The position numbers and the translations under genes were made by a program. A stretch of DNA of 64,000 nt from Lytechinus pictus (taxonomy: Eukaryota). Within the stretch, counting starts at the first letter, position 1; every line of letters starts with the position of its first letter. A model generated the notes under the pieces. The model did not search any database. It saw nothing but the letters and a program-made list of their open reading frames with translations, and was not told where the DNA came from. Shown one piece after another: positions 1 through 64,000 of the stretch. Where the stretch lies: positions 248,001 to 312,000 of the forward strand of contig NW_026974151.1 of assembly GCF_037042905.1 (NCBI RefSeq). The letters are read 5' to 3'.

Positions 1-298
1 ACAAGCGTTAACTGTTCAGTTATTTTGACTGATATTGTAGGGCCTACATTGTACTAACTGTACCTTACATGTATATTTGATATCAATTTTTCGTTTTTTA
101 AATTATCTGAAGACTAGTAATTTAAAGCTAAATCCAAACTGATATGGGAAATTCTTGACTTCTCGATTTGACATCACAAACACAAATGCAATGTACATAG
201 GATATGCATTTCTGTATATATAACAGCATGGTCATTGGTTAGGAGATTTTATTATATTAGGAATGGCATTGAATTTCGTATAAATTTGTATAAAAAAT

Positions 299-2025
299 GA
301 AGTTTCAGTCAGGTTCTATCCAATCTAGTACTCAAGCTTATCTTTTTTGTTATTTTGATATCAGGTGACGATGATGGATACTGACTCTGATATGGAACCT
401 GATAAACCTTCAAGAAAACGTAAACATTGCACTGTAAGTTGTCAGAATATCCTCAGAATTGTTAATTTGCACAGTGATCAACTTCACGAGTGATATGCTT
501 TTCAATTTTCAAATTTCAAAAATAAAATCTCAATTCATTTCCATATGTAAATATCACCTTACCTTTTCATGAAATGACCGATGTGCATAAAATTAAAGGT
601 ACATTAAATCATAAAATTCCCCCCCCCCCGGTCAATGGCTATTCATCCTTCAAAATACATGTGTACATTAGCCCAGGCTATATATATGTATGGGTAAAAT
701 TGATATAGCTATGTCTATATATATTCTAAACTGTTCAAGTTTAAATTCTTTCACAAGCAAAGTTTGTGTGCTGCAGAATAAAAAATAATCAATTTTAACT
801 TTTGAAGTGTAATACAGTACAAATACAATGCAATACAAACAAAAATAAAAGTGTGTAGAAATTTACTGCTCTATGCTGACTCATAACAAAATTGAAGTGT
901 TTTTTTATTATTGTGGAGGGAATCTGAGTACAAAATATCATCTGACCATGACTTAATTAAATGCATATAGTATAATTTTGCCACTTAATAATTAAAAGAA
1001 GATATAGACCTTAATTTGCCAGAATTCCTCTCAAAATACATTTGTGCAAGACTTTGCTACATGTGAGCTATAAACTTAGCTTGAGTCATACTTGCATAGG
1101 TCAAACCATTTTTTAATCGTTTAGGAAAAACACGTGCTACACCATGTAGTTACTTCGCATAAGTCGAATTTTGCCAAAGTCGAAGTGATTAGCTCGGTAG
1201 AGAACACAAAGTTAACTCGTTCTTTACGGCAAGCTGCACATCAAGTACTGAGGCATATATGAACAAATGGCTCTATTGTGAGTTCTGTGGTAAGTGAAAT
1301 TTGTTGCAGGTCAACTTGTGATGTACTTCTAAAATAAAGGAAGATGCCTTTTTTTCAAACACAGGTTGAGACACACACAGCGGATGAGCTCAAGTCAGCG
1401 AATGGTCTTGGGGCATCTCCATCATCATCAAATGTACAGGAAGGGTCCTCTCAAAGGAAGAAACATAATTTGGTATGTCTATAATTGTGTGTTGTATAGG
1501 GAAACTACATGTATGCATTTCAAAATGTTAACCCAAGCAACATCCTACAAGCTTTGAAAGTTAATGTGTTTAATAATGAAATTTGTTTGTATTAGAGTCA
1601 TCACTTTTAAACATGGATGACAATTTTAGCTGATTTGTACAACAGGAAATAGTTTAAACTAATAAAATAAAATCTTTTATGTTTTTCAATAAATGATAAA
1701 CATATTAATGCATTTTCCATGTCCTGTATATCAGCATGATGATTTGTTTCAAGATTTTGTTATATCAGGAATATTCAAGACATTAATTTCATGTAAGTTT
1801 GTAATAAACATTGAAAGTTTCAGTCAGGTTCTATGCAAGCTAGTACTCAAGCTTATCTTTTTTGTTATTTTGATATCAGGTGACGATGATGGATACTGAC
1901 TCTGATATGGAACCTGATAAACCTTCAAGAAAACGTAAACATTGCACTGTAAGTTGTCAGAATATCCTCAGAATTGTTATTTTGCTCAGTGACTAACTTC
2001 ACGAGTGATGTGCTGTTCAATTTTG
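299..2025 (+). repeat. Direct duplication (~299-510 and ~1814-2025) containing an identical 69-nt exon
   Basis: GAAGTTTCAGTCAGGTTCTAT...TCAGGTGACGATGATGGATACTGAC...CACTGTAAGTTGTCAGAATATCCTCAG occurs twice, 1515 bp apart. Confidence 0.9.
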
Positions 2026-3595
2026 TCTCAAAATGATGAATTGATAATAATAGGGCTTCTTATAAACTGAACATTGTACATGTATATAAATTCTGATACT
2101 TATGGTGCTAAGTATTATTCCCCCGGCTATTCCCGGGTACCCATATGAGCACACATGGCAAACAAGGAATAACTTTCTGCCACCTGATTATAATTTGAGA
2201 ATCTGATCCGCTAAGCCACGAAGCTCCTACTCAATATTTTAAACCTTTGCATTTCAGCAACAATTTAAATTTTGATGCCATAATATCAAGTTCATTTTTC
2301 TTGAAATTTTTACATCTTTAGTATGTAATATCAAATATGGAACAATTTTCAGGTAATAAGATTGAGGTCAAAGGTCATTTCAGGTCAATGAACTTGGATA
2401 AAACGTATGCTAATATTAAATTTTTGAAATTTCATCGTAATTTCAAAAGTATATATGTTCATTATGTAATATAGACATACATGGTCAGTGACTCTTTTCT
2501 CAAGACATGTGCTTTTAAGAAAATGGTGAGATACATGTATGTCCATGTCACAAAGTCAAGAATGCTTCCATAATGAGTTGTGTTAATTACTGAACAATGA
2601 TTAATTGCAGGACGTAGCAGATATTCTGAGGAGAGATCAAGATGGAGAACGTATCATCAAAGAACTGACGAGTGGAAAGGTATCCCTCAAGACTAGATGC
2701 AAGATGGTCCGCATTCTGGTTTCAGATCTCATAGTAAATCACGGCACACAGTAAGTTGCATTTTTTTTTTGTAATTGTCACTACTGGCACCAATCAAATC
2801 AAAGAAGAATAATCCCAAAGAGGTATTACAGTTTTTTTTTCTAATTTCAACCAATTGTTGGAATTGTATTAAATTCTGTCTTTACCCAAAATTATTTTTG
2901 GATATGTGAAAGAGGAGGTGCAATTCAATATTCCATTCTACCAACATGGAGAAGGAAAAAAAGTGGGTCAATAAGTAAAGACATAAATCATATTTAATAT
3001 TTTAGAATAAAACAATAATCAAGTCGGAAAGAAAAAGACTAAACTTTCTTTAGTTCTCAGGATCCAAATCTGTTCACAGATCAAAAACTATTTTTTACTC
3101 AAAGATGCACTTTAAATTATTCATCTTGTTTCCGAAATTATTAAATGGCTTTTTTTTAATCTTGAATGCAAAGTTGAATTCAATCAAATTTATACGGTAA
3201 AAGCACATTTACCCAAATACTTATTGAAACAATTGTATGGCTCATAGGTGTAAATATCAGAACTATAACTTTCTCTGCCAGCCATATCATGCATGGGTAA
3301 TATCAGATCAACCTACAGTAATTTAAATGTAAGAGTGAACTAAGTTTGGATTTGGCTCATTTCATATTAAGCCCTTCTACAGATGTAAAAATTGGACTGG
3401 CATGGTCAATAGTGACTCAGTTTCCCACGTTACGAGATCAAGAGGGGGAAGGATACGTAAGTATTTTATTATTTATTTATGAGATCAGCATGGTTTGCTT
3501 TTGGGCAATCGGTAATGAAATTCCATGTTCTATGTATTTTTTTGTCATTTGATAAAGAAATAACTGATTTCTCCTTTCTGGCCTGGGATATATTG

Positions 3596-3663
<68 letters not shown>

Positions 3664-3815
3664 GTTGGCTGCCAAGTTTCATTGAATGGAAGTCAGCTCA
3701 CCCTGATTTCCAATCGAAGAAGTAGTTGCACAGATTAGATTTGGACAATTTTATTGAATTACCAACAAATATTCAAATGCCACATGCTAAATATTTAAAC
3801 CAGTGTTTAATCCTT

Positions 3816-3846
<31 letters not shown>

Positions 3847-6800
3847 GGAAGAAAATTGTATCATTGCCCAACAGGTGTAGTTGTAATTTTCAAAGTTTTC
3901 TCTATTCTATTTGTTTTATTGTTGTAGTTATATTTTGCTGACCTATAGCATATAAGTCTGACCTGCTGGAATGGGTAGCAGTTAGGCCTACATTCCTAAT
4001 TAAATCTTTAATTACATTTCAGAAATGCCAGACTTGAGGCTGGCTCTGAATAGCATTTAACAAAACAAAAGAAAAGCTATATAAGGCTAGGGCCAAATCC
4101 GGCTACTGTGAAAATTAGAATTTATTTGGAAAATTGTAATGTAGTTGAATGCAATTAGGAACGCAATTGCTACCTATCCCAGCTGACCTGCATGCCAATT
4201 TGCCAACTTCGTGACCTGTAATTATGCTTATTACAAGTACCAACTATAACATGCAGCACTGTTAAGGTTATAGGGCTGGCAATTTATATACTTTGCTTGA
4301 AATTGGAGAACCACTTTTATTTCAAGTTTATGATTATAAAGGAAAAAAAAAAGTTGTATAATATCAATGTATTGGCTTCCAGTACATGATTCCCTTCCCC
4401 CCCTCCACTTTGTTTAGGAGGCCTTTTTTACTAAAAGTAGGGATAGGCATTCAGCTACAGGCTATATTGAGGAACGCCTTAGAAATGTGAGAAAAAGAAT
4501 GCCCAAACAAGCCAGCACCATGAAGGATCAACCCACAGATCAAGGAAGCGGTGAACCTCCCGCTGAAGACAAGGGTAAGAATAAGATTGAAACATGTATT
4601 AAGTATTCAAAAACTATACATGCCCTAAATGATTCGTTTGCATGTCGTTTTCCCCACATTGCTCTCAAATAGATTTGCCAGAATTCAGCAAATCTATGAA
4701 CCATCTATGATCTGTTCCTTCACCTCACTCTTATCTTATGTAAACAACATAAGCTTAACAACCACCACTGGTGAAGAGGGGATCGAGGTACTGTTCCACT
4801 GAGCTGCATTGCATCCAGTGCTACCACACTTGGGGATCTCCCCATTGCATGGACTGGAACTATTCCCCCCCCCCCCCCTCTCGATCTCTCTAGCATGTAC
4901 TAGAAAACCATATTTTCTTTATTTTGAATGGACTTTTTCCCCTTCAAAATTCAAAGTGGATGTCCATTCCTTCCTTTATCATAATACATCAACTTATTAA
5001 AATCTTAGGTATTTAGTTTATTCTTAACGATTTGTCACAGGCAGAGATCTGTATCATGGTCTTACATAATACAACAGCTGACATTGTCATGTTAAACCTT
5101 GGGTTGACTCTGAGGCTTGCCACAGAGGATTAAATTCTAGCCTGATAGGAAATAAATGTTGGGAAAAGAGATCGCAATCCTATCAAACGAGAGGTTTGAA
5201 TATCGGGTGCATAACCCACTTGGTCCATATGAAAGTTGGGATCGGTGAATCCACATGTATAAGCTTTGTACACCTAGGATTTATACACATTGACTTATTT
5301 TCACTACAACATAAGGCTGCATGAATATAGGCTTCACAACTTATCAATCAACAATTGGGGGGGGGAGTGAAGAAACGTATGGTTTAGTCTTTAGAGGTCA
5401 CGGTCAACATAATCCACGATAGTATGATTATTTGTGAATCCTTGTCCCTCCCCATTATTTTTAAAATTAACAAGCTTGTAGAGTCTGATCTTTGTTTATT
5501 TTCTTTCATGTCAGATTCAACCATTTCAGAAGACGAAGCTGCTGAAATGTGTCGCTGGCTTCAGCACAACGTGCAGCCAGTGAAAACCGTACAAGACTAT
5601 ATGGCAGCAACATCCCAGAAACGTATCAGGGACATCCGTTTGGAAAAAACATCACTTGTGACAATCTTCAAGACGTGGCCCCGGTTGCTCGACAGCCCTG
5701 CAGGAGTATGTTTTGTTTGATTTTTCCATCTAATCTACAACAACATGTATAAGTGTTCTGATATTTACACTATGGGGAAATAAGCCCACCGCACACTATA
5801 TGATCGACTGCGATCCGATTTTGTAAATTAATCCCAATAGCATTGAATGTAGGCATATAAACAAATGAAATCTACCCGATTCAGGTTCTGAACAATAATA
5901 TGAATACTCAGCATAGGAATTTGGTGTGATGTCTACCTTATGTCTAGAATAAGAGCAAAATCAGTTTCAAATCGTAGACAATCGCATGACTGCTCTGACG
6001 TCACTACGATTTGGAACCGATTTGGCCTTTCCTCTGACTAGAATACTAGTGATAGGCCATAATTTTGATTTCACTATCTATATCGCTATTCAGAACCTCA
6101 ATTCAACATATTTTCTGTGTTTAACTGTTTCTATCTAATGCTATTACACTTTCTTCCAAAATCAGATCGCAGACCGATCGGAGAGTGTGTGGTGGGCTTA
6201 GGTATGCTAAAGATAAGATGTTCAAAATGTCAGATCATGAGCCCTTTTCATATAGCTTATTATCAATAAAAAATGCAAAATTGGGTTTTTTGCTTGAGAT
6301 TTACTGGGTAAATTTTTAATTATATATAAAAAAATTATGTTTTTCATAGATTTACCTGCAAATATGTAACGGGGTCTGTAGAATATAATTTTCAATGAAA
6401 AAAAAATATTATTTCAATATGAAATGCTGATGATTTGAAAGTACATGTGTATTATAAATGCTGCACACATGTTCCAATTTAACCATCACAGGAACCAGAA
6501 AAAAAAGTAAGTCATGTACAGTTTGGAGCGCATTCTCAACCGAGTCATGGGTCCCAGATGACGATATGAATGTTAACTCTGCACAATGAAATGTAATTTG
6601 AAAATGAAATTTCAGTGAAAATTGTAAAGAAAACATTTTCATGTACATGTATAGCCAATTGATTTAGTATAGAATGAAAACCATCACCTTCCCATGTGGG
6701 GAAATTTGGCATCTCTTCAGACATTTTGTTTTTACCTTCCCTTTTACCTATTATTTATACTATAGATAGGACTTTGTTTGGAAAAGGAGTGGCTGAAAGC

Positions 6801-9060
6801 CTGTCTATGAAATGGACAGAAGAAATGGCGAAAAAGATCAAACAGTATGCCCAGATGCAAAGAAGCAGCCCATTACTGGAGGAGCTTTGTGCAGGCATCG
6901 ACACTGGTAAATAGTCCTGATTTTTTTTTGTCTTTCTAAAAGTCCTAGTCAAGACTTTTCGCACCATATGAAATGTATGAAGACTGCCTCTACGCAAACT
7001 AGGCCTGTGCCATGTAAAATTTCAAGAAAGAAGCCTCCCTTTAAAAAAAAGGTAATATTTTCTTCTCTAAGATATCCCCCATGTTTAATACCTCAGTCAA
7101 TTTACGCTACTGCGCCTGTGCGGTGGTCGTAGAATTAAAAATCGAGTGATTCCTGCAGTTGCCGTAAAACTTTTATGGTGGGTTATACTATAGTGTATTT
7201 TAATCACTACAGTCGCTGTATATAGAAAATAAGACGATAGATGTGTTGCCAATTCCTCATTATAATCTCCTTGCTTTAACAGGTAGTGTAATTGTGCCCC
7301 TTAGTAGTCTCAGATTTACCGTACGGCCAGGGTTCTCACCAGGATTTTCATTAACCATGGTGGAAATGTAATGTTCAGCATGTAGGAAAAATTTGCGCAT
7401 GGTGGATTTACACATGGTGTTGTTTTACTTTGGTACATTTAGTGCACACAAAGAGTGTTAAAAAGCACTTTTATTCTAAAATGTACACATGGTGGCATAA
7501 GTGGTTCTGAAATTTACGCATGGTGGCCCTGCCATGTGTAAAGGCCCTGGCGAGAACCATGCATACGGCCATCCTTGGGCAGCCTTGAAATATCCTTTGT
7601 AAAAACAAAAAGTATGAGGGCCGCAAGGATGCCCTAGAGTGACTACGCATCTCACTTGAAAAAGGCTGTAGGGCAGCCAAAGTTTTTCTGTCTCCATGAA
7701 TTAAAAATATACTGCGGCAAATGTGACTGTGAGGGGAAAAGGTCATAGAAATACTGCAGTGGCCGTAGAATTTCTACTGACCATAGAATTGTAAGGCTAT
7801 GCGGCCACCTTAGCAGAATGTGACTGATCTATCAAGGTAAATGAAAATGCATACATACTTATATCACATTTCAGGTAATCCACAGAGTGCACTGCACCTA
7901 CTGCCACTGTTCCTGCCACCAGGAAGAACAACAAACAAACATGGAAAATGTCGCATATCAAGTAGTGAGGAGGCTTTGAGGTCTTTCATAGATGTCCAAC
8001 CAGTAAGTTAATAGCAATAGTGTTGGTTACAGCCTTGCACTGATTTTGAGTTTACAGTTACGGCCTCCTCCCCCTTTATATTGTTGAAGGCGTATTATTG
8101 TCACGTTTCATGGAGACTGACACAATTAAGTGCTTAGTCCTAAGAAGCCCCTCCCCCACCCCGGGGGGGGGGGGCTAGGTGCAAGGTAAAATTGTCAAGG
8201 GTAAATATGTCAAGTGGTTTTATTTAGGGTTACCTCTGACATTTTTACATTGTACCGGGCCATAATGCCCCCTCCCTTACCTCCCCCCCCCCCGACAAAT
8301 CTTCCACCGCTCCATGTTTGCTTTACCCGAAGATGTAGCTCTATTACAAGTATTGCCAGTGCCTACACAGTATATGGTCAGCAAATGATAATCCACTCCC
8401 AATGAAAGCTGACGCCCTAGCGACTTAAGGGTTTATTTTTAAGTTCCATAGCTATTTAGTAACTTTAGAGTCGATGTCTGCATCGAAAATTAGTTGGTAA
8501 TTTGCACTACCTGCTATGGGAGATTTGATCAATACTTTCATTATTGCACAATTGGACAGGTCCAGTGTTAAAACCTCAGCAAGATCATTTCTGCTTCTTG
8601 CGCTGAATGTGCGGTTTAGTTAAACTCCCATAATAACTGCATGGGCTTGTTGATCTAGCTGCAATTTGTCGTCTCCTTTTCTTGCCTTTAATTTTCTGTA
8701 TTTACCATGATTTTCCTCATGCAGATTGGAACGAACTTGCCCTCCTATCTTGGTGAGGTGCTAGAGGCAGGGGATCGCCCACAGCCCTACGTTCTCATTC
8801 TTGGAGGAAGACTCCAACCATCTGAAAGTTTTGTGGTAATTGAAGGACATTCAATCAAGACACAGTCTGTACTTGCTGCCGTTGATGTGTGCTTCAAAGC
8901 ATTGTATACTCTGGACATTAACTACCAGCGACAATGTGCAACTTCCTGGGAATTCCTCCAGAAGTATGTGTACGGCATCAAGGATGGAAAGGGAAAAGAG
9001 ATGACCTCTCCAGGGGTTCGCAGCCTGAGGGCCTTTCTGGACAATGTTCCATCATGTTGA
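365..9060 (+). CDS. Multi-exon accessory protein of transposon A (SAMD3-like C-terminus), 5'-partial, possibly frameshifted
   Basis: AG/GT-bounded exons 365-433, 1365-1472, 1880-1948, 2611-2750, 3372-3456, 4418-4574, 5515-5705, ~6766-6906, 7875-8002, 8725-9060(TGA). Peptides align with the element B protein: GYIEERLRNVRK vs GFIQYRLKNVRT; WPRLLD vs FPRYQD; VDVCFKALYTLDINY vs FDKLFKCFFIFGVTY. Phases join except at 5705/6766. Confidence 0.8.
3599..3663. repeat. (TA)n(GA)n microsatellite
   Basis: Directly visible dinucleotide runs. Confidence 0.95.
5783..6198. mobile_element. Palindromic MITE
   Basis: TA|AGCCCACCGCACAC...GTGTGTGGTGGGCT|TA. Inverted similarity continues inward (CGATCCGATTTTG / CAAAATCAGATCG). 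Confidence 0.75.
7328..7561. mobile_element. hAT-like MITE, nested in an older inverted-repeat element (~7093-7827)
   Basis: CAGGGTTCTCACCAGG...CCTGGCGAGAACCATG, with 8-bp TSD CGTACGGC/CATACGGC (7 of 8 match). Confidence 0.7.
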
Positions 9061-9426
9061 AAGTGAGGACTAACAGCTGTTAGTTTATACATTCCTCACA
9101 ATACCAGTCACCAATGTAATTTCAATTTAATGTTCGAAAATGTATTCAAATGTCATGAGTAAATATATAAAACTCACTAGAATTTTGATACTGTGGTCAT
9201 GTTTTGAAATCTGCAAGATAGCTCATCGGTCCGAATGGGCCATATTAGTTTATCATCGATGGGCTTATAAAACCTTGTGTCTAAGAAAGCCAAATGTTCA
9301 GGAAAGTAAAAAAAAATACATGGCTGCCAAAGCACTATGAGCAATGGGATTGCCTTCCCTTTGACAAGCCACATTGGCTTCATTTTTGGAGTAAGAGAGC
9401 TGGGATTTGGTCAGGACATCACTTAA

Positions 9427-10020
9427 AGGGGAATCCAACCCAAATAAAAACCTGTTTTTATAAGGGCAAGAAAATCAGACAAGTTGATTGGTGAAAGTTT
9501 GAACAATATTGGACAAACAACAAGAAAGTTATGAATTTTCAAAAGTTGTAAACATTGGTAATCACTATACCCATGGAGATTTCAAATTGGCCACATATGG
9601 GATGTCATAGTGATGTAAGGCAAGGACTACTCTTCCATGTACTCCAATACATATTTTGGCTAAAATGTCATTTTTCTCAAAAGTTCTATTTCAAATTATA
9701 TTTTTCTTTCATGAGGAGATAAAACAATATACTACCTGGGTTATATTTAGATTACTTCTCCAAGGGAATGGGTACTTAGGAGAAAACCACAAATCCCTGA
9801 TAATAAAGTACATGACCTATGTGAAAGTTGTCCTTGCCCCTTGTCATTATTTACTTACCCAGTTGCCAATTTGAAATCTACACAGCATCAGTGATCTCAA
9901 TTTTAAAGCAGCTATAACTTTCTTATTGCTTGTCCGATTTCTTTCAAACTTTTACAATTCTGTTTAATTTATTTTTCTCCTTCCCTACACAACATTTTAT
10001 TACCAAGGCTGGATTCCCCT
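9427..10020. mobile_element. TTAA-flanked MITE (Kolobok/T2-like)
   Basis: TTAA|AGGGGAATCCAACC...GGCTGGATTCCCCT|TTAA, with long imperfect internal inverted arms. Confidence 0.8.
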
Positions 10021-11552
10021 TTAAATGTTTATCTCAAGATTAATACAGAAAAATAAATTTGAGATACAAGGTTTTATTAGCCCACCGACACCCACCGACG
10101 TTTTGCTGTGGCATGGCATCCGTCGTCTGGCATCTGTCGTCCTTATGATTTGATTAATACATGTACGGTATTTCTAAGTGCTGCACACATATACTGATTG
10201 AACCATCCCAGGATGTGTCTTTCATACATAGCAGCTGTTGTATATAAACTGGGCATATTCCAAACAGATGATGATGTTACCTAGATTTCATTTGCAACTT
10301 CGAAATATAAGTTTGTTTTTTTTTGAAAGAGGAATTTCATATATTATGACCTTATTTTGTTCATAGATTGTGAATAATTTGAAGATCCAAATGAAAATAT
10401 GTTTTATATTATTTGAAAATCTAAATACTCGTCTTTAAAGGGAGTGTCAGCCTTTTTAAAATGCACAAATTTAAAGTTGTTGAATACATTATGCAGGATA
10501 AAATCCAATTATTTGAAAGCTCATCTGATATAGAAAGAAAAATAAATCAGTGCCTTTTTAAAAGGCAGAAATTATTTCTTGCATTTTGTCCATATTCAAC
10601 AATTTTACTATCTTCACTTTAAGATTTGGACGACTTTTGCAGAAGTTTTGCTGGATAAAATGTTTGCATATTTAGCAAATTGATATTAGTGTTCAATGAT
10701 AAGATTATAACTTTTTGAAAGGTGAATGGTCATTTAGTGTTCCTGAGATATTTTAAAAAGTTCAATGTTTGGATACAATACTGTACATAAAAGAGAATTG
10801 TGTCAGTGATGATTCATTTTCAAATTTTTAAGTTTGCATTACTTTCTCTAGGAGTGTATAGAAATGCACTAAAACTGAATGTTTATTATACATTACCCTA
10901 AACCCCCATGCTCTCCCCAGGCTTTCTTTGGCCAATGAAAGATTTTTAACTGAACATTGTCCTTTGTCATATAAAAAAGATATACCTGTCCCCTGATTTC
11001 ACAGTAACAATAGGGAACTATTACCTCCTCGAAATTGCATTTCAAATACTGAGTTTCACACATTTTGTATGTTCCCGACAACGAAGCTCATCATCTGGTA
11101 TATTGTATGGGTTAGTCAAAGTACTGAGAGAACATACATGTAGCTTCAATTTGCCACAAAAACTCTGTTGAGCCTGAAGATAAATTGTGTGCATCAAAAA
11201 TTATCGGCTGTCTGATTTGTAGTGTAGTATGAAATAGGCAAATTTATTCTACCGTTTTCACTAAACATATCGTTTTATCCCTTATAATCGCTTATCATTT
11301 GTTTACGTGAAGATGTTCATCTCTTGGAGAACGTAACTGATTGTTCCTCCATCACATGATCGTGTTTATCCAATCACCGATTGGTATTCGACCTGCACAT
11401 GTGATATAACACTGTTGCACATCTCTCGGAATTAGTTCAGTTATTACAATAGAATTTAGTTTTATGCCTTGAATTTAATCATTGATAATGCATTCTGGAA
11501 TTAATCCAATTATACTGGAATTGAATTTTGTGTCTCCAATGTAATGTTTATA

Positions 11553-12153
11553 CTAGGTGCGAAAAAAATCGACACTTTGGTTTGTTGATAACTCGTAACT
11601 TATAGACTGAGATTTTCAAAGTGTAAAATTGAAGGACGTAAACTTTATTTGGACCAAGTTTTGTGAGATATTCTTCATTGATATTCTGAAAATAATGCTC
11701 TGAATTTTTAAGTCGGTTCTACCTTTTTGAAAAATTGAGAGCACAAATTCTGTGTGTTTCAGTAATTAATTCAGAACACAACAATTGTCATTGTGTATGG
11801 CAAATTCTTCCTGCCTTTTGCTTTCCTGTGTCATAAATGATTCATGACTCTTGGCTAAAAGGATGCTCTGGAATTTCAGCTGCATTAAGCATTGCACAAT
11901 GGTCATTGTTGTGCCTTTAATTACTAATACACAGATTTTTTGGCAATGATTTTTCACAAAATGAAAATCTAATTAAATATTCAGCACATTATTTTAGGAA
12001 TATTACTGAAGCAATCGTCACAAAAGTTATTCCAAATAAATTTTCATCCTTCAATTATACCCTTTGAGAATCTCAGTCCGAAATGTGTTATAACTTTTGA
12101 GTTATTAACAAACAAAAGTGTCAAATGTTTTTTTTGGTTTTTTTTTAACCTAG
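11553..12153. mobile_element. TA-flanked Tc1/mariner-like MITE
   Basis: TA|CTAGGT...GACACTTTGGTTTGTTGATAACTC and GAGTTATTAACAAACAAAAGTGTC...ACCTAG|TA. Confidence 0.7.
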
Positions 12154-13081
12154 TATATAATCATTCTGTATTTTATATTGTGCCATTGTCAGATTGAAAA
12201 CACACAAGAAGTGAGAAAATGTACTTTTCAATTGAATTAGAATATGCGTTATGTTGCTCTGCCATGGTGGAAATTTTTTATTTAATTCAATTCAATTTTT
12301 ATTCAATGAAAAGAATTTTGTAAAATAAAAGATTCCAGTTACATCACATTTAAGTGTGCAAAGTTTGTTGTAATGTGGACTGTCCTTAAGATGGCGTCAC
12401 ACAGTCCCGATGTTGACACCCGATGGGCACACGTTTATGAAATTTTCAGAATCTAGCTATCAGGAAAGTGCTCCAGAAGGCTGAAAAACACTCTTAAGAG
12501 GTCGTACGATGTCTTTAACACTCCCAAGTGAATGTGACATTCTCCATAATCATGTGTGAATCGGGAATCAAAATCGGGAGTATGTGACGCCTGCATTAAG
12601 AAATGACCACGTGGCTTGGTCGGAAGAAATGACCATGTTGTGTGGTCGGATGAAATGATCATTAGTATGCGGGGTCAATTTATGCAGAAATTACCAGGCA
12701 ATCGTGGTTAGATTTTGACCACATTCGGGGTCGAAATGCAACCACGCTATGTGGTTATTTTAGGTGACCCCGCATGACGGGGTCAATATGACCACACATG
12801 GGGTTTGTGCATAGTTGATCCCGCTTGCGGGGTCATTTGTAACCCCGTTTGAGGTTATTTTTGACCACGCATTTTTAAGAGTGTACTATTTCCCGACTTC
12901 CATGTCCGTTTCTCAATAAATTGGCAATGTTTTGTATGACTCAGGGTACCGTCTCCCTGAATATACATTTTACATTTATAATAATAATAAGCATTAATTT
13001 ATATAGCGCAGCTTTTATATGGATATATTCAGCTGCGCTTGTTCAGAGCTCTTTTTACTTATGTCTACACAGCATATTTTC

Positions 13082-16000
13082 TTAACTAAAGAGATATGTT
13101 TTTAATTTTGATTTGAAGAGAGCCAAGGATGGAGAGCTTCTTATATAAATTGGCAGGCTATTCCATAGTTTGGGGGCAGCAAGTGCAAATGCACGATCAC
13201 CAAGTGTGACTTTTGTTTTGTGAAATGGGATCTGAAACAATAATTTATCTGTGGAACTTCGCAGGCTTCGACTGTGTGATTGGGTTTTAAGTTTGAGTAA
13301 TTCTGTAATGTAATGCAGAGCTGCCAACATTGGTATGATAGAATCCAGAAGATTTCGCGGAGGTATGATTTTGTGAGGGAGCGCGCGGCGAAATGTCCCA
13401 CGGACGGGAGTTTTGGGTAGCAAAACTCATTAAGAAACAACATTTGATAGTATCCGACAGCTGTCTAAACGACCAAAACTTTTGGCACATAGATTAAATG
13501 CACATTAGAGAGATTTCATGAAATGATGAATTGTCTGTCATTGACTAAAAAAATAAGTTCAAGCCTGATTTCAGGCAAGTCAGTAGAACATAAAATGATT
13601 CACAAAAGAATGCATTTAACAAGAAAATACCTTTATTGTCCAGAGGGGGAAAGGGCTGCAGTAGTGGAAGATGAGCTTGCCTGGCCCTGTAAAGACTTAT
13701 ATGTGGCCTGTTTAAAGTCTGAGGGCCGAGGGATTCCTGTGAAAATTGCCTTTTTGTAGCAAGCACGCACAGCCAGCCAGCGCCAAGCTAGCTCACTCAC
13801 GAAAGAGAAAATGTTCGAATCCGATCAACCCAAGTAAAAGTAAGCAAAAAAAATCTCCACTTTGCTTCTGTTCTTCAGGATTGTCAATAAAATTATTCCT
13901 AAAAGTCAGGGTGTAATTATAATAGTAACCCATCGTTGATCCACAGTTTCAGCTCGAATAAAGCGCACACAAGCTTCCGAAAAATACATCGGACTTCCCT
14001 TCTCGCATAGCCTCCTGCCGCGGCGCAGTCTGCCGGAGACCAGGCAGTGCTGCGCCGGGGCGCGTCGGGGGCCCGGGGCATAGGCATGGAGTGCCGCTAA
14101 AGTGTTTCCATCACGCACATGCACATTGCAGAACCAGAAGAAAAAAAATTGCTTGTTAGACTAATTCACCAGTCGTTCGGTAAAATTATCTTCATTTACA
14201 TTGGAAATCAATGTACGATTATACAAAAACTGGTAAAAGTAACTGGGTAAAATGAAAATGTGATAAGGAGTTTCCACGTGGGTGTAAAGGGAGTTGAACA
14301 TGCTAGACTCGTAAAACAGTCGTTTGTATGAATTTTACAATTTAACAGCTAAAAATCACAATTATCCGGGAGATTTTGGCATGGGGTCGGGAGAACGGGA
14401 GATTGGATCGAAATCCAGTATTCTCCCGCAGGATCCGGGAGACTTGGAAGCTCTGAAATGTGGGGCTTGACCGATTAATGATTTATATACAATTAACATA
14501 ATTTTGAATGAAATTCTTTGACGTACAGGCAACCAGTGGAGTTCTCTCAGAAGAGGTGTAGTGGAACTGAACTTTGGGACACGGTAGATAAGTCTTGCAC
14601 ATGAATTTTGGACTCTTTGTAGCTTAGAAATGAGACTATCAGGCATTCCAAAACAACAAACCATTACAGTAATCAAGCTTACTTGTAATCACAGCATGCG
14701 CCACCAGTTTGATACTTTCTTGATCAAAGTATTTGCGAATGCGCCGAAGGTTATAGAGGAGATAATATGTTGATTTGCATACATTCGTGACCTGGGTTTC
14801 CATATTGAGGTTTGTATCAAAATAAACTCCTAAATTCCTTGCAGTATCAGATGGTTTGACATTGGATACTCCAATTTTTATACAGTTGATATTAATTTTA
14901 GAGATCTGCTGTGAGGTGCCGATGAGCAAAAATTCACTTTTGCTATCATTTAATTTCAGATTATTGTTGAGCATCCAGCTACGAACGAAACAGATACATT
15001 GTTCCAGCCTTGAAACACTTGTGTCTGCAGAGGTAGAAGATGGCCTAAAAGATATATACAATTGTGTGTCGTCAGCATAACAATGACAGGAAACTTCAGG
15101 AAAATTATTCTGAGTGCTATTAATAAGGCTACTTGTGTATAAAGCAAAAAGCAATGGACCGAGTCGTGAGCCCTGGGGCACGCCAAAGGGTACTGGGAAA
15201 GAATCTGAGATAGTACCATCAATAACAACTTTTTGATGCCGATCAGACAAGTATGACTTGATCCAGTTGAGAGCAAAACCATTGATACCGAAACAGTTAT
15301 GCAAAATTTCCATAAGTCTGGTGTGGTCTATAGTATCAAATGCGCTACTTAAGTCTAGTAATACTAGAAGAGTGACTTTCTGATTGTCCATTGCCATCAG
15401 AATATCACTCTTAATCCTAAGTAGCGCAGTTTCTGTACTATGATATTGTCTATATGCGGATTGGTTGGATGGAAGAAGTGAATTGCTATTGAGGAACTGT
15501 AAGATTTGTTGAGTGGCTGCACCTTCAACCAATTTTGAAATATATTGTAAGTTGCTTACAGGTCTTAGATTACAGAATTCAGGATCTAGACCTGGCTTTT
15601 TCAAGAGAGGTGAAACTAGGGCTACTTTCCATTCATTAGGAAAATGACCTGTAGACAGTGAGACATTGATCATAGACGTAAAAACAGGAAGTATAACATC
15701 AATATGTTGCATAATAATATTTGTTGGAAGTGGATCAGCAGAGCAAGACTTCTTAGTGAGCTTCATTACAAGTTGCCTTACTTCTCGTTCTGATAAAAGT
15801 TTAAATTTATCAAACCTAATATTTTCGGGTGCTGGAGATAGACCAGATGAATCAGTATCAATACCATCAATCAAATTTATATTGGATTGAATATCACTGT
15901 GAATACTAAGAACTTTATCATGAAAGAATTTTCCTATGTCATTCACAAATGTCATCCTATCAATGTTGCATGGCACTACTGGATGTTTGTTTGAGACATT

Positions 16001-17440
16001 CAGCAGAGATTTAACAACGGTGAACAAGCCTTTGACGTCATCCTTGTTACGTGCTATCAAGTCTTTGTGATAGGTTTTGTGAGCAGCATTTAAAACATAT
16101 AATGCTGTGTTACGAGTTTTCTTATACTCGTTCAGACATTGATCGGTTCTTGTTCTGTGCCATTTCTTCTCTGCTTTACGTCTCTGCCTTTTTGCTTCTC
16201 GGACCTCGTCTGTATACCATGGCACATGAGGGCGAGTAACTACTCGCTTCATAACCAAGGGAGCATGCTTATCTAAGAGGTTCCTGAGTGTGATATCATA
16301 CAAGTTTGCTAATTCAGAAATATCTTGTGATACATGTAAATTTCTACATAGCATACTATCTGCAAGCTCTTTGTTAAACACTGTAGTGTTAATACGGGAG
16401 TATTTACGATACGACACAATCTTGTCAGTCAAAAATGGTTTACATGTGTTGAGATGGCACATGACTGGAATATGATCTGAAATAAGATATTTACATGGCC
16501 ATGGCTGACCAACAATTACATTGTCAGATTGGCGACAAATAAGGAGGTCAAGCGTGTGACCTTGAGAATGAGTACTAAAATTTACAAACTGAGCACAACA
16601 GAATGATTCAAGAAGATTTTTAAATGACTTTGATTCTGGTGAGTTTACATCAACTTGGATGTTAAAATCACCAGTTATTAAGAGTGGAACATTGGACAGT
16701 AGGTGATCTTGGATGTATTTGTTAAATTGAGAAAGAAACGATGCAACAGACACCGGATGAGACTCTGAATATGGGGCTCTGTACACATTAATCAATTTAA
16801 GATGAAATAATTTGCATACAATATCATACTCGGCAAACTCAAATGATTCCTTCTGACCAGCGGCAACCTGACAAGCATCGATAGGATTTTTGAAGAGAAG
16901 ACCTGTACCCCCGCCACGGCGACCAGTCCTTGGTTGATGGAGAAACCGATATCCAGCGGGAACAAACTCTTGCAGTACTGCAGAGTCGTTCTCAGTCAAC
17001 CAAGTCTCCGTGAGCGTAACTAAATCAGCTTTACTTTCGTTGACAAAGTCATTGATCGCAATTGTTTTGTTACGAACAGAGCGCACATTGATGGATCAAA
17101 GTTGAAGACAGTCTAATTGTGATGAAGTTCTGCTTGATGTTTGCTTTGCATGTTGAAGACTATTCCTTTTCCTTCCTCCTCGAGTTCCCCGCCTGATTTT
17201 CCTGTGCAACGTCTTCTGAATTCCATATGATGTGATTGCTTGGCATACATGATGTGGAAGAGGTGCGACAAAATCTCTCCGTAGACAGAGTTCAGTTGGA
17301 GTGTACTTGAAGACAGCATCGGGATGATCATGAAGACGTCTTGTAGCATGTAGAGTGTCATCGTGTAGCTTGTCTGGGCCGGGGTTAGGCTGGACATCGC
17401 CGGCATGAAGCAGTTCCAACTGAAAGGAGGCATTGCTGCC
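13082..17440 (-). pseudogene. LINE ORF2 (APE endonuclease + reverse transcriptase), frameshifted and interrupted
   Basis: Pieces 17096-17440, 14639-17086 (815 aa), ~14456-14650 and 13082-13315. Frame breaks near 17090 and 14650. GQAPH|HYITELL is split by the 13316-14455 insertion. Confidence 0.88.
13316..14455. mobile_element. Non-autonomous TIR DNA element with ~5-bp TSD (hAT5-like, tentative) inserted in the LINE
   Basis: CAGAGCTGCCAA...TTGGAAGCTCTG. Flanks TAATG/AAATG. Removing it restores LINE protein GQAPHYITELL. Confidence 0.8.
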
Positions 17441-19622
17441 CACTGGGCAATATGTTACCGATTACCAATATTACCGGATATTACCGGTAATAACACCCCA
17501 AAATTTGACTAAGACCAAATATTACCTTTATTACCATGTTATTACCCAAGTGATACTACCTGTTACTGTTATCACCCCCATGAAACCGACATTTTACCTA
17601 TTTACAACAGGGTGATGAGGGGTAATATGGGTAATGTTGAAAGGCTTCGATTGGTAATAACCTTGGAAACTTGAGTTATAACAGTAATATCTTACAGCAA
17701 TCCCAGTGAATTTTTCAAGTCCAAAAAGTTACTGTTATCACCCCGATGAAACCGACATTTTACCGAGTTACAACAGGGTGATGAGGGGTAATATGGGTAA
17801 TGTTGAATGGATTCGATTGGTTATAAAATTGCGAACTTGAGTAATAACAGTAATCTTACAGCAATCCCAGTGAATTTTTCGAGTCCAAAAATTACTGTTA
17901 TCACCCCGATGAAACCGACATTTTACCGAGTTACAACAGGGTGATGAGCGGTAATATGGGTAATGTTCGATTGGTTATAACATTGCGAATTTGAGTAATA
18001 ACAGTAATCTTAAAGCAATCCCAGCGAATTTTTCAAGTCCAAAAAATTACTGTTATCACCCCGATGAAACCGACATTTTCCGAGTTACAACAGGGTGATG
18101 AGGGGTAATATGGGTAATGTTGAATGGTTTCGATTGGTTATAACATTGCGAATTTGAGTAATAACAGTAATCTTACAGCAATCCCAGTGAATTTTTCAAG
18201 TCCAAAAAATTACTGTTATCACCCCGATGAAACCGACATTTTACCGAGTTACAACAGGGTGATGAGGAGTAATATGGATAATGTTGAATAGTTTCAATTG
18301 GTTATAACATTGCGAATTGGAGTAATAACAGTAATCTTACAACAATCCCAGGGAATTTTTCAAGTCCAAAAAATTACCGTTATCACCCCGATGAAACCGA
18401 CATTTTACCGAGTTACAACAGGGTGATGAGGGGTAATATGGGTAATGTTGAATGGCTTCGATTGGTTATAACCTTGGAAACTTGAGTAATAAGAGTAATT
18501 CCAACTATTTTTCTAAAAACTGTTATCACCCTCATGAAACCGACATTTTACCGAGTTACAACAGGGTGATGAGGGGTAATATGGGTAATTGTTGAATGGC
18601 TTCGATTCGGGTATAACATTTGCAAACTTGAGTAATAACAGTAATCCCAACTATTTTTTTTAAAAACTGTTATCACCCTCATGAAACCGACATTTTACCG
18701 AGTTACAACAGGGTGATGAGGGGTAATATGGGTAATGTTGAACGGCTCTGATTGGTTATAACATTGCGAACTTGAGTAATAACAGTAATCTTACAGCAAT
18801 CCCAGTGAATTTTTCGAGTCCAAAAATTACTGTTATCACCCCGATGAAACCGACATTTTACCGAGTTACAACAGGGTGATGAGGGGTAATATGGGTAATG
18901 TTGAATGGTTTCGATTGGTTATAACATTGCGAACTTGAGTAATAACAGATATCTTACAGCAATCCCAGCGAATTTTTCAAGTCCAAAAAATCACTGTTAT
19001 CACCCCGATGAAACCGACATTTTACCGAGTTACAACAGGGTGATGAGGGGATATGGGTAATGTTGAATGGTTTCGATTGGTTATAACATTGCGAACTTGA
19101 GTAATAACAGTAATCTTACAGCAATCCTATAGTGAATTTTTCAAGTCCAAAAAATTACTGTTATCACCCCGATGAAACCGACATTTTACCGAGTTACAAC
19201 AGGGTGATGAGGAATAATATGGGTAATGTTGAATGGTTTCAATTGGTTATAACATTGCGAATTGGAGTAATAACAGTAATCTTACAACAATCCCAGGGAA
19301 TTTTTCAAGTCCAAAAAATTAATGTTATCACCCCGATGAAACCGACATTTTACCGAGTTACAACACGGTGATGAGGGGTAATATGGGTAATGTTGAATGG
19401 CTTCGATTGGTTATAACATTTGCAAACTTGAGTAATAACAGCAATCTTACAGCAATCCCAGCGAATTTTTCAAGTCCAAAAAATTACTGTTATCACCACG
19501 ATGAAACCGACATTTTACCGAGTTACAACAGGGTGATGAGGGGATATGGGTAATGTTGAATGGTTTTGATTGGTTATAACATTGTGAAATTGAGTAATAA
19601 CAGTAATCTTAGAGCAATCCTA
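17441..19622 (+). repeat. 164-bp tandem array, left block (~12-13 monomers plus a unique CACTGGG-initiated 5' end)
   Basis: Monomer GTGAATTTTTCAAGTCCAAAAAATTACTGTTATCACCCCGATGAAACCGACATTTTACCGAGTTACAACAGGGTGATGAGGGGTAATATGGGTAATGTTG...AATCTTACAGCAATCCCA, counted as 164 bp. Confidence 0.95.
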
Positions 19623-19794
19623 CACTCTAAATTACAGGGATTTAAAATTTAAATCTTAAGCCGGATTTGAATGAAATTAAATCGATAAAGATTGATTTTT
19701 AATCTTAAAAGATTGCTAAACTGGTTCTTAATCTGAGTTTCAAATATATTGATTTCAATCCCAAAAGATTAAAAAAAGTTTAGAAAATTAACGG

Positions 19795-19896
19795 CAAATT
19801 GACCAATCACGGTGATAAGATTTTGTCACATGACATGTGACATGCGAGCGCGGGAATATTTTTCGATCTGCGATCTGCTACCGTCGGCGTTTGAAA
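19795..19896 (+). promoter_or_regulatory. Putative promoter/5' leader of element B
   Basis: CCAAT at 19803, a CpG-rich patch in AT-rich DNA, directly upstream of AAAATGG at 19897 (good Kozak context). Confidence 0.45.
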
Positions 19897-22800
19897 ATGG
19901 CTGACATCATGCTGAAGGCGTTTTTAGAGGAAACGCTAGGTCCAAAGGCAGGGGATACAGAGAGATTACTAGAGGGTAAGTACATTTTGTATTATCTAGG
20001 CTATCTGTATTGGAATAACTAATTTTATGACAGCAGAAAGAGTGTTTTCACAAGTAGGGAACAGTCCCGGAACGGTCTAACTTTTGTACCGGTAACTAAC
20101 GCCTGCGATCACGACGCGTCGTGATCAAGCTCAAGCTAGCTGTAATGGTGCTGGTCCCGATCTGCTACCTTAAAAATTTGACTTGAAAAAGAGCAAGAAA
20201 TATGTTTGCATTCATGTAATCATTACTCTCATGCTAAACCTGATATTCTAAAGAGTAAGCATTCCAAAGTCTTATGAAAATTTGAGCAAGAACATTGTTA
20301 TTTTAACAGAAAAGACGCCCGTGTCATTCTAAAATTGCAGGCCAGTTCCGAGACAAGCCACAAGGCACAAGGCCAGGGCGCTGCGCAGTCATAATGGGCA
20401 CTCTTACCGAGTACTATAGTCCTACCATCATACTAGATTCATACATGTAACAGTTACATGTACGCCTTGCTTAGACAGCCGTTAAGTCCAGGGTGAGGTG
20501 GGTGGAACTAAGGCCATGGGATAAAGTATGATGGTTGCCCCTAACTTGTTACTGTTAGCTAGAAAAATGTTTGTATTCCTGTAAATTCTAATGAATAATC
20601 ATGCTAAAATCTCATGAAAATTGGAGCAAGAACACTGCCATCATGCATCGCGTGCGCTGACGTCGCTTCTTTTTAGCTCCGTTTTTTTGCTTATTTTTCC
20701 GTTTTAATTTTGCTAAGTTTTAATTAATTTCTAGTTCAAATGGGTTGCGGACCCTTTTAGAAACTGTAGATTACCACATTTTTATATATTTCACTCGCCA
20801 AAGGTGAAATTCTAGCGCCAAAATATTTTACATTTCTCACACGTATTGTGCCACACCTCAGACGAGGCGCTCGCGCACCACTCCCCACTACTGTCGGGGT
20901 GGCTTTTCCTAGTGGTTTGTGTGTTGATTGGGAGTTTTTCCCAGCGTTGGTTATAACGTAGGCCTATTACGGTCTGGATTTTTATATCGGTTTTCTACAT
21001 TTTTAAGGTGTACATTTATATTATATCGGTCTTCAGTGTGGTGATATTGTTTTTTGGAATTGGAGTGATTTTACTGGATATTTTAGAGTGTTTGTGTATT
21101 GGAATGTCCTTGTAAAGTTGTGGAATTTGTGGTATTTGGGTGTGTCTGGCAAATGTTGGCGGCCATTTTTAAACTTTTAAATCAGCATTCACTCCACGTT
21201 TATCTTGACTTTTTTGCATTGCCTGGCATCTTCATCTGCTCTGCATTCTGTGCATTGCTTGCATATTCTCTATCAACATGAGCTACCTCAAGTCTTCATC
21301 ATGTTCTTTCCTTGTGGCAACCTTCATATGCATTGGTTTACGCCTTTTTTCGACAAGTCCCTCAGTGGTGTTGGATGTTTTGGACAACCAGCTTTTATTG
21401 GACCACTGGACTGCTCCTCTTGCTAGCCATTCTCTCAAGTTCGACTGCTGCCCGGTGAGTCTGTTCCATGTTTCCATTCATAGTAATCAATATCTTGGTA
21501 TGAAATTCGTATTACGACAAGCAAATTTTAAATCTGGCTTGTCTTTGCTATTGATGTTAGCTGGAGATATCAATCCAAATCCTGGACCTGCTTTAGATTC
21601 TGGTCCAAAGGATACTGGCATGAAAAACAAATCAAAATACAAGACTAAATATCCTTGTCAAATATGCAATAAAGCTGCCAAATGGGGCCAAGATTGTATT
21701 CAATGTGATTCTTGTAATGGTTGGTTTCATAAAGTCTGTTTGGGCATGAGTCAGGAGGTTTTTGATGCCCTTGCTAAACATGACTCTTATTCTTGGATTT
21801 GTTGTGACTGTGGAGCACCAAACTTTCATTCTTCCTTATTTATGGATGTGAGTGATATTCAAACTGATAATAGCTTTGAGATACTGAATGATTGTGATCT
21901 TGTATTGTCAAACAACGATTTACATATTGGACAACCTATCCAAACATCTAGTCCTAAATGTAAAAAAGTAAAATTTGAATTAAATGAACAGGTTAAAGCT
22001 AAACCTAAACCTAAACCTAAACCTAAATCTAAACCAAAACCAAAGACTCGTAACCTTAAGATCCTAAATGTGAACTGTCAAAGTGTACGAGCCAAGTTAG
22101 CAGGATTCCAGTGCCTCATTAATGATGAGGATGCTGATATCATTGTGGGAACTGAGTCGTGGCTCCATTCTGGTATTGTCTCTGGTGAAATTTTCCCATC
22201 AAATTACAATGTTTTTCGTAATGATAGAGATAGTGATAGTGATAATCTATCAAAAATCAATTGTAACTGGGGACTTACCCAAAGAGTGGCTTAATGCCAA
22301 TGTCTCCCCTATATTAAAAAAGGGTGACAGGAAACTTCCACAAAATTACAGACCTGTCTCTTTGACTTGTATTTTATGCAAACAACTCGAACACATAATT
22401 TATACTAATATTATGCAACATTTTGATAAACACTCAATACTCTGTGAAAATCAACATGGATTTAGAAGAGGTAGGTCTTGTGAAACTCAATTAGCTGGAT
22501 TAGTAAATGACCTAGCACAGACACTCAATGATCGTGGCCGAACTGATGTCTGTATTATGGACTTCAGTAAGGCGTTCGATACTGTACCGCACAAGAGACT
22601 CTTATTGAAAATCGATAACCTTGGTATTAGAGGGAAAACCAAAGCCTGGATTGATACTTTTCTTACTAATCGAAACCAGAGAGTTATACTGGATGGTCAA
22701 ACCTCCATTGATGCTTTGGTGACCTCTGGGGTCCCGCAGGGCACAGTCCTCGGCCCTCTCCTGTTTCTTGCATATATAAACGATCTACCAGACCAAATTA

Positions 22801-25800
22801 ATGCCAGGGTAAGGATGTTTGCCGACGATGTTATATTGTACAGAAATATTTCCTCAACTGAAGACTGTGATCTTCTTCAAAGTGACATTAACAAATTGTG
22901 TGAATGGCAAAATATCTGGCAAATGCAATTTAACACATCAAAGTGTTTTATTATGCATGTTACACACAAGAAGAAAATCACTCCCTATAAATACCATCTA
23001 GGGAACTCTGAACTGGGCATCGTTGACAGCTATCCTTATCTAGGTGTTCATTTGTCAAATAATTTGTCTTGGACTAATCATATTAATACAACCGTAAACA
23101 AAGCAAACAGTATACTTGGATTGTTGAAACGTAATCTATGGAATTGTTCAACTCAAACTAAAGATATCGCCTACAAGACTCTTGTGCGGCCTAGGCTGGA
23201 ATATTGTTGCTCTGTGTGGGATCCCCACCAGAAAAATCTTCAAGATAAACTTGAAAAAACTCAAAGAAGAGCAGCACGATTTGTATCTAACAAATATCAA
23301 CGCACAAGTAGTGTTACTGAAATGATGAGTATTCTAAAATGGGATACTCTCCAAGACAGGAGAACAAGTAGCCGGCTCATATTTTTGTTTAAAGAAATAC
23401 ACAATATAACTCCATGTAATATAAATCAAATCACTTCAAAAGCATCCTCCAGGCCAACAACTAGAATAACCAGACAGTCTCATGACTTAAACTTCAATAT
23501 AATCAGAGCAAATAAGGATTGCTACAAATATTCCCTCTACCCTCGTACAATTGTAGAGTGGAATTTACTTTCTCCCACCACTAAAAATGCACCTGATCTA
23601 GCTGCATTTAAGAAACAGCTAAGCAAAAACATGTTAAAGCTAACTAAAAGAAGTATATAGCGGCAGCGATTGCATGAATGGCCTGCACGTTTATAGCCTC
23701 TTGAGGCGTTCAAGTGCAGTATTTACAAGACAAGACAAGACAAGTTAGAATTGTTATTTTAACAAGAATTAAAAGACGGCCATGACCTGTGTTGTTTTAA
23801 CATTAAAGAGTGGATTAGTGCCCATGTCTGCGAACTCGCGTAACTGCGCAATTCAAATAGGTCTAGGTTTAGATCTAGACCTAGCTCTAGAACAATTAAA
23901 ACATCACATTCACATGCAATATCAATTTTTAGTCTATCTAGATCTAGTCTACAAAGACTATTTGATGCAAAAATGACGCAAAAATATTGAGAAAAGTCCT
24001 GATATCATTTGAGCAGTTTAATTTGCAAGCCCTGAACTGCATGTAAAATGATATTTAGAATCTAGACTATTGCATGTTTTGTTGTAGACTAGATAGGTCT
24101 AGGTCTACTCTTACATTAGACTCTCTAGATCTAACGCAGGTACGCATCTTCGCAGACATGGGCGCTGTGCATTAATGGGCACTCCTGCCAAACATTCCTG
24201 TAATGATTATGAATTATCAAATATTGAAGGAGTTACGGAAAGCTACGCACTTCTCGCCGCGACTCGTGTCATAAATTGTAATATTTCAGATCTTCTGGAC
24301 CCAGTCCTACTCCTAGATCTAGGTCTAGACTCTAGTCTGGAGTGCCCGTGATTTGACTAAAAATTATAATTTCACACACAAGAACACTAAATTATATAAC
24401 ACACAGGAATCAAAACATTGCTCACACACAAAAAGTCACTGACCACATCCAAATTCAGTATTAAAACTCCCAAAATATATTTAAAAAGCTGATTTTCATT
24501 ATCAAAATTGCGATTTCGGCTCAATATTTTCAAAGGTCTTAAAAATGGGGTCACTTAAAACCAGCTATAATTTTGTTGTTTGTTGCAAGCCACGAAGGTG
24601 ATGGTATGGCTGGAAAAAAAAATCAAACGAACACCCGAGACTCTCCAAATGCGATCATTGTCCTAATCAAAGCATTGTTGTAGTTTATAAACACACGTGC
24701 TTAATAATATATTGTATGCACAGGGAAAATTAATTATTTCCTTCTGAGAAAAATGGAAATTTATGGAATATTTTGTACACAAAATGAGAGCTGCTCGCAT
24801 GTGACATCACAGAGTTGCCAGTTTGCGTTTGATCGATTGCAACTTTTAAAAATCATAATTTTTTTTTATCCTTCATCGATTTCTTGTCAAACCTTCACTG
24901 ATCTATTTTTCTCATTTTTCTGCTTTTGTTAAAACCAACTTGATATCAGGGTCGACTTCCCCTTTAAAAGAGTTATCACAGAATTATTTAGAATTTTGAA
25001 AATAAATCTATATTTTCAATATATTTTTGTTTCAGAGAACTTTGGCAACACTTCCCAAAGGAGACACACATTCTGTCATAATCGCTTCACTTTGATAGTC
25101 CCGTCCCATTTGTGATACGGATCAGATTCTGGACCCAAAAATACGCATTTGGCGTTTTAGAATTACATTGCATTACAGTATTCAGGAAATGTGATGTTTG
25201 AATTAGATCATGGAATTGTTATGCTTGAAATGTGGAAGACTTATTCATGCTGATACAGTGAGAGAGTATGCTCGTCATTTACGTATGTCCCATGCCGTCT
25301 TTGGGAATGGAGAGACACTTGTTTGTGGTCAAAATGGTTGTATGCGAACATTCACCCTCATGAACTCACTGTTACGCCACATACGTCGACACCATGCCCA
25401 CATGCCAGTTGCACATAATGACCCTTTACATGGTGACTTTGTTCATGAAGAGGATGATGATGAAGGAGAGGATGACCAAGCAAACTATGATGAGGATGTA
25501 GAAGATGCTGAACATGTTTATGAACCGGAAGATTTCAATCTAGGTTCATTGAAGAAGCTGGCTATGAATTTGGTCATAAAATTAAGGTCTTCAACATCAA
25601 CCACATACTCTACCATTCAAAGTGTCATCACTTGTACGAAAAACATGTTTCAAGAAACACTTTCATCTCTACGGCAAAGAATGATAACTGTAATGCAACA
25701 TCATGGAATCGACACCAACTCACCTGATGTACAGGAGCTTAATCATCAATTTCAAGAGCTTGAAAATCCTTATATGGGTATTGAAACACCAGGTCAGCAG

Positions 25801-28800
25801 ATGAAATACATGATTGAAAACTTAATGTTGGTTCCTCCAGTTGAGCGGGCATTGGGAACAAGAATTGATCACAAGTTGGACAGAAAAACTGGCCAAACAA
25901 ACCAAGTAGTTGTCACAGAGACATTCCAGTACCTCCCTATGCTAGAAGTTCTCAAACTTGTACTGAAACCAGATGTAAGAGCCCTCATTGACTCAGAAAT
26001 TAAATCACCAGAAGGCATCTTAAGGGGATATATGGATGGCACACAATATCATCAGCATGAAGTGTTGCATAATCACCCACATGCTCTTAGAATTGTACTC
26101 TACTATGACGATGTGGAAGTCGTTAACCCTCTAGGGAGCAAAAAGGGCCTCCACAAATTGGGCCTGTTTTATTACAGCATTCAAAATTTCCCACCATGTT
26201 ACAATTCCACTATGAACAGTATATTTCTTCTAGCAGTATGTTATAGCTCAGACGTGAAGAAATATGGCTTCAATGCTATTTTGCGACCATTTCTTGATGA
26301 AATGAAAAGACTTGAAAGTGAAAATGGCGTAGAGATCCTCATTAATGATAACATGATAGAGGTTCATGGTACTTTGGTCTCATTTGTTGGGGACTCACTT
26401 GCAGCACATGATATTTTGGGTTTTCTAAGCCCATCAGCAAGAAAGCTGTGCAGGTTGTGCAAAGCGACTCGAGAAGAAGCCCAAACTAAGTTTTCAGAAG
26501 AGGACTTTCAACTGCGTGAAATGGATGAACATGATGAAATAGCTCAGCGTGCTGCCAACAGGGGACGTGGTGATCCAGATAGTGGCATAAGAAATGAATG
26601 CCCATTGAATAGGTTGAGTTCTTTCCACTGTGTGAATAATTTTAACTTTGATGTTATGCATGACCTACTTGAGGGAGTGTGTCAGTATGAGATTAAACTC
26701 ATACTTAACCAACTTCTCTTTGTTGATCACTTCTTAACATTGGGTGAACTTAATCACCGCTTATCATCTTTTCATTATGCTTTCAACGATAAGAAAAACA
26801 AGCCAACTTGCCTTTCAATGGAACGAATAAGGAATGCACAAGACCACAAATTGGGTGAAAAGGCCTCCCAAATGTGGTGTCTAACTAGGATGTTGCCTCT
26901 GCTGATTGGGGATCTTATTCCTCAGGACAACATGCACTATGAACTACTACTGTTGCTGTTACAGTGCTTGGATATAAGTTATTCACCAGTAGTTTCTATA
27001 CCTCAGACTGTAATACTGAAATACCTGATTTGCGATCATCACAGTCATTTCAAGCTCGTTTTTCCTGAAAGCCGAATGATAAACAAGCACCATCACATGG
27101 TGCACTACCCGATGTGCATGAGAATGTGTGGACCACTAGTACTTTCACAATGTCTACGGTTTGAAATTAAGCACAATTTCGGCAAGAGATTGGCTGCAAT
27201 TAATTGTAATTTCAAAAACATTTGCAAAAGCATCGCTGCCAAGCACCAGGTGATTCAGTGTGCTGTTTGGATGGGAAAAGGTCTAAGAGAAGATTTTGAA
27301 GGCATTAATGGAAGTGTTGTTACAGTTTCATCATTGGAAGGAAGTCAGTGTATCATTGAAAGCCTTCACCTTCATGAGGACACTGAAATCTTTTCAGCCA
27401 GTAAAGTTACAGTGTATGGAATCGAGTACATTCCTAACCTCTACTTGGCAACAGCCATTGATGATGATGAACCACAGTTTAGTCGAATAGTGGTTATTTT
27501 GGTCCCAGGGACAACAGCAGGAGACATCAAATTTGTTGTTAGAAAGTGTTGGAATAGAGGGTTTTTCCGCCATTTCCATGCCTTCTGTGTCCAAGAAATG
27601 GAGATGTTTGAGTACAGTTTGGTGACGCTTGATGACCTTATTGATCATGTGCCTTTGACTGCATTATCATCCTACGAGAACAACAGTTCAAGAGTGTACC
27701 TGTGCCCTCGACATAGTCTAATACAACATAGGTACATATGAATTCAATGATGTGATTATACATGTATGCTCCTGCCCCATTAATGAATTTTGAGTTTTGT
27801 ATTAATATAACTTTTTAGGGGGGGGCCTCGCAAACCAAAGTTGGCATGCACACGAAAATGTGCACAAAGAGAACATTAGACCTCATCTATGAAAAAAAAA
27901 ATAAAAAAGGCTTTTGGACATTTTCAAGTTGTTCATGTCTATGAATTTCTTACATGTACATGTATAGTTCATCATCTAGATCAATTTTCAGTTTGAATAA
28001 ATTATAAATCAAGAGGGAGACCTGACTGGCTTACAACCAAACTTTACATGTATATCTCACTTAATTAGCTTTTTCTTTCATACACAAAATAATCAAAATA
28101 AATTCATATTTTTGTTCGGGTTGGTCTTTGGTCATGAACGATCACATGCATAATTGCATGTACTTCTATCAAATGATGTCTGATTTTAAAAATGTAGTGT
28201 TCAAAGAAAATAAAAACTTTAAAGAAAAGGGTGAAATTGCACCGCTGAAAACGTGGAGGATTACTCATCAAAATTTGCCTATTGCCCCCCCCCCCTCCCC
28301 TGCACATTTTTGGTTAATACATGTACATAAAATATGTACATTGTACATGTATAGTATTTCCTAAATTTCACTTGTGCATCTTTCCTTTTTCCCCGTATAG
28401 AGAATGATGTTGACCTAGAGGTTCTACGCACAATGTCAGAGGGGGATCTTGAGAAACTCGGAATATCGTTTGGGTTGAGACGAAAATTGACTCTGGCAAT
28501 TAGTAAGTCACAAAAACAACTGGAGAGTACCACTGATGGAGTCGTTATGCATGTAAGTATTTTCTTTTGTAGTCCGATTATGTACTTTAAATAAATGTAT
28601 GTCGGAATATGAAATGCTATAAATGAAGAATGTGTTATTTTTTTGTAAAGATGGATGATTTAGATTAGCTTCAGTTGCCTTTAATGCTGTCATGTATTGA
28701 TGTCAAGTGCGGTTGTGTAAAGGTTGAGCTAGAAGTTGGTTAAATTTTGATTGTCTTTATTGCATTATACTACATGTAGGTGTAAAAAAAAATTAAAAAT

Positions 28801-31800
28801 TGACACTTATGATATCTAATAACTCAAAAGTGAACTGTTATCAAGCTCAAATTTTTTTGTTTTTTTGTCTTGGTTTCTCAACAAGTGAAAAACTCATATA
28901 ATATTCCAACATCATTTTATCAAGTTTTATTTGAAGGAATGTCATGAATGAATGTCAATCCATAGTAATTTTTTTTTTCTGTGATTAATTTGTATTTGTA
29001 TTTTTTTTTAATTTTTTATTTTTTCATTTTTACCCATAGGATGTTCCAGCAACTTCTGATAGCCCAGTTCCCAAAAAATTGAAAAGTGTAATGGTAAGCT
29101 GTATTCCCTAATGCTATTTACAAGATTTAGTTATGTCTTCAAATTTGAAATAAAACAATGAAAAAATTAACTCGGTATGATGGTGAAAATTTCCTTGTTT
29201 AAATTTATTGGTACCCATTCCAGGTCAGTTATCCCAATTTGAAAACACTCATTTGTTTGGTACAAAAGAAAAATCGAAATAGTTTTCAACTGAATTAAAG
29301 TTTTTGGCATTTTAACATAAATAGAATGGAACTAAAACTGCTTGAGCTAAATGTACTTTGATATTAGCTAATAAGACCATATTTTATCCCTAAATGTACT
29401 GAAATAAGTTTGTTTCTTTTTTGGCCATGAATAATGCCACTTGAAAAAATATAATGGAATGCTTACATGATGTTTTAAATTTGTACAGTATCTGTAATAT
29501 GATAAAATCATACTTTTAGTTCAGATAATAATTGTCAATATATCATCAATGAATTAACACACGGCGTTACTTTTACAGAATCTCAAAGAAGCAATGAATA
29601 ATTCATCTGAAGGACGAGAGCTAGTGAAGCATCTTGATGGTGGTTCTACATTGTCTACCAAGCAAAGGAAGGCACTAGTGAAGATGGCTGTTGGACATCT
29701 TGTGGACCTACATGGCTTGTAAGTAGTGAACACTCGATGTAAATTACACATAAACTGCCCATGAAAACTACATTGAATGAATTTCCTTACTGTTGTTAAT
29801 ACTTTTTACATGCAGCTTTATATACGACCTCAAAGGTAAAAAGGCTAGGCTATTTTGGTGAACTCTCAGTGGGGGGAGGGGGAATCTTTGCCTTGGATTG
29901 ACCACAACTGGTCATGTAGAAAAAGCATCCAATAATGAATAAGCCTGTTAAAGTTCATACCCTTATCTCAAATGGTTTTTGAACAAATTATAGGCTAATT
30001 TGGGCCACTCATAGCATGGTACCTGATGGTCAAGACTTCCTAAATTTATATCAAAATATGTGTATTACTCTAAGCGCTAAAGTCATGAAAATGAGATAGA
30101 GATGTTTGGAAAAGTTTGTTTTGCAAATTTTCGAAATTCCAGACCACAAGACTGTCCATGTCAAACTCATCTTACTACCATATGTCCATAAACAGTCAAT
30201 GGCTGCTTGTATAATTTTTCTTTTTTCTTTCTTTTAAACATTCATGAAGGTGGCCACCAACTAAACAGAAGACCTTGTTGGCTAAAGAGATAGTTAGTAC
30301 ATGGCCTTCAACCAAAGATACCACACCTGGAATGGAAGGGCATGTAAGTAAACATTGAATGTTAACATATAGAAAAAATTGAAATGGTGACATACATGTT
30401 CATGTGCATGCTTGTACTTAGTTCATATGGTTTAATGAAATATGTATTAAGAGAACAATGTGCCAAATATTTTTTGTTATATAGATGATTTTATATTGTA
30501 AATATTAAAAAAAAAATACACAAACTATGAATTTTAGTAGGCTTCATGGGAGTATTTCTTCAAGAATTTTTAGTGTAACTCCAGTTAGATCGAATGCACT
30601 ATCTGGATATGAATGAAAAACAAGTCAGAGAAAATCTTGGAGCCAGGAGGGATTCGAACCTGCAACATCTGCTATCCGGGCAGCGACTACACCACCAGGC
30701 CATCTCTGGTCCATGGAATAGACACGATGAATTAGAATCAAATATCCTGAGTCTCTTAATTCTGATTTATTAATATCCATGGTCCCCAGTAGGACAATAT
30801 GAATCCTACTAACATTCATAACCTATTGTCCTACTGGGGACCCTGAATATTAATAAGTCAAAATTAAGAGATTCAGAGATATTTGATTCTAATTCATCGT
30901 GTTTATTCCACAAACCAGAGATGGCCTGGTGGTATAGTCGCTGCCCAGATAGCAGATTCAAATCCCTCCTGGTTCTTCTTAAAAAACACAAAATATGTAA
31001 TTGAATCTCTAAACATTCAAACTCATCATTTAAGTTAAAAATACCAGGATTTCTGTATGTGACGTTCTTATCAGGTGAACACTCTGCAATATGCCCTATG
31101 TACAGTAACCAGCATTGGATGCTCTTGTGATTCACTTGTAAAGACCCTAGGTTTATTTCTTCCATGTGGGTGTGACCTTCTTTTAGTGATTTTTTAATCT
31201 AAAATGCTATGAGTCAGACAGAACACATGAGCAGAATAAGCAAAATTCACTTACAAATTTGAATTTATTACTGTTGTTCATGAATGATATCTGTTTAGCT
31301 AACTATACAGGTATTTATTCTCAAACAAAAAAACAAAAAAATGTATTTTTAAAAATTAATTTTGGTGTGTTGCTATTACATCCTAATACTGGAAGTTCTT
31401 TTTTTTTTTCTTCTTCTTCTTCAATGAAGGAACATTTCTTCTCACATGATGGGTCTGGATTCATCCAGTACAGACTAAAAAATGTGAGAACATCTCAAAA
31501 TGAAAGAATGAAGACTCCAAAAAAGAAGTCTGAGAAAGAAATGAATGAAACCTCAGCAGATGAAGCAGATGAAGCAGCCACTGATGCATTCCAACAGCAG
31601 GATATCCAGCAAAAGGTAATGGATAACTAAAAGATGTATGTGATGTTTCATGAGAATTGTATCAGAGATACTTGTGGATCATGTTTATCAAGAGATGGGT
31701 GTTAAATTGGTTTAAGAAGTCTATAAGAAGAGTAATCATTTTTGTGTATTTGGTTTTGAACCTGTAAGTATGGGAAGCCACTAAAACAGCATACTTCCTC

Positions 31801-34800
31801 TTATACCCTCTCTCCTTTCTTTCTTCCCCTCCTTCTCATTGTTTTTCACTTTTGCATGTGCTTACTGCCATGTTTCCATTCCGTTCATCATCTCCTTATA
31901 GAGCACTTTACAAGTTATAAGTAACTGACCAAAAATCTTGCTGTGTATTACCCTGGTCATTGGATTCAATCTCGATTCTGCATTAACAGTTCAGGGTTCA
32001 GTTTGTCTGCCATTCTCCCTTTATTTGTGTCTGTCTGCATTGTAGGTGAGTGTGTCATTTGAAATGTGGACTATTTGTGGTTGAGGCTGTCATTTTTCAA
32101 AGAGGGTCCCAAATATGGGGATTAACCTGGACAATGATTTTATGATCTCAGGATATGCACATTTCCTGACCATCTTACAGATTACTGACATTGATTTAGG
32201 AATTACATGCACTTTATGAGGAAAAAGCATTTTATGGTTTCTTTTCATTGTTTTATAACCCTTCTAGGAGCATGTCACATTTTCATTTGCAGTATCTTAT
32301 TCTTGTTTCAGATTGATTGGATGAAGTTTTCACCACCTCATCGTGGAAATATGTCTATGCACATGGAGTATTTCGAGGACACGCACAAGTACAGACGGCA
32401 CATCATTATGGATAGTGGTAATCCTATCACTATTACAGAAGTGTTGACTTTGTTTCCGAGATATCAAGACATTCCACAGTTGGTAAGTTATTTGTGTTAT
32501 GAAATTATCATGTCATTACTCTCACATCATTGATACTTTTGAATTTCTTTTATTTTTTAGAGGTGGTCAGGAAAGAAATTTGGGCTAAATTGTATCCCCC
32601 GAACAGAGTTTTTAGTGTGGGTGGGGTCATCGTTGCCATGGTAACATTTTTTGTGGAAATATTTTATAACCTGTAACTTTTGCTGTTTTTTGCCCAACTG
32701 TCATGATATTTGGTAAACAGGACCGATATAACATGGAGTTGTCAAAAATGGAATTTTCAGAAGTGCCACGCCAAAGCGTTACCATGGCAACCACACATTT
32801 TCTTGTGAGCGCTCTACCGGCTGCAGTTCTTCTCGGATTATCTTCAAATTTGGCGTGAAGGTGCATTATGATAAAGGGAAGACACCTATCAATTTTGGTG
32901 TGGTGGTAGGACAGTTTTGGGGATACATGTGCTTGGACGGGTACCCCGAGTGCTCTAGTTAATTTGCAAATTTAGAACCAAAATATTATTACCCAAATCA
33001 TCGGGAGCAATAGAAATATAATTGTGATGACTACTGCGCCTTATAATTTGAAAGTGTCTGCACTTTTGGGGCAATTATGCTTTCATTACATCTATGTGTA
33101 TAGATTAAATCTGTGGGTGATGAAGTGATAATAAAATACTGGCTTGAGTTACTCTTAAGGGATATGGAATATATTGCCCTTGAAATGATATTGTACTTGC
33201 CTTCTCTTGATTGTAGCTCTGTCAAAAATGTCTGATATCCCCCTAAAGTCCATCCAATATTATGTAAGTATTTTAATTGTTTTTGATAAAATTATTTTGT
33301 CATCCATTTGCATTGTTTCCCCAGATTGGAATAGATTTCTCCATGATGCACAAAGCTGAATCGGAAAAGTTCATTACCCAATGGTCAACCTTGAGAGAGA
33401 AAATCATACTCCTGGGCCAGAAAGAATATCATAGCGTCAAGCAAGTGATAGAGCGTTACCAGGATACGGACAGTAGGTTCATGATTTTACTTCATTTCTT
33501 GAATTTGAATCAACTCATGGTTTTAAGACCTCATGCATCGTTGAACTTATCATAGGTCCCTGGAAGTTCTTGGAAATATTTTCAAAAGTTTTATTTTCAG
33601 AATTTATTCATTCCAGAGTAAATAGTAATTCATGCACAGTAATGTTGTATTTTTCACTGAATTTATCCTTCATAATTTTATTGTGAGCGCAAAGCGCGAG
33701 CCGAAAATTTTAGAGCTCCCAAAGGAAGCAAATTATGCATCATAATGAACCTGAATACCAAATTGATGATCGACAAAGGTATTGATTTACATTTTACATG
33801 TTTAATGAAATGTTTTTTGGTATAAAAACACGGAAAAAGAGCATGAAATTTTGTCATGGAAATTTTTTTTTTTTTTTTTTTTGGGGGGGGGGCTGCAGCC
33901 CCCCCCCCCCACTCAAGCTCCCCCACCGGTACGCCAGTGGCAGCATGGATTTTTTTTTTCTATTCAAATGGTGACATGTGATCAATAGATCACCTTGTTA
34001 AATTCTCCTAAGGTATAAAGGTCTTAAAAATATTCTACTTTATTCATTTTTATTTATTCATGTTTCAGGAGATCTTTGTGCACTTCTGGTTGTTCTCTAT
34101 GTGCTCCATCGGCCTGTGACAAAATCGAAGGTCAACTGTAGCAGGTCTGCTGCAGTGCAGTACCTGATACAGCATGTGCCAGTGAGTAATTGTTGGTTTC
34201 CTTTCGATTCTGAAAATTTTGCACTACTACATTATTAGACATGGTTCTTGGATATATGATCTACATGTAGATGATTATGTCATACATATCTTAGCCTCTC
34301 TCATAGTAATAGCCACACTAAGGTCAAGAGTCATTTGTGAGTTGTGATAAGGTAAATTTACCTTTTTGTGGGTCTTGGTAACTGTCCCTTTGTGCTATAC
34401 ATGTAACTATACAATCATTATTGTAGACTGAAATGCCACCCACACTAAAATACACACACCCTGAAAAAAAAATCCTCTTTCAAAATGCTGATATCTTTGA
34501 ATTAAAGGTAATCTTGAGTATTGGTAATGTAAAAAAATATTGTCCCACAGAATCACAAGAAATTTACACTGAATGTTCGGAACTATAAATAAATGACAAC
34601 TGCCAAGTTATTTTGAAAGAAAATGTATAACAGCTGAGTAATGAGCAAATGAAGACAATTTTGACGTCCCGTCAAAATGAGCTTGCCTCGCTCAGCTATG
34701 CAGCGACCACGTGCAAAGCATATGTGGACATATGTGGACATATTTAACCACTTTCATTCCGATTTATTTTTCATTACCACAACTCAAGATTATCTTTAAG

Positions 34801-35178
34801 CAGGATGCAGGATAATGTTGTCATTAACATCTACATATATATGTTTTCAAATTCTAATTACAGCAAGGAACAAACATGGAGGAAGCTATAAACAAGATCA
34901 AGAAGGAATACAGGCAGCCCCTCATAGTAGCCCTCGGAAAGGAGACTGGACAGAAGCAGTACTTCTTGTGCCTGGACAGCATTCCTGTGAGCGCCGGGGC
35001 AACAATAGTGGAAGCTTTTGACAAGTTATTCAAATGTTTTTTCATCTTTGGCGTTACCTATCCTGACATTCTCTCCCATTTCTACGATTATTTTGCGGCG
35101 TTTGTCTACGAAATTTGGCCAACGCAGAGGGTTAAGCCTACTGTGCGTTCATTTGCATGTGCCATTAAGTCCTCTTAA
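19897..35178 (+). CDS. SAM-domain accessory protein of transposon B (SAMD3-like), 10 exons, 483 aa
   Basis: Exons 19897-19975, 28401-28552, 29040-29093, 29579-29718, 30250-30343, 31430-31615, 32312-32482, 33325-33472, 34069-34181, 34864-35178. All GT-AG, 1452 nt in total, one open frame. SAM signature LEENDVDLEVLRTMSEGDLEKLGISFGLRRKL spans exons 1-2. Confidence 0.88.
20632..23744 (+). mobile_element. LINE (CR1-group/RTE-X-like) with internal deletion, inserted in intron 1 of element B
   Basis: PHD finger (CQICNKAAKWGQDCIQCDSCNGWFHKVC...WICCDC), start of APE (NVNCQSV, GTESWL), RT (DFSKAFD, GVPQGTVLGP, FADD), 3' tail (ACAAG)4. The 5' boundary is approximate: it interrupts a GAGCAAGAA..TTGTTATTTTAACA intron repeat also seen at 20284. 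Confidence 0.88.
21278..23660 (+). pseudogene. LINE ORF (PHD-APE-RT) with most of the endonuclease deleted
   Basis: ORF 21278-22294 stops matching APE after YNVFRNDR. The sequence jumps near 22240 to pre-RT IIYQKSIVTGDLPKEW in another frame (ORF 22122-23660). Confidence 0.85.
25210..27741 (+). CDS. EnSpm/CMC-type DDE transposase, 843 aa, intronless, apparently intact
   Basis: Two N-terminal C2H2 fingers (CLKC..HLRMSH; CGQNGC..HIRRHH), YYDDVEVVNPLG, VGDSLAAHDILGF, CRLC, DVMHDLLEG, KHHHMVHYP, CLRFEIKH. Lies between matching CACTC TIRs. Confidence 0.92.
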   Translation: MELLCLKCGRLIHADTVREYARHLRMSHAVFGNGETLVCGQNGCMRTFTLMNSLLRHIRRHHAHMPVAHNDPLHGDFVHEEDDDEGEDDQANYDEDVEDAEHVYEPEDFNLGSLKKLAMNLVIKLRSSTSTTYSTIQSVITCTKNMFQETLSSLRQRMITVMQHHGIDTNSPDVQELNHQFQELENPYMGIETPGQQMKYMIENLMLVPPVERALGTRIDHKLDRKTGQTNQVVVTETFQYLPMLEVLKLVLKPDVRALIDSEIKSPEGILRGYMDGTQYHQHEVLHNHPHALRIVLYYDDVEVVNPLGSKKGLHKLGLFYYSIQNFPPCYNSTMNSIFLLAVCYSSDVKKYGFNAILRPFLDEMKRLESENGVEILINDNMIEVHGTLVSFVGDSLAAHDILGFLSPSARKLCRLCKATREEAQTKFSEEDFQLREMDEHDEIAQRAANRGRGDPDSGIRNECPLNRLSSFHCVNNFNFDVMHDLLEGVCQYEIKLILNQLLFVDHFLTLGELNHRLSSFHYAFNDKKNKPTCLSMERIRNAQDHKLGEKASQMWCLTRMLPLLIGDLIPQDNMHYELLLLLLQCLDISYSPVVSIPQTVILKYLICDHHSHFKLVFPESRMINKHHHMVHYPMCMRMCGPLVLSQCLRFEIKHNFGKRLAAINCNFKNICKSIAAKHQVIQCAVWMGKGLREDFEGINGSVVTVSSLEGSQCIIESLHLHEDTEIFSASKVTVYGIEYIPNLYLATAIDDDEPQFSRIVVILVPGTTAGDIKFVVRKCWNRGFFRHFHAFCVQEMEMFEYSLVTLDDLIDHVPLTALSSYENNSSRVYLCPRHSLIQHRYI
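30639..30976. repeat. Palindromic element with tRNA-like (A/B box) outer ends
   Basis: Arms ~30639-30800 and ~30825-30976. The left arm on - reads ACCAGAGATGGCCTGGTGGTGTAGTC...GCAGGTTCGAATCCCTCCTGGCTCC. The right arm is the same sequence with a short deletion before the B box. Confidence 0.75.
32575..32960. repeat. Dispersed repeat with GTTGCCATGGTAAC / TTTTGGTGTGGG motifs
   Basis: Related copies at ~49100-49490 and ~62570-63010 (AATTGTATCCCCCGAA, GCTCTACCGGCTGCAGTTCTTCT). Confidence 0.7.
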
Positions 35179-35186
35179 TTTACTCT

Positions 35187-37968
35187 TAGTCCAAGAGCAT
35201 TAAGTCAAAATAGGCCCAAACCTGGACATTTCTCATAACAAACTGATTTTCCTGATGATTTTCAGGATAGGTCTAGGAATATGTGTATAAAAAAGTCTTG
35301 ACAAAACTCTATCTATAGCGATCCTTAAGTATTTACTTGTGTTGTTGTGTATCATAATACATTATTAAGTATATAGTGAAAAGTGAGTATAATTGACATA
35401 AAATGGACAATATTCCTTGAAGTTTGGTCTCATCCATGCTATATGGCTATCATATTCCTATATAATCATCAATCCTGGATTTAGTCGGTAATATAGGAGT
35501 AAAATACCTTGACTTGCCCCATAACAATGTGAATTTTTCCAATATTTTTAAAGCTACAATCTCAACATCATTCATGTGTGATTAGACTTGTCAAATGGGA
35601 CTGAACATACTTATCATTCTCAACCATGCTTTTTCAATTTTTCTCGGCATATTATGTGTTGTGCAATCGTTTTGGGAATACAATTCTAAGAATTAATAAT
35701 GCGTTTATTTGTACCATGACTTAACAAGGTCCAATTACTGCATAGTAATAGTGTGCTGAATAGCACAGAGACAGAAAATAGGCCTAATCATGGTCATGGA
35801 TATATGGGCCAACATATATCCATGTATAGTAAAATTGATGTTATATATTCATAATCGTATAAAGCTATGCCTCTATAGTGTTCTTTAACAGAGGAATAAT
35901 GAAGAGAAACCATCTGAATCTAACGTGGAGAAGGTTTACGGTACACCATGTGGGTAGTCCTGAAAAGGACTGTTGGGAGGATAAGATGAATAGAGAAAAT
36001 AGTGAGAATAATATAGGAAGAGAGGGCGAAGGTGAGAAGGAAGAGAGGAAAGGGAGATATTCTTTCGTGAGAATTGGTGAGTCCTAAAAAGGATCGTAAA
36101 CCAGATGAGAAGAGTAGGAGAGTAGAGTCTTGGCGGCGATGAGTAGAAGCGATGAAGACTCATCTCTTCATCGCGTCTACTCATCGCCGCCAAGACTCTA
36201 CTCTCCTACTCTTCTCATCTGGTTTACAGCCCTTTTTAGGACTCACCAATTCTCACGAAAGAATATCTCCCTTTCCTCTCTTCCTTCTCACCTTCGCCCT
36301 CTCTTCCTATATTATTCTCACTATTTTCTCTATTCATCTTATCCTCCCAACAGTCCTTTTCAGGACTACCCACATGGTGTACCGTAAACCTTCTCCACGT
36401 TATCTCAACCACCATGCAAACCTTCAAAGAACATCTGAATCTAGTTTACACTTCCATTCATTCAGTGTAAATAGAACATGACAGACGGGATTTTATCATT
36501 CTGTGTCTGATATGAACCAAAAACATGTACATTATAAGGACATTTAGCCAGTTTGGACTACAATATTAAACTTCGGAAATTCTTTGTGTATGATAAATAC
36601 ACTGCTTTTGAATTAAATCGTATTCTAAGACTAAAAGTAACCAAAAAATTAATGGTCAATAATAATGTAATATGTGGAGTGCATAACCGGGCAATACCAA
36701 GTTCTTCCTGTCTGATGGACTTGTACCTGTATACATTATAGAAACAATGGGCTTCCTAGAATTTCTGTCATAAAGACAAGAAAATCCCTTCCCTAAAGAA
36801 CTCCTTATAATTTCCAAAATAATAATTATTTTCGGATTACATCTACCAAAAGGTGATTCCTGTGGTTATCAGGGAATTGTTTTAACATTTGAATTATTTT
36901 CTCAAAGGCTGACTGAGCACAGCTTTTGAAGACAAAATGACCCAGTATCAAAAGTCACAAAATCAAGAGGGATAACTACCTTCCAACAGTTGTGTGAAAA
37001 ACCATTAACTCATTTATTTTGTACTCGGTTCATGCCCAGTCAACTCATAGCTTTGATGAATAAGCCTGATGTGAATTCCAAAAGAAATTGATGACTACCT
37101 TTCTCACACAGAGGATGGAGTCACATGACTTTGTGGATATTGATATTGGTTCATTTTGTCTTCAATTGGTGATCAGTCAGCCATTGAGTAATGAATACGT
37201 CCAATCTGTACGCAACCGTAGGATAAATTGTTACCTTAGAAATTAAAAGGAGTTATTGAGTGTTTAATAATATCATGCGAGATTAAAGGCCGTACAGGAC
37301 ACTATCGGGTTATATTGAATACTTGAATCTACTTCAGTCTCTACCCCTTGAAGCATACGTCTATTGCTACATTGCAAGATACTTTCTGTGTTTGTCTAGT
37401 TAGTTTGGTAGCAAAGTCATTCCAACTTTGACAAATAGCATTATATTTGTCAGCAATTTGGGGTTCCATTTTAGTATAATGGGGGGGGGGGGCGGCTGTA
37501 TATTGATTTTTTTTTTTTGTATTAATGAATTCTCAAATCTCTCAATGAAGACTTAATTGAATTCCTTGTGCATCGAAACATATATTTAGATGCCTTATTT
37601 TTTAGATCATCTTGTAAAATTATAATATATTTGAAAAATGGTGGCCATTTTGGAAGCCATTTTGGGCGCCATCTTGTTTTGGGCATTTTGAGAGCTTTCA
37701 GTAATGATTTCATCTGATTCCTTGTGCCATTAAACATATGTTTAGACACTTCATTTGTATTTCCAGCATGACTACCTGCTAAAATATTGATAAAAATTGA
37801 AAATGGCAGCCATTTTGGACGCCATCTTGGATTTCGGAAAAGCGACACTTGGGATTTTCGGGGACTTTTAGTATCGGTATGTTATTCTACACATATTTCT
37901 AAACCTATCCTGAAAGAATTCACCTTGTTATGAAAAATGTCCAGGTTGAAGCTAATACTCTTGGCCTA
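35187..37968. mobile_element. Non-autonomous TIR element with TAG...CTA ends (Academ-like, tentative)
   Basis: Left TAGTCCAAGAGCATTA...AACCTGGACATTTCTCATAACAA...CAGGATAGGTCTAGGAATATGTGTA. Right, reverse-complemented: TAGGCCAAGAGTATTA...AACCTGGACATTTTTCATAACAA...CAGGATAGGTTTAGAAATATGTGTA. No clear TSD. Confidence 0.65.
35923..36400. repeat. Near-perfect foldback (two ~236-bp arms, 6-nt loop), TA-flanked
   Basis: TA|ACGTGGAGAAGGTTTACGGTACACC...GCGATGAAGA-CTCATC-TCTTCATCGC...GGTGTACCGTAAACCTTCTCCACGT|TA. Mirror ORFs appear on both strands. Confidence 0.92.
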
Positions 37969-37989
37969 TATATAGATCTTACAGTCCAG

Positions 37990-38800
37990 TCCAGTCCAGC
38001 ATAAATGACTTTACCATCATTTCTTTAGAATAGCTACCAGAACATACTAAAAGTTTGAGAAAATTAGAGGGAATTAAAGCCGTAAAATTTGCATGATATG
38101 CAAATTAGCATCTTCCGTATGAGAAAATTCTTTTCCCTATAGATTTCCATGAAAGTGCCACATGAAAACAATGATGATTATATTCATGTTTCCATTGACC
38201 ACATTTTTAGCTTTATAACATGAAAAGTATTTGCCCAATATTCAAATTAACATCAGCGAACAAAGGAAATTCATATTTTTCATATATTTGCATATGTATA
38301 CCATATTGAAATAATTCAAGTGTAAAAAAAATATGCGAATAAACATGATGGGAACATTTTGAGATATTCAAATAAGCTTCCTTCATTGAAATTCTTATTT
38401 TCTCTGTAAAATTGCATTTATTATTTGATTAGAACAAATAATTCGTCTTATCTAATGTTTTGATTCATTTTTTGGGGTTGAATATGCAAATAGGCTTCCA
38501 GCAATAGAAATGAACAAATTCATATTTTCATCATAATTTGGATTATTATCTTTGATTTGGATCTCAGTTACCTATTAAATGTGTTAAAGCCAGTGTATTC
38601 AATGTCTGTGAAAATGATAGACATATTTTCGAACCAATAGTGTGATCCTTATTTGCATATTATGCAAATTTTACTGCTTTCCACTACTTCGATTTTCCTA
38701 AACTTTTATAGTATGTTGTTCTGGTAGCTATTTTAAGTAAATGGTGGTGAAATCGTTTCGGTTGCGATTTGTTTTGGGTTATTTCATATTTTGACTAGAC
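37990..38800. mobile_element. Degenerate inverted-repeat MITE
   Basis: AATAGCTACCAGAACATACTAAAAGTTT...GTAAAATTTGCATGATATGCAAAT mirrored by ATTTGCATATTATGCAAATTTTAC...AAACTTTTATAGTATGTTGTTCTGGTAGCTATT. Confidence 0.6.
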
Positions 38801-40826
38801 CAATATGAATTGAGGTATATGCAAATAATTTAGTTTTTGTTGAGCCACCGAGGTGGATCGAAACTAAGGGATCCTTGGCGGCGTCCGTCCGTCCGTTATT
38901 TGGGGATCAAAGGTCAAATGAGGTCTTGAATAACTGCAACCATTTTTTTTCTCTCTCTCTATTCATACAAGTAAGCTATTCTTGGTATTTCACTATTAAT
39001 CAGAATCAATTTACTAGAATGATTGCGAGACACATGGCTATTGCCTTGTTCTGTTTCCAAAACCGAAAAAAGAAAACCTAGAATATTGATTTTAAAAGAT
39101 TGTCTGTATTGTGAATAACAGTAGAAAAATTGTTGTTGGTAACTTGTTAACTATGCTTGAAATTGTCAGGAATACAAGTTGAAAACAGGAAATTGGAAAA
39201 CAAACCATTATTTTGGGTATAATAACTTTTTTTCTCAGTGTGCATTGTCGCAGTCATTGTTATTAAATCTTATGACCACAATATGAGCATGGTCTTATTT
39301 AATTCACCGATCTCAGGCAGGGTAGGTTCAACTGCCTAATTCCCTTCCAGTGTACAGTCTGTGCAAAGTGGGTTTTCAACATAGCCTATACATGTACGTG
39401 ATGGTCAGTTATAACAGCCTATAAACGTTCTTGATGGTCAGTGATAAAAGCAACCAACAAAAATGTATAAGTGTGCTTAATTTTCTAGTTTGCAGAAGCG
39501 TTATTCTGTATGTGGATGTTTAATTCTCTATTTTGCAAAAAAAGAAAAAGAAAGAAGAATATTCCAATACATGTATGGGTCACTTTCGACAGAGGTCAAA
39601 AGGTCATTGAACTTTCCATGAAAAGCATTGCTGCTTTAAAATGCTTTAAAATGTTAAAGTGTTCCGTCTTTTTGCAGTGTTGTATTAGAAATGGTAACTG
39701 TTTTGCCTCTGTATACTTATTCGTAATATTTCTGCCAATGTATACTAGTAAATCTAAACATGTGTCTGGTTACTTCTTTAGGTCTCTATTTACCATGATA
39801 TTTCATGTATATACATTGTACAATTTTTCAAGCTATTCATCTCTTTAAAGCTCAATTCAAGTTTTGGGAAACAGAATTTTTTTTTTTGTATTTTGCTTCC
39901 ATTTTACAATAATATGGAAGATTTTCTCAATAAACCCCAGTGAACAAAAGGATTTGCCACCAAATATATTCTAAGACTGAATTTGATCAGCAATAGCACT
40001 GAGAAATCATTTCGATCTGGGCCAGTGCCTTTTACTACTTAGCGCTGACCACACGCAAAACAAATGATCGAGCTGCATGCCCGCTATTTGCACCGGACCG
40101 CAGTGATTTGCCTTGCCCACAGCACTGGCTGAATAGCTTACCAATAGTAGCCTCGGTTTCATCAAACCCATCAGATATTAACACTAAATTCGTTGGCAAT
40201 CATGCATAGACCATAACAATATTTGGCACAGGTATATTTATATATAAATGGAATAATATGAGGACATATATGATAGAATTAGAAACTAGAATTGAGCTTT
40301 AACCCTTATCTGACTTGGGGAGGAGGGTCATTTTGACCCCCCCCCCCCCGTACAAAATCCACGACTGTCGTAATGTCTCGCATTTTTTAAGACCAAGTTT
40401 GCCAAAGATATGTTGTGCAAATTGTGTATTTTTCATTTATAAACGTTTTGTTATGTATATTTTTGAGCTTCAATGATATTAATAAATCAAACTTACCAAA
40501 CTTTGATTTTGGAGTGTTCAGTATTCAATTTCATTGCTTCAGCATATCTAGAATGGAGATACTTTGATTTAAATCTCTATGAGGATTTTAAAAAAAGAAG
40601 TCCCGAAAAGGATTGTTTTTCAATCTTTATCAGGGTTAATTTTAATCTAGAAAGATTTATAATTTAAATCTTTTGAACTTATTTTTTAATCCTTTACAGA
40701 TTAAAACTTTTTAATCCTAGCGAAGAGTAATTATCAATCCACATCGATTGGTCCCTACCTACAGTACATGAAAGATTTAAAAATAAATCCTATAGATTTA
40801 AATTTAAATCCCTGTAATTTAGAGTG

Positions 40827-43800
40827 TATAGTGAATTTTTCAAGTCCAGAAAATGACTGTTATCACCCCGATGAAACCGACATTTTACCGAGTTACAACA
40901 GGGTGATGAGGGGTAATATGGGTAATGTTGAATGGTTTCGATTGGTTATAACATTGCGAACTTTAGTAATAACAGTAATCTTACAGCAATCCTATAGTGA
41001 ATTTTTCAAGTCCAAAAAATTACTGTTATCACCCCGATGAAACCGACATTTTACCGAGTTACAACAGGGTGATGAGGAATAATATGGGTAATGTTGAATG
41101 GTTTCAATTGGTTATAACATTGCGCATTGGAGTAATAACAGTAATCTTACAACAATCCCAGGGAATTTTTCAAGTCCAAAAAATTAATGTTATCACCCCG
41201 ATGAAACCGACATTTTACCGAGTTACAACAGGGTGATGAGGGGTAATATGGGTAATGTTGAATGGCTTCGATTGGTTATAACATTTGCAAACTTGAGTAA
41301 TAACAGCAATCTTACAGCAATCCCAGCGAATTTTTCAAGTCCAAAAAATTACTGTTATCACCCCGATGAAACCGACATTTTACCGAGTTACAACAGGGTG
41401 ATGAGGGGATATGGGTAATGTTGAATGGTTTTGATTGGTTATAACATTGTGAAATTGAGTAATAACAGTAATCTTAGAGCAATCCTATAGTGAATTTTTC
41501 AAGTCCTAAAAATTACTGTTATCACCCCGATGAAACCGACATTTTACCGAGTTACAACTGGGTGATGAGGAGTAATATGGGTAATGTTGAATGGTTTCAA
41601 TTGGTTATAACATTGCGAATTGGAGTAATAACAGTAATCTTACAACAATCCCAGGGAATTTTTCAAGTCCAAAAAATTACCGTTATCACCCCGATGAAAC
41701 CGACATTTTACCGAGTTACAACAGGGTGATGAGGGGTAATATGGGTAATGTTGAATGGCTTCGATTGGTTATAACATTTGCAAACTTGAGTAATAACAGC
41801 AATCTTACAGCAATCCCAGCGAATTTTTCAAGTCCAAAAAATTACTGTTATCACCCCGATGAAACCGACATTTTACCGAGTTACAACAGGGTGATGAGGG
41901 GATATGGGTAATGTTGAATGGTTTTGATTGGTTATAACATTGTGAAATTGAGTAATAACAGTAATCTTAGAGCAATCCTATAGTGAATTTTTCAAGTTCA
42001 GAAAATGACTGTTATCACCCCGATGAAACCGACATTTTACCGAGTTACAACAGGGTGATGAGGAGTAATATGGGTAATGTTGAATGGTTTCAATTGGTTA
42101 TAACATTGCGAATTGGAGTAATAACAGTAATCTTACAACAATCCCAGGGAATTTTTAAAGTCCAAAAAATTACCGTTATCACCCCCGATGAAACCGACAT
42201 TTTACCGAGTTACAACAGGGTGATGACGGGTAATATGGGTAATGTTGAATGGCTTCGATTCGGGTATAACATTTGCAAACTTGAGTAATAACAGTAATCC
42301 CAACTATTTAAAAAAAAAACTGTTATCACCCTCATGAAACCGACATTTTACCGAGTTACAACAGGGTGATGAGGGGTAATATGGGTAATGTTGAACGGCT
42401 CTGATTGGTTATAACATTGCGAACTTGAGTAATAACAGTAATCTTAGAGCAATCCCAGTGAATTTTTCAAGTCCAAAAAATTACTGTTATCACCCCGATG
42501 AACCCGACATTTTACCGAGTTACAACAGGGTGATGAGGGGTAATATGGGTAATGTTGAACGGCTCTGATTGGTTATAACATTGCGAACTTGAGTAATAAC
42601 AGTAATCTTACAGCAATCCCAGTGAATTTTACAAGTACAAAAAAATTACTGTTATCACCCCGATGAAACCGACATTTTACCGAGTTACAACAGGGTGATG
42701 AGGGGTAATATGGGTAATGTTGAATGGTTTCGATTGGTTATAACATTGCGAACTTGAGTAATAACAGTAATCTTACAGCAATCACAGTGAATTTTTCAAG
42801 TCCAAAAAATTACTGTTATCACCCCGATGAAACCGACATTTTACCGAGTTACAACAGGGTGATGAGGGGTAATATGGGTAATGTTGAATGGCTTCGATTG
42901 GTTATAACATTTGCAAACTTGCATTTATACAGCAATCCCAGATGAATTTTTCAAGTCCAAAAAGTTATACTGTTATCACCCCGATGAAACCGACATTTTA
43001 CCGAGTTACAACAGGGTGATGAGGGGTAATATGGGTAATGTTGAATGGTTTCGATTGGTTATAACATTGCGAACTTGAGTAATAACAGTAATCTTACAGC
43101 AATCCCAGTGAATTTTTCAAGTCCAAAAAATTACTGTTATCACCCCGATGAAACCGACATTTTACCGAGTTACAACAGGGTGATGAGGGGGTAATATGGG
43201 TAATGTTGAATGGTTTCGATTGGTTATAACATTGTGAGCTTGAGTAATAACAGTAATCTTACAGCAATCCCAGTGAATTTTTCAAGTCCTAAAAATTACT
43301 GTTATCACCCCGACGAAACCGATATTTTACCGAGTTACAACAGGGTGATGAGGGGTAATATGGGTAATGTTGAATGGTTTCAATTGGTTATAACATTGCG
43401 AATTGGAGTAATAACAGTAATCTTACAACAATCCCAGGGAATTTTTCAAGTCCAAAAAATTACCGTTATCACCCCGATGAAACCGACATTTTACCGAGTT
43501 ACAACAGGGTGATGAGGGGTAATATTGGTAATGTTGAATGGTTTCGATTGGTTATAACATTGCGAATTGGAGTAATAACAGTAAACTTACAACAATCCCA
43601 GTGAATTTTTCAAGTCCAAAAAGTTACTGTTATCACCCCGATGAAACCGACATTTTACCAAGTTACAACAGGGTGATGAGGGGTAATATGGGTAATGTTG
43701 AATGGCTTCGATTGGTTATAACATTTGCAAACTTGCATTTATACAGCAATCCCAGATGAATTTTTCAAGTCCAAAAAGTTATACTGTTATCACCCCGATG

Positions 43801-45061
43801 AAACCGACATTTTACCGAGTTACAACAGGGTGATGAGGGGTAATATGGGTAATGTTCAATGGTTTCGATTGGTTATAACATTGCGAACTTGAGTAATAAC
43901 AGTAATCTTACAGCAATCCCAGTGAATTTTTCAAGTCCAAAAAATTACTGTTATCACCCCGATGAAACCGACATTTTACCGAGTTACAACAGGGTGATGA
44001 GGGGTAATATGGGTAATGTTGAATGGCTTCGATTGGTTATAACATTTGCAAACTTGCATTTATACAGCAATCCCAGATGAATTTTTCAAGTCCAAAAAGT
44101 TATACTGTTATCACCCCGATGAAACCGACATTTTACCGAGTTACAACAGGGTGATGAGGGGTAATATGGGTAATGTTGAATGGTTTCGATTGGTTATAAC
44201 ATTGCGAACTTGAGTAATAACAGTAATCTTACAGCAATCCCAGTGAATTTTTCAAGTCCTAAAAATTACTGTTATCACCCCGACGAAACCGATATTTTAC
44301 CGAGTTACAACAGGGTGATGAGGGGTAATATGGGTAATGTTGAATGGTTTCGATTGGTTATAACATTTGCAAACTTGAGTATACAGCAATCCCAGATGAA
44401 TTTTTCAAGTCCAAAAAATTATACTGTTATCACCCCGATGAAACCGACATTTTACCGAGTTACAACAGGGTGATGAGGGGTAATATGCAATGTTGAATGG
44501 TTTCGATTGGTTATAACATTGCGAACTTGAGTAATAACAGTAATCTTACAGCAATCCCAGTGAATTTTTCAAGTCCAAAAAATTACTGTTATCACCCCGA
44601 TGAAACCGACATTTTACCGAGTTACAACAGGGTGATGAGGGGTAATATGGTTAATGTTGAATGGTTTCGATTGGTTATAACATTGCGAACTTGAGTAATA
44701 ACAGTAAACTTACAACAATCCCAGTTAATTTTTCAAGTCCAAAAAGTTACTGTTATCACCCCGATGAAACCGACATTTTACCGAGTTACAACAGGGTGAT
44801 GAGGGGTAATATGGGTAATGTTGGATGGATTTGATTAGTTATAACATTGTGAGCTTGAGTAATAACAGTAATCCCAGCGAAATGTTCCAAGTCAAACATA
44901 TATTACTCTCATCACCCTGATGAAACCGACATTTTACCGAGTTACAACAGGGTGATGAGGGGTAATATGGGTAATGTTGGATGGCTTCGATTGGTTATAA
45001 CCCGGGGTAATACCATTGCAAACTTGAGTAATAACAGTAATCTCTCACAGCAATCGCAGTG
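40827..45061 (+). repeat. 164-bp tandem array, right block (~26 monomers), ending ...CAGCAATCGCAGTG
   Basis: Same monomer as 17441-19622, resuming in register after the TIR of element B. Confidence 0.95.
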
Positions 45062-45245
45062 TAGCAACTCTGCTACGCTTTCGTTTTTGGTTCATTCAAA
45101 AATAAATTCATTATTCAATTCTCAGCAAAATTTTCCCCATTATTATCATTCACTGGAAAGTTCCATGCTCAAAGTTTGTTAACCTTAAATTCTGGTTTAG
45201 ACCGGTTCACGGTCATGTCTAGACAGTTGCAATAATTTCAATAGC

Positions 45246-47324
45246 CAGCGGGGTATCTAGGGAAAACGGCGCCAGGGGCAAGCGCGAAAATTGCGCCCCT
45301 AATATCTGAAAAAGTGTTTAATCCCAACCCCATCCTCATCCCGGTAGCCTTACTTTTAAACAAACAGTCCACATAATCAAGTACTCGAATTAATTCTTTA
45401 GAGGCGATTTAAGTGTAAATTTAAATTTGTACGAAATTTAGCGAGCGAGCGTAGCGAGCGAGCCGAAAATTGCTATTTTCAGCTTAGCCTAAACATGAAA
45501 TTCTTGTCAAATTTAGGTTATTAAATCTTACACGTCTAAAAAAGATACAGTGACAACTGTATAGTGTTACGATACTGCAACAAATAACAAGGAAGATTTT
45601 AGTTGAATTTCCTTTTATATAGGAAATACAAATATATTTACAAATTATGTACTTAAACAAAATTAAAACAAAATATCTTACAACAATCTCTTGAAGTCAG
45701 TTCTGGTGTAATTCCAAATGTATGATCCAAATAATAGTGTCCCAGTTGGCTGGCGAAAACTCTGTTTACAAAGATGGCGATGATGAAACTGATGTTGAAG
45801 CACGATGAATAATGAGAGTCACTGTAACGAGTTGAAATGTCCGTGAAGACGATGTTGACGATGATTAACAGTCAATTTCAGGGTTGAAAAGCGTTCATTA
45901 ATCAGGTTGATGATCTCGATGAGAACTGAGAATTCCTCTCTCAAAATAACTGCAAACAGTTCATTGATGGCGGGTAAATAATTCCACAGAAGATAAATAT
46001 TCAATGTGGAAATAAACTCTGCTCTGACATAAAGTCTGGCGCGAAACTCTGAGTTCTGATCTGATGTGATGAAGTGATCTAATATGATGTGATGTGATGA
46101 TGTCCTTGAAGAAACCACCAGTTATATTTATATACACATTTCAGTTATTCTAGATCATTCACTAATCTAGAAGTTTCTATATAGTATTCACTATTATGGA
46201 ACATTCTAGTATTGTCTTTACAAAACATTTTCCTTTCTTTCTGGAAAATTCTACATTTCTAAAACATTCTTAAATGACCTCAGTGAAATGTCAGCAGTGT
46301 CAACAAAATAGCTAAGCCTATTGTTATTTCCACTACCAATACAAGTCTATTGTAAATTAATCTCTATTCAGTCTGTATTGTCTCTCTTGGGACATTCAAG
46401 GGATAACAAAGAGTATTCAAAGATTAGTCATGTGTAACACAGCTGTACTATAGATCTTTCTGGAACATTCTTAATCATTCCAAAATATCCTTAAAGAGGA
46501 AATAACTAAATAAATGAATGTAATTGCTCGTACAATTCTTCTTATATGTAACAATAGACAAAGATTTATACCAACAGACTGTGGACTTGAAAAGGTATTC
46601 GAGGGGTTGGCACCCTATTTTAATCGGACCGGCGTTTGATTCAGATGAACGAAAGAAATTCCTGCCGGCTGCGCCGTGTGACATCTTGCTTGTATCTTGT
46701 ATAAAATGACATATGTGAACAATAATAAGAATTGTCATTTTTGTCAGCGTCATCGTTATGTTTTGTTTTCATCTTGTTTGATTTGTTTTCGGCGCCCCCC
46801 CCCCCCCCCCAATAAAAAGATGAGACATACGGGCAAGTTTTTTTTTTTATTTGCTTTCTTCTTTTTGAATGTGCAACAATAAAACTATGATCAACGATAA
46901 ACAATGTATTTTTTCATTCTTGTCCATGTCATAATTTTTCATCATTTGTAACATTGGGTTTTCTGCGCCCCCCCCCCCCCCCCCGCCTGTATGTTCGAAG
47001 CCGTTGGCGACATCTTTTGATCGGATCGGTGATTCAGAAAGAAAGAAATTGTTGCCGCTGCGCTGTATAACGTATTAAGTTTTCTTTTTTAAAAATAAAA
47101 ATGCGTGACATTCAATGAATATTGCAATATTTGCCCATGTCATCATCATGTTTTCTCATTATTATTGCCAACCACCCCCCCCCCCCCTTCCCCAATCCGG
47201 GAAAATACAATCTGGTCGACGTTTTTTTTTTTTTTTTTTTTCCTTTTCGTTTTTGGCGCCCCCAAGGAGTGGCGCCCGGGGCACGTGCCCCCCTTGCCCC
47301 CCCCCCCCCCTAGATACGCCACTG
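45246..47324. mobile_element. hAT-like non-autonomous element containing a solo LTR
   Basis: CAGCGGGGTATCTAG...CTAGATACGCCACTG, with 8-bp TSD TCAATAGC/TCAATAGA (7 of 8 match) and GCGCCCC subterminal motifs. Confidence 0.82.
45565..46553 (-). mobile_element. Solo LTR (989 bp), Gypsy-type 4-bp TSD
   Basis: ATAG|TGTTAC...GTAACA|ATAG. TATATAAA on the - strand near 46130. No internal coding region. Confidence 0.82.
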
Positions 47325-47369
47325 TCAATAGAACACACGCTACTTTTAGTTATTCATGCTTTTAGCAAT

Positions 47370-47680
47370 AAGCCAATCAGTGTAGTTTTTAAAGCGTATT
47401 CATGTTATGCGCATAAGTTCCACCAATCGTGATCCGAATTTTATTACACGTCATGCGACATTTTCGCGCCATTGGATCACTCCCGCATACCTTCGGTCGC
47501 GTCGAGCAACATCTCCGGCCAGCTAGCTAGCTAGGGGGTAGCTCCCGACATCATACCGCGGTCGAGTCGACGCATTTTCTGTGCCACCACTCGGGGCCTG
47601 CTCTCTGTTAGTTTTTACCCTGCTGATTTCATCGTGCGAATGCATCGAGGACTGATCGTCTTTCCCCCAACTTATCTAAG
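47370..47680 (+). promoter_or_regulatory. Putative promoter and non-coding first exon of element C
   Basis: CCAATC at ~47373 and ~47423, ATTGG at 47471, CpG-rich island, consensus donor AAG|GTAAGA at 47680/47681. Acceptor TTTTTAG|G at 51799/51800. Confidence 0.55.
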
Positions 47681-50513
47681 GTAAGAACATTGTGATTTCC
47701 ACATTCGTAAGTACATGTACTAATTAAGTGTAATTAATTTGGGCAATTTTTTGGATGCTTGGCATGTCACATACCTAGATCTATGTCACGTAGCCGTAGG
47801 CCTGACGTTAGGCCTAGATTCTAGGCTACAAAAAGGCATCTGCATCGATCGACTGCGTGCTGTGAAGCGAGCCAGCTAGCTAGTGCATGCCATATGTGCA
47901 TGCATGCACCATATAGGCTAAATTGGCCAAATTGATATCGCTTTCAAGAAAATAAAAAAAATCGATCTTATCCGTCAACATCCTTGCAGACATAAATTAT
48001 TACTTTGCTATTTTGAAAATATACATGTATGAACTACTTCCCTGCACAAAGATTTCTCAGGGAAAACTGCATTTCATTGACATTGCCGCATCCCTAGTTT
48101 ATTATAATATGGTGACAATTTGCATTTAGGCCTAGGCCTAGGCCTACGAATGTTGGACCCGGGACCGGGTGTTGGACTGCTCTGGGGAGCATAACTAGGT
48201 CTATAAAACGTCTGGCTGCTATAGCACTGAAATAAATAACGTCAACACAAATCCATGAGTAATCTAGTCAGACTTTCAAGCATCAAATCATTTTACAAAA
48301 TTCACTGGAATGGAATTTACTCAAAATTTACACCGGATCCGAGATATAAAAAATTGTAAAACACAATTTCTACTCGCCAAAGGTGCTGGAAATTAAAGAA
48401 AAAATTTGCAAGTGACGGGTCCCCTGAGGCTGGACTGAGCCTGAGGACTAGCCTTGTCTCTTCATTGTGTATTGTGTTGTCGTGGGTGCCGAGTCTCCAT
48501 GACCATGAATGCTGTGCCCCTTGTTAGTAGGCCTAGGCCTACCCCAGGTTTGTACACATGATGCAGTGCATCCTATGGCGAGGTCAAATACACAGTCTGT
48601 TAAGTGTTAGGCCTAGACTCTATGTGTAGATCTGTAGGCCTAGACTGGGCCTACTTCAGGCCCTCGGGGGGGGGGTATAAACGCTTGGTCTAAGACTAAG
48701 GCCAGTCTTGGACTTGGTCTAATTTCCAGATAGGTTACCTTCATTCAGCCTTTAGGCTAAACCCTTTTGGCCCAGGTATTATTCATTTTGTCTAATTTGC
48801 GCATGGTCTATGGCCTTAGGCAAGAATTAAGATCACTTGGTCTAATCACCAATAGTACATTCCATCTTTGTTTTTTGTCACTGTAGCCGTGTAGGCCTAA
48901 TTGGTGTAGAGCTACTACCGGTTCGTCTAATGTCAGTTTGTCTAATTCCTGCAGTAAGTTTGAAACTAAAACTTTGGTCTAGGCCTACAGCCTAACAGTT
49001 AGGCCTAGGCCTACAGGCATTTCATCTAGGGCCTACACTGTATTCCACTTGGTCTCATTGGTTAGACTGTTTGGTCTAAATCATGGCATTTATATGGTCT
49101 AATGTGCTGTTATTATTGCCATGGTAACCTTTTTTTAAATGAAATAGTAAAGATTTCTTGGCGCTGTAGTGGCTTTTGTTCTTGTCTGATCATCTTGTGC
49201 TTTGGCATGAAGGTGCAGTATTATAAAAGGAAAAAGCCTATCGTTTTTTAGTGTGGGTGAAGTTATCGTTGCCATGGTAACCATGTATATATAAGAAATA
49301 ATTAAGATTTATTGTGAGCACTGTAGTGGCTGTTGTACGATCATCTTCTACTTTGGCATGAAGGTGCATGATGGTCAGACTCTGACTATGGTTTTTGGTG
49401 TGGGTGGAGTCCCCGTTGCCATGGTAACCATATTATTTAAAGGAGTGATGATTTTCTAGGAAATTGCCATTCTACACAGCATTTCAATAAATTTTTTTTA
49501 ATCGAAATGGGGGATGGGTCGCGGGTTCGGGGGATACATGTACTCGGACAGGTCCCCTTTGAAAGGACATTTCCATACATGAGAAGTTCAAAATTTTGGG
49601 TGAAATGGCATCATTTCAAACTAAAAAGAGGGGACATCGATCGAGATGGAGGCATTGTGGCAAATAGAGGAGGAATTGCGCGCGGCAAATCGCCTCATGC
49701 TGGCCGGATAATTTGAGGCCTGGTACTCAAAAATAAAAAATAATAATAATAAATAAGGAAAGAAGAAGGCGGGCGGTGACGACATTCGGTAACTATGGGC
49801 TTCACAGCCAGAAAAAAAAAAAAACCGGTTCCCAACTATTACAAGAACACCAAGGATTATGAAAATAACAAAGCTGCACAAGCAATGTTACCAATTATGG
49901 AAGATTAACTTATGTTTCAAACAAGCAGGCAAGGGAAACTAAAGTGAAAACTCCAGTGTGTGCTTCTTTCATGCATAATTGTTACAGTGATAGATATAAA
50001 TTCAGTTTATTGGCTCGATCACCGAGATTGATTAAAATTATTTTTAGCGCCATCTACAGGGCTTCTAATTTGCTGTGAGGAAATGGCACCACTTTTGATT
50101 TTCAGTGGATGAAATCTGTTTGATTTGAAGACATCCTTTGTCATACATGTATGCATATATGCTAAATGCTTGTAAGAAGGCAGAAAGGAGATATGTACAT
50201 GGGACACAATGTAATGAAAGTTGTATGCTGTAATGATGAAATACTCTATGATTAATTTGATAAGCACATAAGTCACTGTACATTACATAATTGATACAAC
50301 GCTTACTGGTAGTGAAGACAGTGTCGGTATGCATACCAAATGTCATTGTTATGTAATGTTAATTGTAGCACGCGAGTGAAACGTATGCATGAATGTAAAC
50401 AATGATTTGCCTAGTTTGAGTTAATGGACAAGGATGGGTAATTTGAGTGCATAATATGAGAAAGTTGGCACCTACATGTAATTTGGAACCGCTGTTGATA
50501 TAAGGTTAGGTTA

Positions 50514-50837
50514 CTGTATACGCCATATATTTCGCGGGGGTTTTATTTTCGCGAATTTCGCGAATTATTGAAGGGTCGCGAATTTAACATCACGCTTAAA
50601 TATTGTCATTATATACAATGGAATAATGTTTGCCAGAAAGCCCAGAATTATAATAAATCAAAGACAATAACAATGAAAACTACTGGTATTTGGTAAGTTT
50701 AAATTCGTCAGAAATGTGAATTTGATGGTGGTCAAATTGAGAATCTCCCGATCGCGAATTTAACAACTCGCGAAACAGACTGGCATCGATGTCCCATTCG
50801 GGAAAATTTATGTGCGCGAAATATATGGCGTATACAG
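50514..50837. mobile_element. TA-flanked pogo/Tc1-like MITE
   Basis: TA|CTGTATACGCCATATATTTCGCG...CGCGAAATATATGGCGTATACAG|TA, a 23-bp perfect TIR. Confidence 0.85.
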
Positions 50838-51919
50838 TATAAGATACATGATGTAAATATGAACAGTCATGATTTAGAAGGAAACAAAGGACTGACTGAC
50901 ATGCAGTTAACTTAAATTATGCATGGTTAGAATGGTATTTAGTTTACATGTGCATACAAGTTGATATGCGTGATTATGAAAGGATTAGAGCTTGTAATGT
51001 GCATATTATTGCTAAGAGTCACTAGGTTTTGTGTATGTTTAAGTAATCATGAATAGTTGATTTATTATCTGTTCAATCTGTTTGCTTTGTACAGTTTTTA
51101 TGAAACAATTTGAAGCAAAAAGCAAAGACCAATCAAATTCAGAGATGCTTCAGCTACAATAATTTATAACTCAAAATGGTACATGTAGATGTTTATTGTA
51201 TAAAAGACAAACAAATTTAGAGCATAAGGCAATCTTGAGGTAGGCAAGGATGAGTTCCATGCACACCCCCATGAATTATTATGAACATATAAAAACGTAT
51301 GGTGGGGCACGTAGGGAAGTCTTTTAAAAAAAACCCCACTATATCTGTCATCTTGGGTGGGAAAAAAATGCCCTCATCCTCCTTTTTTTCAAAAAGTTAA
51401 GATGGGAAGTTGTTGTGTTTTTTTTTTAACTTTAATTGCCTTACATGAATTATTTACGTAACATTATCGATATGCCAGTCGGTGCTAATGAAAATATACT
51501 TTTCAGACATGAACCAAAGTGATGTGCAATGTTTGTTAAGTCTGCTACAAGTTTCATGAGGGTTTATTTTTAGTAACATATGCGGAAAATGTGCTTCACA
51601 GGCAGTTTCAATTTGTCTTTCTGTAATGTTTGTAAAACCCGACAGTTGTGGGAGTATAGCAGACGTACAAATATAGGGAAGCATATTGTGCCCATTGGCA
51701 TGACCGGATGATGCCCATGATAGCTGTATGTATGTAAATACTTTCTCATGAATTTTACATTGCATTCTTAATTGTCTTCAATTTTCCTCACATTTTTAGG
51801 TTCCTTGGTGGAGGTGTGCTGTGGTTTTCCTGTGTTCAGCTATGTCTGTTCTTGGTATGTATGATTACCCTTATTAACCCGCACAGAACTATTTTGGCAA
51901 AATTAGACAAAAAGCTGTA

Positions 51920-54252
51920 ATGGATGAGGATGAATGTATCCGGAAGGAAAAGCGGCGTGAACAGAAAGCAAAATGGGCCCAGAAGAAAAGAGAGTCACTG
52001 AGAATACTTTCTGTCCTACAAGAAGTTACGAGAAGGCCAATCTGTGCTGATGCCCTTGGAAACAGTGCTCCCGGCCCATCAAATCCTGTGAATTGCACTC
52101 CCAGCCCATCAGATCTTGTCAATGTGTCTAGGCCAGAAATCCCTGATGAAGAGAGCAGTACTTGTCATGCCGTGGAGGTTGATGAAGAAACTGTGACCGA
52201 GGATGAATTACTTGAGAGTCAGTTGCATGAAGTCTTTAGAGACTCTTCCCCTGGTCCAGCAGACAGAGATCATAATTACGTTCCTGAAACATTAAGTCCT
52301 GATGGTAATGCATATAACTACAACAGCACTTCTGATGAAGATGGTGATAATGAAGAGGGTGATGATGTCACCGCAAACCATAACAGTGATATTTGCACTT
52401 CCCCAAACCATGGTTACGATACTCCCGGTCCCGCAAGCCCCGGGTATGACACTTCTGGTGCGGCAAGCCCTGGGTACAGTGCTCACGATGGCAGTTCTGA
52501 TGAAGATGCTGATGACAGTCATGTCGTGTACGTCGAGGTTGATGTCGATGAAGAAATGACTGAGGCCGAGTTCTTCAAGAGGTCATTGCGTGAATTGTTT
52601 GGGAGAACATCACTTTCACGGACTGAGCAGCAGTACATACTTGGGCTTTTCAACCGTGCTGGTGTCCAGGGTTTGCCAAAGGATCCGCGCATTCTACTTT
52701 GCACACCAGGCTCTGTCAACATAAATCCATCCTACTGTGGTGTAAAGTATCACTGGTTTGGTATTGATGACCAGTTAACACATGCTCTTGACTATTTGGT
52801 TCGCCCACTTCGTCCTGATGAAGAGATCAAACTCATGATTGGTGTCGATGGTGTACAGATTTTTGATTCGTCAAACATCACCTCATGGCCAGTACTGGTG
52901 TCAGTAGAGAATGACCAATCACTGTACAAAATTTTTCCATTATGTGCAACAATGGGTGACAAGCCAAGCTGTGCGTCCTACTTGAACCAGTCTGTCGATG
53001 AGTTGTCTCGTCTACTAAGCAATGGCTTTGTTTACAGGGGCAACCACCACCAAGTGTGTCTAATGTGCATAGTATGCGATGCACCAGCCCGAGCCTTCAT
53101 GAAAAGCATTATGGGACACATGGCTGCACATTCTTGTGAGCGCTGCCGAGACAAAGCAATCAAAGTGGATGGTAGGATGGTGTTCTACATGACTGAGAAT
53201 TTCGACCTACAGAGTGACGACACATTCCGCAGGAAGGACTACACAGAACATCATAATTCTCGCTGCATGGACAGCCCATGGCTGAATATTCCAGGCTTCG
53301 ACATGATACATGGGTTTCCTTTGGATTACATGCACATGGTCTGTCTTGGTGTGGTTAAGCGGCTAACAGATTTCTGGATGAACAGGCAATTTCATCGGAC
53401 AGCCTTTCATCTAGACCAGGTTGCAGTGGCTGAAATTAACAGGAAATTGATGAGGATGTAGGTGACAATGCCATTCAACTTTGCCCGCAAACCAAGGTCT
53501 TTGGAAAAGATTGGTAGATATAAGGCTACTGAGTATACAGGATACTTCTGCTGTACACTGGCCCATTTGCCTTCAAAGGTGTCCTGAGGCCTGTTTACTA
53601 CAATCATTTTCTTCTCTTGTCAGTGGCCATCGGTCTGTTAGTAAGTGAGAGGACAGCTCATCTGCAAATAGATTATGCGAGGGAGTTGTTAACTCTGTTT
53701 GTAAAGAAAGCTTTTAAACTCTATGGCGATATATTTGTTGTATACAATGTACACCATCTCCTACATTTGGGAGACGTCGTTGAAAAGCATGGTTGTTTGG
53801 AAAACTGCTCAGCTTTTAAGTTTGAAAACTTTCTCGGCCAGCTGAAGAAGAAGGTTAAGCCTGGTCACAAACATCTCGTGCAACTGGCAAAGAGGCTTAG
53901 GGAAAACCACATCAAATCTAATACCTGGAAACAAGAAAAACTCTGTGTTACAGCCCCGAACAATGTACATCTGACTGCTACTGGTGAAATCGTTGAACTC
54001 GCCGAGAAGGCTGATGATGGAACCTACATCTACCGTCGATACACGCGGATACGGCCTGCTGTTGCTGCCCCAGTGGACACCACCTTGGTGGGATTCCTTG
54101 AGTGCCCCAATGGGAACTTGTTCCTCTCATTCCCTACAGACATGGGTGACACCAAGATAGTTGCTAAAGTATGGAAGCACACAGTTCCAGGGGACAACCG
54201 AGTGTGGTTTATGGTTCTTAACCACTGCTCTGCTTTCGCACAGAACACTTAG
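51920..54252 (+). pseudogene. EnSpm/CMC-type transposase pseudogene (~776 aa if repaired)
   Basis: IGVDGVQIFDSS..WPVL, CDAPARAF, CERC, LDYMHMVCLGV, FARKPRSL, KATEY, YNVHHLLHL, SAFKFENFL. In-frame TAG at 53459-53461 and a +2 (TA) frameshift at 53534-53537. Confidence 0.9.
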
Positions 54253-54925
54253 CTGGATATCAACTGGATTAACTCTTGACCCCAGATGCCTTCAATTATT
54301 AAATATAGTGTCTTTGTTTTGAGGCTAAATGTATAAACATGGAGGATCAAATGAGGTCATACATATAAACAGGTTTGTTAAAGGATTTTCTGCTCTTTTT
54401 ATAGTACTTCCACATTTTTGAAGTGTGCCCTTAATCCTAACCCAATTATGGCCCCCCTCGACGTTTCACACAATATCTCCATGATGCCAAAAGCAATTGA
54501 CATGACGCTGCCTATTTCTTTTCAAGCCTCGCGCAACTTTTGAGACCAAATTTGCGACGCCCAGGTACGCAGTTCCGGAGTTACGTAACATTATGTAAGA
54601 GCATGTCAGACCCAAAATTGCTTAGGATGGGATTTTATGTACAAATCTAATGTAAATTCTGTTTCTAGCCCAAATTTAAATGTATCATTATTTTTACGTT
54701 TACCGGTGAGAATCAATTACTTTTATATGAGTTTTATGATCAGAATAATGTTGCCGACAATTTTCTATGAAAAAACAATAAAAAACAAAAAGTCAGAACA
54801 AAGAAATAGATACAAAATTTAGAAAACAATAAAAAACGAAAAAAAATGATACCAAATTTTTTTCTTATCTATATTTGATCGTGGTCCCAAAAAAGTCTCT
54901 ACATAAAAAAAAGGGCTTTATTTAA

Positions 54926-55333
54926 CCCATTCATGACAGCAAGTATTTCAAGCCTTATTTGATCAGCTTTTCTTCTTCAAATTGGCAACACCAGTATTTT
55001 TATTTTACTGCTATATTTTTCTTATAAAATGTCATGTATCTGAAATGAATATATATTGACAGAAAATACGTTTACAATTTAAAAAGTTGCCAATTTGCAT
55101 GGAAAAGCAGTGATTTTAAACTTTCCATCATGTTGCCAATTTAAGGATTTTAGTGCTTATTTTCCTTTGAAAAAATTTCAGCATCAAACTACAAATACTG
55201 ATGCAATCAAAATGGGCACATTACGTGTAGAATTTTTTTCTCTTTCTGCTCATGTGTTTGGTATAATTTATAGGGCTCTGCATCAAAAGTTATTGGGCCA
55301 AACCACAAAAAGTGGGATTCTGTCACGAATGGG
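54926..55333. mobile_element. piggyBac-like MITE
   Basis: TTAA|CCCATTCATGACAG...CTGTCACGAATGGG|TTAA. Confidence 0.82.
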
Positions 55334-58300
55334 TTAACAAGTTATAGCTAAATTCTAATTTTATGCATAAATTAGCATGATTAATTCATATGAAATAAAA
55401 TATGATTTAGTGAAATTTAACTTTGCAGCATTGTAGATTACGTCATTCTCTAACAGCGTGCACATTTTTGTCGCGATCGAGCGATCCACGCCCCCTCCCG
55501 TCCTGTTTTCGTTCTCGCGATAACTTGAGAACCGATCGACGGATCATCTTCTAACTTGGCCCATGTATGCATGTGAGAGGGGCAATGAACTGATTAGATT
55601 TGGGGTTTGTAGGTCAAAGTTCAAGGTCACAGCATTCAATAAAATACATAAAAGAATGGCTTGTTCTCTGCCGTTACTTCAGACCCGATTGACGTACATG
55701 TATTGACTTCAGAATTGGTTCAAGTACGCATATGGGAGGAACAATGATCTGATAAAATTTTGGGTTAATATAGTCAATGTTCAAGGTCACAGAATGCAAG
55801 AAAACATGAAAACGAATTGTTTCTTGGCAAGAACAGAAATAATCAACAGGAATAGGCTGCAAATTTCCGATCTGGCAGTGGCGGAGGCATACATTTTGCG
55901 GGGCTGTGTTTGGTAATTTTCTATTTATTTTTTTTTGTTAATATCCTTTACGGCAGATATGGCAGACTGTTATCCTGACAAGAGCTGGACGCTTGTCAAG
56001 TACCTGCGAGATGGAAAATATGACGTGATCCCGTTTCGCTGGGTTCGAAAGAGGCATGGGGAAGACTGCCAACGCGCCTGGTTCGCAATAAATGGGACAG
56101 TCAAGGCACCAGAGTACACTCGTCTCAAGGAAACCTGTGCGAAGCCCCCAAGTTCCAATATTTCTGAATGGCTCAAGGTTGCTGTTGTAATACGCCAAGG
56201 TACTTTTGTTTTATATCTCTTTTACCAGGGGCTGATCCAGGATTTTGTGAAGGTGGGGGGCACACAAATCTCCGAAAGTTTTCTGACAAGCAAGCAAAAA
56301 AAAAAGGGTTGTCAGTTTTAAAGTGGGGAGGCACACTTTCTTGAATAAAGAGGGGGCACAATGTTTATTTTTCTTTCAAAAAGTGGGGGGCACGGGACAG
56401 ATGTGCCTCCCCCCAACTCCGCCATTGTTTGTTACAGCATTTTTCTAAAATTTAAAATGCCTGTGTGCAAATTTCTTTGTTTCTTTTATGATTTGCTTCT
56501 TAGCAATAACTGACTAGGAGGTTGGCCAGTCCCTTCTAAAAGAACGCCTTGATGCCTCGTCTTCATCAGATGCTCCTCAAAAGGATGCACAGCGACCAAA
56601 GCGTGTACGTGCTAGGCCAATGCGGTTAGCTGAAGATGACAACGATGATAGCAACCATAATTGGAGCTCTGATGCTGATGAGCACTCGTCTAGTTCCGAG
56701 GAGCTTGACACCGTCCAGTCAAAGAGTAAGCCCAAAACAATTTGCGAATCTGATTAGACAGATCGAATATTTGAATATTCGGTCATATGTAATTGAGGAT
56801 AATTTTTAGTGGAAGGCATTAAAAGTGACAGTGAAATTCACAACTGCCTGATGTAATTATTATCAGCATTTGTTTTAGAGGAGTGAAATCTCTTTTTTTT
56901 TTCTTTCTTTTTTTTTGTAGAACTCCTTTAGGCATTCCAACTCAAACATTTATAACCACAGAGTAAAGCTTAAATATTTACGTAGTTACAATATCTGCTA
57001 TAAAACAGTCTATATTTTAAACCCTTTTTACACTGATTACTCCGGCATTTATGTATATCTCATGCATGTACATAGCAACAAGCAAGACCACTATCCAATG
57101 ACCCTAGTGCTTTGATATAAAATGAGAACCTCTGTTGGTGAGGTTTGGTTGTTGTTTAACCGAGTAGACTTGCATGTGCTTTGTTGATATTGACGTGTCT
57201 TGGAAATTACTTGTAAATTACTGGATCGTAGGTAGATGATATTTAACAATGTTTCCATTTAATTTTATAATATGTGTACAATCTGACATGTCACATCAAA
57301 TATCTAAGGGATGGTTCACCATAAATAGACCGGTTTACTAACATATTACAATTTTATGCATGCTTTTTAAGAAAAAGGTTGTTCTTGACAACCTGAAAGC
57401 TTGCCCATGGTTTGCCCGACATAGCAACATGTAATGCATGCAAATTGGATTCCTAGTATTGTAGTCCATTTATTAATAACAGGTTGGTGGAATACCTGGT
57501 TGCTAGGTCCTCCAGAAAGAAACATCCATAAATTTGAATAGCTTGGTAAACCGGTCTTATTGCATTCACAAATAATTCTCATTTGAAAGTAAAGAATATT
57601 CAAATATTCCATTGTCAATTCAATATTTTGAAAAGTGCCAAAAATGCAGAGGGGCAAGAAAGGAGGGACGGAAGTGTCGCATAAGAAGAGGAGAATCGGG
57701 AAGGATCCTGTTAACAAGCCACCACCCATAGGATGCCAGCAACGCCAGTCTGGCAACACTAGACGCTGAAGAAGCCATTCCCAAACCTAGGTCATTAGCT
57801 GGAGCACCTACAGGTATGCAGGTATTTTTCAGTTTAGGTACACACAAAGTTATTTCATAGTCGTAATTTAAGAACCAATTCTGGGTCCCACAATCATCGA
57901 AATCATTGAAAAAAAAAGTTGTCGTGGGAAGTCATGGAAATGTCAGATTTTTTTTTTTGGGGGGGGGTGGAAAAGTCAGAATGAAGATAATGCTTTTTTT
58001 TTTTTTTTTTTTTTTTTTTGATGACTCCTTTTAATGTCATAACAGATTATTTACAGGGTACATATTCTTATAGAGGACCAAATTTAATTAAAACTTATTT
58101 AAAAGTTGACAAATCGTATGCAGTTGGCGATAAATGCAGAGAGTCCAACCAGTACAATTTTCTGTATTTTATTGAGAAATGAAACAAGAATGCGGAATTA
58201 TGCATATGTCTTGCAAAATATGGGATTTTGAAAGTCTGATTATATCTTATAATTATACATATCAGTGCAGTATGCACAGACAAAATGCACAAAAACGTAA

Positions 58301-59157
58301 CCACTGTGTAGCGTGTGCGTTGCACGTGCAGCATGCATTCACCCACGGGGGTACCATGCGCAGTACTGCCCGTCTGTGTTGTCCTGCTGGTCTAGTCTGT
58401 GGTCCGCAATGAATTAAGTGTGATCAATGTTCGCCTGTGAGCTGCTCTCGCGCTGTGCAGCATCTATCAACACAGCGGAATGAATTGCTAGGTTTCAAAA
58501 TCAACTTTTCCAGAAAAACAGAAGGCAAACTTTCAAGAAGTATTTTAAGCAGTGTTCATGAATTGCATTGTCCAGAAGGGAGGAAAACGGTGCAAAGGCC
58601 TACAATTTGTTCATCCGACTCTTCCATTGAACATGGAGGTACAAATGATTTCTTATTAGCAAAACTCTGATTTTCACGTTTTATAATCCTGAAATGCTAA
58701 GTTGGCAGCTCTGTTAATGCCATAGAAACTGTCATATTGTAGTCCTAAATCATGAAATTTGGTTTTCAGATTTCTTTGGAAACCCGGGGTGATTTACTAA
58801 CTGGGATCAATATGGTCCCAAAAATCAGTTACTGGGATTGATGTCAATCCCAGCTTAAAATTAATTCAACTTTTCTGAATCACTAAATCGCTTTTAGAGT
58901 GGAAACAATTTTATCATGAATATATATGAGCACAAATGAATATTTACAAGTGCACTTAACCAACCAATCAACGTCAAATTTCAGTCACCGCCCCTTAGTC
59001 ACCCGACCTAATTCTCTACCTGGCGCGCGCTACCTAGCCATTGCATCAATTGTGCGCACACGCATCGATAGCAAGCAGGCACAGCATAGCCGCGGGCGGG
59101 CATGCAGTGAAGTGGCCATTTGTGATCGTTAGAAGTGATACGGATCACTCCCAACCC

Positions 59158-59733
59158 GGAGAATGAAACTCTTGGAGCAAGTTAGCTTTTGTGAAAGCAG
59201 AAAAATAAAAGAATAAGATCAACAAAACTTTGAGTAAAATAGGACTAGTAATAAAAGAGTTATGAGCATTTGAATGTCGAGATCACTAATGCTATGGAGA
59301 TCCTCCCATTGGCAATGCGACCAAGATCTGTGATGTCACACACGTACAACTCTCCCATTTGGACACTGAAAATATACCCCAAAACATCTCTTTTTGCTCA
59401 TTCTAATCATATGACAAACGATTCATCAATGATATAATGTTGTGAAACCTCTGTACTTGTCATCTCATAAAGAGAACACCTCACCTTGTGATAGACTCTA
59501 TAAAAGTGAGAATATAAGTGAATTAAGTACTAAAGTAATGAGGGAGTTGTACGTGTGTGATATCACAGATCTTGGTCGCATTGCCGTTGGGAGGATCTAC
59601 ATGGCACTAGTGATCTCAATATTCGAATGCTCATAACTTTCTTATTATTCATTCAATCTTCCTCAAACTTTCAACAATATGTTATTTCTTTGATTTTTCT
59701 CTTTGATATGGATTCAGCTGGTTTCATTCTCCT
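59158..59733. mobile_element. Palindromic Kolobok/T2-like MITE
   Basis: GGAGAATGAAAC...GTTTCATTCTCCT|TTAA. Internal arms GGCAATGCGACCAAGATCTGTGATGTCACACACGTACAACTC and its reverse complement. The left TTAA is absent. Confidence 0.75.
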
Positions 59734-60011
59734 TTAAAATCAATTTAGAGGCTGAAATCAATCCCAATTACCTTAGTGAACCAGTTTAATAGTGAAAGCA
59801 ATATTGCTCTTAGGATAGATATTGATCTTAAAATTGATTTTTATTATTATTATTAATTTTAGCTGTAAGTTAATCATCCCCAGGTAATTACTCCATATAT
59901 CTTTTTTTTCCTTTACAGCGAAAGTGTCAAGTGCCCTTTCGAGACCAAGGCCAACAAAGTCAAACATGGGTAGGTCACAAACACAAATTGCATCAGAAAC
60001 ATAATCCTTAA

Positions 60012-61089
60012 GCAGATATGCATTGATTTTTAAAACTGAATTGATTTTCATAATTGAGGAGGTGAAGCTTATATAGAAGACAGGTTTTTCAAAATTCAAC
60101 ACGTAGATACATTTCTAGTACTGTTTATTATCATTGTCAAATTGCTTATATACAGCCCTAACATGGCACCAGAATAGCTCTCCAAAAACCGCTGAGATGC
60201 GTGACATCAATGATTGGGCATTCTGGTCTAGGCAGAATCTGTACCATAAACATCTCACATATTTTCTGTGCCTGTTTTCTCGCAGTCTCTTCAGTTAATC
60301 TTCTTAGTTCATTACCATTAGTCTAAATGTTTAATCTGTTTCCTCTCTCCCAAGACCGTACATTGGTTTATTTGAATGGAAAATGAAGCATGACAAGAAT
60401 AAAGCAACAATTTGCTGCTAACCAAAATATAGATGCCATGGCATTTACACCTGCATTCACCGCTGTACGTCGGGTGTCCTTGCATTCATTCAGGGGTTTT
60501 TAAGTAGTTAATTTGATTGTTCATCAACCACTGTCCTGTGTACTTACAAACTAAATATTTCAGTAATCAAAATCTGTTTTGTTTGTATGTATTTCAGATT
60601 GGTGTTAAATCTGTACATGTGTGAATACACTGAGTTCTTACAATTTGAAAAATAGATGCACTGTACTCAGGGTAAAAAATACACAGGGGCGACGGGCGAT
60701 TTTGCCCCTGTAAAGCACGAAATAGCCCCTGTCGGCCAAATTAATACCATTGAAAACATTACACCTTGGGGCGATTTTTCCCCTAAGATGCTAAAAAGAG
60801 CCCCCATACAGCAAAAAGTTATTTTTTAGCCTGCACTGTAGTAATGTTCATTCTGTACGGGATGTTGTCTGCTTAAACTAGTTTGCCCCGTCACTGACGT
60901 CACACATTTCAGCATTTTTTCGGAGAGCTATTCTGGTGCCATGTCAGGATGTATATTAGCAATTTGATAATGATAATAATCAGTACTAAGTTGAAATGTT
61001 TCTAGGTGTTGAAAAAAAATTGTCTTGTATAGGCTTCACTTACTCAATAATGAAAATTAAGTCATGTTTAAAAATCAATGAATATCTGC
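60012..61089. mobile_element. Inverted-repeat MITE with a nested 166-bp element (60668-60833)
   Basis: Arms ACATGGCACCAGAATAGCTCTCC / GGAGAGCTATTCTGGTGCCATGT extend to GCAGATAT / ATATCTGC. Nested CAGGGTAAAAAATA...TATTTTTTAGCCTG is flanked by CACTGTACT/CACTGTAGT. Confidence 0.7.
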
Positions 61090-61179
61090 AAAGCATTGAC
61101 CATTATTTTGTTATTTATAGGTAACTCTGCCTAAGTTGAATCAATTGGGACCACTGAAATCTGTTCGACTTAGGCGAAA

Positions 61180-62036
61180 TTTAGCTTGGAAGAGGTAAAA
61201 AACTTGTTTTGCTCATTCTGTTCTGAAAAATTGCTTTGACTAATGCAATTATTGGATTTATGGAAGGTTGACTTGTGCAGAGTTAACTATTTGATGTATC
61301 AAAATAACTTATTTTTACAGTTCCCATGGACTTGGATGATGACTTACAAGAACACTCTGAAGTCTCGGATGCTACTCCACTAGAGAGTGTAGTAGGTGGG
61401 TATTATATACAGCAGTGAATTTAACTATCCAAGGAATTAATACATAGCAAGAAGTTCGCAGTATCGATTCCTACAAGGCCGCGTCACCTACGTGTATATA
61501 AAAGTTAGCGTTGTGATTCAGGGGCAAATACTTTCCACTAGAAAAGGTCAATGTGAGCGCGCTTGATCAAGGGCTGATTTTTTTATATTTTTTTAAATTT
61601 TGCTTATGGCATGATCAGCGAGATTAGCTTAGAAGAGGGGAAAAAACTTGTTTTGCTCATTCTGTTCTGAAAAATTGCTTTGACTAATGCAATTATTGGA
61701 TTTATGGAAGGTCGACTTATGCAGAGTTAACTATTTGATGTATCAAAATAACTTATTTTTACAGTTCCCTTGGATTTGGATGATGACTTACAAGAACACT
61801 CTGAAGTCTCAGATGCTACTCCACTAGAGAGTGTAGTAGGTGGGTATTATATACAGCAGTGAATTCAACTATCCAAGGAATTAAAACGTAGCAAAGCCGC
61901 GTCACCTACGTGTATATAAAAGTTAGCGTTGTGCATCAGGGGCAATTCTTTCCACTAGAAATTGTTCAATGTCAGCGCACTTGATCATAGGCTGATTTCT
62001 TTCTTTTTTTTTGAATTGTGCTCATGGCATGATCAG
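61180..62036 (+). repeat. Tandem duplication (~444-bp unit) containing a 75-nt acidic exon
   Basis: AAAAAACTTGTTTTGCTCATTCTGTTCTG...TTTTTACAG|TTCCC(A/T)TGGA...GTAGTAG|GTGGGT occurs twice, 444 bp apart. Confidence 0.88.
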
Positions 62037-64000
62037 CAAGATTTTTTCTACCTTAAAATACATGCGGTATGAAAAAACACTTAATTGTTTGAGAACAATG
62101 GCGATATTACTTTATTCCATGCTCTGTGGACCATTGAACGTTGTGTGGTTGGAGATCAATGAATGTATGCATATCATCATCTTGGCACAAGTCAGATTAT
62201 TACTCAAGTCTGACAAACTTAGTCGGTCCTGTTGGATCCAACTTACAGTATACTTCGTTTTGCAATTTTATCACTAGGGAACAGCATTGATGCTAATGAT
62301 GCAACTAATACAACCTATGATGGGGGACGTGACGATGGTGCTATGGACAAAGGTAGTCCTGTACACAACACTCAGGTAGGTAAATTGTGCCCCAGTCTCA
62401 TCATCCACTCTCCTATTGCCAATTCTACACATTGAGCTGGTAAAATAAGATTTCATGTCTGCTGAGTGTAACTCGACGGTCCTGTACATCTGGACTTCAA
62501 ACTGTACAACACACAGTTGTCAAAAAAAGAAAGGAACCTTGAGCTGTTTAAAATTTGGTGTCTGCTATATTAATTGTATCCCCCGAAAAGTCGTTTGGGG
62601 GTAGTCAGGGTAGTATGGATTTGGAGAGATTTCGTTGTGAGTGCTCTACCGACCGCAGTACTTCTCGAATCATCGTCAAAATTAGCATGAAGGTACATTA
62701 TTGTAAGGCAATGACACCTGTTGTTTTTGGTGTGGGCGGAGTGTTCGTTGCCATGGTAACCTTGTTTTTGTGGAAATATTCTGAGAACCTGTAGCTTCTG
62801 CTGGTTTTACCCGATTGTCCGTAATTTAGCACACAGATGCAATATTAGAAGGTAAAGTGAAGAAGCCTATCGTTTTTGGTGTGGGCAGAGTCATTTTGCC
62901 ATGGTAATACTTAGGAAAATAATACAGATTGTCTCGGGAGTGCTCTACCGGCTGCAGTTCTTCTTGCATCATCTTTAAATTGGCATAGAGATGCATTATG
63001 GTAAAGCAGGAACTTCTATCTACTCGGCTTGACAATTTGCACAAACCTAGGAAAGTTCTTTCCGTTGAAGTTTTTTATTGATTTGTGATCCTATGTGGTA
63101 TATGAACATTTTCAGCTTTGTTGCCCGAACAGCAACTTTGGGCAATTTGCATAATTCGCATAAATCTGTAAGGATACACGTTATGCAGCGCAAAGACAAC
63201 TTACACAGAATGTTTAAACTGTTCTACGTACTATTATGCATGTGCGCTGATACGAAACTCTAATAGTGTTGTCCATCTCGTGAATTCATCCTGTGATAAA
63301 ATGAAGCGAGGTACGCTGATGTATACTACTTCATAAAATAGGGGTTTGTTGGGGCGTAGAATCAATTTTAAGGATATTCTTGCAGTTGGAGATCACATGT
63401 TAGTACTGAAAATCAGTAGTCTTATAATTAGAATGATCTTACAGAGGTACATTCTTAACATGTTTGTGTAAATGTATATCATTTTTTTTGTTTACTTCAG
63501 CCATGTTCTAGTTGGACTAAGTAGCATACATACACAGAAATACATATTGTTTGAAAATAATCTGAGCACTAGCATACTAGCATAAAAATAACTATATAAA
63601 GTTTTATAATTAAATAGATAGATACCTTGATTGATATGACTGCAACATCCTTAGTTATTACAAAACACCAATAAAATAGACATTTAAATAATTAGAAACA
63701 GGCTTGGGGTTTGGGGTGTTCATTTTCATATTGATTTGATTCCTACGGCTAAACCTAAACAAGAGTATCCCCCAAAAGGAAATGTGAAAAAATACAAGAT
63801 AGTCCTAAAGACTGCTAATCTGTTTGCTTACATTTCATACTGGTTCATTAGGAGAAGGCCTAGTTTAGATGAAAGTAATACACATTCATTTGTTCACAGA
63901 TAACCAGAAAGACATCTACATGAAACTTTATTACAAAAGCGTGATTTAAGTTGTAAAAAAAAAGATTGAAATAAATTCTTTATCCCACAAAACCCCTAAA

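Follow-up and report, generated by a model that had tools for sequence, protein, structure and literature searches.

Introduction

The formation and transport of satellite-like DNA by arrays within transposons is an already known route. In plants, satellites derive from CACTA elements, as ENSAT1 does from Atenspm in Arabidopsis and CficCl-61-40 from the CACTA-like Jozin in Chenopodium (PMC9659126). Several features of plant En/Spm elements recur at the locus described here: cut-and-paste movement, short terminal inverted repeats (TIRs), motif arrays near the ends, a TnpD-type (Transposase_21/DUF4218-like) transposase, and internal tandem repeats that give satellite-like arrays (PMC9659126). 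The 2-bp target site duplications (TSDs), the CAC...GTG core and the multicopy short non-autonomous derivatives of animal EnSpm/CACTA elements and their MITEs (ENS1_Cis of Ciona savignyi, CMC-NA_1/2; PMC6004678) recur here too. So do the ~150-bp unit, the short element with one to few units, its dispersal and the expansion of some copies to arrays that are seen in MITE-borne satellites (Xenopus miDNA4 and Xstir, bivalve pearl/BIV160, Drosophila SGM and DINE-TR1; PMC9659126).

The mark of the EnSpm/CACTA (CMC) superfamily is a TnpD/Transposase_21-type DDE transposase with C(2)C after the second catalytic D (PMC12730594). Its termini read 5'-CAC...GTG-3' (PMC4079192, PMC6004678, PMC12730594), and the 5'-CAC has been called invariable (PMC4079192, PMC6004678).

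Results

Insertion of a 54-kb element into a LINE

The window is a stretch of 64,000 bp from Lytechinus pictus (contig NW_026974151.1, here C31), and its features are listed in Table 1. A transposon of 53,873 bp (53.9 kb), which carries a tandem array of ~164-bp units, runs from window position 17439 to window-equivalent 71311; after subtraction of a second transposon nested in the array (element B) it is ~32.7 kb. It is inserted into a young LINE with a perfect 2-bp duplication, TG. The 3' part of this LINE contains ORF2 (APE endonuclease and RT) at 14639-17086 and a nested, young 1.14-kb repeat at 13316-14455, and is 99% identical to full-length copies that continue uninterrupted beyond 17438. 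The 5' part resumes outside the window at C31:319312-319808, again at 99% identity. The LINE's own TSD, which would order the events, is not visible at its (ATT)n-type 3' end.

Table 1. Features of the locus, in window coordinates except where marked.
Feature	Position	Strand	Remarks
Host LINE, 3' part	12978..17438	-	Pfam RVT_1 and Exo_endo_phos matches
TSD TG, left copy	17437..17438	.	uninterrupted LINE copies read ...GCATTGCTG followed by TTTACAC
Left arm	17439..17562	+	terminal inverted repeat CCCACTGGGCA, then subterminal region with 5 TATTAC
Array block 1	17563..19622	+	units 1-12 and first part of unit 13; TRF, unit boundaries
Element B, nested giant TIR element	19623..40826	+	21,204 bp; junction sequences
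Array block 2	40829..45061	+	rest of unit 13 to unit 39; TRF, unit boundaries, edge divergence
Element interior	45062..64000	+	mostly single copy by copy-number searches; 7.3 kb more beyond window
Small nested repeats in interior	45565-46553, 59158-59742, 60012-61089		
EnSpm/CACTA-like (TnpD-type) transposase gene	51920..54252	+	266 homologues, some with Transposase_21 or DUF4218
TSD TG, right copy	window-equivalent 71312-71313 = C31:319312-319313		outside window; pattern match

The left terminus of the element is CCCACTGGG. The original prediction had set it at CACTGGG (17441) and read the preceding CC as flank. Since CC precedes CACTGGG in 30/30 copies examined, the terminus lies at 17439 and this CC belongs to the element. 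The outermost bases are invariant CC/GG in 30 left and 23 right ends, with CAC/GTG at bases 3-5; the position of CAC at base 3 departs from the invariable 5'-CAC described for CMC elements (PMC4079192, PMC6004678). There are 208 exact genomic matches to the 15-nt terminus, against none in the control, and the left terminus of the window type is single copy. The non-repeated left arm (124 bp) has full-length matches at at least 40 dispersed loci, all with the identical start base and with unrelated flanks, and is 92.7% identical to a relative on an Asterias scaffold and 88.7% to a dispersed 1.24-kb family. The abrupt left start predicted originally is confirmed, as homology to other genomic copies begins there, and so is a unique arm rich in TATTAC: five motifs in ~124 bp correspond to ~40 per kb against a background of 0.2-0.5 per kb.

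The right terminus, ...AATGCCCAGTGGG, lies 7.3 kb outside the window and was placed by pattern, using the last 29 nt and the flank. The right end of the dispersed family reads ...GGTAAAATGCCCAGTGGG, and the final 29 nt of the element are 28/29 identical to the family right arm. Within the 812 Mb of the genome the combination CCCAGTGGG+TG+TTTACACTATATGG has exactly one occurrence, which is on this contig and strand, such that right terminus, TG and LINE continuation form a unique exact match of 25 and 29 nt. This end is 26 kb past position 45061, where GCAGTG had been taken as the right terminus, and the TSD that had been thought absent is found at 17437-17438 and directly beyond the real right end.

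A mis-join of repeats could in principle have produced the array, set its length or linked the 54 kb, given that C31 is small and very transposon-rich, that its junctions are known here from the assembly, and that assemblies readily collapse or expand tandem arrays. In an index of sequencing runs, no run contained more than a fifth of the words searched, and all were contigs. However, the LINE halves match up base for base, and the family termini between them match and are bracketed by a 2-bp duplication, which a chance mis-join would not produce; element B is likewise flanked by clean TA duplications that keep the phase of the array unit. We consider such an artefact very improbable.

The 164-bp array and its interruption by element B

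The predicted ~164-bp tandem array was recovered both by TRF, which reports 17563-19620 (12.8 copies) and 40830-45001 (25.8 copies) at 86-87% matches, and by unit cutting, which gives 39 units in two blocks, 6,293 bp (6.3 kb) in all, with homology up to 45061. Monomer similarity does end after ...GCAGTG at that position, as had been noted, and this is only the array's inner boundary; divergence is highest in the final two units. No resumption of the array was found on the contig after 45061, and no terminus-like sequence at the junction of array and unique DNA. The span 17441-45061 is interrupted in unit 13 by element B, which is separate from the array-bearing element. The consensus unit contains both predicted features, inverted motif copies (two GTAATA) and an 11-bp inverted pair, of which ATTACTGTTAT is present in 18 units and ATAACAGTAAT in 28.

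Local duplications of two, three and four units at 98-100% identity suggest that array length may have been altered through unequal exchange. Most of the array would have been in place before the element entered the LINE, in which case the array travels with the element. The array does not qualify as satellite DNA, which is abundant in a genome: it is a head-to-tail array of 6.3 kb at one locus, with 35/38 exact genome matches (812 Mb) to a monomer marker falling within it, and the arrays second and third in size measure ~1.5 kb and ~0.7 kb.

The original prediction had described a small non-autonomous CACTA element at 17441-45061, with GCAGTG as right terminus and a right end amplified about 38 times. 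Such an element would fit the CACTG/CAGTG at the two edges, the CCCAGTG in 12 units, and the orientation of GTAATA in the units, which is that of the family right arm. Against it, the edges have only 5-7 bases in common and lack a TSD, in contrast to the perfect TG pair of the 54-kb element, and 44990-45061 is matched at full length nowhere else in the genome. Aligned as a TIR pair, 17441-17620 and the reverse complement of 44880-45061 score 28 (shuffle maximum 24); the alignment consists of CACTG and scattered motif matches, so they are not a TIR pair. Nor do typical monomers end in CCCAGTG, which is present in 12/39 units only, the others reading CCCAGGG, CCCAGCG, CCTATAGTG or CCCAGATG. At the motif position CCCAGCG is found in the 1.24-kb copies as well as in the relative on the Asterias scaffold, so the resemblance to a terminus is a derived minority state. 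The monomer resembles the arms only at the motif level (z about 4), and it is therefore not a copy of a terminus. The right terminus, the TSD and the LINE resumption refute the small element, and we give it next to no credence.

Element B has termini CACTCTAAATTACAGGG.../...CCCTGTAATTTAGAGTG and a TA duplication at 19621-22 and 40827-28. It is one of the giant two-gene CACTA-like transposons of this genome and, like the array-bearing element, is very large, ends in a CAC-type terminus and is flanked by a 2-bp duplication. However, its termini are different, its subterminal motifs are of the GATTTAAA type rather than GTAATA, it has no 164-bp array, and its transposase belongs to another family (no significant pairwise match). 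The latter, an 843-aa transposase-like ORF at 25210-27741, is distantly alignable to that of the array-bearing element over the catalytic region (BLASTP not significant), and its paralogs, 27-37% identical, occupy about 50 loci. Comparison of coordinates with 100 of the 208 family termini tied none of these ~50 paralogs to a terminus.

A broken transposase gene of the EnSpm/CACTA kind

The array is followed by ~6.9 kb of mostly unique DNA and then by the transposase gene, which is single copy in the genome. An in-frame stop codon (53459-53461) and a frame shift (about 53533-53545) interrupt it; both lesions are read through in contigs of other runs and in the relative L085. Its own PF02992 match is weak (E=0.01, below cut-off) and there is no other Pfam match, but among 28 aligned homologues DUF4218 is found in 7 and Transposase_21 in 2 (E<0.001), and D310, D387 and C406-x2-C409 are invariant in the alignment. 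These homologues place the predicted transposase, now broken in the window copy, in the EnSpm/CACTA (CMC) superfamily, of which the genome contains dozens of other transposase families.

TSDs of EnSpm/CACTA elements are 2-3 bp, with 2 bp in animal CACTA and 2-5 bp in the wider clade. The duplications here are correspondingly short, TG/TG for the 54-kb copy and 2 bp in 22/23 complete 1.24-kb copies. Subterminal motifs have opposite orientations at the two ends, TATTAC on the left and GTAATA on the right, with eight GTAATA in the right 230 bp of a 1.24-kb copy and two per array unit (background 0.2-0.5 per kb); these are probably subterminal transposase-binding sites. A Tc1/mariner identity, with TA-specific duplication, is rejected, the TSDs being AA, AT, TG, CT, GT, CA, TA, TT, AC and GA. 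ISL2EU, another 2-bp-TSD superfamily with an IS5/Harbinger-like transposase, is likewise rejected, as the transposase here matches no Pfam family other than Transposase_21.

The prediction of a CACTA-type mobile unit is supported, in that the array lies within a cut-and-paste transposon of the CACTA/EnSpm kind, but this is neither small nor non-autonomous in structure: it is 53.9 kb long and has its own, now broken, transposase gene. We conclude that the 164-bp array is very probably the subterminal tandem-repeat region of one large transposon of this kind.

A second instance on an Asterias rubens scaffold

The relative L085 (Asterias rubens assembly scaffold CABPRM030000019.1) contains left arm, array and transposase in the layout of the window element. 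It has the same left terminus, and its array comprises 154-bp units, 14.7 + 1.7 (about 16), that are about 80% identical to the window units. The transposases are 80-90% identical and the spacing of array to gene is similar, although the intervening DNA of the two copies is not alignable. As L085 repeats the arm-array-transposase order, the array is an inherited part of the element, and not an expansion private to the Lytechinus locus. Units in both genomes (154 and 164 bp) have two putative binding-type motifs each.

A different history would have a small array-bearing non-autonomous copy enter the LINE and grow to 54 kb by nested insertions, its transposase coming from an unrelated nested element. 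One nested giant, element B, is certain, several small repeats are nested in the interior, other transposase families of the superfamily number dozens in this genome, and homology to positions 388-1263 of the 1.24-kb family is absent from the window. Growth of this kind does not agree with L085, where arm, array and transposase stand together at similar spacing in another genome. Furthermore, no TIR pair around the gene was found within the window, the array-to-unique junction lacks terminus-like sequence, the array does not resume downstream, and both gene and window-type left terminus occur only once in the genome. We regard this history as unlikely, and favor a single large element with its own array and transposase. 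A point against the single large element is a 99% identical partial copy of 53911-60077 on C10, with no element ends visible around it.

Dispersed 1.24-kb relatives

The genome contains ~100 dispersed 1.24-kb non-autonomous copies with the same termini and 1.5 units each (mode 1,239 bp; copies 95-97% identical to one another). The identical 2-bp flanks of the complete copies are of varied sequence, and a 3-bp match is seen in 1/23. These copies, as distinct from the 53.9-kb window copy with its transposase gene, have the form of MITEs or non-autonomous deletion derivatives. They may be internal-deletion relatives that kept both arms and 1.5 units, and would have been moved in trans by the transposase of the window element's lineage, a putative pairing. 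Two older family copies have 9.5 units (C7) and 4.5 units (C9) and keep the family post-array sequence. Among pairs of termini 1.9-3.3 kb apart, taken from the list of the first 100 of 208 termini, four were read as candidates for a smaller autonomous copy, and each proved to be a 1.24-kb copy lengthened by a nested insertion or an internal duplication. The genome-wide check proposed with the original prediction is thus borne out for dispersed left ends, variable unit numbers (1.5, 4.5, 9.5 and 38.5) and 2-bp TSDs, and fails for the supposed right end.

Discussion

The element differs from plant En/Spm in its animal host, a 2-bp rather than 3-bp TSD, CCCAC...GTGGG rather than CACTA termini, a kb-scale array of 154-164-bp units in two genomes, and a length of 33-54 kb. 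Compared by description with animal EnSpm/CACTA elements (PMC6004678), it has two extra outer C/G bases and a long internal array. Unlike in the MITE-borne satellites, the longest array is in the transposase-bearing parent, and the repeat is not a genome-wide satellite. Since the mechanism is documented for plant En/Spm and several animal MITEs, this is a clean animal example and not a new principle.

One tentative and rather doubtful extension is that a kb-scale array kept beside the left arm in two genomes is a conserved working part of the element, a mobile satellite block whose 1.5-unit remnants seed arrays elsewhere. If the array is a working part, DNA identity of 80-93% to a scaffold assigned to a sea star would also mean that element and array had been transferred together between distant echinoderms.

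For annotation, the unit here is a 54-kb nested transposon complex in a LINE and not a 27-kb satellite. A single genome presents all stages by which satellite-like DNA can begin within a transposon and be spread by it. The long subterminal array is in a parent that has a transposase gene, ~100 short derivatives distribute seeds of 1.5 units to every chromosome, and a few of these seeds have started to grow, to 4.5 and 9.5 units.

Limits of the array-bearing element

The ~164-bp tandem array lies within an EnSpm/CACTA-type transposon inserted in a minus-strand LINE, which forms the left flank. This LINE carries an endonuclease and reverse transcriptase ORF at 14639-17086, and matches, at 99% identity, full-length copies running uninterrupted past position 17438 (...GCATTGCTG|TTTACACTATATGG). 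The other junction was predicted beforehand as the right terminus followed by TG and the LINE continuation, and was searched for as an exact string. This 25-nt string has a single match in the 812-Mb genome, at C31:319303-319327 on the same contig (C31) and strand, 7.3 kb beyond the window, and the match can be extended to AATGCCCAGTGGG. There, 28 of the 29 terminal nucleotides of the element are those of the right arm of a dispersed 1.24-kb family with the same termini, and the LINE picks up again at C31:319312-319808 with 99% identity. Because the junction string, the right-arm match and the resumption of the LINE all fit, the element therefore occupies C31:265439-319311 (window 17439 to window-equivalent 71311), a length of 53,873 bp, and is flanked by a TG duplication; its final 7.3 kb was assessed by exact patterns and coordinates. 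The original prediction of a small element ending at GCAGTG (45061) does not hold at either point, in size or in right terminus. It also reported no target site duplication, which is correct for the edges that it considered, but the duplication exists and escaped notice because the real right end and the second TG lie outside the window.

The host LINE (window 12978-17438 plus C31:319312-319808) totals ~3.8 kb, with a single APE+RT ORF and a 3' tail of (ATT)n-like sequence; its family is young, with copies 95-99% identical and many 5'-truncated at differing points. We note that a 1.14-kb repeat nested in the LINE 3' region (13316-14455) matches a copy on C2 at 100% identity and many further copies at 95-98% (613 candidates at first look), and resembles a non-autonomous element that was active very recently.

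Features of the array-bearing element, the nested element B and the related locus L085 (window coordinates unless a locus is named)
Feature	Position	Strand	Remarks
~164-bp array, block 1	17563-19620		12.8 copies (Tandem Repeats Finder)
Element B ORF with PHD finger	21278-22294		
Element B ORF with reverse transcriptase	22122-23660		
Element B 843-aa transposase-like ORF	25210-27741		No Pfam match
~164-bp array, block 2	40830-45001		25.8 copies (Tandem Repeats Finder)
Transposase-like gene	51920-54252	+	Single copy in genome
Whole-element relative	L085:261-20893		Asterias rubens assembly GCA_902459465.3, scaffold CABPRM030000019.1

A dispersed family with the same termini

The 122 bp from 17441 onwards have full-length matches at at least 40 dispersed loci (120 candidates at first look), all of which begin at the identical base within unrelated flanks. 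Since CC precedes CACTGGG in every one, the terminus is CCCACTGGG at 17439; the left end first placed at CACTGGG (17441) is thus a genuine transposon terminus, but its true start includes the CC. No second instance of the window-type left terminus CCCACTGGGCAATATG occurs in the genome. The family is non-coding, and its members are most often 1,239 bp long, have inverted termini CCCACTGGGCA / TGCCCAGTGGG and are 95-97% identical among themselves; the genome contains 208 occurrences of the 15-nt terminus and the control none, from which we estimate ~100 copies. Each copy consists of a 130-bp left arm, 1.5 repeat units and ~880 bp of further sequence in which GTAATA motifs lie close to the right end, and homology to the window is confined to family positions 1-387. 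Two older copies carry extra units, ~9.5 on C7 and ~4.5 on C9, while retaining the family's arm and post-array sequence. The 2-bp flanks are identical in 22 of 23 complete copies and vary in sequence, such that the anticipated loci with a common left end, variable unit number (1.5, ~4.5, ~9.5) and 2-bp duplications are indeed present. One family copy (locus L020, from L020:1721 onward; G000:C5:47062126-47065213, G000 being the window's genome) is broken at position 223 by another element starting CACTGGCGTAAATCC, and two more lie head to head, ~1.5 kb apart, at C5:38906660-38908363.

Structure and history of the array

The array comprises 39 units (6,293 bp, units cut by hand), with similarity reaching 45061 and no N runs in the window. 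GTAATA occurs twice in the consensus unit, which also contains the 11-bp inverted pair noticed originally; only 12 of the 39 units have CCCAGTG, proposed as the typical monomer end. CCCAGCG occupies this position in the related locus L085 and in the 1.24-kb copies, and the CCCAGTG of the window most plausibly derives from a CpG-to-TpG change, which probably spread within the array. The array ends at phase 275 of the 1.24-kb family reference, off that family's array boundary. A 20-nt marker carried by 35 of the 39 units has 38 genome matches in all, none of them on C31 beyond the array, which therefore does not resume downstream.

The two blocks are set apart by element B, a nested 21,204-bp element (19623-40826) in array unit 13, with TIRs CACTCTAAATTACAGGG... 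and ...CCCTGTAATTTAGAGTG and a TA duplication. It inserted in a unit variant reading CCTATAGTG, and the array phase is preserved across it. The sequence of its transposase-like ORF is itself single copy; ~50 loci encode relatives with 27-37% identity, many with open frames. Six loci related to this transposase lie within ~185 kb of C31 (208-392 kb), a region densely packed with nested giant DNA transposons.

Mean pairwise unit identity is 92.7%, and for 26 of the 39 units another unit matches at ≥98%. Units 10-12 and 14-16, spanning the element B site, form a multi-unit duplication at 99.4%; a 3-unit period extends over units 14-20, and divergence is greatest in the units at the array edges and in three truncated ones. 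At the 98% threshold 19 unit lineages remain, whereas the host LINE is <1% diverged from its relatives. From these patterns we infer that the bulk of the array predates the element's arrival in the LINE and that unequal exchange has probably continued since.

The transposase-like gene and a related element

The region 45062-51919 is single copy save for a ~1-kb repeat at 45565-46553, and is followed by the transposase-like gene. This has 266 animal homologues, some named 'transposase domain-containing' and some with Transposase_21 or DUF4218; its own PF02992 match is weak (E=0.01). D310, D387 and C406-x2-C409 are invariant in the alignment, the last corresponding to the C(2)C feature reported for transposases of this clade (PMC12730594). 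Two lesions disrupt the gene, an in-frame stop (53459-53461) and, near 53533-53545, a frame shift; contigs of three other sequencing runs (93-95% alike) have a 2-letter indel difference at the frame shift, and those of a fourth run (RNA or DNA; 100% alike) have the stop. The element was thus misjudged as non-autonomous in build, in that the window copy holds a transposase-like gene, though a broken one.

Window 53911-60077 has a 99% identical partial copy at G000:C10:30201855-30214871, comprising the transposase 3' part and 5.8 kb downstream, split by two insertions of ~3.3 and ~4.1 kb. Neither end is terminus-like, and the stretch represents either part of a further copy of the giant element or a segmental duplication. 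A ~570-590-bp element at 59158-59742 (scored copies 97-99% identical; 6,676 first-look candidates for the query containing it) is absent from the C10 copy, and so inserted after that duplication.

The closest protein homologue of the transposase is encoded on an unplaced 183-kb Asterias rubens assembly scaffold (L085). L085 has the identical terminus, a left arm 92.7% identical to that of the window, and, ~140 bp in, an array of 154-bp units (14.7 + 1.7) that are ~80% identical to window units; a transposase gene with 80-90% DNA identity, interrupted by a BEL/Pao retrotransposon, lies ~6.5 kb past the array. This matching arrangement indicates that arm, array and transposase belong together. 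It also marks a long array as an inherited part of the lineage that bears the transposase, with the 1.24-kb copies as the reduced form, and the transposase appears tied to these termini by co-location in two genomes. If the window genome is that of a sea urchin, the presence of the relative under a sea star entry means that either the element was transferred horizontally or the scaffold is foreign to that assembly; the nested BEL/Pao has only 58-65% protein identity to any copy in the window's genome. An Asterias rubens protein (P0001) listed as 'homeobox protein CDX-1-like' shares 58% identity with the transposase N-terminal part; as its coding sequence lies within the related L085 element, this designation is probably a mistaken annotation.

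Classification

By reference to animal EnSpm/CACTA elements (PMC6004678, PMC4079192, PMC12730594), the element is alike in its TnpD-like transposase, 2-bp target site duplications and oppositely oriented subterminal motifs. Its termini contain a CAC/GTG core, but inside two additional outer C/G bases, which are atypical. Satellites derived from En/Spm-type elements and from MITEs are already documented (PMC9659126).

What the first reader, a model, noticed from the sequence alone, without database searches (positions are those of the whole stretch)
19623..40826. Complete, apparently intact two-gene giant CACTA/EnSpm transposon: DDE transposase nested in intron 1 of a 10-exon SAM-domain gene
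Seen: perfect 24-bp TIRs, TA TSD, an open 843-aa transposase, and a 483-aa spliced ORF whose ten exons join in frame. The ORF track misses this second gene because it is fragmented. Established: maize En/Spm keeps its transposase ORFs in the first intron of the multi-exon tnpA gene, whose product binds subterminal repeats. Inference: this animal element uses the same layout but a different partner, with an N-terminal SAM (oligomerisation/nucleic-acid binding) domain and a C-terminal region I recall as SAMD3-like. A self-polymerising SAM protein could coat or bridge the GATT..AATC subterminal repeats. Such genes are easily annotated as host 'SAMD3-like' genes.
Basis: partly seen in the sequence, partly recalled or inferred. 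Interest (0 to 1): 0.9.

Follow-up and report, generated by a model that had tools for sequence, protein, structure and literature searches.

The report
Intact two-gene CACTA-type transposon, sea urchin
This is a complete 21-kb cut-and-paste DNA transposon of the CACTA/EnSpm kind in the sea urchin Lytechinus pictus; its transposase gene sits inside the first intron of a second, ten-exon gene that is related to the vertebrate gene SAMD3 and is linked to such transposases in several animal phyla.

Summary
Window 19623-40826 is bounded by perfect 24-bp inverted repeats (CACTC...) and a TA duplication. Removing the element and one TA restores a 164-bp satellite monomer at 164 of 165 positions. The 843-aa ORF is a full-length CMC (CACTA/Mirage/Chapaev) transposase with two N-terminal C2H2 fingers. 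Ten GT-AG exons give a 483-aa protein. The RefSeq model LOC129266805 of Lytechinus pictus uses nine of them. Exons 1 and 2 flank the transposase and together score as a SAM domain.

The partner's only significant Swiss-Prot fold matches are mouse and human SAMD3. Its C-terminal domain folds confidently but has no solved relative.

The same element, with identical TIRs and TA flanks, lies at another site in Strongylocentrotus purpuratus. Partner and transposase are also linked in a sea cucumber, a starfish, a wasp (again in intron 1) and a killifish (transposase after the partner gene). Both genes show dN/dS near 0.2.

Not shown: spliced reads (read laying failed), alternative splicing, DNA binding by the partner, and mobility of this copy.

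Two-protein animal CACTA elements with 2-bp duplications are published (SmTRC1). I found no paper describing the conserved SAMD3-like partner. Unchecked notes from this scan report similar elements elsewhere in this genome.

The parts
19621..19622 (.). Left copy of the TA target-site duplication
   Evidence: the empty-site reconstruction matches a paralogous satellite monomer at 164 of 165 positions.
19623..19646 (+). 5' terminal inverted repeat, CACTCTAAATTACAGGGATTTAAA
   Evidence: exact match, 0 expected by chance. The identical sequence ends the S. purpuratus copy.
19623..19790 (.). 5' subterminal region with GATTTAAA/GATTAAAA motifs in both orientations
   Evidence: the two 8-mers occur 14 times in the 600 bp of both ends and 3 times in about 20 kb of interior.
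19897..19975 (+). Partner gene exon 1 (26 codons plus 1 nt, start of the SAM domain)
   Evidence: identical to the N-terminus of RefSeq P0129. The donor is AGG|gtaagt.
20638..23742 (+). Nested retroelement in intron 1 (PHD-finger ORF and RT ORF, (ACAAG)n tail), absent from the S. purpuratus copy
   Evidence: PHD, RVT_1 at 3.4e-34; 3105-nt gap against the S. purpuratus copy.
25210..27741 (+). 843-aa CMC/EnSpm-type DDE transposase ORF with two N-terminal C2H2 zinc fingers, inside intron 1
   Evidence: NCBI also calls a gene over exactly this range. dN/dS is 0.2 against the S. purpuratus copy.
28401..28552 (+). Partner exon 2 (rest of the SAM domain)
29040..29093 (+). Partner exon 3 (18-aa linker)
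   Evidence: present in RefSeq P0129.
29579..29718 (+). Partner exon 4
30250..30343 (+). Partner exon 5
31430..31615 (+). Partner exon 6 (skipped in the RefSeq model; conserved in the starfish and sea cucumber proteins)
   Evidence: GMEGH|EHFF matches GLQGHEHYY in homologues.
32312..32482 (+). Partner exon 7
33325..33472 (+). Partner exon 8
34069..34181 (+). Partner exon 9
34864..35178 (+). Partner exon 10 with the stop codon
35219..37947 (.). Nested 2.7-kb element bounded by inverted repeats, absent from the S. purpuratus copy
   Evidence: pairs I8 and I10; 35189-38006 has no counterpart in L006.
40560..40826 (.). 3' subterminal region with GATTTAAA/GATTAAAA motifs
40803..40826 (-). 3' terminal inverted repeat
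40827..40828 (.). Right copy of the TA target-site duplication

Best explanation
Window 19623-40826 is a structurally complete, potentially autonomous cut-and-paste DNA transposon of the CMC (CACTA/EnSpm-Mirage-Chapaev) superfamily in Lytechinus pictus. It inserted into a 164-bp satellite and duplicated TA.

It carries two same-strand genes. One is an intronless 843-aa DDE transposase with two N-terminal C2H2 fingers. The other is a ten-exon, 483-aa gene for a SAM-domain protein of the SAMD3-like family. Exon 1 of the second gene lies upstream of the transposase and exons 2-10 lie downstream, which is the En/Spm tnpA/tnpD layout. The identity, boundaries, gene structures and the linkage of the two genes across phyla are shown here.

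The mechanism is inferred, at roughly even odds. The promoter at the 5' end would drive a transcript whose exon 1 is spliced either to exon 2 (partner mRNA) or to an acceptor before the transposase. The transposase would recognise the ends through its zinc fingers and cut. The SAMD3-like protein would act as the TnpA-like accessory factor, binding directly or through the transposase at the GATT(T/A)AAA subterminal repeats and using SAM-SAM oligomerisation to pair the two ends or to regulate the element.
For: - Exact TIRs, and a TA duplication proven by a paralogous empty site.
- A second copy with identical TIRs and TA flanks lies at an unrelated site in S. purpuratus.
- The transposase is full length against homologues. 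It keeps all 33 invariant columns of a 19-member alignment. The family hits Transposase_21, DUF4218 and Plavaka and has C2H2 fingers.
- The ten-exon ORF has all GT-AG introns. It is identical to RefSeq P0129 over nine exons. Exon borders fall exactly at contiguous matches in homologues.
- SAM_2 scores above its cut-off across the exon 1/2 junction.
- SAMD3 is the only significant Swiss-Prot fold match, and the Atlas search agrees.
- The two genes are linked in Holothuria, Patiria, Leptopilina (transposase in intron 1, inside long TIRs) and Kryptolebias.
- Transposase and partner diverge together: Spearman 0.78 over 15 pairs, and the sea cucumber L001 element is nearer the urchin element than other sea cucumber elements in both genes.
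- dN/dS is 0.2 for the transposase and 0.2-0.28 for the partner between the urchin copies.
- Subterminal motifs are enriched about 150-fold per base.
- RNA-labelled runs hold 0.19-0.22 of the words of 28300-35300, where the exon fraction is 0.196. They hold 0.58 of the transposase stretch.
Against: - No spliced reads were seen, because read laying failed. The word shares may come from near-identical copies or other species.
- The window's own transposase has no Pfam hit, and the DDE triad is assigned only by conserved blocks.
- The partner has no recognisable DNA-binding domain and no solved structural relative, so its role is only an analogy.
- The transposase has its own zinc fingers and might not need a partner.
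- This copy carries two nested insertions, so it has been in place for some time. Mobility is not shown.
- In the killifish the gene order differs.
Confidence: 0.8

Rival explanations
1. The SAMD3-like gene is a long-term passenger of the transposon rather than a transposition cofactor. It is kept because it helps the element in another way, such as countering host silencing, regulating expression or targeting a tissue. The transposase alone does all the DNA work.
For: - The transposase has its own C2H2 fingers.
- The partner has no detectable DNA-binding fold.
- The C-terminal domain also occurs behind BED or C2H2 N-termini in other proteins, so the module is portable.
- Gene order differs in the killifish.
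Against: - The linkage is ancient and the two genes diverge together.
- The partner is under purifying selection.
- The En/Spm precedent, in which both products are required, is summarised in PMC1636069.
- None of these points separates a cofactor from a useful passenger.
Confidence: 0.25
2. The SAM gene is an ordinary host gene (LOC129266805), and a separate transposase-bearing element merely landed in its first intron. The 24-bp inverted repeats would then bound something else.
For: NCBI annotates the two as separate nested genes with uncharacterised products. A retroelement did land in the same intron.
Against: - The TIRs and the TA duplication enclose both genes, and the empty site is reconstructed exactly.
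- The whole unit, with the same TIRs, sits at a different site in S. purpuratus.
- No inner TIR pair around the transposase was reported.
- The pairing recurs in other phyla.
- Identical partner proteins occur at several loci in one genome, for example three loci in Planococcus citri.
Confidence: 0.03
3. The copy is intact in sequence but no longer mobile. It is either a silenced resident or a pair of genes on the way to domestication.
For: It carries two private nested insertions of 3.1 kb and 2.7 kb. It lies in satellite DNA, which is probably heterochromatic. No insertion polymorphism was tested.
Against: The TIRs are perfect and both ORFs are open. Selection acted on both genes in the lineage. 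RNA-labelled runs hold words of both genes.
Confidence: 0.3

Closest known systems
Maize En/Spm (CACTA) with tnpA and tnpD
   Same: CACT-type TIRs, subterminal repeats at both ends, and two element-encoded proteins. The transposase reading frame lies in the first intron of the multi-exon gene for the second protein, on the same strand. The background is summarised in PMC1636069.
   Different: The duplication is 2 bp (TA), not 3 bp, and the TIR starts CACTC. The transposase is one uninterrupted ORF with C2H2 fingers. The partner is a SAM/SAMD3-like protein, and Pfam scans of partner homologues gave SAM as their only hit above the curated cut-off. Alternative splicing is not shown here.
SmTRC1 and other animal CACTA elements (DeMarco et al. 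2006, PMC1636069)
   Same: Animal elements with a Transposase_21-type transposase, 2-bp duplications and a shorter alternatively spliced product proposed to act like TnpA.
   Different: That paper reports CCC-type TIR cores for the other animal elements, in Tribolium castaneum and Aedes aegypti. It found no similarity between the second proteins of different animal elements. Here the second protein belongs to a large family: 928 cluster representatives at E <= 1e-10. In the loci examined it is linked to the transposase in echinoderms, an insect and a fish.
Vertebrate SAMD3 (Q8N6K7, Q8C4H2)
   Same: An N-terminal SAM domain followed by a roughly 400-aa region. SAMD3 is the only significant Swiss-Prot fold match, aligned over nearly the whole length. 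Language-model features score 0.95. One AFDB cluster named SAMD3 matches the C-terminal domain at TM 0.69.
   Different: Identity is only 14-15% and global TM 0.35-0.38. None of the 20 top sequence relatives whose names were looked up carries the SAMD3 name. SAMD3 is described as a host gene. Whether a transposase or TIRs lie near it was not examined.

Membership tests
CMC (CACTA/EnSpm-Mirage-Chapaev) DNA transposons | Terminal inverted repeats beginning CACT(A/G) (CCC in some animal members) | tested here: met
   Perfect 24-bp TIRs begin CACTC. The fifth base differs from the classical CACTA.
CMC (CACTA/EnSpm-Mirage-Chapaev) DNA transposons | Short target-site duplication of 2-4 bp (2 bp in described animal CACTA elements) | tested here: met
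   TA is shown by the empty-site reconstruction at 164 of 165 positions and by the S. purpuratus copy. The 2-bp precedent is in PMC1636069.
CMC (CACTA/EnSpm-Mirage-Chapaev) DNA transposons | Transposase of the TNP2 / Transposase_21 (PF02992) type | tested here: met
   The window protein itself has no hit at E <= 1. Of 19 aligned relatives at 27-58% identity, 8 hit PF02992 (best 4.9e-7), 3 hit DUF4218 and 1 hits Plavaka. Membership therefore rests on transitive homology.
CMC (CACTA/EnSpm-Mirage-Chapaev) DNA transposons | DDE catalytic triad in an RNase H-like fold | tested here: inconclusive
   The conserved blocks LYxDDxE, GDNL and DxMHDLLEG contain D300, D395 and E488. No structure was predicted for the transposase, and there is no solved relative beyond the zinc fingers.
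En/Spm-like two-gene organisation | Transposase ORF inside the first intron of the gene for the second protein, on the same strand | tested here: met
   Exon 1 is 19897-19975, the transposase is 25210-27741 and exon 2 is 28401-28552. The layout is the same in Leptopilina and S. purpuratus.
En/Spm-like two-gene organisation | Both mRNAs made from one promoter by alternative splicing | not tested
   Read laying failed. There is only a candidate acceptor at 25036/25037, and joining exon 1 to it would leave a short upstream ORF.
En/Spm-like two-gene organisation | Second protein binds the subterminal repeats | not testable with these tools
   The repeats exist. Binding needs EMSA or ChIP.
Plant TnpA protein family | Sequence homology of the second protein to TnpA | tested here: not met
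   Pfam scans of five partner homologues gave SAM_1/SAM_2 as the only hits above the curated cut-offs. The resemblance is in layout, not ancestry.
SAMD3-like proteins | N-terminal SAM domain | tested here: met
   SAM_2 scores 21.2 bits against a cut-off of 20.5 on the exon 1+2 peptide. Homologues reach 25-30 bits on SAM_1.
SAMD3-like proteins | The long C-terminal region shared with SAMD3 | tested here: met
   Foldseek against Swiss-Prot gives SAMD3 mouse at 4.6e-9 and human at 3.9e-8, probability 1.00, aligned over residues 19-460 and 48-460. The Atlas score is 0.95. The test used a model of the Patiria homologue, not the window protein. Orthology to SAMD3 was not tested.

The most novel reading that the evidence does not exclude
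The SAMD3-like protein family is the conserved, element-encoded accessory gene of metazoan CMC/EnSpm transposons, and vertebrate SAMD3 is a domesticated descendant of such a transposon gene. SAMD3's function is, to my knowledge, undefined. A side reading: this element family moved horizontally between the Lytechinus and Strongylocentrotus lineages.
Probability: 0.4. Interest if true: 0.75.

Novelty: new variant of a known kind. Interest (0 to 1): 0.62.

Why it matters
Animal CACTA/EnSpm elements are poorly characterised. The one detailed study I could read found second proteins that were not conserved between species.

Here the second protein belongs to a large family that is multi-copy in several species and sits next to CMC transposases in echinoderms, an insect and a fish. 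Its only named relative is vertebrate SAMD3. That has three consequences:
- It gives a concrete candidate for the TnpA-like cofactor of animal elements.
- It flags many genes annotated as 'uncharacterized' or 'SAMD3-like' as probable transposon genes.
- It makes a transposon origin of SAMD3 testable.

The L. pictus copy, with intact ends and both reading frames open, is a natural substrate for a transposition assay in a laboratory model animal.

Tried and rejected
The call still counted and the cap is one, so no junctions were mapped.
- Pfam on the window's transposase gave nothing.
- A search for TIRs around the Holothuria, Patiria and Kryptolebias loci within 10 kb found no CAC...GTG pair, so the ends of those elements are unknown.
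- Fold searches against solved structures found no significant relative, either for the whole partner or for its C-terminal domain alone. Foldseek gave E >= 0.17 and VIA gave Z <= 5.2. Weak BEN-domain and JBP1 DNA-binding-domain rows at Z 3.8-3.9 were disregarded.
- Word-indexed homologue searches with the partner found only 8 proteins. The exhaustive HMMER search was needed.
- P0121 and P0123 are not on record for locus retrieval.
- Literature searches for SAMD3 with 'transposon' or 'domesticated', and for CACTA with 'SAM domain', returned nothing relevant.
- The host-gene-with-an-intronic-transposon reading was considered and rejected.


Full report
**Origin of the window.** A 35,282-bp locus fetched for the RefSeq protein P0129 is identical to window 9897-45178, with 0 mismatches. 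The locus is Lytechinus pictus assembly GCA_037042905.1, contig JAZDCF010000031.1.

**Boundaries.**
- The 24-mer CACTCTAAATTACAGGGATTTAAA occurs exactly twice, at 19623-19646 (+) and 40803-40826 (-). Even at 3 mismatches nothing else matches, and 0 matches are expected by chance.
- The element interrupts a 164-bp satellite, with 12.8 copies at 17563-19620 and 25.8 copies at 40830-45001.
- Joining 19540-19622 to 40829-40910, with the element and one TA removed, matches the uninterrupted monomer at 41898 at 164 of 165 positions without gaps.
- Four monomers carry the AATCCTATAGTGAATT version of the site. None carries the duplicated TATA form.
- So the ends and the 2-bp TA duplication are demonstrated, not just plausible.

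**Transposase.**
- ORF 25210-27741 is 843 aa. It aligns over 99-100% of its length with proteins of 837-854 aa at 50-58% identity. Named relatives come from sea cucumbers, octocorals, Lingula, insects and fishes.
- It has no Pfam hit of its own. Of 19 aligned family members, 8 hit Transposase_21 (tnp2), 3 hit DUF4218 and 1 hits Plavaka. All three are CACTA-associated families to my knowledge.
- A profile of the family matches C2H2 zinc-finger structures over positions 3-85, for example TFIIIA at 1.6e-7.
- The conserved blocks LYxDDxE, GDNL and DxMHDLLEG hold the candidate D300/D395/E488 triad. The assignment is by position only.

**Second gene.**
- Sea cucumber gene models that fuse a transposase to downstream exons (P0007, P0020, P0026, P0027, P0030, P0122) pointed to conserved exons downstream of the ORF.
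- Full-length relatives of 470-530 aa with N-terminal SAM_1/SAM_2 hits come from Apostichopus, Dendronephthya, Paramuricea and Patiria. They tile the window in order.
- Each exon border falls at a contiguous match in the homologues. For example, GMEGH|EHFF aligns with GLQGHEHYY, and LIQHVP|QGTNMEEA aligns with LIQNVPEGTDVEEA.
- The final model has ten exons, all introns are GT-AG, and it gives 1,452 nt or 483 aa.
- RefSeq P0129 (LOC129266805, 421 aa) is identical to this model over nine exons, including the exon 1 to exon 2 join. It skips exon 6, which the starfish and sea cucumber proteins retain.
- NCBI's coding range for that gene is exactly 19897-35178. NCBI calls a second gene on exactly 25210-27741.
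- The exon 1+2 peptide scores SAM_2 at 21.2 bits against a cut-off of 20.5, over residues 19-60. That range spans the junction at residue 26/27. Exon 2 alone scores 17 bits.

**What the partner is.**
- An exhaustive HMMER search with a nine-member profile found 4,191 cluster representatives at E <= 0.001, 928 at <= 1e-10 and 138 at <= 1e-30.
- Named members are all 'uncharacterized' or 'hypothetical', apart from one thrips protein evidently misnamed as dihydroorotate dehydrogenase. They come from echinoderms, a priapulid, wasps, a mealybug, a weevil, a thrips and many teleosts.
- Members are often multi-copy within a genome. In Planococcus citri the identical protein is recorded at three loci.
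- An AlphaFold model of the Patiria homologue (pLDDT 72) has only two significant Swiss-Prot matches. These are mouse and human SAMD3, at E 4.6e-9 and 3.9e-8 with probability 1.00, aligned over almost the whole length. The next hit is at E 0.16.
- The language-model Atlas search puts SAMD3 and SAMD3-like clusters at 0.95.
- The C-terminal 276 residues, folded alone with 55 sequences, give pLDDT 92.8 and pTM 0.91.
- That domain matches AlphaFold-DB clusters at TM 0.7-0.8. Those clusters carry SAM, BED or C2H2 N-termini, and one is named SAMD3.
- No solved structure matches significantly: Foldseek E >= 0.17, VIA Z <= 5.2. The biochemical activity therefore remains unknown.

**Is the pair one mobile unit?**
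- In S. purpuratus (L006) the same element occupies 9724-26599, which is 16,876 bp. It has identical 24-bp TIRs and TA on both sides, in an unrelated flank (cgtcTA...TAggtg). It contains both genes in the same layout.
- In the wasp Leptopilina heterotoma, partner exon 1 (10001-10090) and exon 2 (12821-) flank an open 853-aa transposase (10248-12770). The whole unit lies within inverted repeats longer than 80 bp at about 7636 and 21735.
- In Holothuria the transposase (9875-12445) is followed by the SAM exon at 13039 and by the other exons in order.
- In Patiria a transposase fragment lies upstream of the partner on the same strand.
- In Kryptolebias an open 814-aa transposase begins three bases after the partner's stop. 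The linkage holds there, but the intron-1 position does not.
- Across six elements, transposase similarity and partner similarity rise and fall together (Spearman 0.78 over 15 non-independent pairs). The Holothuria L001 element is closer to the urchin element (54% and 40%) than to other Holothuria elements (35% and 26%) in both genes.

**Selection and age.**
- Between the L. pictus and S. purpuratus copies the transposase CDS is 98.2% identical, with dS 0.047, dN 0.0096 and dN/dS 0.2.
- The partner CDS has dN/dS of 0.2-0.28.
- Introns are about 95-96% identical.
- The S. purpuratus copy has a 1-nt deletion in the transposase and deletions in partner exons 6 and 9. The L. pictus copy is open throughout.
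- From general knowledge, the two genera separated tens of millions of years ago, and neutral sequence between them is largely unalignable. If so, this similarity suggests horizontal transfer. Host divergence was not measured here.
- The extra length of the L. pictus copy comes from private nested insertions. One is a PHD+RT retroelement at 20638-23742. The other is an inverted-repeat element at about 35219-37947.

**Ends.** The 8-mers GATTTAAA and GATTAAAA, counted on both strands, occur 14 times in the terminal 2 x 300 bp and 3 times in about 20 kb of interior. This is the kind of subterminal repeat array that En/Spm TnpA binds.

**Expression.**
- RNA-labelled public runs hold 0.19-0.22 of the sampled words of 28300-35300. 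Exons 2-10 make up 0.196 of that stretch. The same kind of runs hold 0.47-0.58 of the words of the transposase stretch.
- This is compatible with a spliced partner mRNA and a transcribed transposase. However, the runs are coded, may be from several species and may reflect sister copies.
- A candidate acceptor lies at 25036/25037. Joining exon 1 to it would give a 45-codon upstream ORF ahead of the transposase ATG. AATAAA/ATTAAA-type signals follow the transposase stop at 27900, 27996, 28097 and 28209. These points are untested.

**Comparison with the literature.**
- DeMarco et al. 2006 (PMC1636069) described animal CACTA elements with 2-bp duplications. They also described a short alternatively spliced, TnpA-like product. 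They found no conservation of that second protein between animals.
- The present element fits that kind. It adds a second protein that is conserved and widespread.
- No paper in the searchable library links SAMD3, or a SAM domain, with CACTA elements. Repbase entries could not be consulted, so prior curation there cannot be excluded.
- Other first-stage notes of this scan report similar two-gene elements on other pieces of this genome. I did not check them.

**Verdict.** The observation and the structural interpretation are confirmed. The proposed action of the SAM protein is a reasonable but untested analogy. I classify this as a new variant of a known kind.

Noticed in passing
L006:9724-26599 compared with window 19623-40826: The S. 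purpuratus copy of the same element is about 95-96% identical in introns. The transposase dS is 0.047. That seems far too similar for vertical descent between these genera and points to horizontal transfer. The S. purpuratus copy has a 1-nt deletion in the transposase and deletions in partner exons 6 and 9. Its last exon is much more diverged (dS 0.43), as if recombinant.
   Followed up: partly
window 20638-23742: A nested retroelement in intron 1. It has a 338-aa ORF with a PHD finger overlapping a 512-aa RT ORF in another frame, no endonuclease domain detected, and an (ACAAG)n tail. It is absent from the S. purpuratus copy.
   Followed up: partly
window 35219-37947: A nested 2.7-kb element bounded by 31-34-nt inverted repeats. 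It contains a 238-nt-arm palindrome at 35921-36402 and is absent from the S. purpuratus copy.
   Followed up: no
window 2638-9048: A second SAMD3-like partner gene of a different subfamily, closest to the partner parts of Holothuria P0027, P0030 and P0150. No transposase match lies anywhere else in the window, so its transposase is probably beyond the window start or lost.
   Followed up: partly
L006:3781-6347 and L006:28082-32098: In S. purpuratus the element is flanked upstream by a different CMC transposase (35% identity) and downstream by exons of a different SAMD3-like gene. It looks as if the element inserted between the two genes of another element of the same superfamily.
   Followed up: no
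window 14639-17086 (-) and 51920-54252 (+): An 815-aa LINE ORF with endonuclease and RT domains lies on the minus strand. Two ORFs of 513 and 211 aa without Pfam hits lie in the region another note calls element C.
   Followed up: no
window 30640-30975: A pair of inverted copies of a short repeat in intron 5. Its outer ends resemble a tRNA 3' end (GGATTCGAACC), so it may be a SINE-like insertion. It is also present in the S. purpuratus copy.
   Followed up: no
L004:7590-7720 and 21650-21790: The Leptopilina element carrying the same two-gene layout has inverted repeats longer than 80 bp that begin around TAATCCACATT rather than CACT. Terminal sequences therefore vary widely within this group.
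   Followed up: partly

Follow-up and report, generated by a model that had tools for sequence, protein, structure and literature searches.

The first intron of a multi-exon gene for a SAM-domain accessory protein, carried by element B, a 21.2-kb CACTA/EnSpm-type DNA transposon of Lytechinus pictus, harbors a transposase open reading frame (ORF) in the same orientation, placed between exons 1 and 2, and the question which this locus raises is how such an intronic ORF is brought onto a translatable message. The first-pass annotation had proposed that one promoter serves both genes, that splicing of a common first exon to alternative acceptors yields mutually exclusive products, and that exon 1 acts as an upstream ORF (uORF) on the transposase message. 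The element was analyzed within a window of 64,000 nt (assembly GCF_037042905.1, contig NW_026974151.1, forward strand, positions 248,001 to 312,000), and all coordinates and counts of that annotation were re-derived from the sequence.

Architecture of element B and its two genes

Element B is located within a satellite, its terminal inverted repeats (TIRs) lying at 19623 and 40826 and being bordered by a TA duplication (Table 1); removal of the element together with one TA restores a gapless satellite unit, which is 96 to 98% identical to other units. The TIRs start with CACTCTAAATTACAGGG, which is of the CACT- type, and their arms show 94% complementarity across 32 nt, while a 24-nt TIR core is exact at both ends of the element and occurs twice in the window, where no occurrence is expected. 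The motifs AAGATT/AATCTT are found six times in the terminal 260 nt of the 5′ end and four times in that of the other end, compared to an expectation of approximately 0.2 to 0.3. Based on the CACT- TIRs, the 2-bp target-site duplication, and the subterminal motifs, element B is assigned to the CACTA/EnSpm (CMC) type, as predicted from sequence features; a duplication of 2 bp is a Mirage-like value, that of plant CACTA elements being 3 bp. A long interspersed element (LINE), nested in the sense orientation, occupies part of the interval between exon 1 and the acceptor at 25036, and an Rfam scan of positions 19600 to 29000 returned no match.

Table 1. Coordinates of features of element B within the window
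Feature	Position	Strand	Evidence
TA target-site duplication, 2 bp	left 19621..19622, right 40827-40828	.	Empty-site rebuild
Left terminal inverted repeat, CACTCTAAATTACAGGGATTTAAA...	19623..19652	+	Inverted repeat I8
5′ subterminal region with AAGATT/AATCTT motifs, CCAAT box (about 19806), and leader	19653..19896	+	Motif count
Exon 1: ATG 19897-19899 in strong context (AAAATGG), first half of SAM domain	19897..19975	+	Sequence; sister version in RNA
Nested non-LTR retrotransposon (LINE) in intron 1: PHD-finger ORF, RT ORF, (ACAAG)n tail	21278..23747	sense (+)	PF00628 and PF00078 matches; sequence
Short core, highly repeated in transcriptome assemblies; contigs break there	24894..24968	.	Contig depth
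Pyrimidine tract and AG of alternative acceptor	25019..25035	+	12/17 pyrimidines, C at -3; junction used in X25 contig
Start of transposase-mRNA exon, with 3′ half of 52-codon uORF; TGA 25113-25115	25036..25115	+	Sequence, joining contig
Two more upstream starts	25189..25253	+	Sequence
Intact 843-aa transposase ORF, N-terminal C2H2-like finger, CACTA/EnSpm type	25210..27741	+	Homologues, alignment
Donor-like AG/GTACAT, 8 nt ahead of transposase stop codon	27730..27737	+	Sequence only
Exon 2: second half of SAM domain, phase-1 acceptor, donor CAT/GTAAGT	28401..28552	+	SAM_1 match
Further accessory exons	29579..35172	+	tblastn with C-terminal parts of Holothuria models P0007, P0020, P0026
Right terminal inverted repeat	40797..40826	-	Inverted-repeat pairing, core count

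The 79 nt of exon 1 comprise 26 codons and one further nucleotide and run up to 19975, at the donor GAGG/GTAAGT, for which the two acceptors named in the first-pass annotation, at 25036 and 28401, were both found to be correctly placed. The downstream acceptor, ccccgtatag/AGAAT, opens an exon at 28401, and exon 1 joined to 28401-28552 translates as MADIMLKAFLEETLGPKAGDTERLLEENDVDLEVLRTMSEGDLEKLGISFGLRRKL... When exon 2 was scanned alone, its product aligned with the Pfam SAM_1 profile (64 positions) from position 29 to 62, at E 0.003. Because exon 2 codes for the latter half of a SAM domain, the first half must come from upstream, and it is the reconstituted domain that points to a 19975>28401 junction, which would complete the SAM domain as had been claimed. 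Further downstream, approximate accessory blocks were placed by tblastn at 29579-29719, 30251-30346, 31436-31534, 32309-32488, 33325-33489, and 34864-35172; the Holothuria gene models used, in which transposase and SAM exons are fused, were judged to be ab initio fusions and served solely for this placement.

The transposase has 183 homologues, including full-length proteins from sea cucumbers, a brachiopod, insects, fishes, and corals, and aligns end to end with its relatives at 27 to 58% identity. The 843-aa protein itself gave no Pfam match at E 0.1 or better, and an exact look-up in public assemblies found no record of it; among 14 aligned sequences (the element B ORF and 13 relatives), four match PF02992 (tnp2/Transposase_21; best E 4.9e-7) and one matches Plavaka. 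Joining the donor-like site close to the transposase stop codon to 28401 would be predicted to close the frame after two codons. Relatives with about 45 to 57% identity, namely, contigs L001 to L003 and L005 to L007 and the genomic locus L004, were inspected for a SAM exon-1-like peptide in the 80 to 650 nt upstream of the transposase ATG, and none was present. That these sequences are spliced transcripts carrying SAM exon 1 directly upstream was rejected; they appear to be unspliced or genomic, and are therefore uninformative with regard to conservation of the acceptor or the uORF.

RNA contigs across the acceptor at 25036

The upstream acceptor, tatatttttgtttcag/AGAAC, opens an exon at 25036, the transposase ATG following 174 nt later. 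When pyrimidine tracts were counted crudely, no other acceptor in 24300-25210 reached its quality, and the 8.4-kb intron as a whole contained 11 such sites, this one included, so that its position alone would be weak evidence; the likeness of the two acceptors (AG/AGAA) was dropped as evidence, as it extends over only 4 to 5 nt and is not significant. What is decisive for regarding this acceptor as more than chance is that an RNA contig joins exon-1-like sequence exactly there. Contigs (Logan) of four runs, X1, X5, X6, and X25, whose type was guessed ("RNA?"), were compared over one 6-kb stretch; genomic DNA of L. pictus was ruled out as their source, since no run covers 19980-23780, the LINE included. 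In X25, an 84-nt contig is composed of 29 nt matching 19946-19974 at 25 of 29 positions, followed by a G and then by 25036-25089. The segment 19946-19974 is the best match in the window for these 29 nt, the next best reaching 20 of 29. Just one such joining contig was present, at a depth of 2.46 and in X25 alone among the four runs, and the listed contigs fully account for the X25 depth in 24980-25179, with none over 24980-25034.

The joined exon 1 is a variant of that of element B, with two synonymous and two conservative changes, and the 52-codon frame and its stop are intact in this expressed variant. It derives from a sister copy which differs from element B by about 1.7% in the leader and the ORF, and at 4 of 29 positions in exon 1; no long RNA contig with at least 99% identity to the window was present among the contigs of the four runs. 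In RNA of a sister copy, rather than of element B itself, the acceptor at 25036 is, therefore, used together with the exon-1 donor, and the search for a 19975>25036 junction in RNA, which the first-pass annotation had suggested, was successful to that extent. A contig of X5, from a sister copy, spans 19783-19843 and continues farther upstream. Over 570 nt, the transposase ORF of the sister copy shows six synonymous and three replacement differences from that of element B, as expected of a functional gene, and both this ORF and exon 1 are under purifying selection between copies.

It may be argued that such splicing is noise in a decaying copy, the 4-kb sense LINE in intron 1 having crippled or silenced element B, the sister-copy junction being cryptic and without a selected role, and the uORF having arisen by chance where a phase-1 exon runs into non-coding sequence. 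The lack of long contigs matching element B would fit this explanation, as would the ten other acceptor-like sites of equal quality in the intron, a leader (3 to 5 differences in 174 nt) which is conserved no better than the ORF, and the fact that a phase-1 splice into any non-coding sequence soon encounters a stop. However, 25036 is the only good acceptor within 900 nt upstream of the ATG, which is where the Spm paradigm predicts one, the signature of purifying selection on the transposase ORF and exon 1 is at odds with decay, and an intronic ORF requires some path to a translatable mRNA; we, therefore, regard splicing noise as unlikely.

The ORF-carrying contigs of X1, X6, and X5 show no splice at 25036 and extend upstream as far as 24938, 24954, and 24932, respectively, the unspliced reach upstream of the acceptor in these runs being at least 100 to 440 nt, and X5 additionally covers 24597-24923. 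Alongside the spliced form, there are transposase RNAs which are unspliced or start internally. The depth of X5 is 7.5 to 8.7 upstream of the acceptor compared to 17 on the ORF, a step which, like the contig break at 25044-25073, is indicative of a second input close to the acceptor. Because the contigs of X1, X5, and X6 continue upstream of 25036, the proposal of one promoter with mutually exclusive products is upheld insofar as the splice at 25036 exists, both the single promoter and the mutual exclusivity being presumed. For a poly(A) site anticipated at 27900-28000, the 3430-nt contig of X1 gives no support, as it would reach about 28370 if collinear with the window. Two loose contig ends inside the ORF, at 25412 and 25450, were considered as splice sites and rejected, having no AG before them; they are instead attributed to diverged copies of the family in the acidic region.

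As the X1, X6, and X5 contigs run upstream either unbroken or with a depth roughly half that of the ORF, a large part of the transposase RNA may bypass the acceptor. Taken to its full extent, this would mean that transposase is produced mainly from such RNAs, originating either at an intronic promoter (24500-24950, perhaps the repeated core listed in Table 1) or as intron-retaining pre-mRNA, with the exon 1>25036 splice being minor and the uORF having little weight in control, a scenario which we consider possible but doubtful. It draws on the 3430-nt X1 contig (depth 73.7) and a 2890-nt X6 contig, both of which begin just upstream of the acceptor and cross it, on the X5 contigs 24597-24923 and 24932-25073, of which the end at 24597 carries no loose letters, and on a CGCATGTGACAT motif at about 24795, which resembles, inverted, the sequence immediately upstream of exon 1; contigs of relatives likewise contain 340 to 620 nt of unspliced upstream sequence. 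The spliced form is nevertheless present in X25, where coverage just upstream of 25036 is absent, and continuity in X1 and X6 is no proof that it is missing there, since short low-depth branches are dropped in Logan contigs. Moreover, the contig starts at 24932-24954 fall within the repeated core, where assemblies break, and are thus not transcription starts: its summed depth reaches about 2300, with many contigs diverging on both sides, although the window itself holds no second copy. The unspliced leader would, in addition, also contain many upstream AUGs.

A proposed splice choice and uORF-limited transposase message

The explanation which we favor, and hold to be moderately probable, is that of an element B transcription unit in which a splice choice is combined with a uORF-limited transposase message. 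One main transcription unit would start near the element's 5′ end, with the SAM-domain accessory protein taking its start codon and initial 26 codons from exon 1. Splicing of exon 1 to 28401 would complete the SAM domain and produce the multi-exon accessory mRNA, while splicing to the strong acceptor at 25036 would produce a message bearing the transposase ORF; the choice between the two would set which protein a given transcript can yield. A promoter shared by both messages is presumed here, and element B itself, despite the LINE in its intron, would still be spliced in this manner.

The leader of the transposase message has the composition that the first-pass annotation described. Exon 1 joined to 25036 forms a 52-codon frame which terminates at TGA 25113-25115, 94 nt before the ATG at 25210. 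The further ATGs expected near 25188-25196 were found at 25189, where ATG-TGA (25189-25194) constitutes a one-codon frame, and at 25194, from which a 19-codon, out-of-frame ORF (25194-25253) overlaps the transposase ATG. The spliced leader contains four upstream AUGs in all, the first in an A-3/G+4 context. On such a message, the first AUG, given its strong context, would open the 52-codon uORF, with two more upstream AUGs following, and the transposase ORF would be accessible only via re-initiation or leaky scanning, so that its output should stay low. Throttling of transposase by re-initiation is conjectural.

A stronger version holds that exon 1 has a selected dual use, one AUG starting either the SAM protein or a regulatory uORF, that transposase production is thereby tied to both splice choice and re-initiation capacity, with bursts whenever conditions, such as stress or particular germline or embryonic stages, allow the downstream uAUGs to be bypassed, in the manner of GCN4/ATF4, and that this arrangement is conserved in the animal SAM-gene CACTA family; we judge this version unlikely.

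Parallels with Spm and other regulated systems

In maize Spm, translation of tnpA begins in exon 2, exon 1 thus being a non-coding leader, and the tnpD mRNA extends into the accessory exons. Spm represents one transcription unit which is alternatively spliced, the intron-1 ORF being included only in the rare tnpD mRNA (PMC1636069, PMC2613891). Spm/En and element B share CACT-type termini and subterminal repeat motifs, and in both a multi-exon accessory gene holds in its first intron, in the same orientation, a transposase ORF, of the tnp2/Transposase_21 type in Spm/En and putatively so in element B (PMC1636069, PMC2613891). A further resemblance is the common first exon, for which exon 2 and an acceptor preceding the transposase ORF are alternative partners, the exon-2 junction of element B being a predicted one. 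Element B differs in that its exon 1 encodes the accessory AUG and 26 codons, from which a uORF of 52 codons arises when the transposase message is spliced, in that its accessory protein has a SAM domain and is unrelated to TNPA, and in its TA (2-bp) rather than 3-bp duplication and its animal host. By analogy, element B appears to follow the tnpA/tnpD logic of maize Spm in an animal, with a coding first exon turned into a uORF.

Long uORFs render re-initiation inefficient in known systems, and the uORF of element B is, at 52 codons, long. With GCN4/ATF4, the transposase message shares, in layout only, a strong-start uORF which ends some 90 nt ahead of the main AUG, as well as an overlapping uORF farther downstream. 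Among animal elements, SmTRC1 of Schistosoma mansoni, a member of the CACTA superfamily, has an ORF of the Transposase_21 type, and alternative splicing gives it several transcripts, of which shorter, abundant ones lack the transposase domain (PMC1636069). At 4.5 kb, SmTRC1 has neither a SAM-domain gene nor a described uORF arrangement, unlike element B. The searchable literature yielded no account of an animal CACTA/EnSpm element with a SAM-domain gene and the transposase in its first intron, nor of a uORF that arises from a coding first exon. To our knowledge, animal CACTA/EnSpm elements are poorly studied.

The predicted exon 1>25036 junction has been verified with independent RNA data, while the one-promoter picture is a presumption. 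If the splice switch and the uORF set transposase dosage, the abundant-accessory/scarce-transposase strategy of Spm/En would be common to plants and animals, and a translational layer would be added to its one-promoter strategy. The arrangement would then also provide a handle on the self-limitation of a large, apparently young DNA transposon in a deuterostome genetic model.

Architecture of element B and its SAM accessory gene

Element B, a 21.2-kb transposon with TA on either side, splits one unit of a 164-bp satellite at a TA, and its ends and 2-bp TA duplication are secure, because the satellite unit left after removal in silico of the element plus one TA is gapless and 96 to 98% identical to its neighbours. 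The satellite can also be read at periods of 328 and 493 bp (matches of 86 to 90%), and the G+C content of the window, 32 to 45%, is that of AT-rich animal DNA. AAGATT/AATCTT motifs occur six and four times in the terminal 260 nt of the two ends, versus an expectation of approximately 0.2 to 0.3.

Features of element B and its insertion site
Feature	Position	Strand	Remarks
Satellite, 164 bp, insertion target	17563-19620 and 40830-45000+		flanks element B on both sides
Left TIR, 30 nt	19623-19652		begins CACTCTAAATTACAGGG
Accessory exon 1	19897-19975	+	26 codons + 1 nt; ATG context AAAATGG; donor GAGG|GTAAGT
Intron 1	19976-28400	+	holds the LINE and the 843-aa ORF
Non-LTR retrotransposon (LINE)	21278-23747	+ (sense)	(ACAAG)n tail; downstream of exon 1, upstream of the 25036 acceptor
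Transposase, intact 843-aa ORF	25210-27741	+	within intron 1
Accessory exon 2	28401-28552	+	acceptor ccccgtatag|AG; donor CAT|GTAAGT
Six more accessory coding blocks	29579-35172	+	match C-terminal parts of sea-cucumber gene models
Right TIR, 30 nt	40797-40826		begins CACTCTAAATTACAGGG

A total of 183 homologues of the 843-aa ORF, a large number at full length, come from sea cucumbers, a brachiopod, insects, fishes and corals; a Pfam scan of the ORF returned no match of its own. Because 4 of the 14 sequences in an alignment of this ORF and 13 relatives match Transposase_21/tnp2, and one matches Plavaka, element B is placed in the CACTA/EnSpm (CMC) superfamily, its putative transposase domain being indicated through these homologues only. 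The ORFs of 513 and 211 aa at 51920-54252 (+), the former with a weak match to Transposase_21 (E 0.01) and, near a DxMH...GV motif, no more than a faint resemblance to the transposase of element B, represent a distant CACTA relative ("element C" of the first-pass annotation). Six tblastn blocks at 2638-9048 (+), which match the C-terminal body of the Holothuria transposase-plus-accessory gene model P0027, probably mark an accessory gene belonging to another, related element ("element A").

Exon 2 by itself aligns only to positions 29 to 62 of the 64-position SAM_1 profile; the first half of the domain must, therefore, come from an upstream exon of approximately 26 to 28 residues. Exon 1 joined to exon 2 gives a SAM domain reading, and a 19975>28401 junction is predicted.

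The LINE nested in intron 1 carries a PHD-finger ORF and a reverse transcriptase (RT) ORF (21278-23660), the latter in a different, overlapping frame; approximately 4 kb of sense LINE separates exon 1 from the 25036 acceptor in element B, with a possible adverse effect on the expression of this copy. Two inverted repeats inside element B, both assigned to the part downstream of the accessory exons, are probably nested MITE-like insertions: a near-perfect one of 238 nt with a 6-nt spacer (35921-36402) and one of 80+53 nt (30667-30957). Just outside element B, beside the satellite, an 815-aa ORF (14639-17086, minus strand) with endonuclease and RT domains (PF03372, PF00078) is a second LINE.

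Splicing of exon 1 to 25036 in RNA of a sister copy

The first-pass annotation had proposed that the exon 1 donor is joined either to exon 2 or to an alternative acceptor at 25036 (tatatttttgtttcag|AGAAC), the latter creating an upstream ORF (uORF) ahead of the transposase; its coordinates and counts hold throughout. Re-derivation gave a frame of 52 codons that closes at the TGA at 25113-25115, 94 nt before the transposase ATG at 25210, and the further upstream ATGs anticipated near 25188-25196 proved to be two, namely, that at 25189, which is immediately followed by TGA, and that at 25194, which opens a 19-codon out-of-frame ORF overlapping the transposase start. By a crude pyrimidine-tract count, no other acceptor within 900 nt upstream of the ATG matches that at 25036 in quality, and intron 1, 8.4 kb long, has 11 such sites including this one; the position of 25036 alone is weak evidence. 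Upstream of this acceptor, GCTCGCATGTGACAT (24788-24812) resembles inverted ACATGTGACATGCGAGC (19836-19853), located just 5′ of exon 1, a likeness which may reflect a common regulatory or binding motif, or chance.

In public sequencing runs, approximately 0.5 to 0.58 of the words sampled from 24950-27800 are present, the corresponding fraction for 19760-20060 being 0.21. Contigs from four of the runs (X1, X5, X6 and X25, presumed to be RNA) were aligned to 19780-25779; coverage of 19980-23780, LINE included, is absent in all four, which rules out genomic DNA of L. pictus as their source.

In X25, an 84-nt contig (depth, 2.46) places its last 55 nt on 25035-25089, while its first 29 nt, AGGCAGGGGAGACAGAGCGAATATTAGAG, match the end of exon 1 (19946-19974) at 25 of 29 positions, the next best site in the whole window reaching 20 of 29. 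Because the G aligned at 25035 is the final G of exon 1, the two parts meet precisely at GAGG|AGAAC. X25 coverage begins at the 25036 acceptor: no X25 contig lies over 24980-25034, and the listed pieces explain all depth in 24980-25179 (964/200 = 4.82). The predicted junction is thus in use, as seen in a sister copy and in one of the four runs. Since the four exon 1 differences comprise two synonymous changes, D>E and L>I, the contig is taken to derive from a functional exon 1 of that copy. The uORF frame and stop are likewise intact in the expressed variants, in which 25083 C>T replaces R with C and the changes at 25090 and 25109 affect one residue each. Splicing noise in a decaying family is regarded as quite improbable.

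Unspliced RNA and the expressed locus

All long contigs carry one common set of deviations from the window, 14 over 842 nt, which identifies the expressed locus as a sister copy or divergent allele, as opposed to element B as found in the window; in the ORF, over its opening 570 nt, these contigs have six synonymous and three replacement changes. The 3,430-nt contig of X1 (depth, 73.7), starting at 24938, and the 2,890-nt contig of X6, starting at 24954, both pass the 25036 acceptor unspliced. X5 provides contigs over 24597-24923 (depth, 8.7) and 24932-25073 (7.5) and an ORF contig from 25044 (17); the halving of depth on the upstream side may point to an additional input close to the acceptor, though the break falls at 25044 and not at 25035. 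RNA that retains at least 100 to 440 nt upstream of 25036, therefore, coexists with the spliced form; candidates for it are pre-mRNA, a message that keeps the intron and a transcript from a promoter within the intron.

That transposase RNA is mostly unspliced or internally started is a rival reading which these contigs would suit, and which we consider unlikely, if appreciably less so than splicing noise. The contig starts at 24938, 24954 and 24932 are not transcription starts, because they fall in an assembly-breaking core of approximately 75 nt (24894-24968), where summed contig depth reaches approximately 2,300 and numerous contigs branch off on either side. The core matches nothing in Rfam and occurs only once in the window; it may be a repeat or a part common to non-autonomous derivatives. 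As assembled contigs lose short rare branches, a ratio of spliced to unspliced RNA is not obtainable from them.

The earlier interpretation is upheld in part: the X25 junction speaks for use of the 25036 acceptor, and, given the unspliced contigs of X1, X5 and X6, one promoter with mutually exclusive products stays a proposal. If collinear with the window, the contigs of X1 and X6 would reach to about 28370 and 27840, respectively, and the former does not fit the poly(A) site expected at 27900-28000. An X5 contig of sister-copy RNA over 19783-19843 (depth 40.7, above that of the ORF contig) extends approximately 190 nt further upstream, and transcription may for this reason start very near or outside the element end.

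The inspected relatives of the transposase (45 to 57% identity) comprise six assembly contigs (L001-L003 and L005-L007) and one genomic locus (L004). SAM exon 2 lies downstream of the transposase in L001, L003 and L004, the three in which it is detectable, and no exon-1-like peptide was found in the 80 to 650 nt upstream of the transposase ATG in any of the seven. These sequences appear to be unspliced and, hence, uninformative on conservation of the acceptor or uORF.

A proposed transcription unit resembling Spm/En

On balance, we favour an Spm/En-like transcription unit, in which a common first exon would be spliced to exon 2 to specify the accessory protein, or to 25036 to form the transposase message. 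The maize Spm/En element is a single, alternatively spliced transcription unit whose intron 1 ORF enters only the rare tnpD mRNA (PMC1636069, PMC2613891), and the animal CACTA element SmTRC1 also yields several spliced forms (PMC1636069). The layout proposed for element B would work in the same way; a donor-like AG|GTACAT (27730-27741 region), 8 nt ahead of the transposase stop and overlapping the last codons, would, if joined to 28401, close the frame two codons on, the message continuing into the accessory exons as in tnpD of Spm. Element B differs from Spm in its coding exon 1, and hence its uORF, in its SAM-domain accessory product, in its 2-bp duplication and in its animal host. A literature search returned nothing relevant on EnSpm with a SAM domain, SAMD3 with a transposon, or a transposase with a uORF. 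The present analysis adds confirmation of the predicted 25036 junction, its uORF consequence and the coexisting unspliced RNA.

Because exon 1 is coding, the transposase message would open with a strong AUG and the 52-codon uORF, followed by the ATG-stop and the overlapping uORF. Under eukaryotic scanning, a leader of this kind would be expected to let very few ribosomes initiate at 25210, and a uORF of 52 codons is rather long for re-initiation to be efficient.
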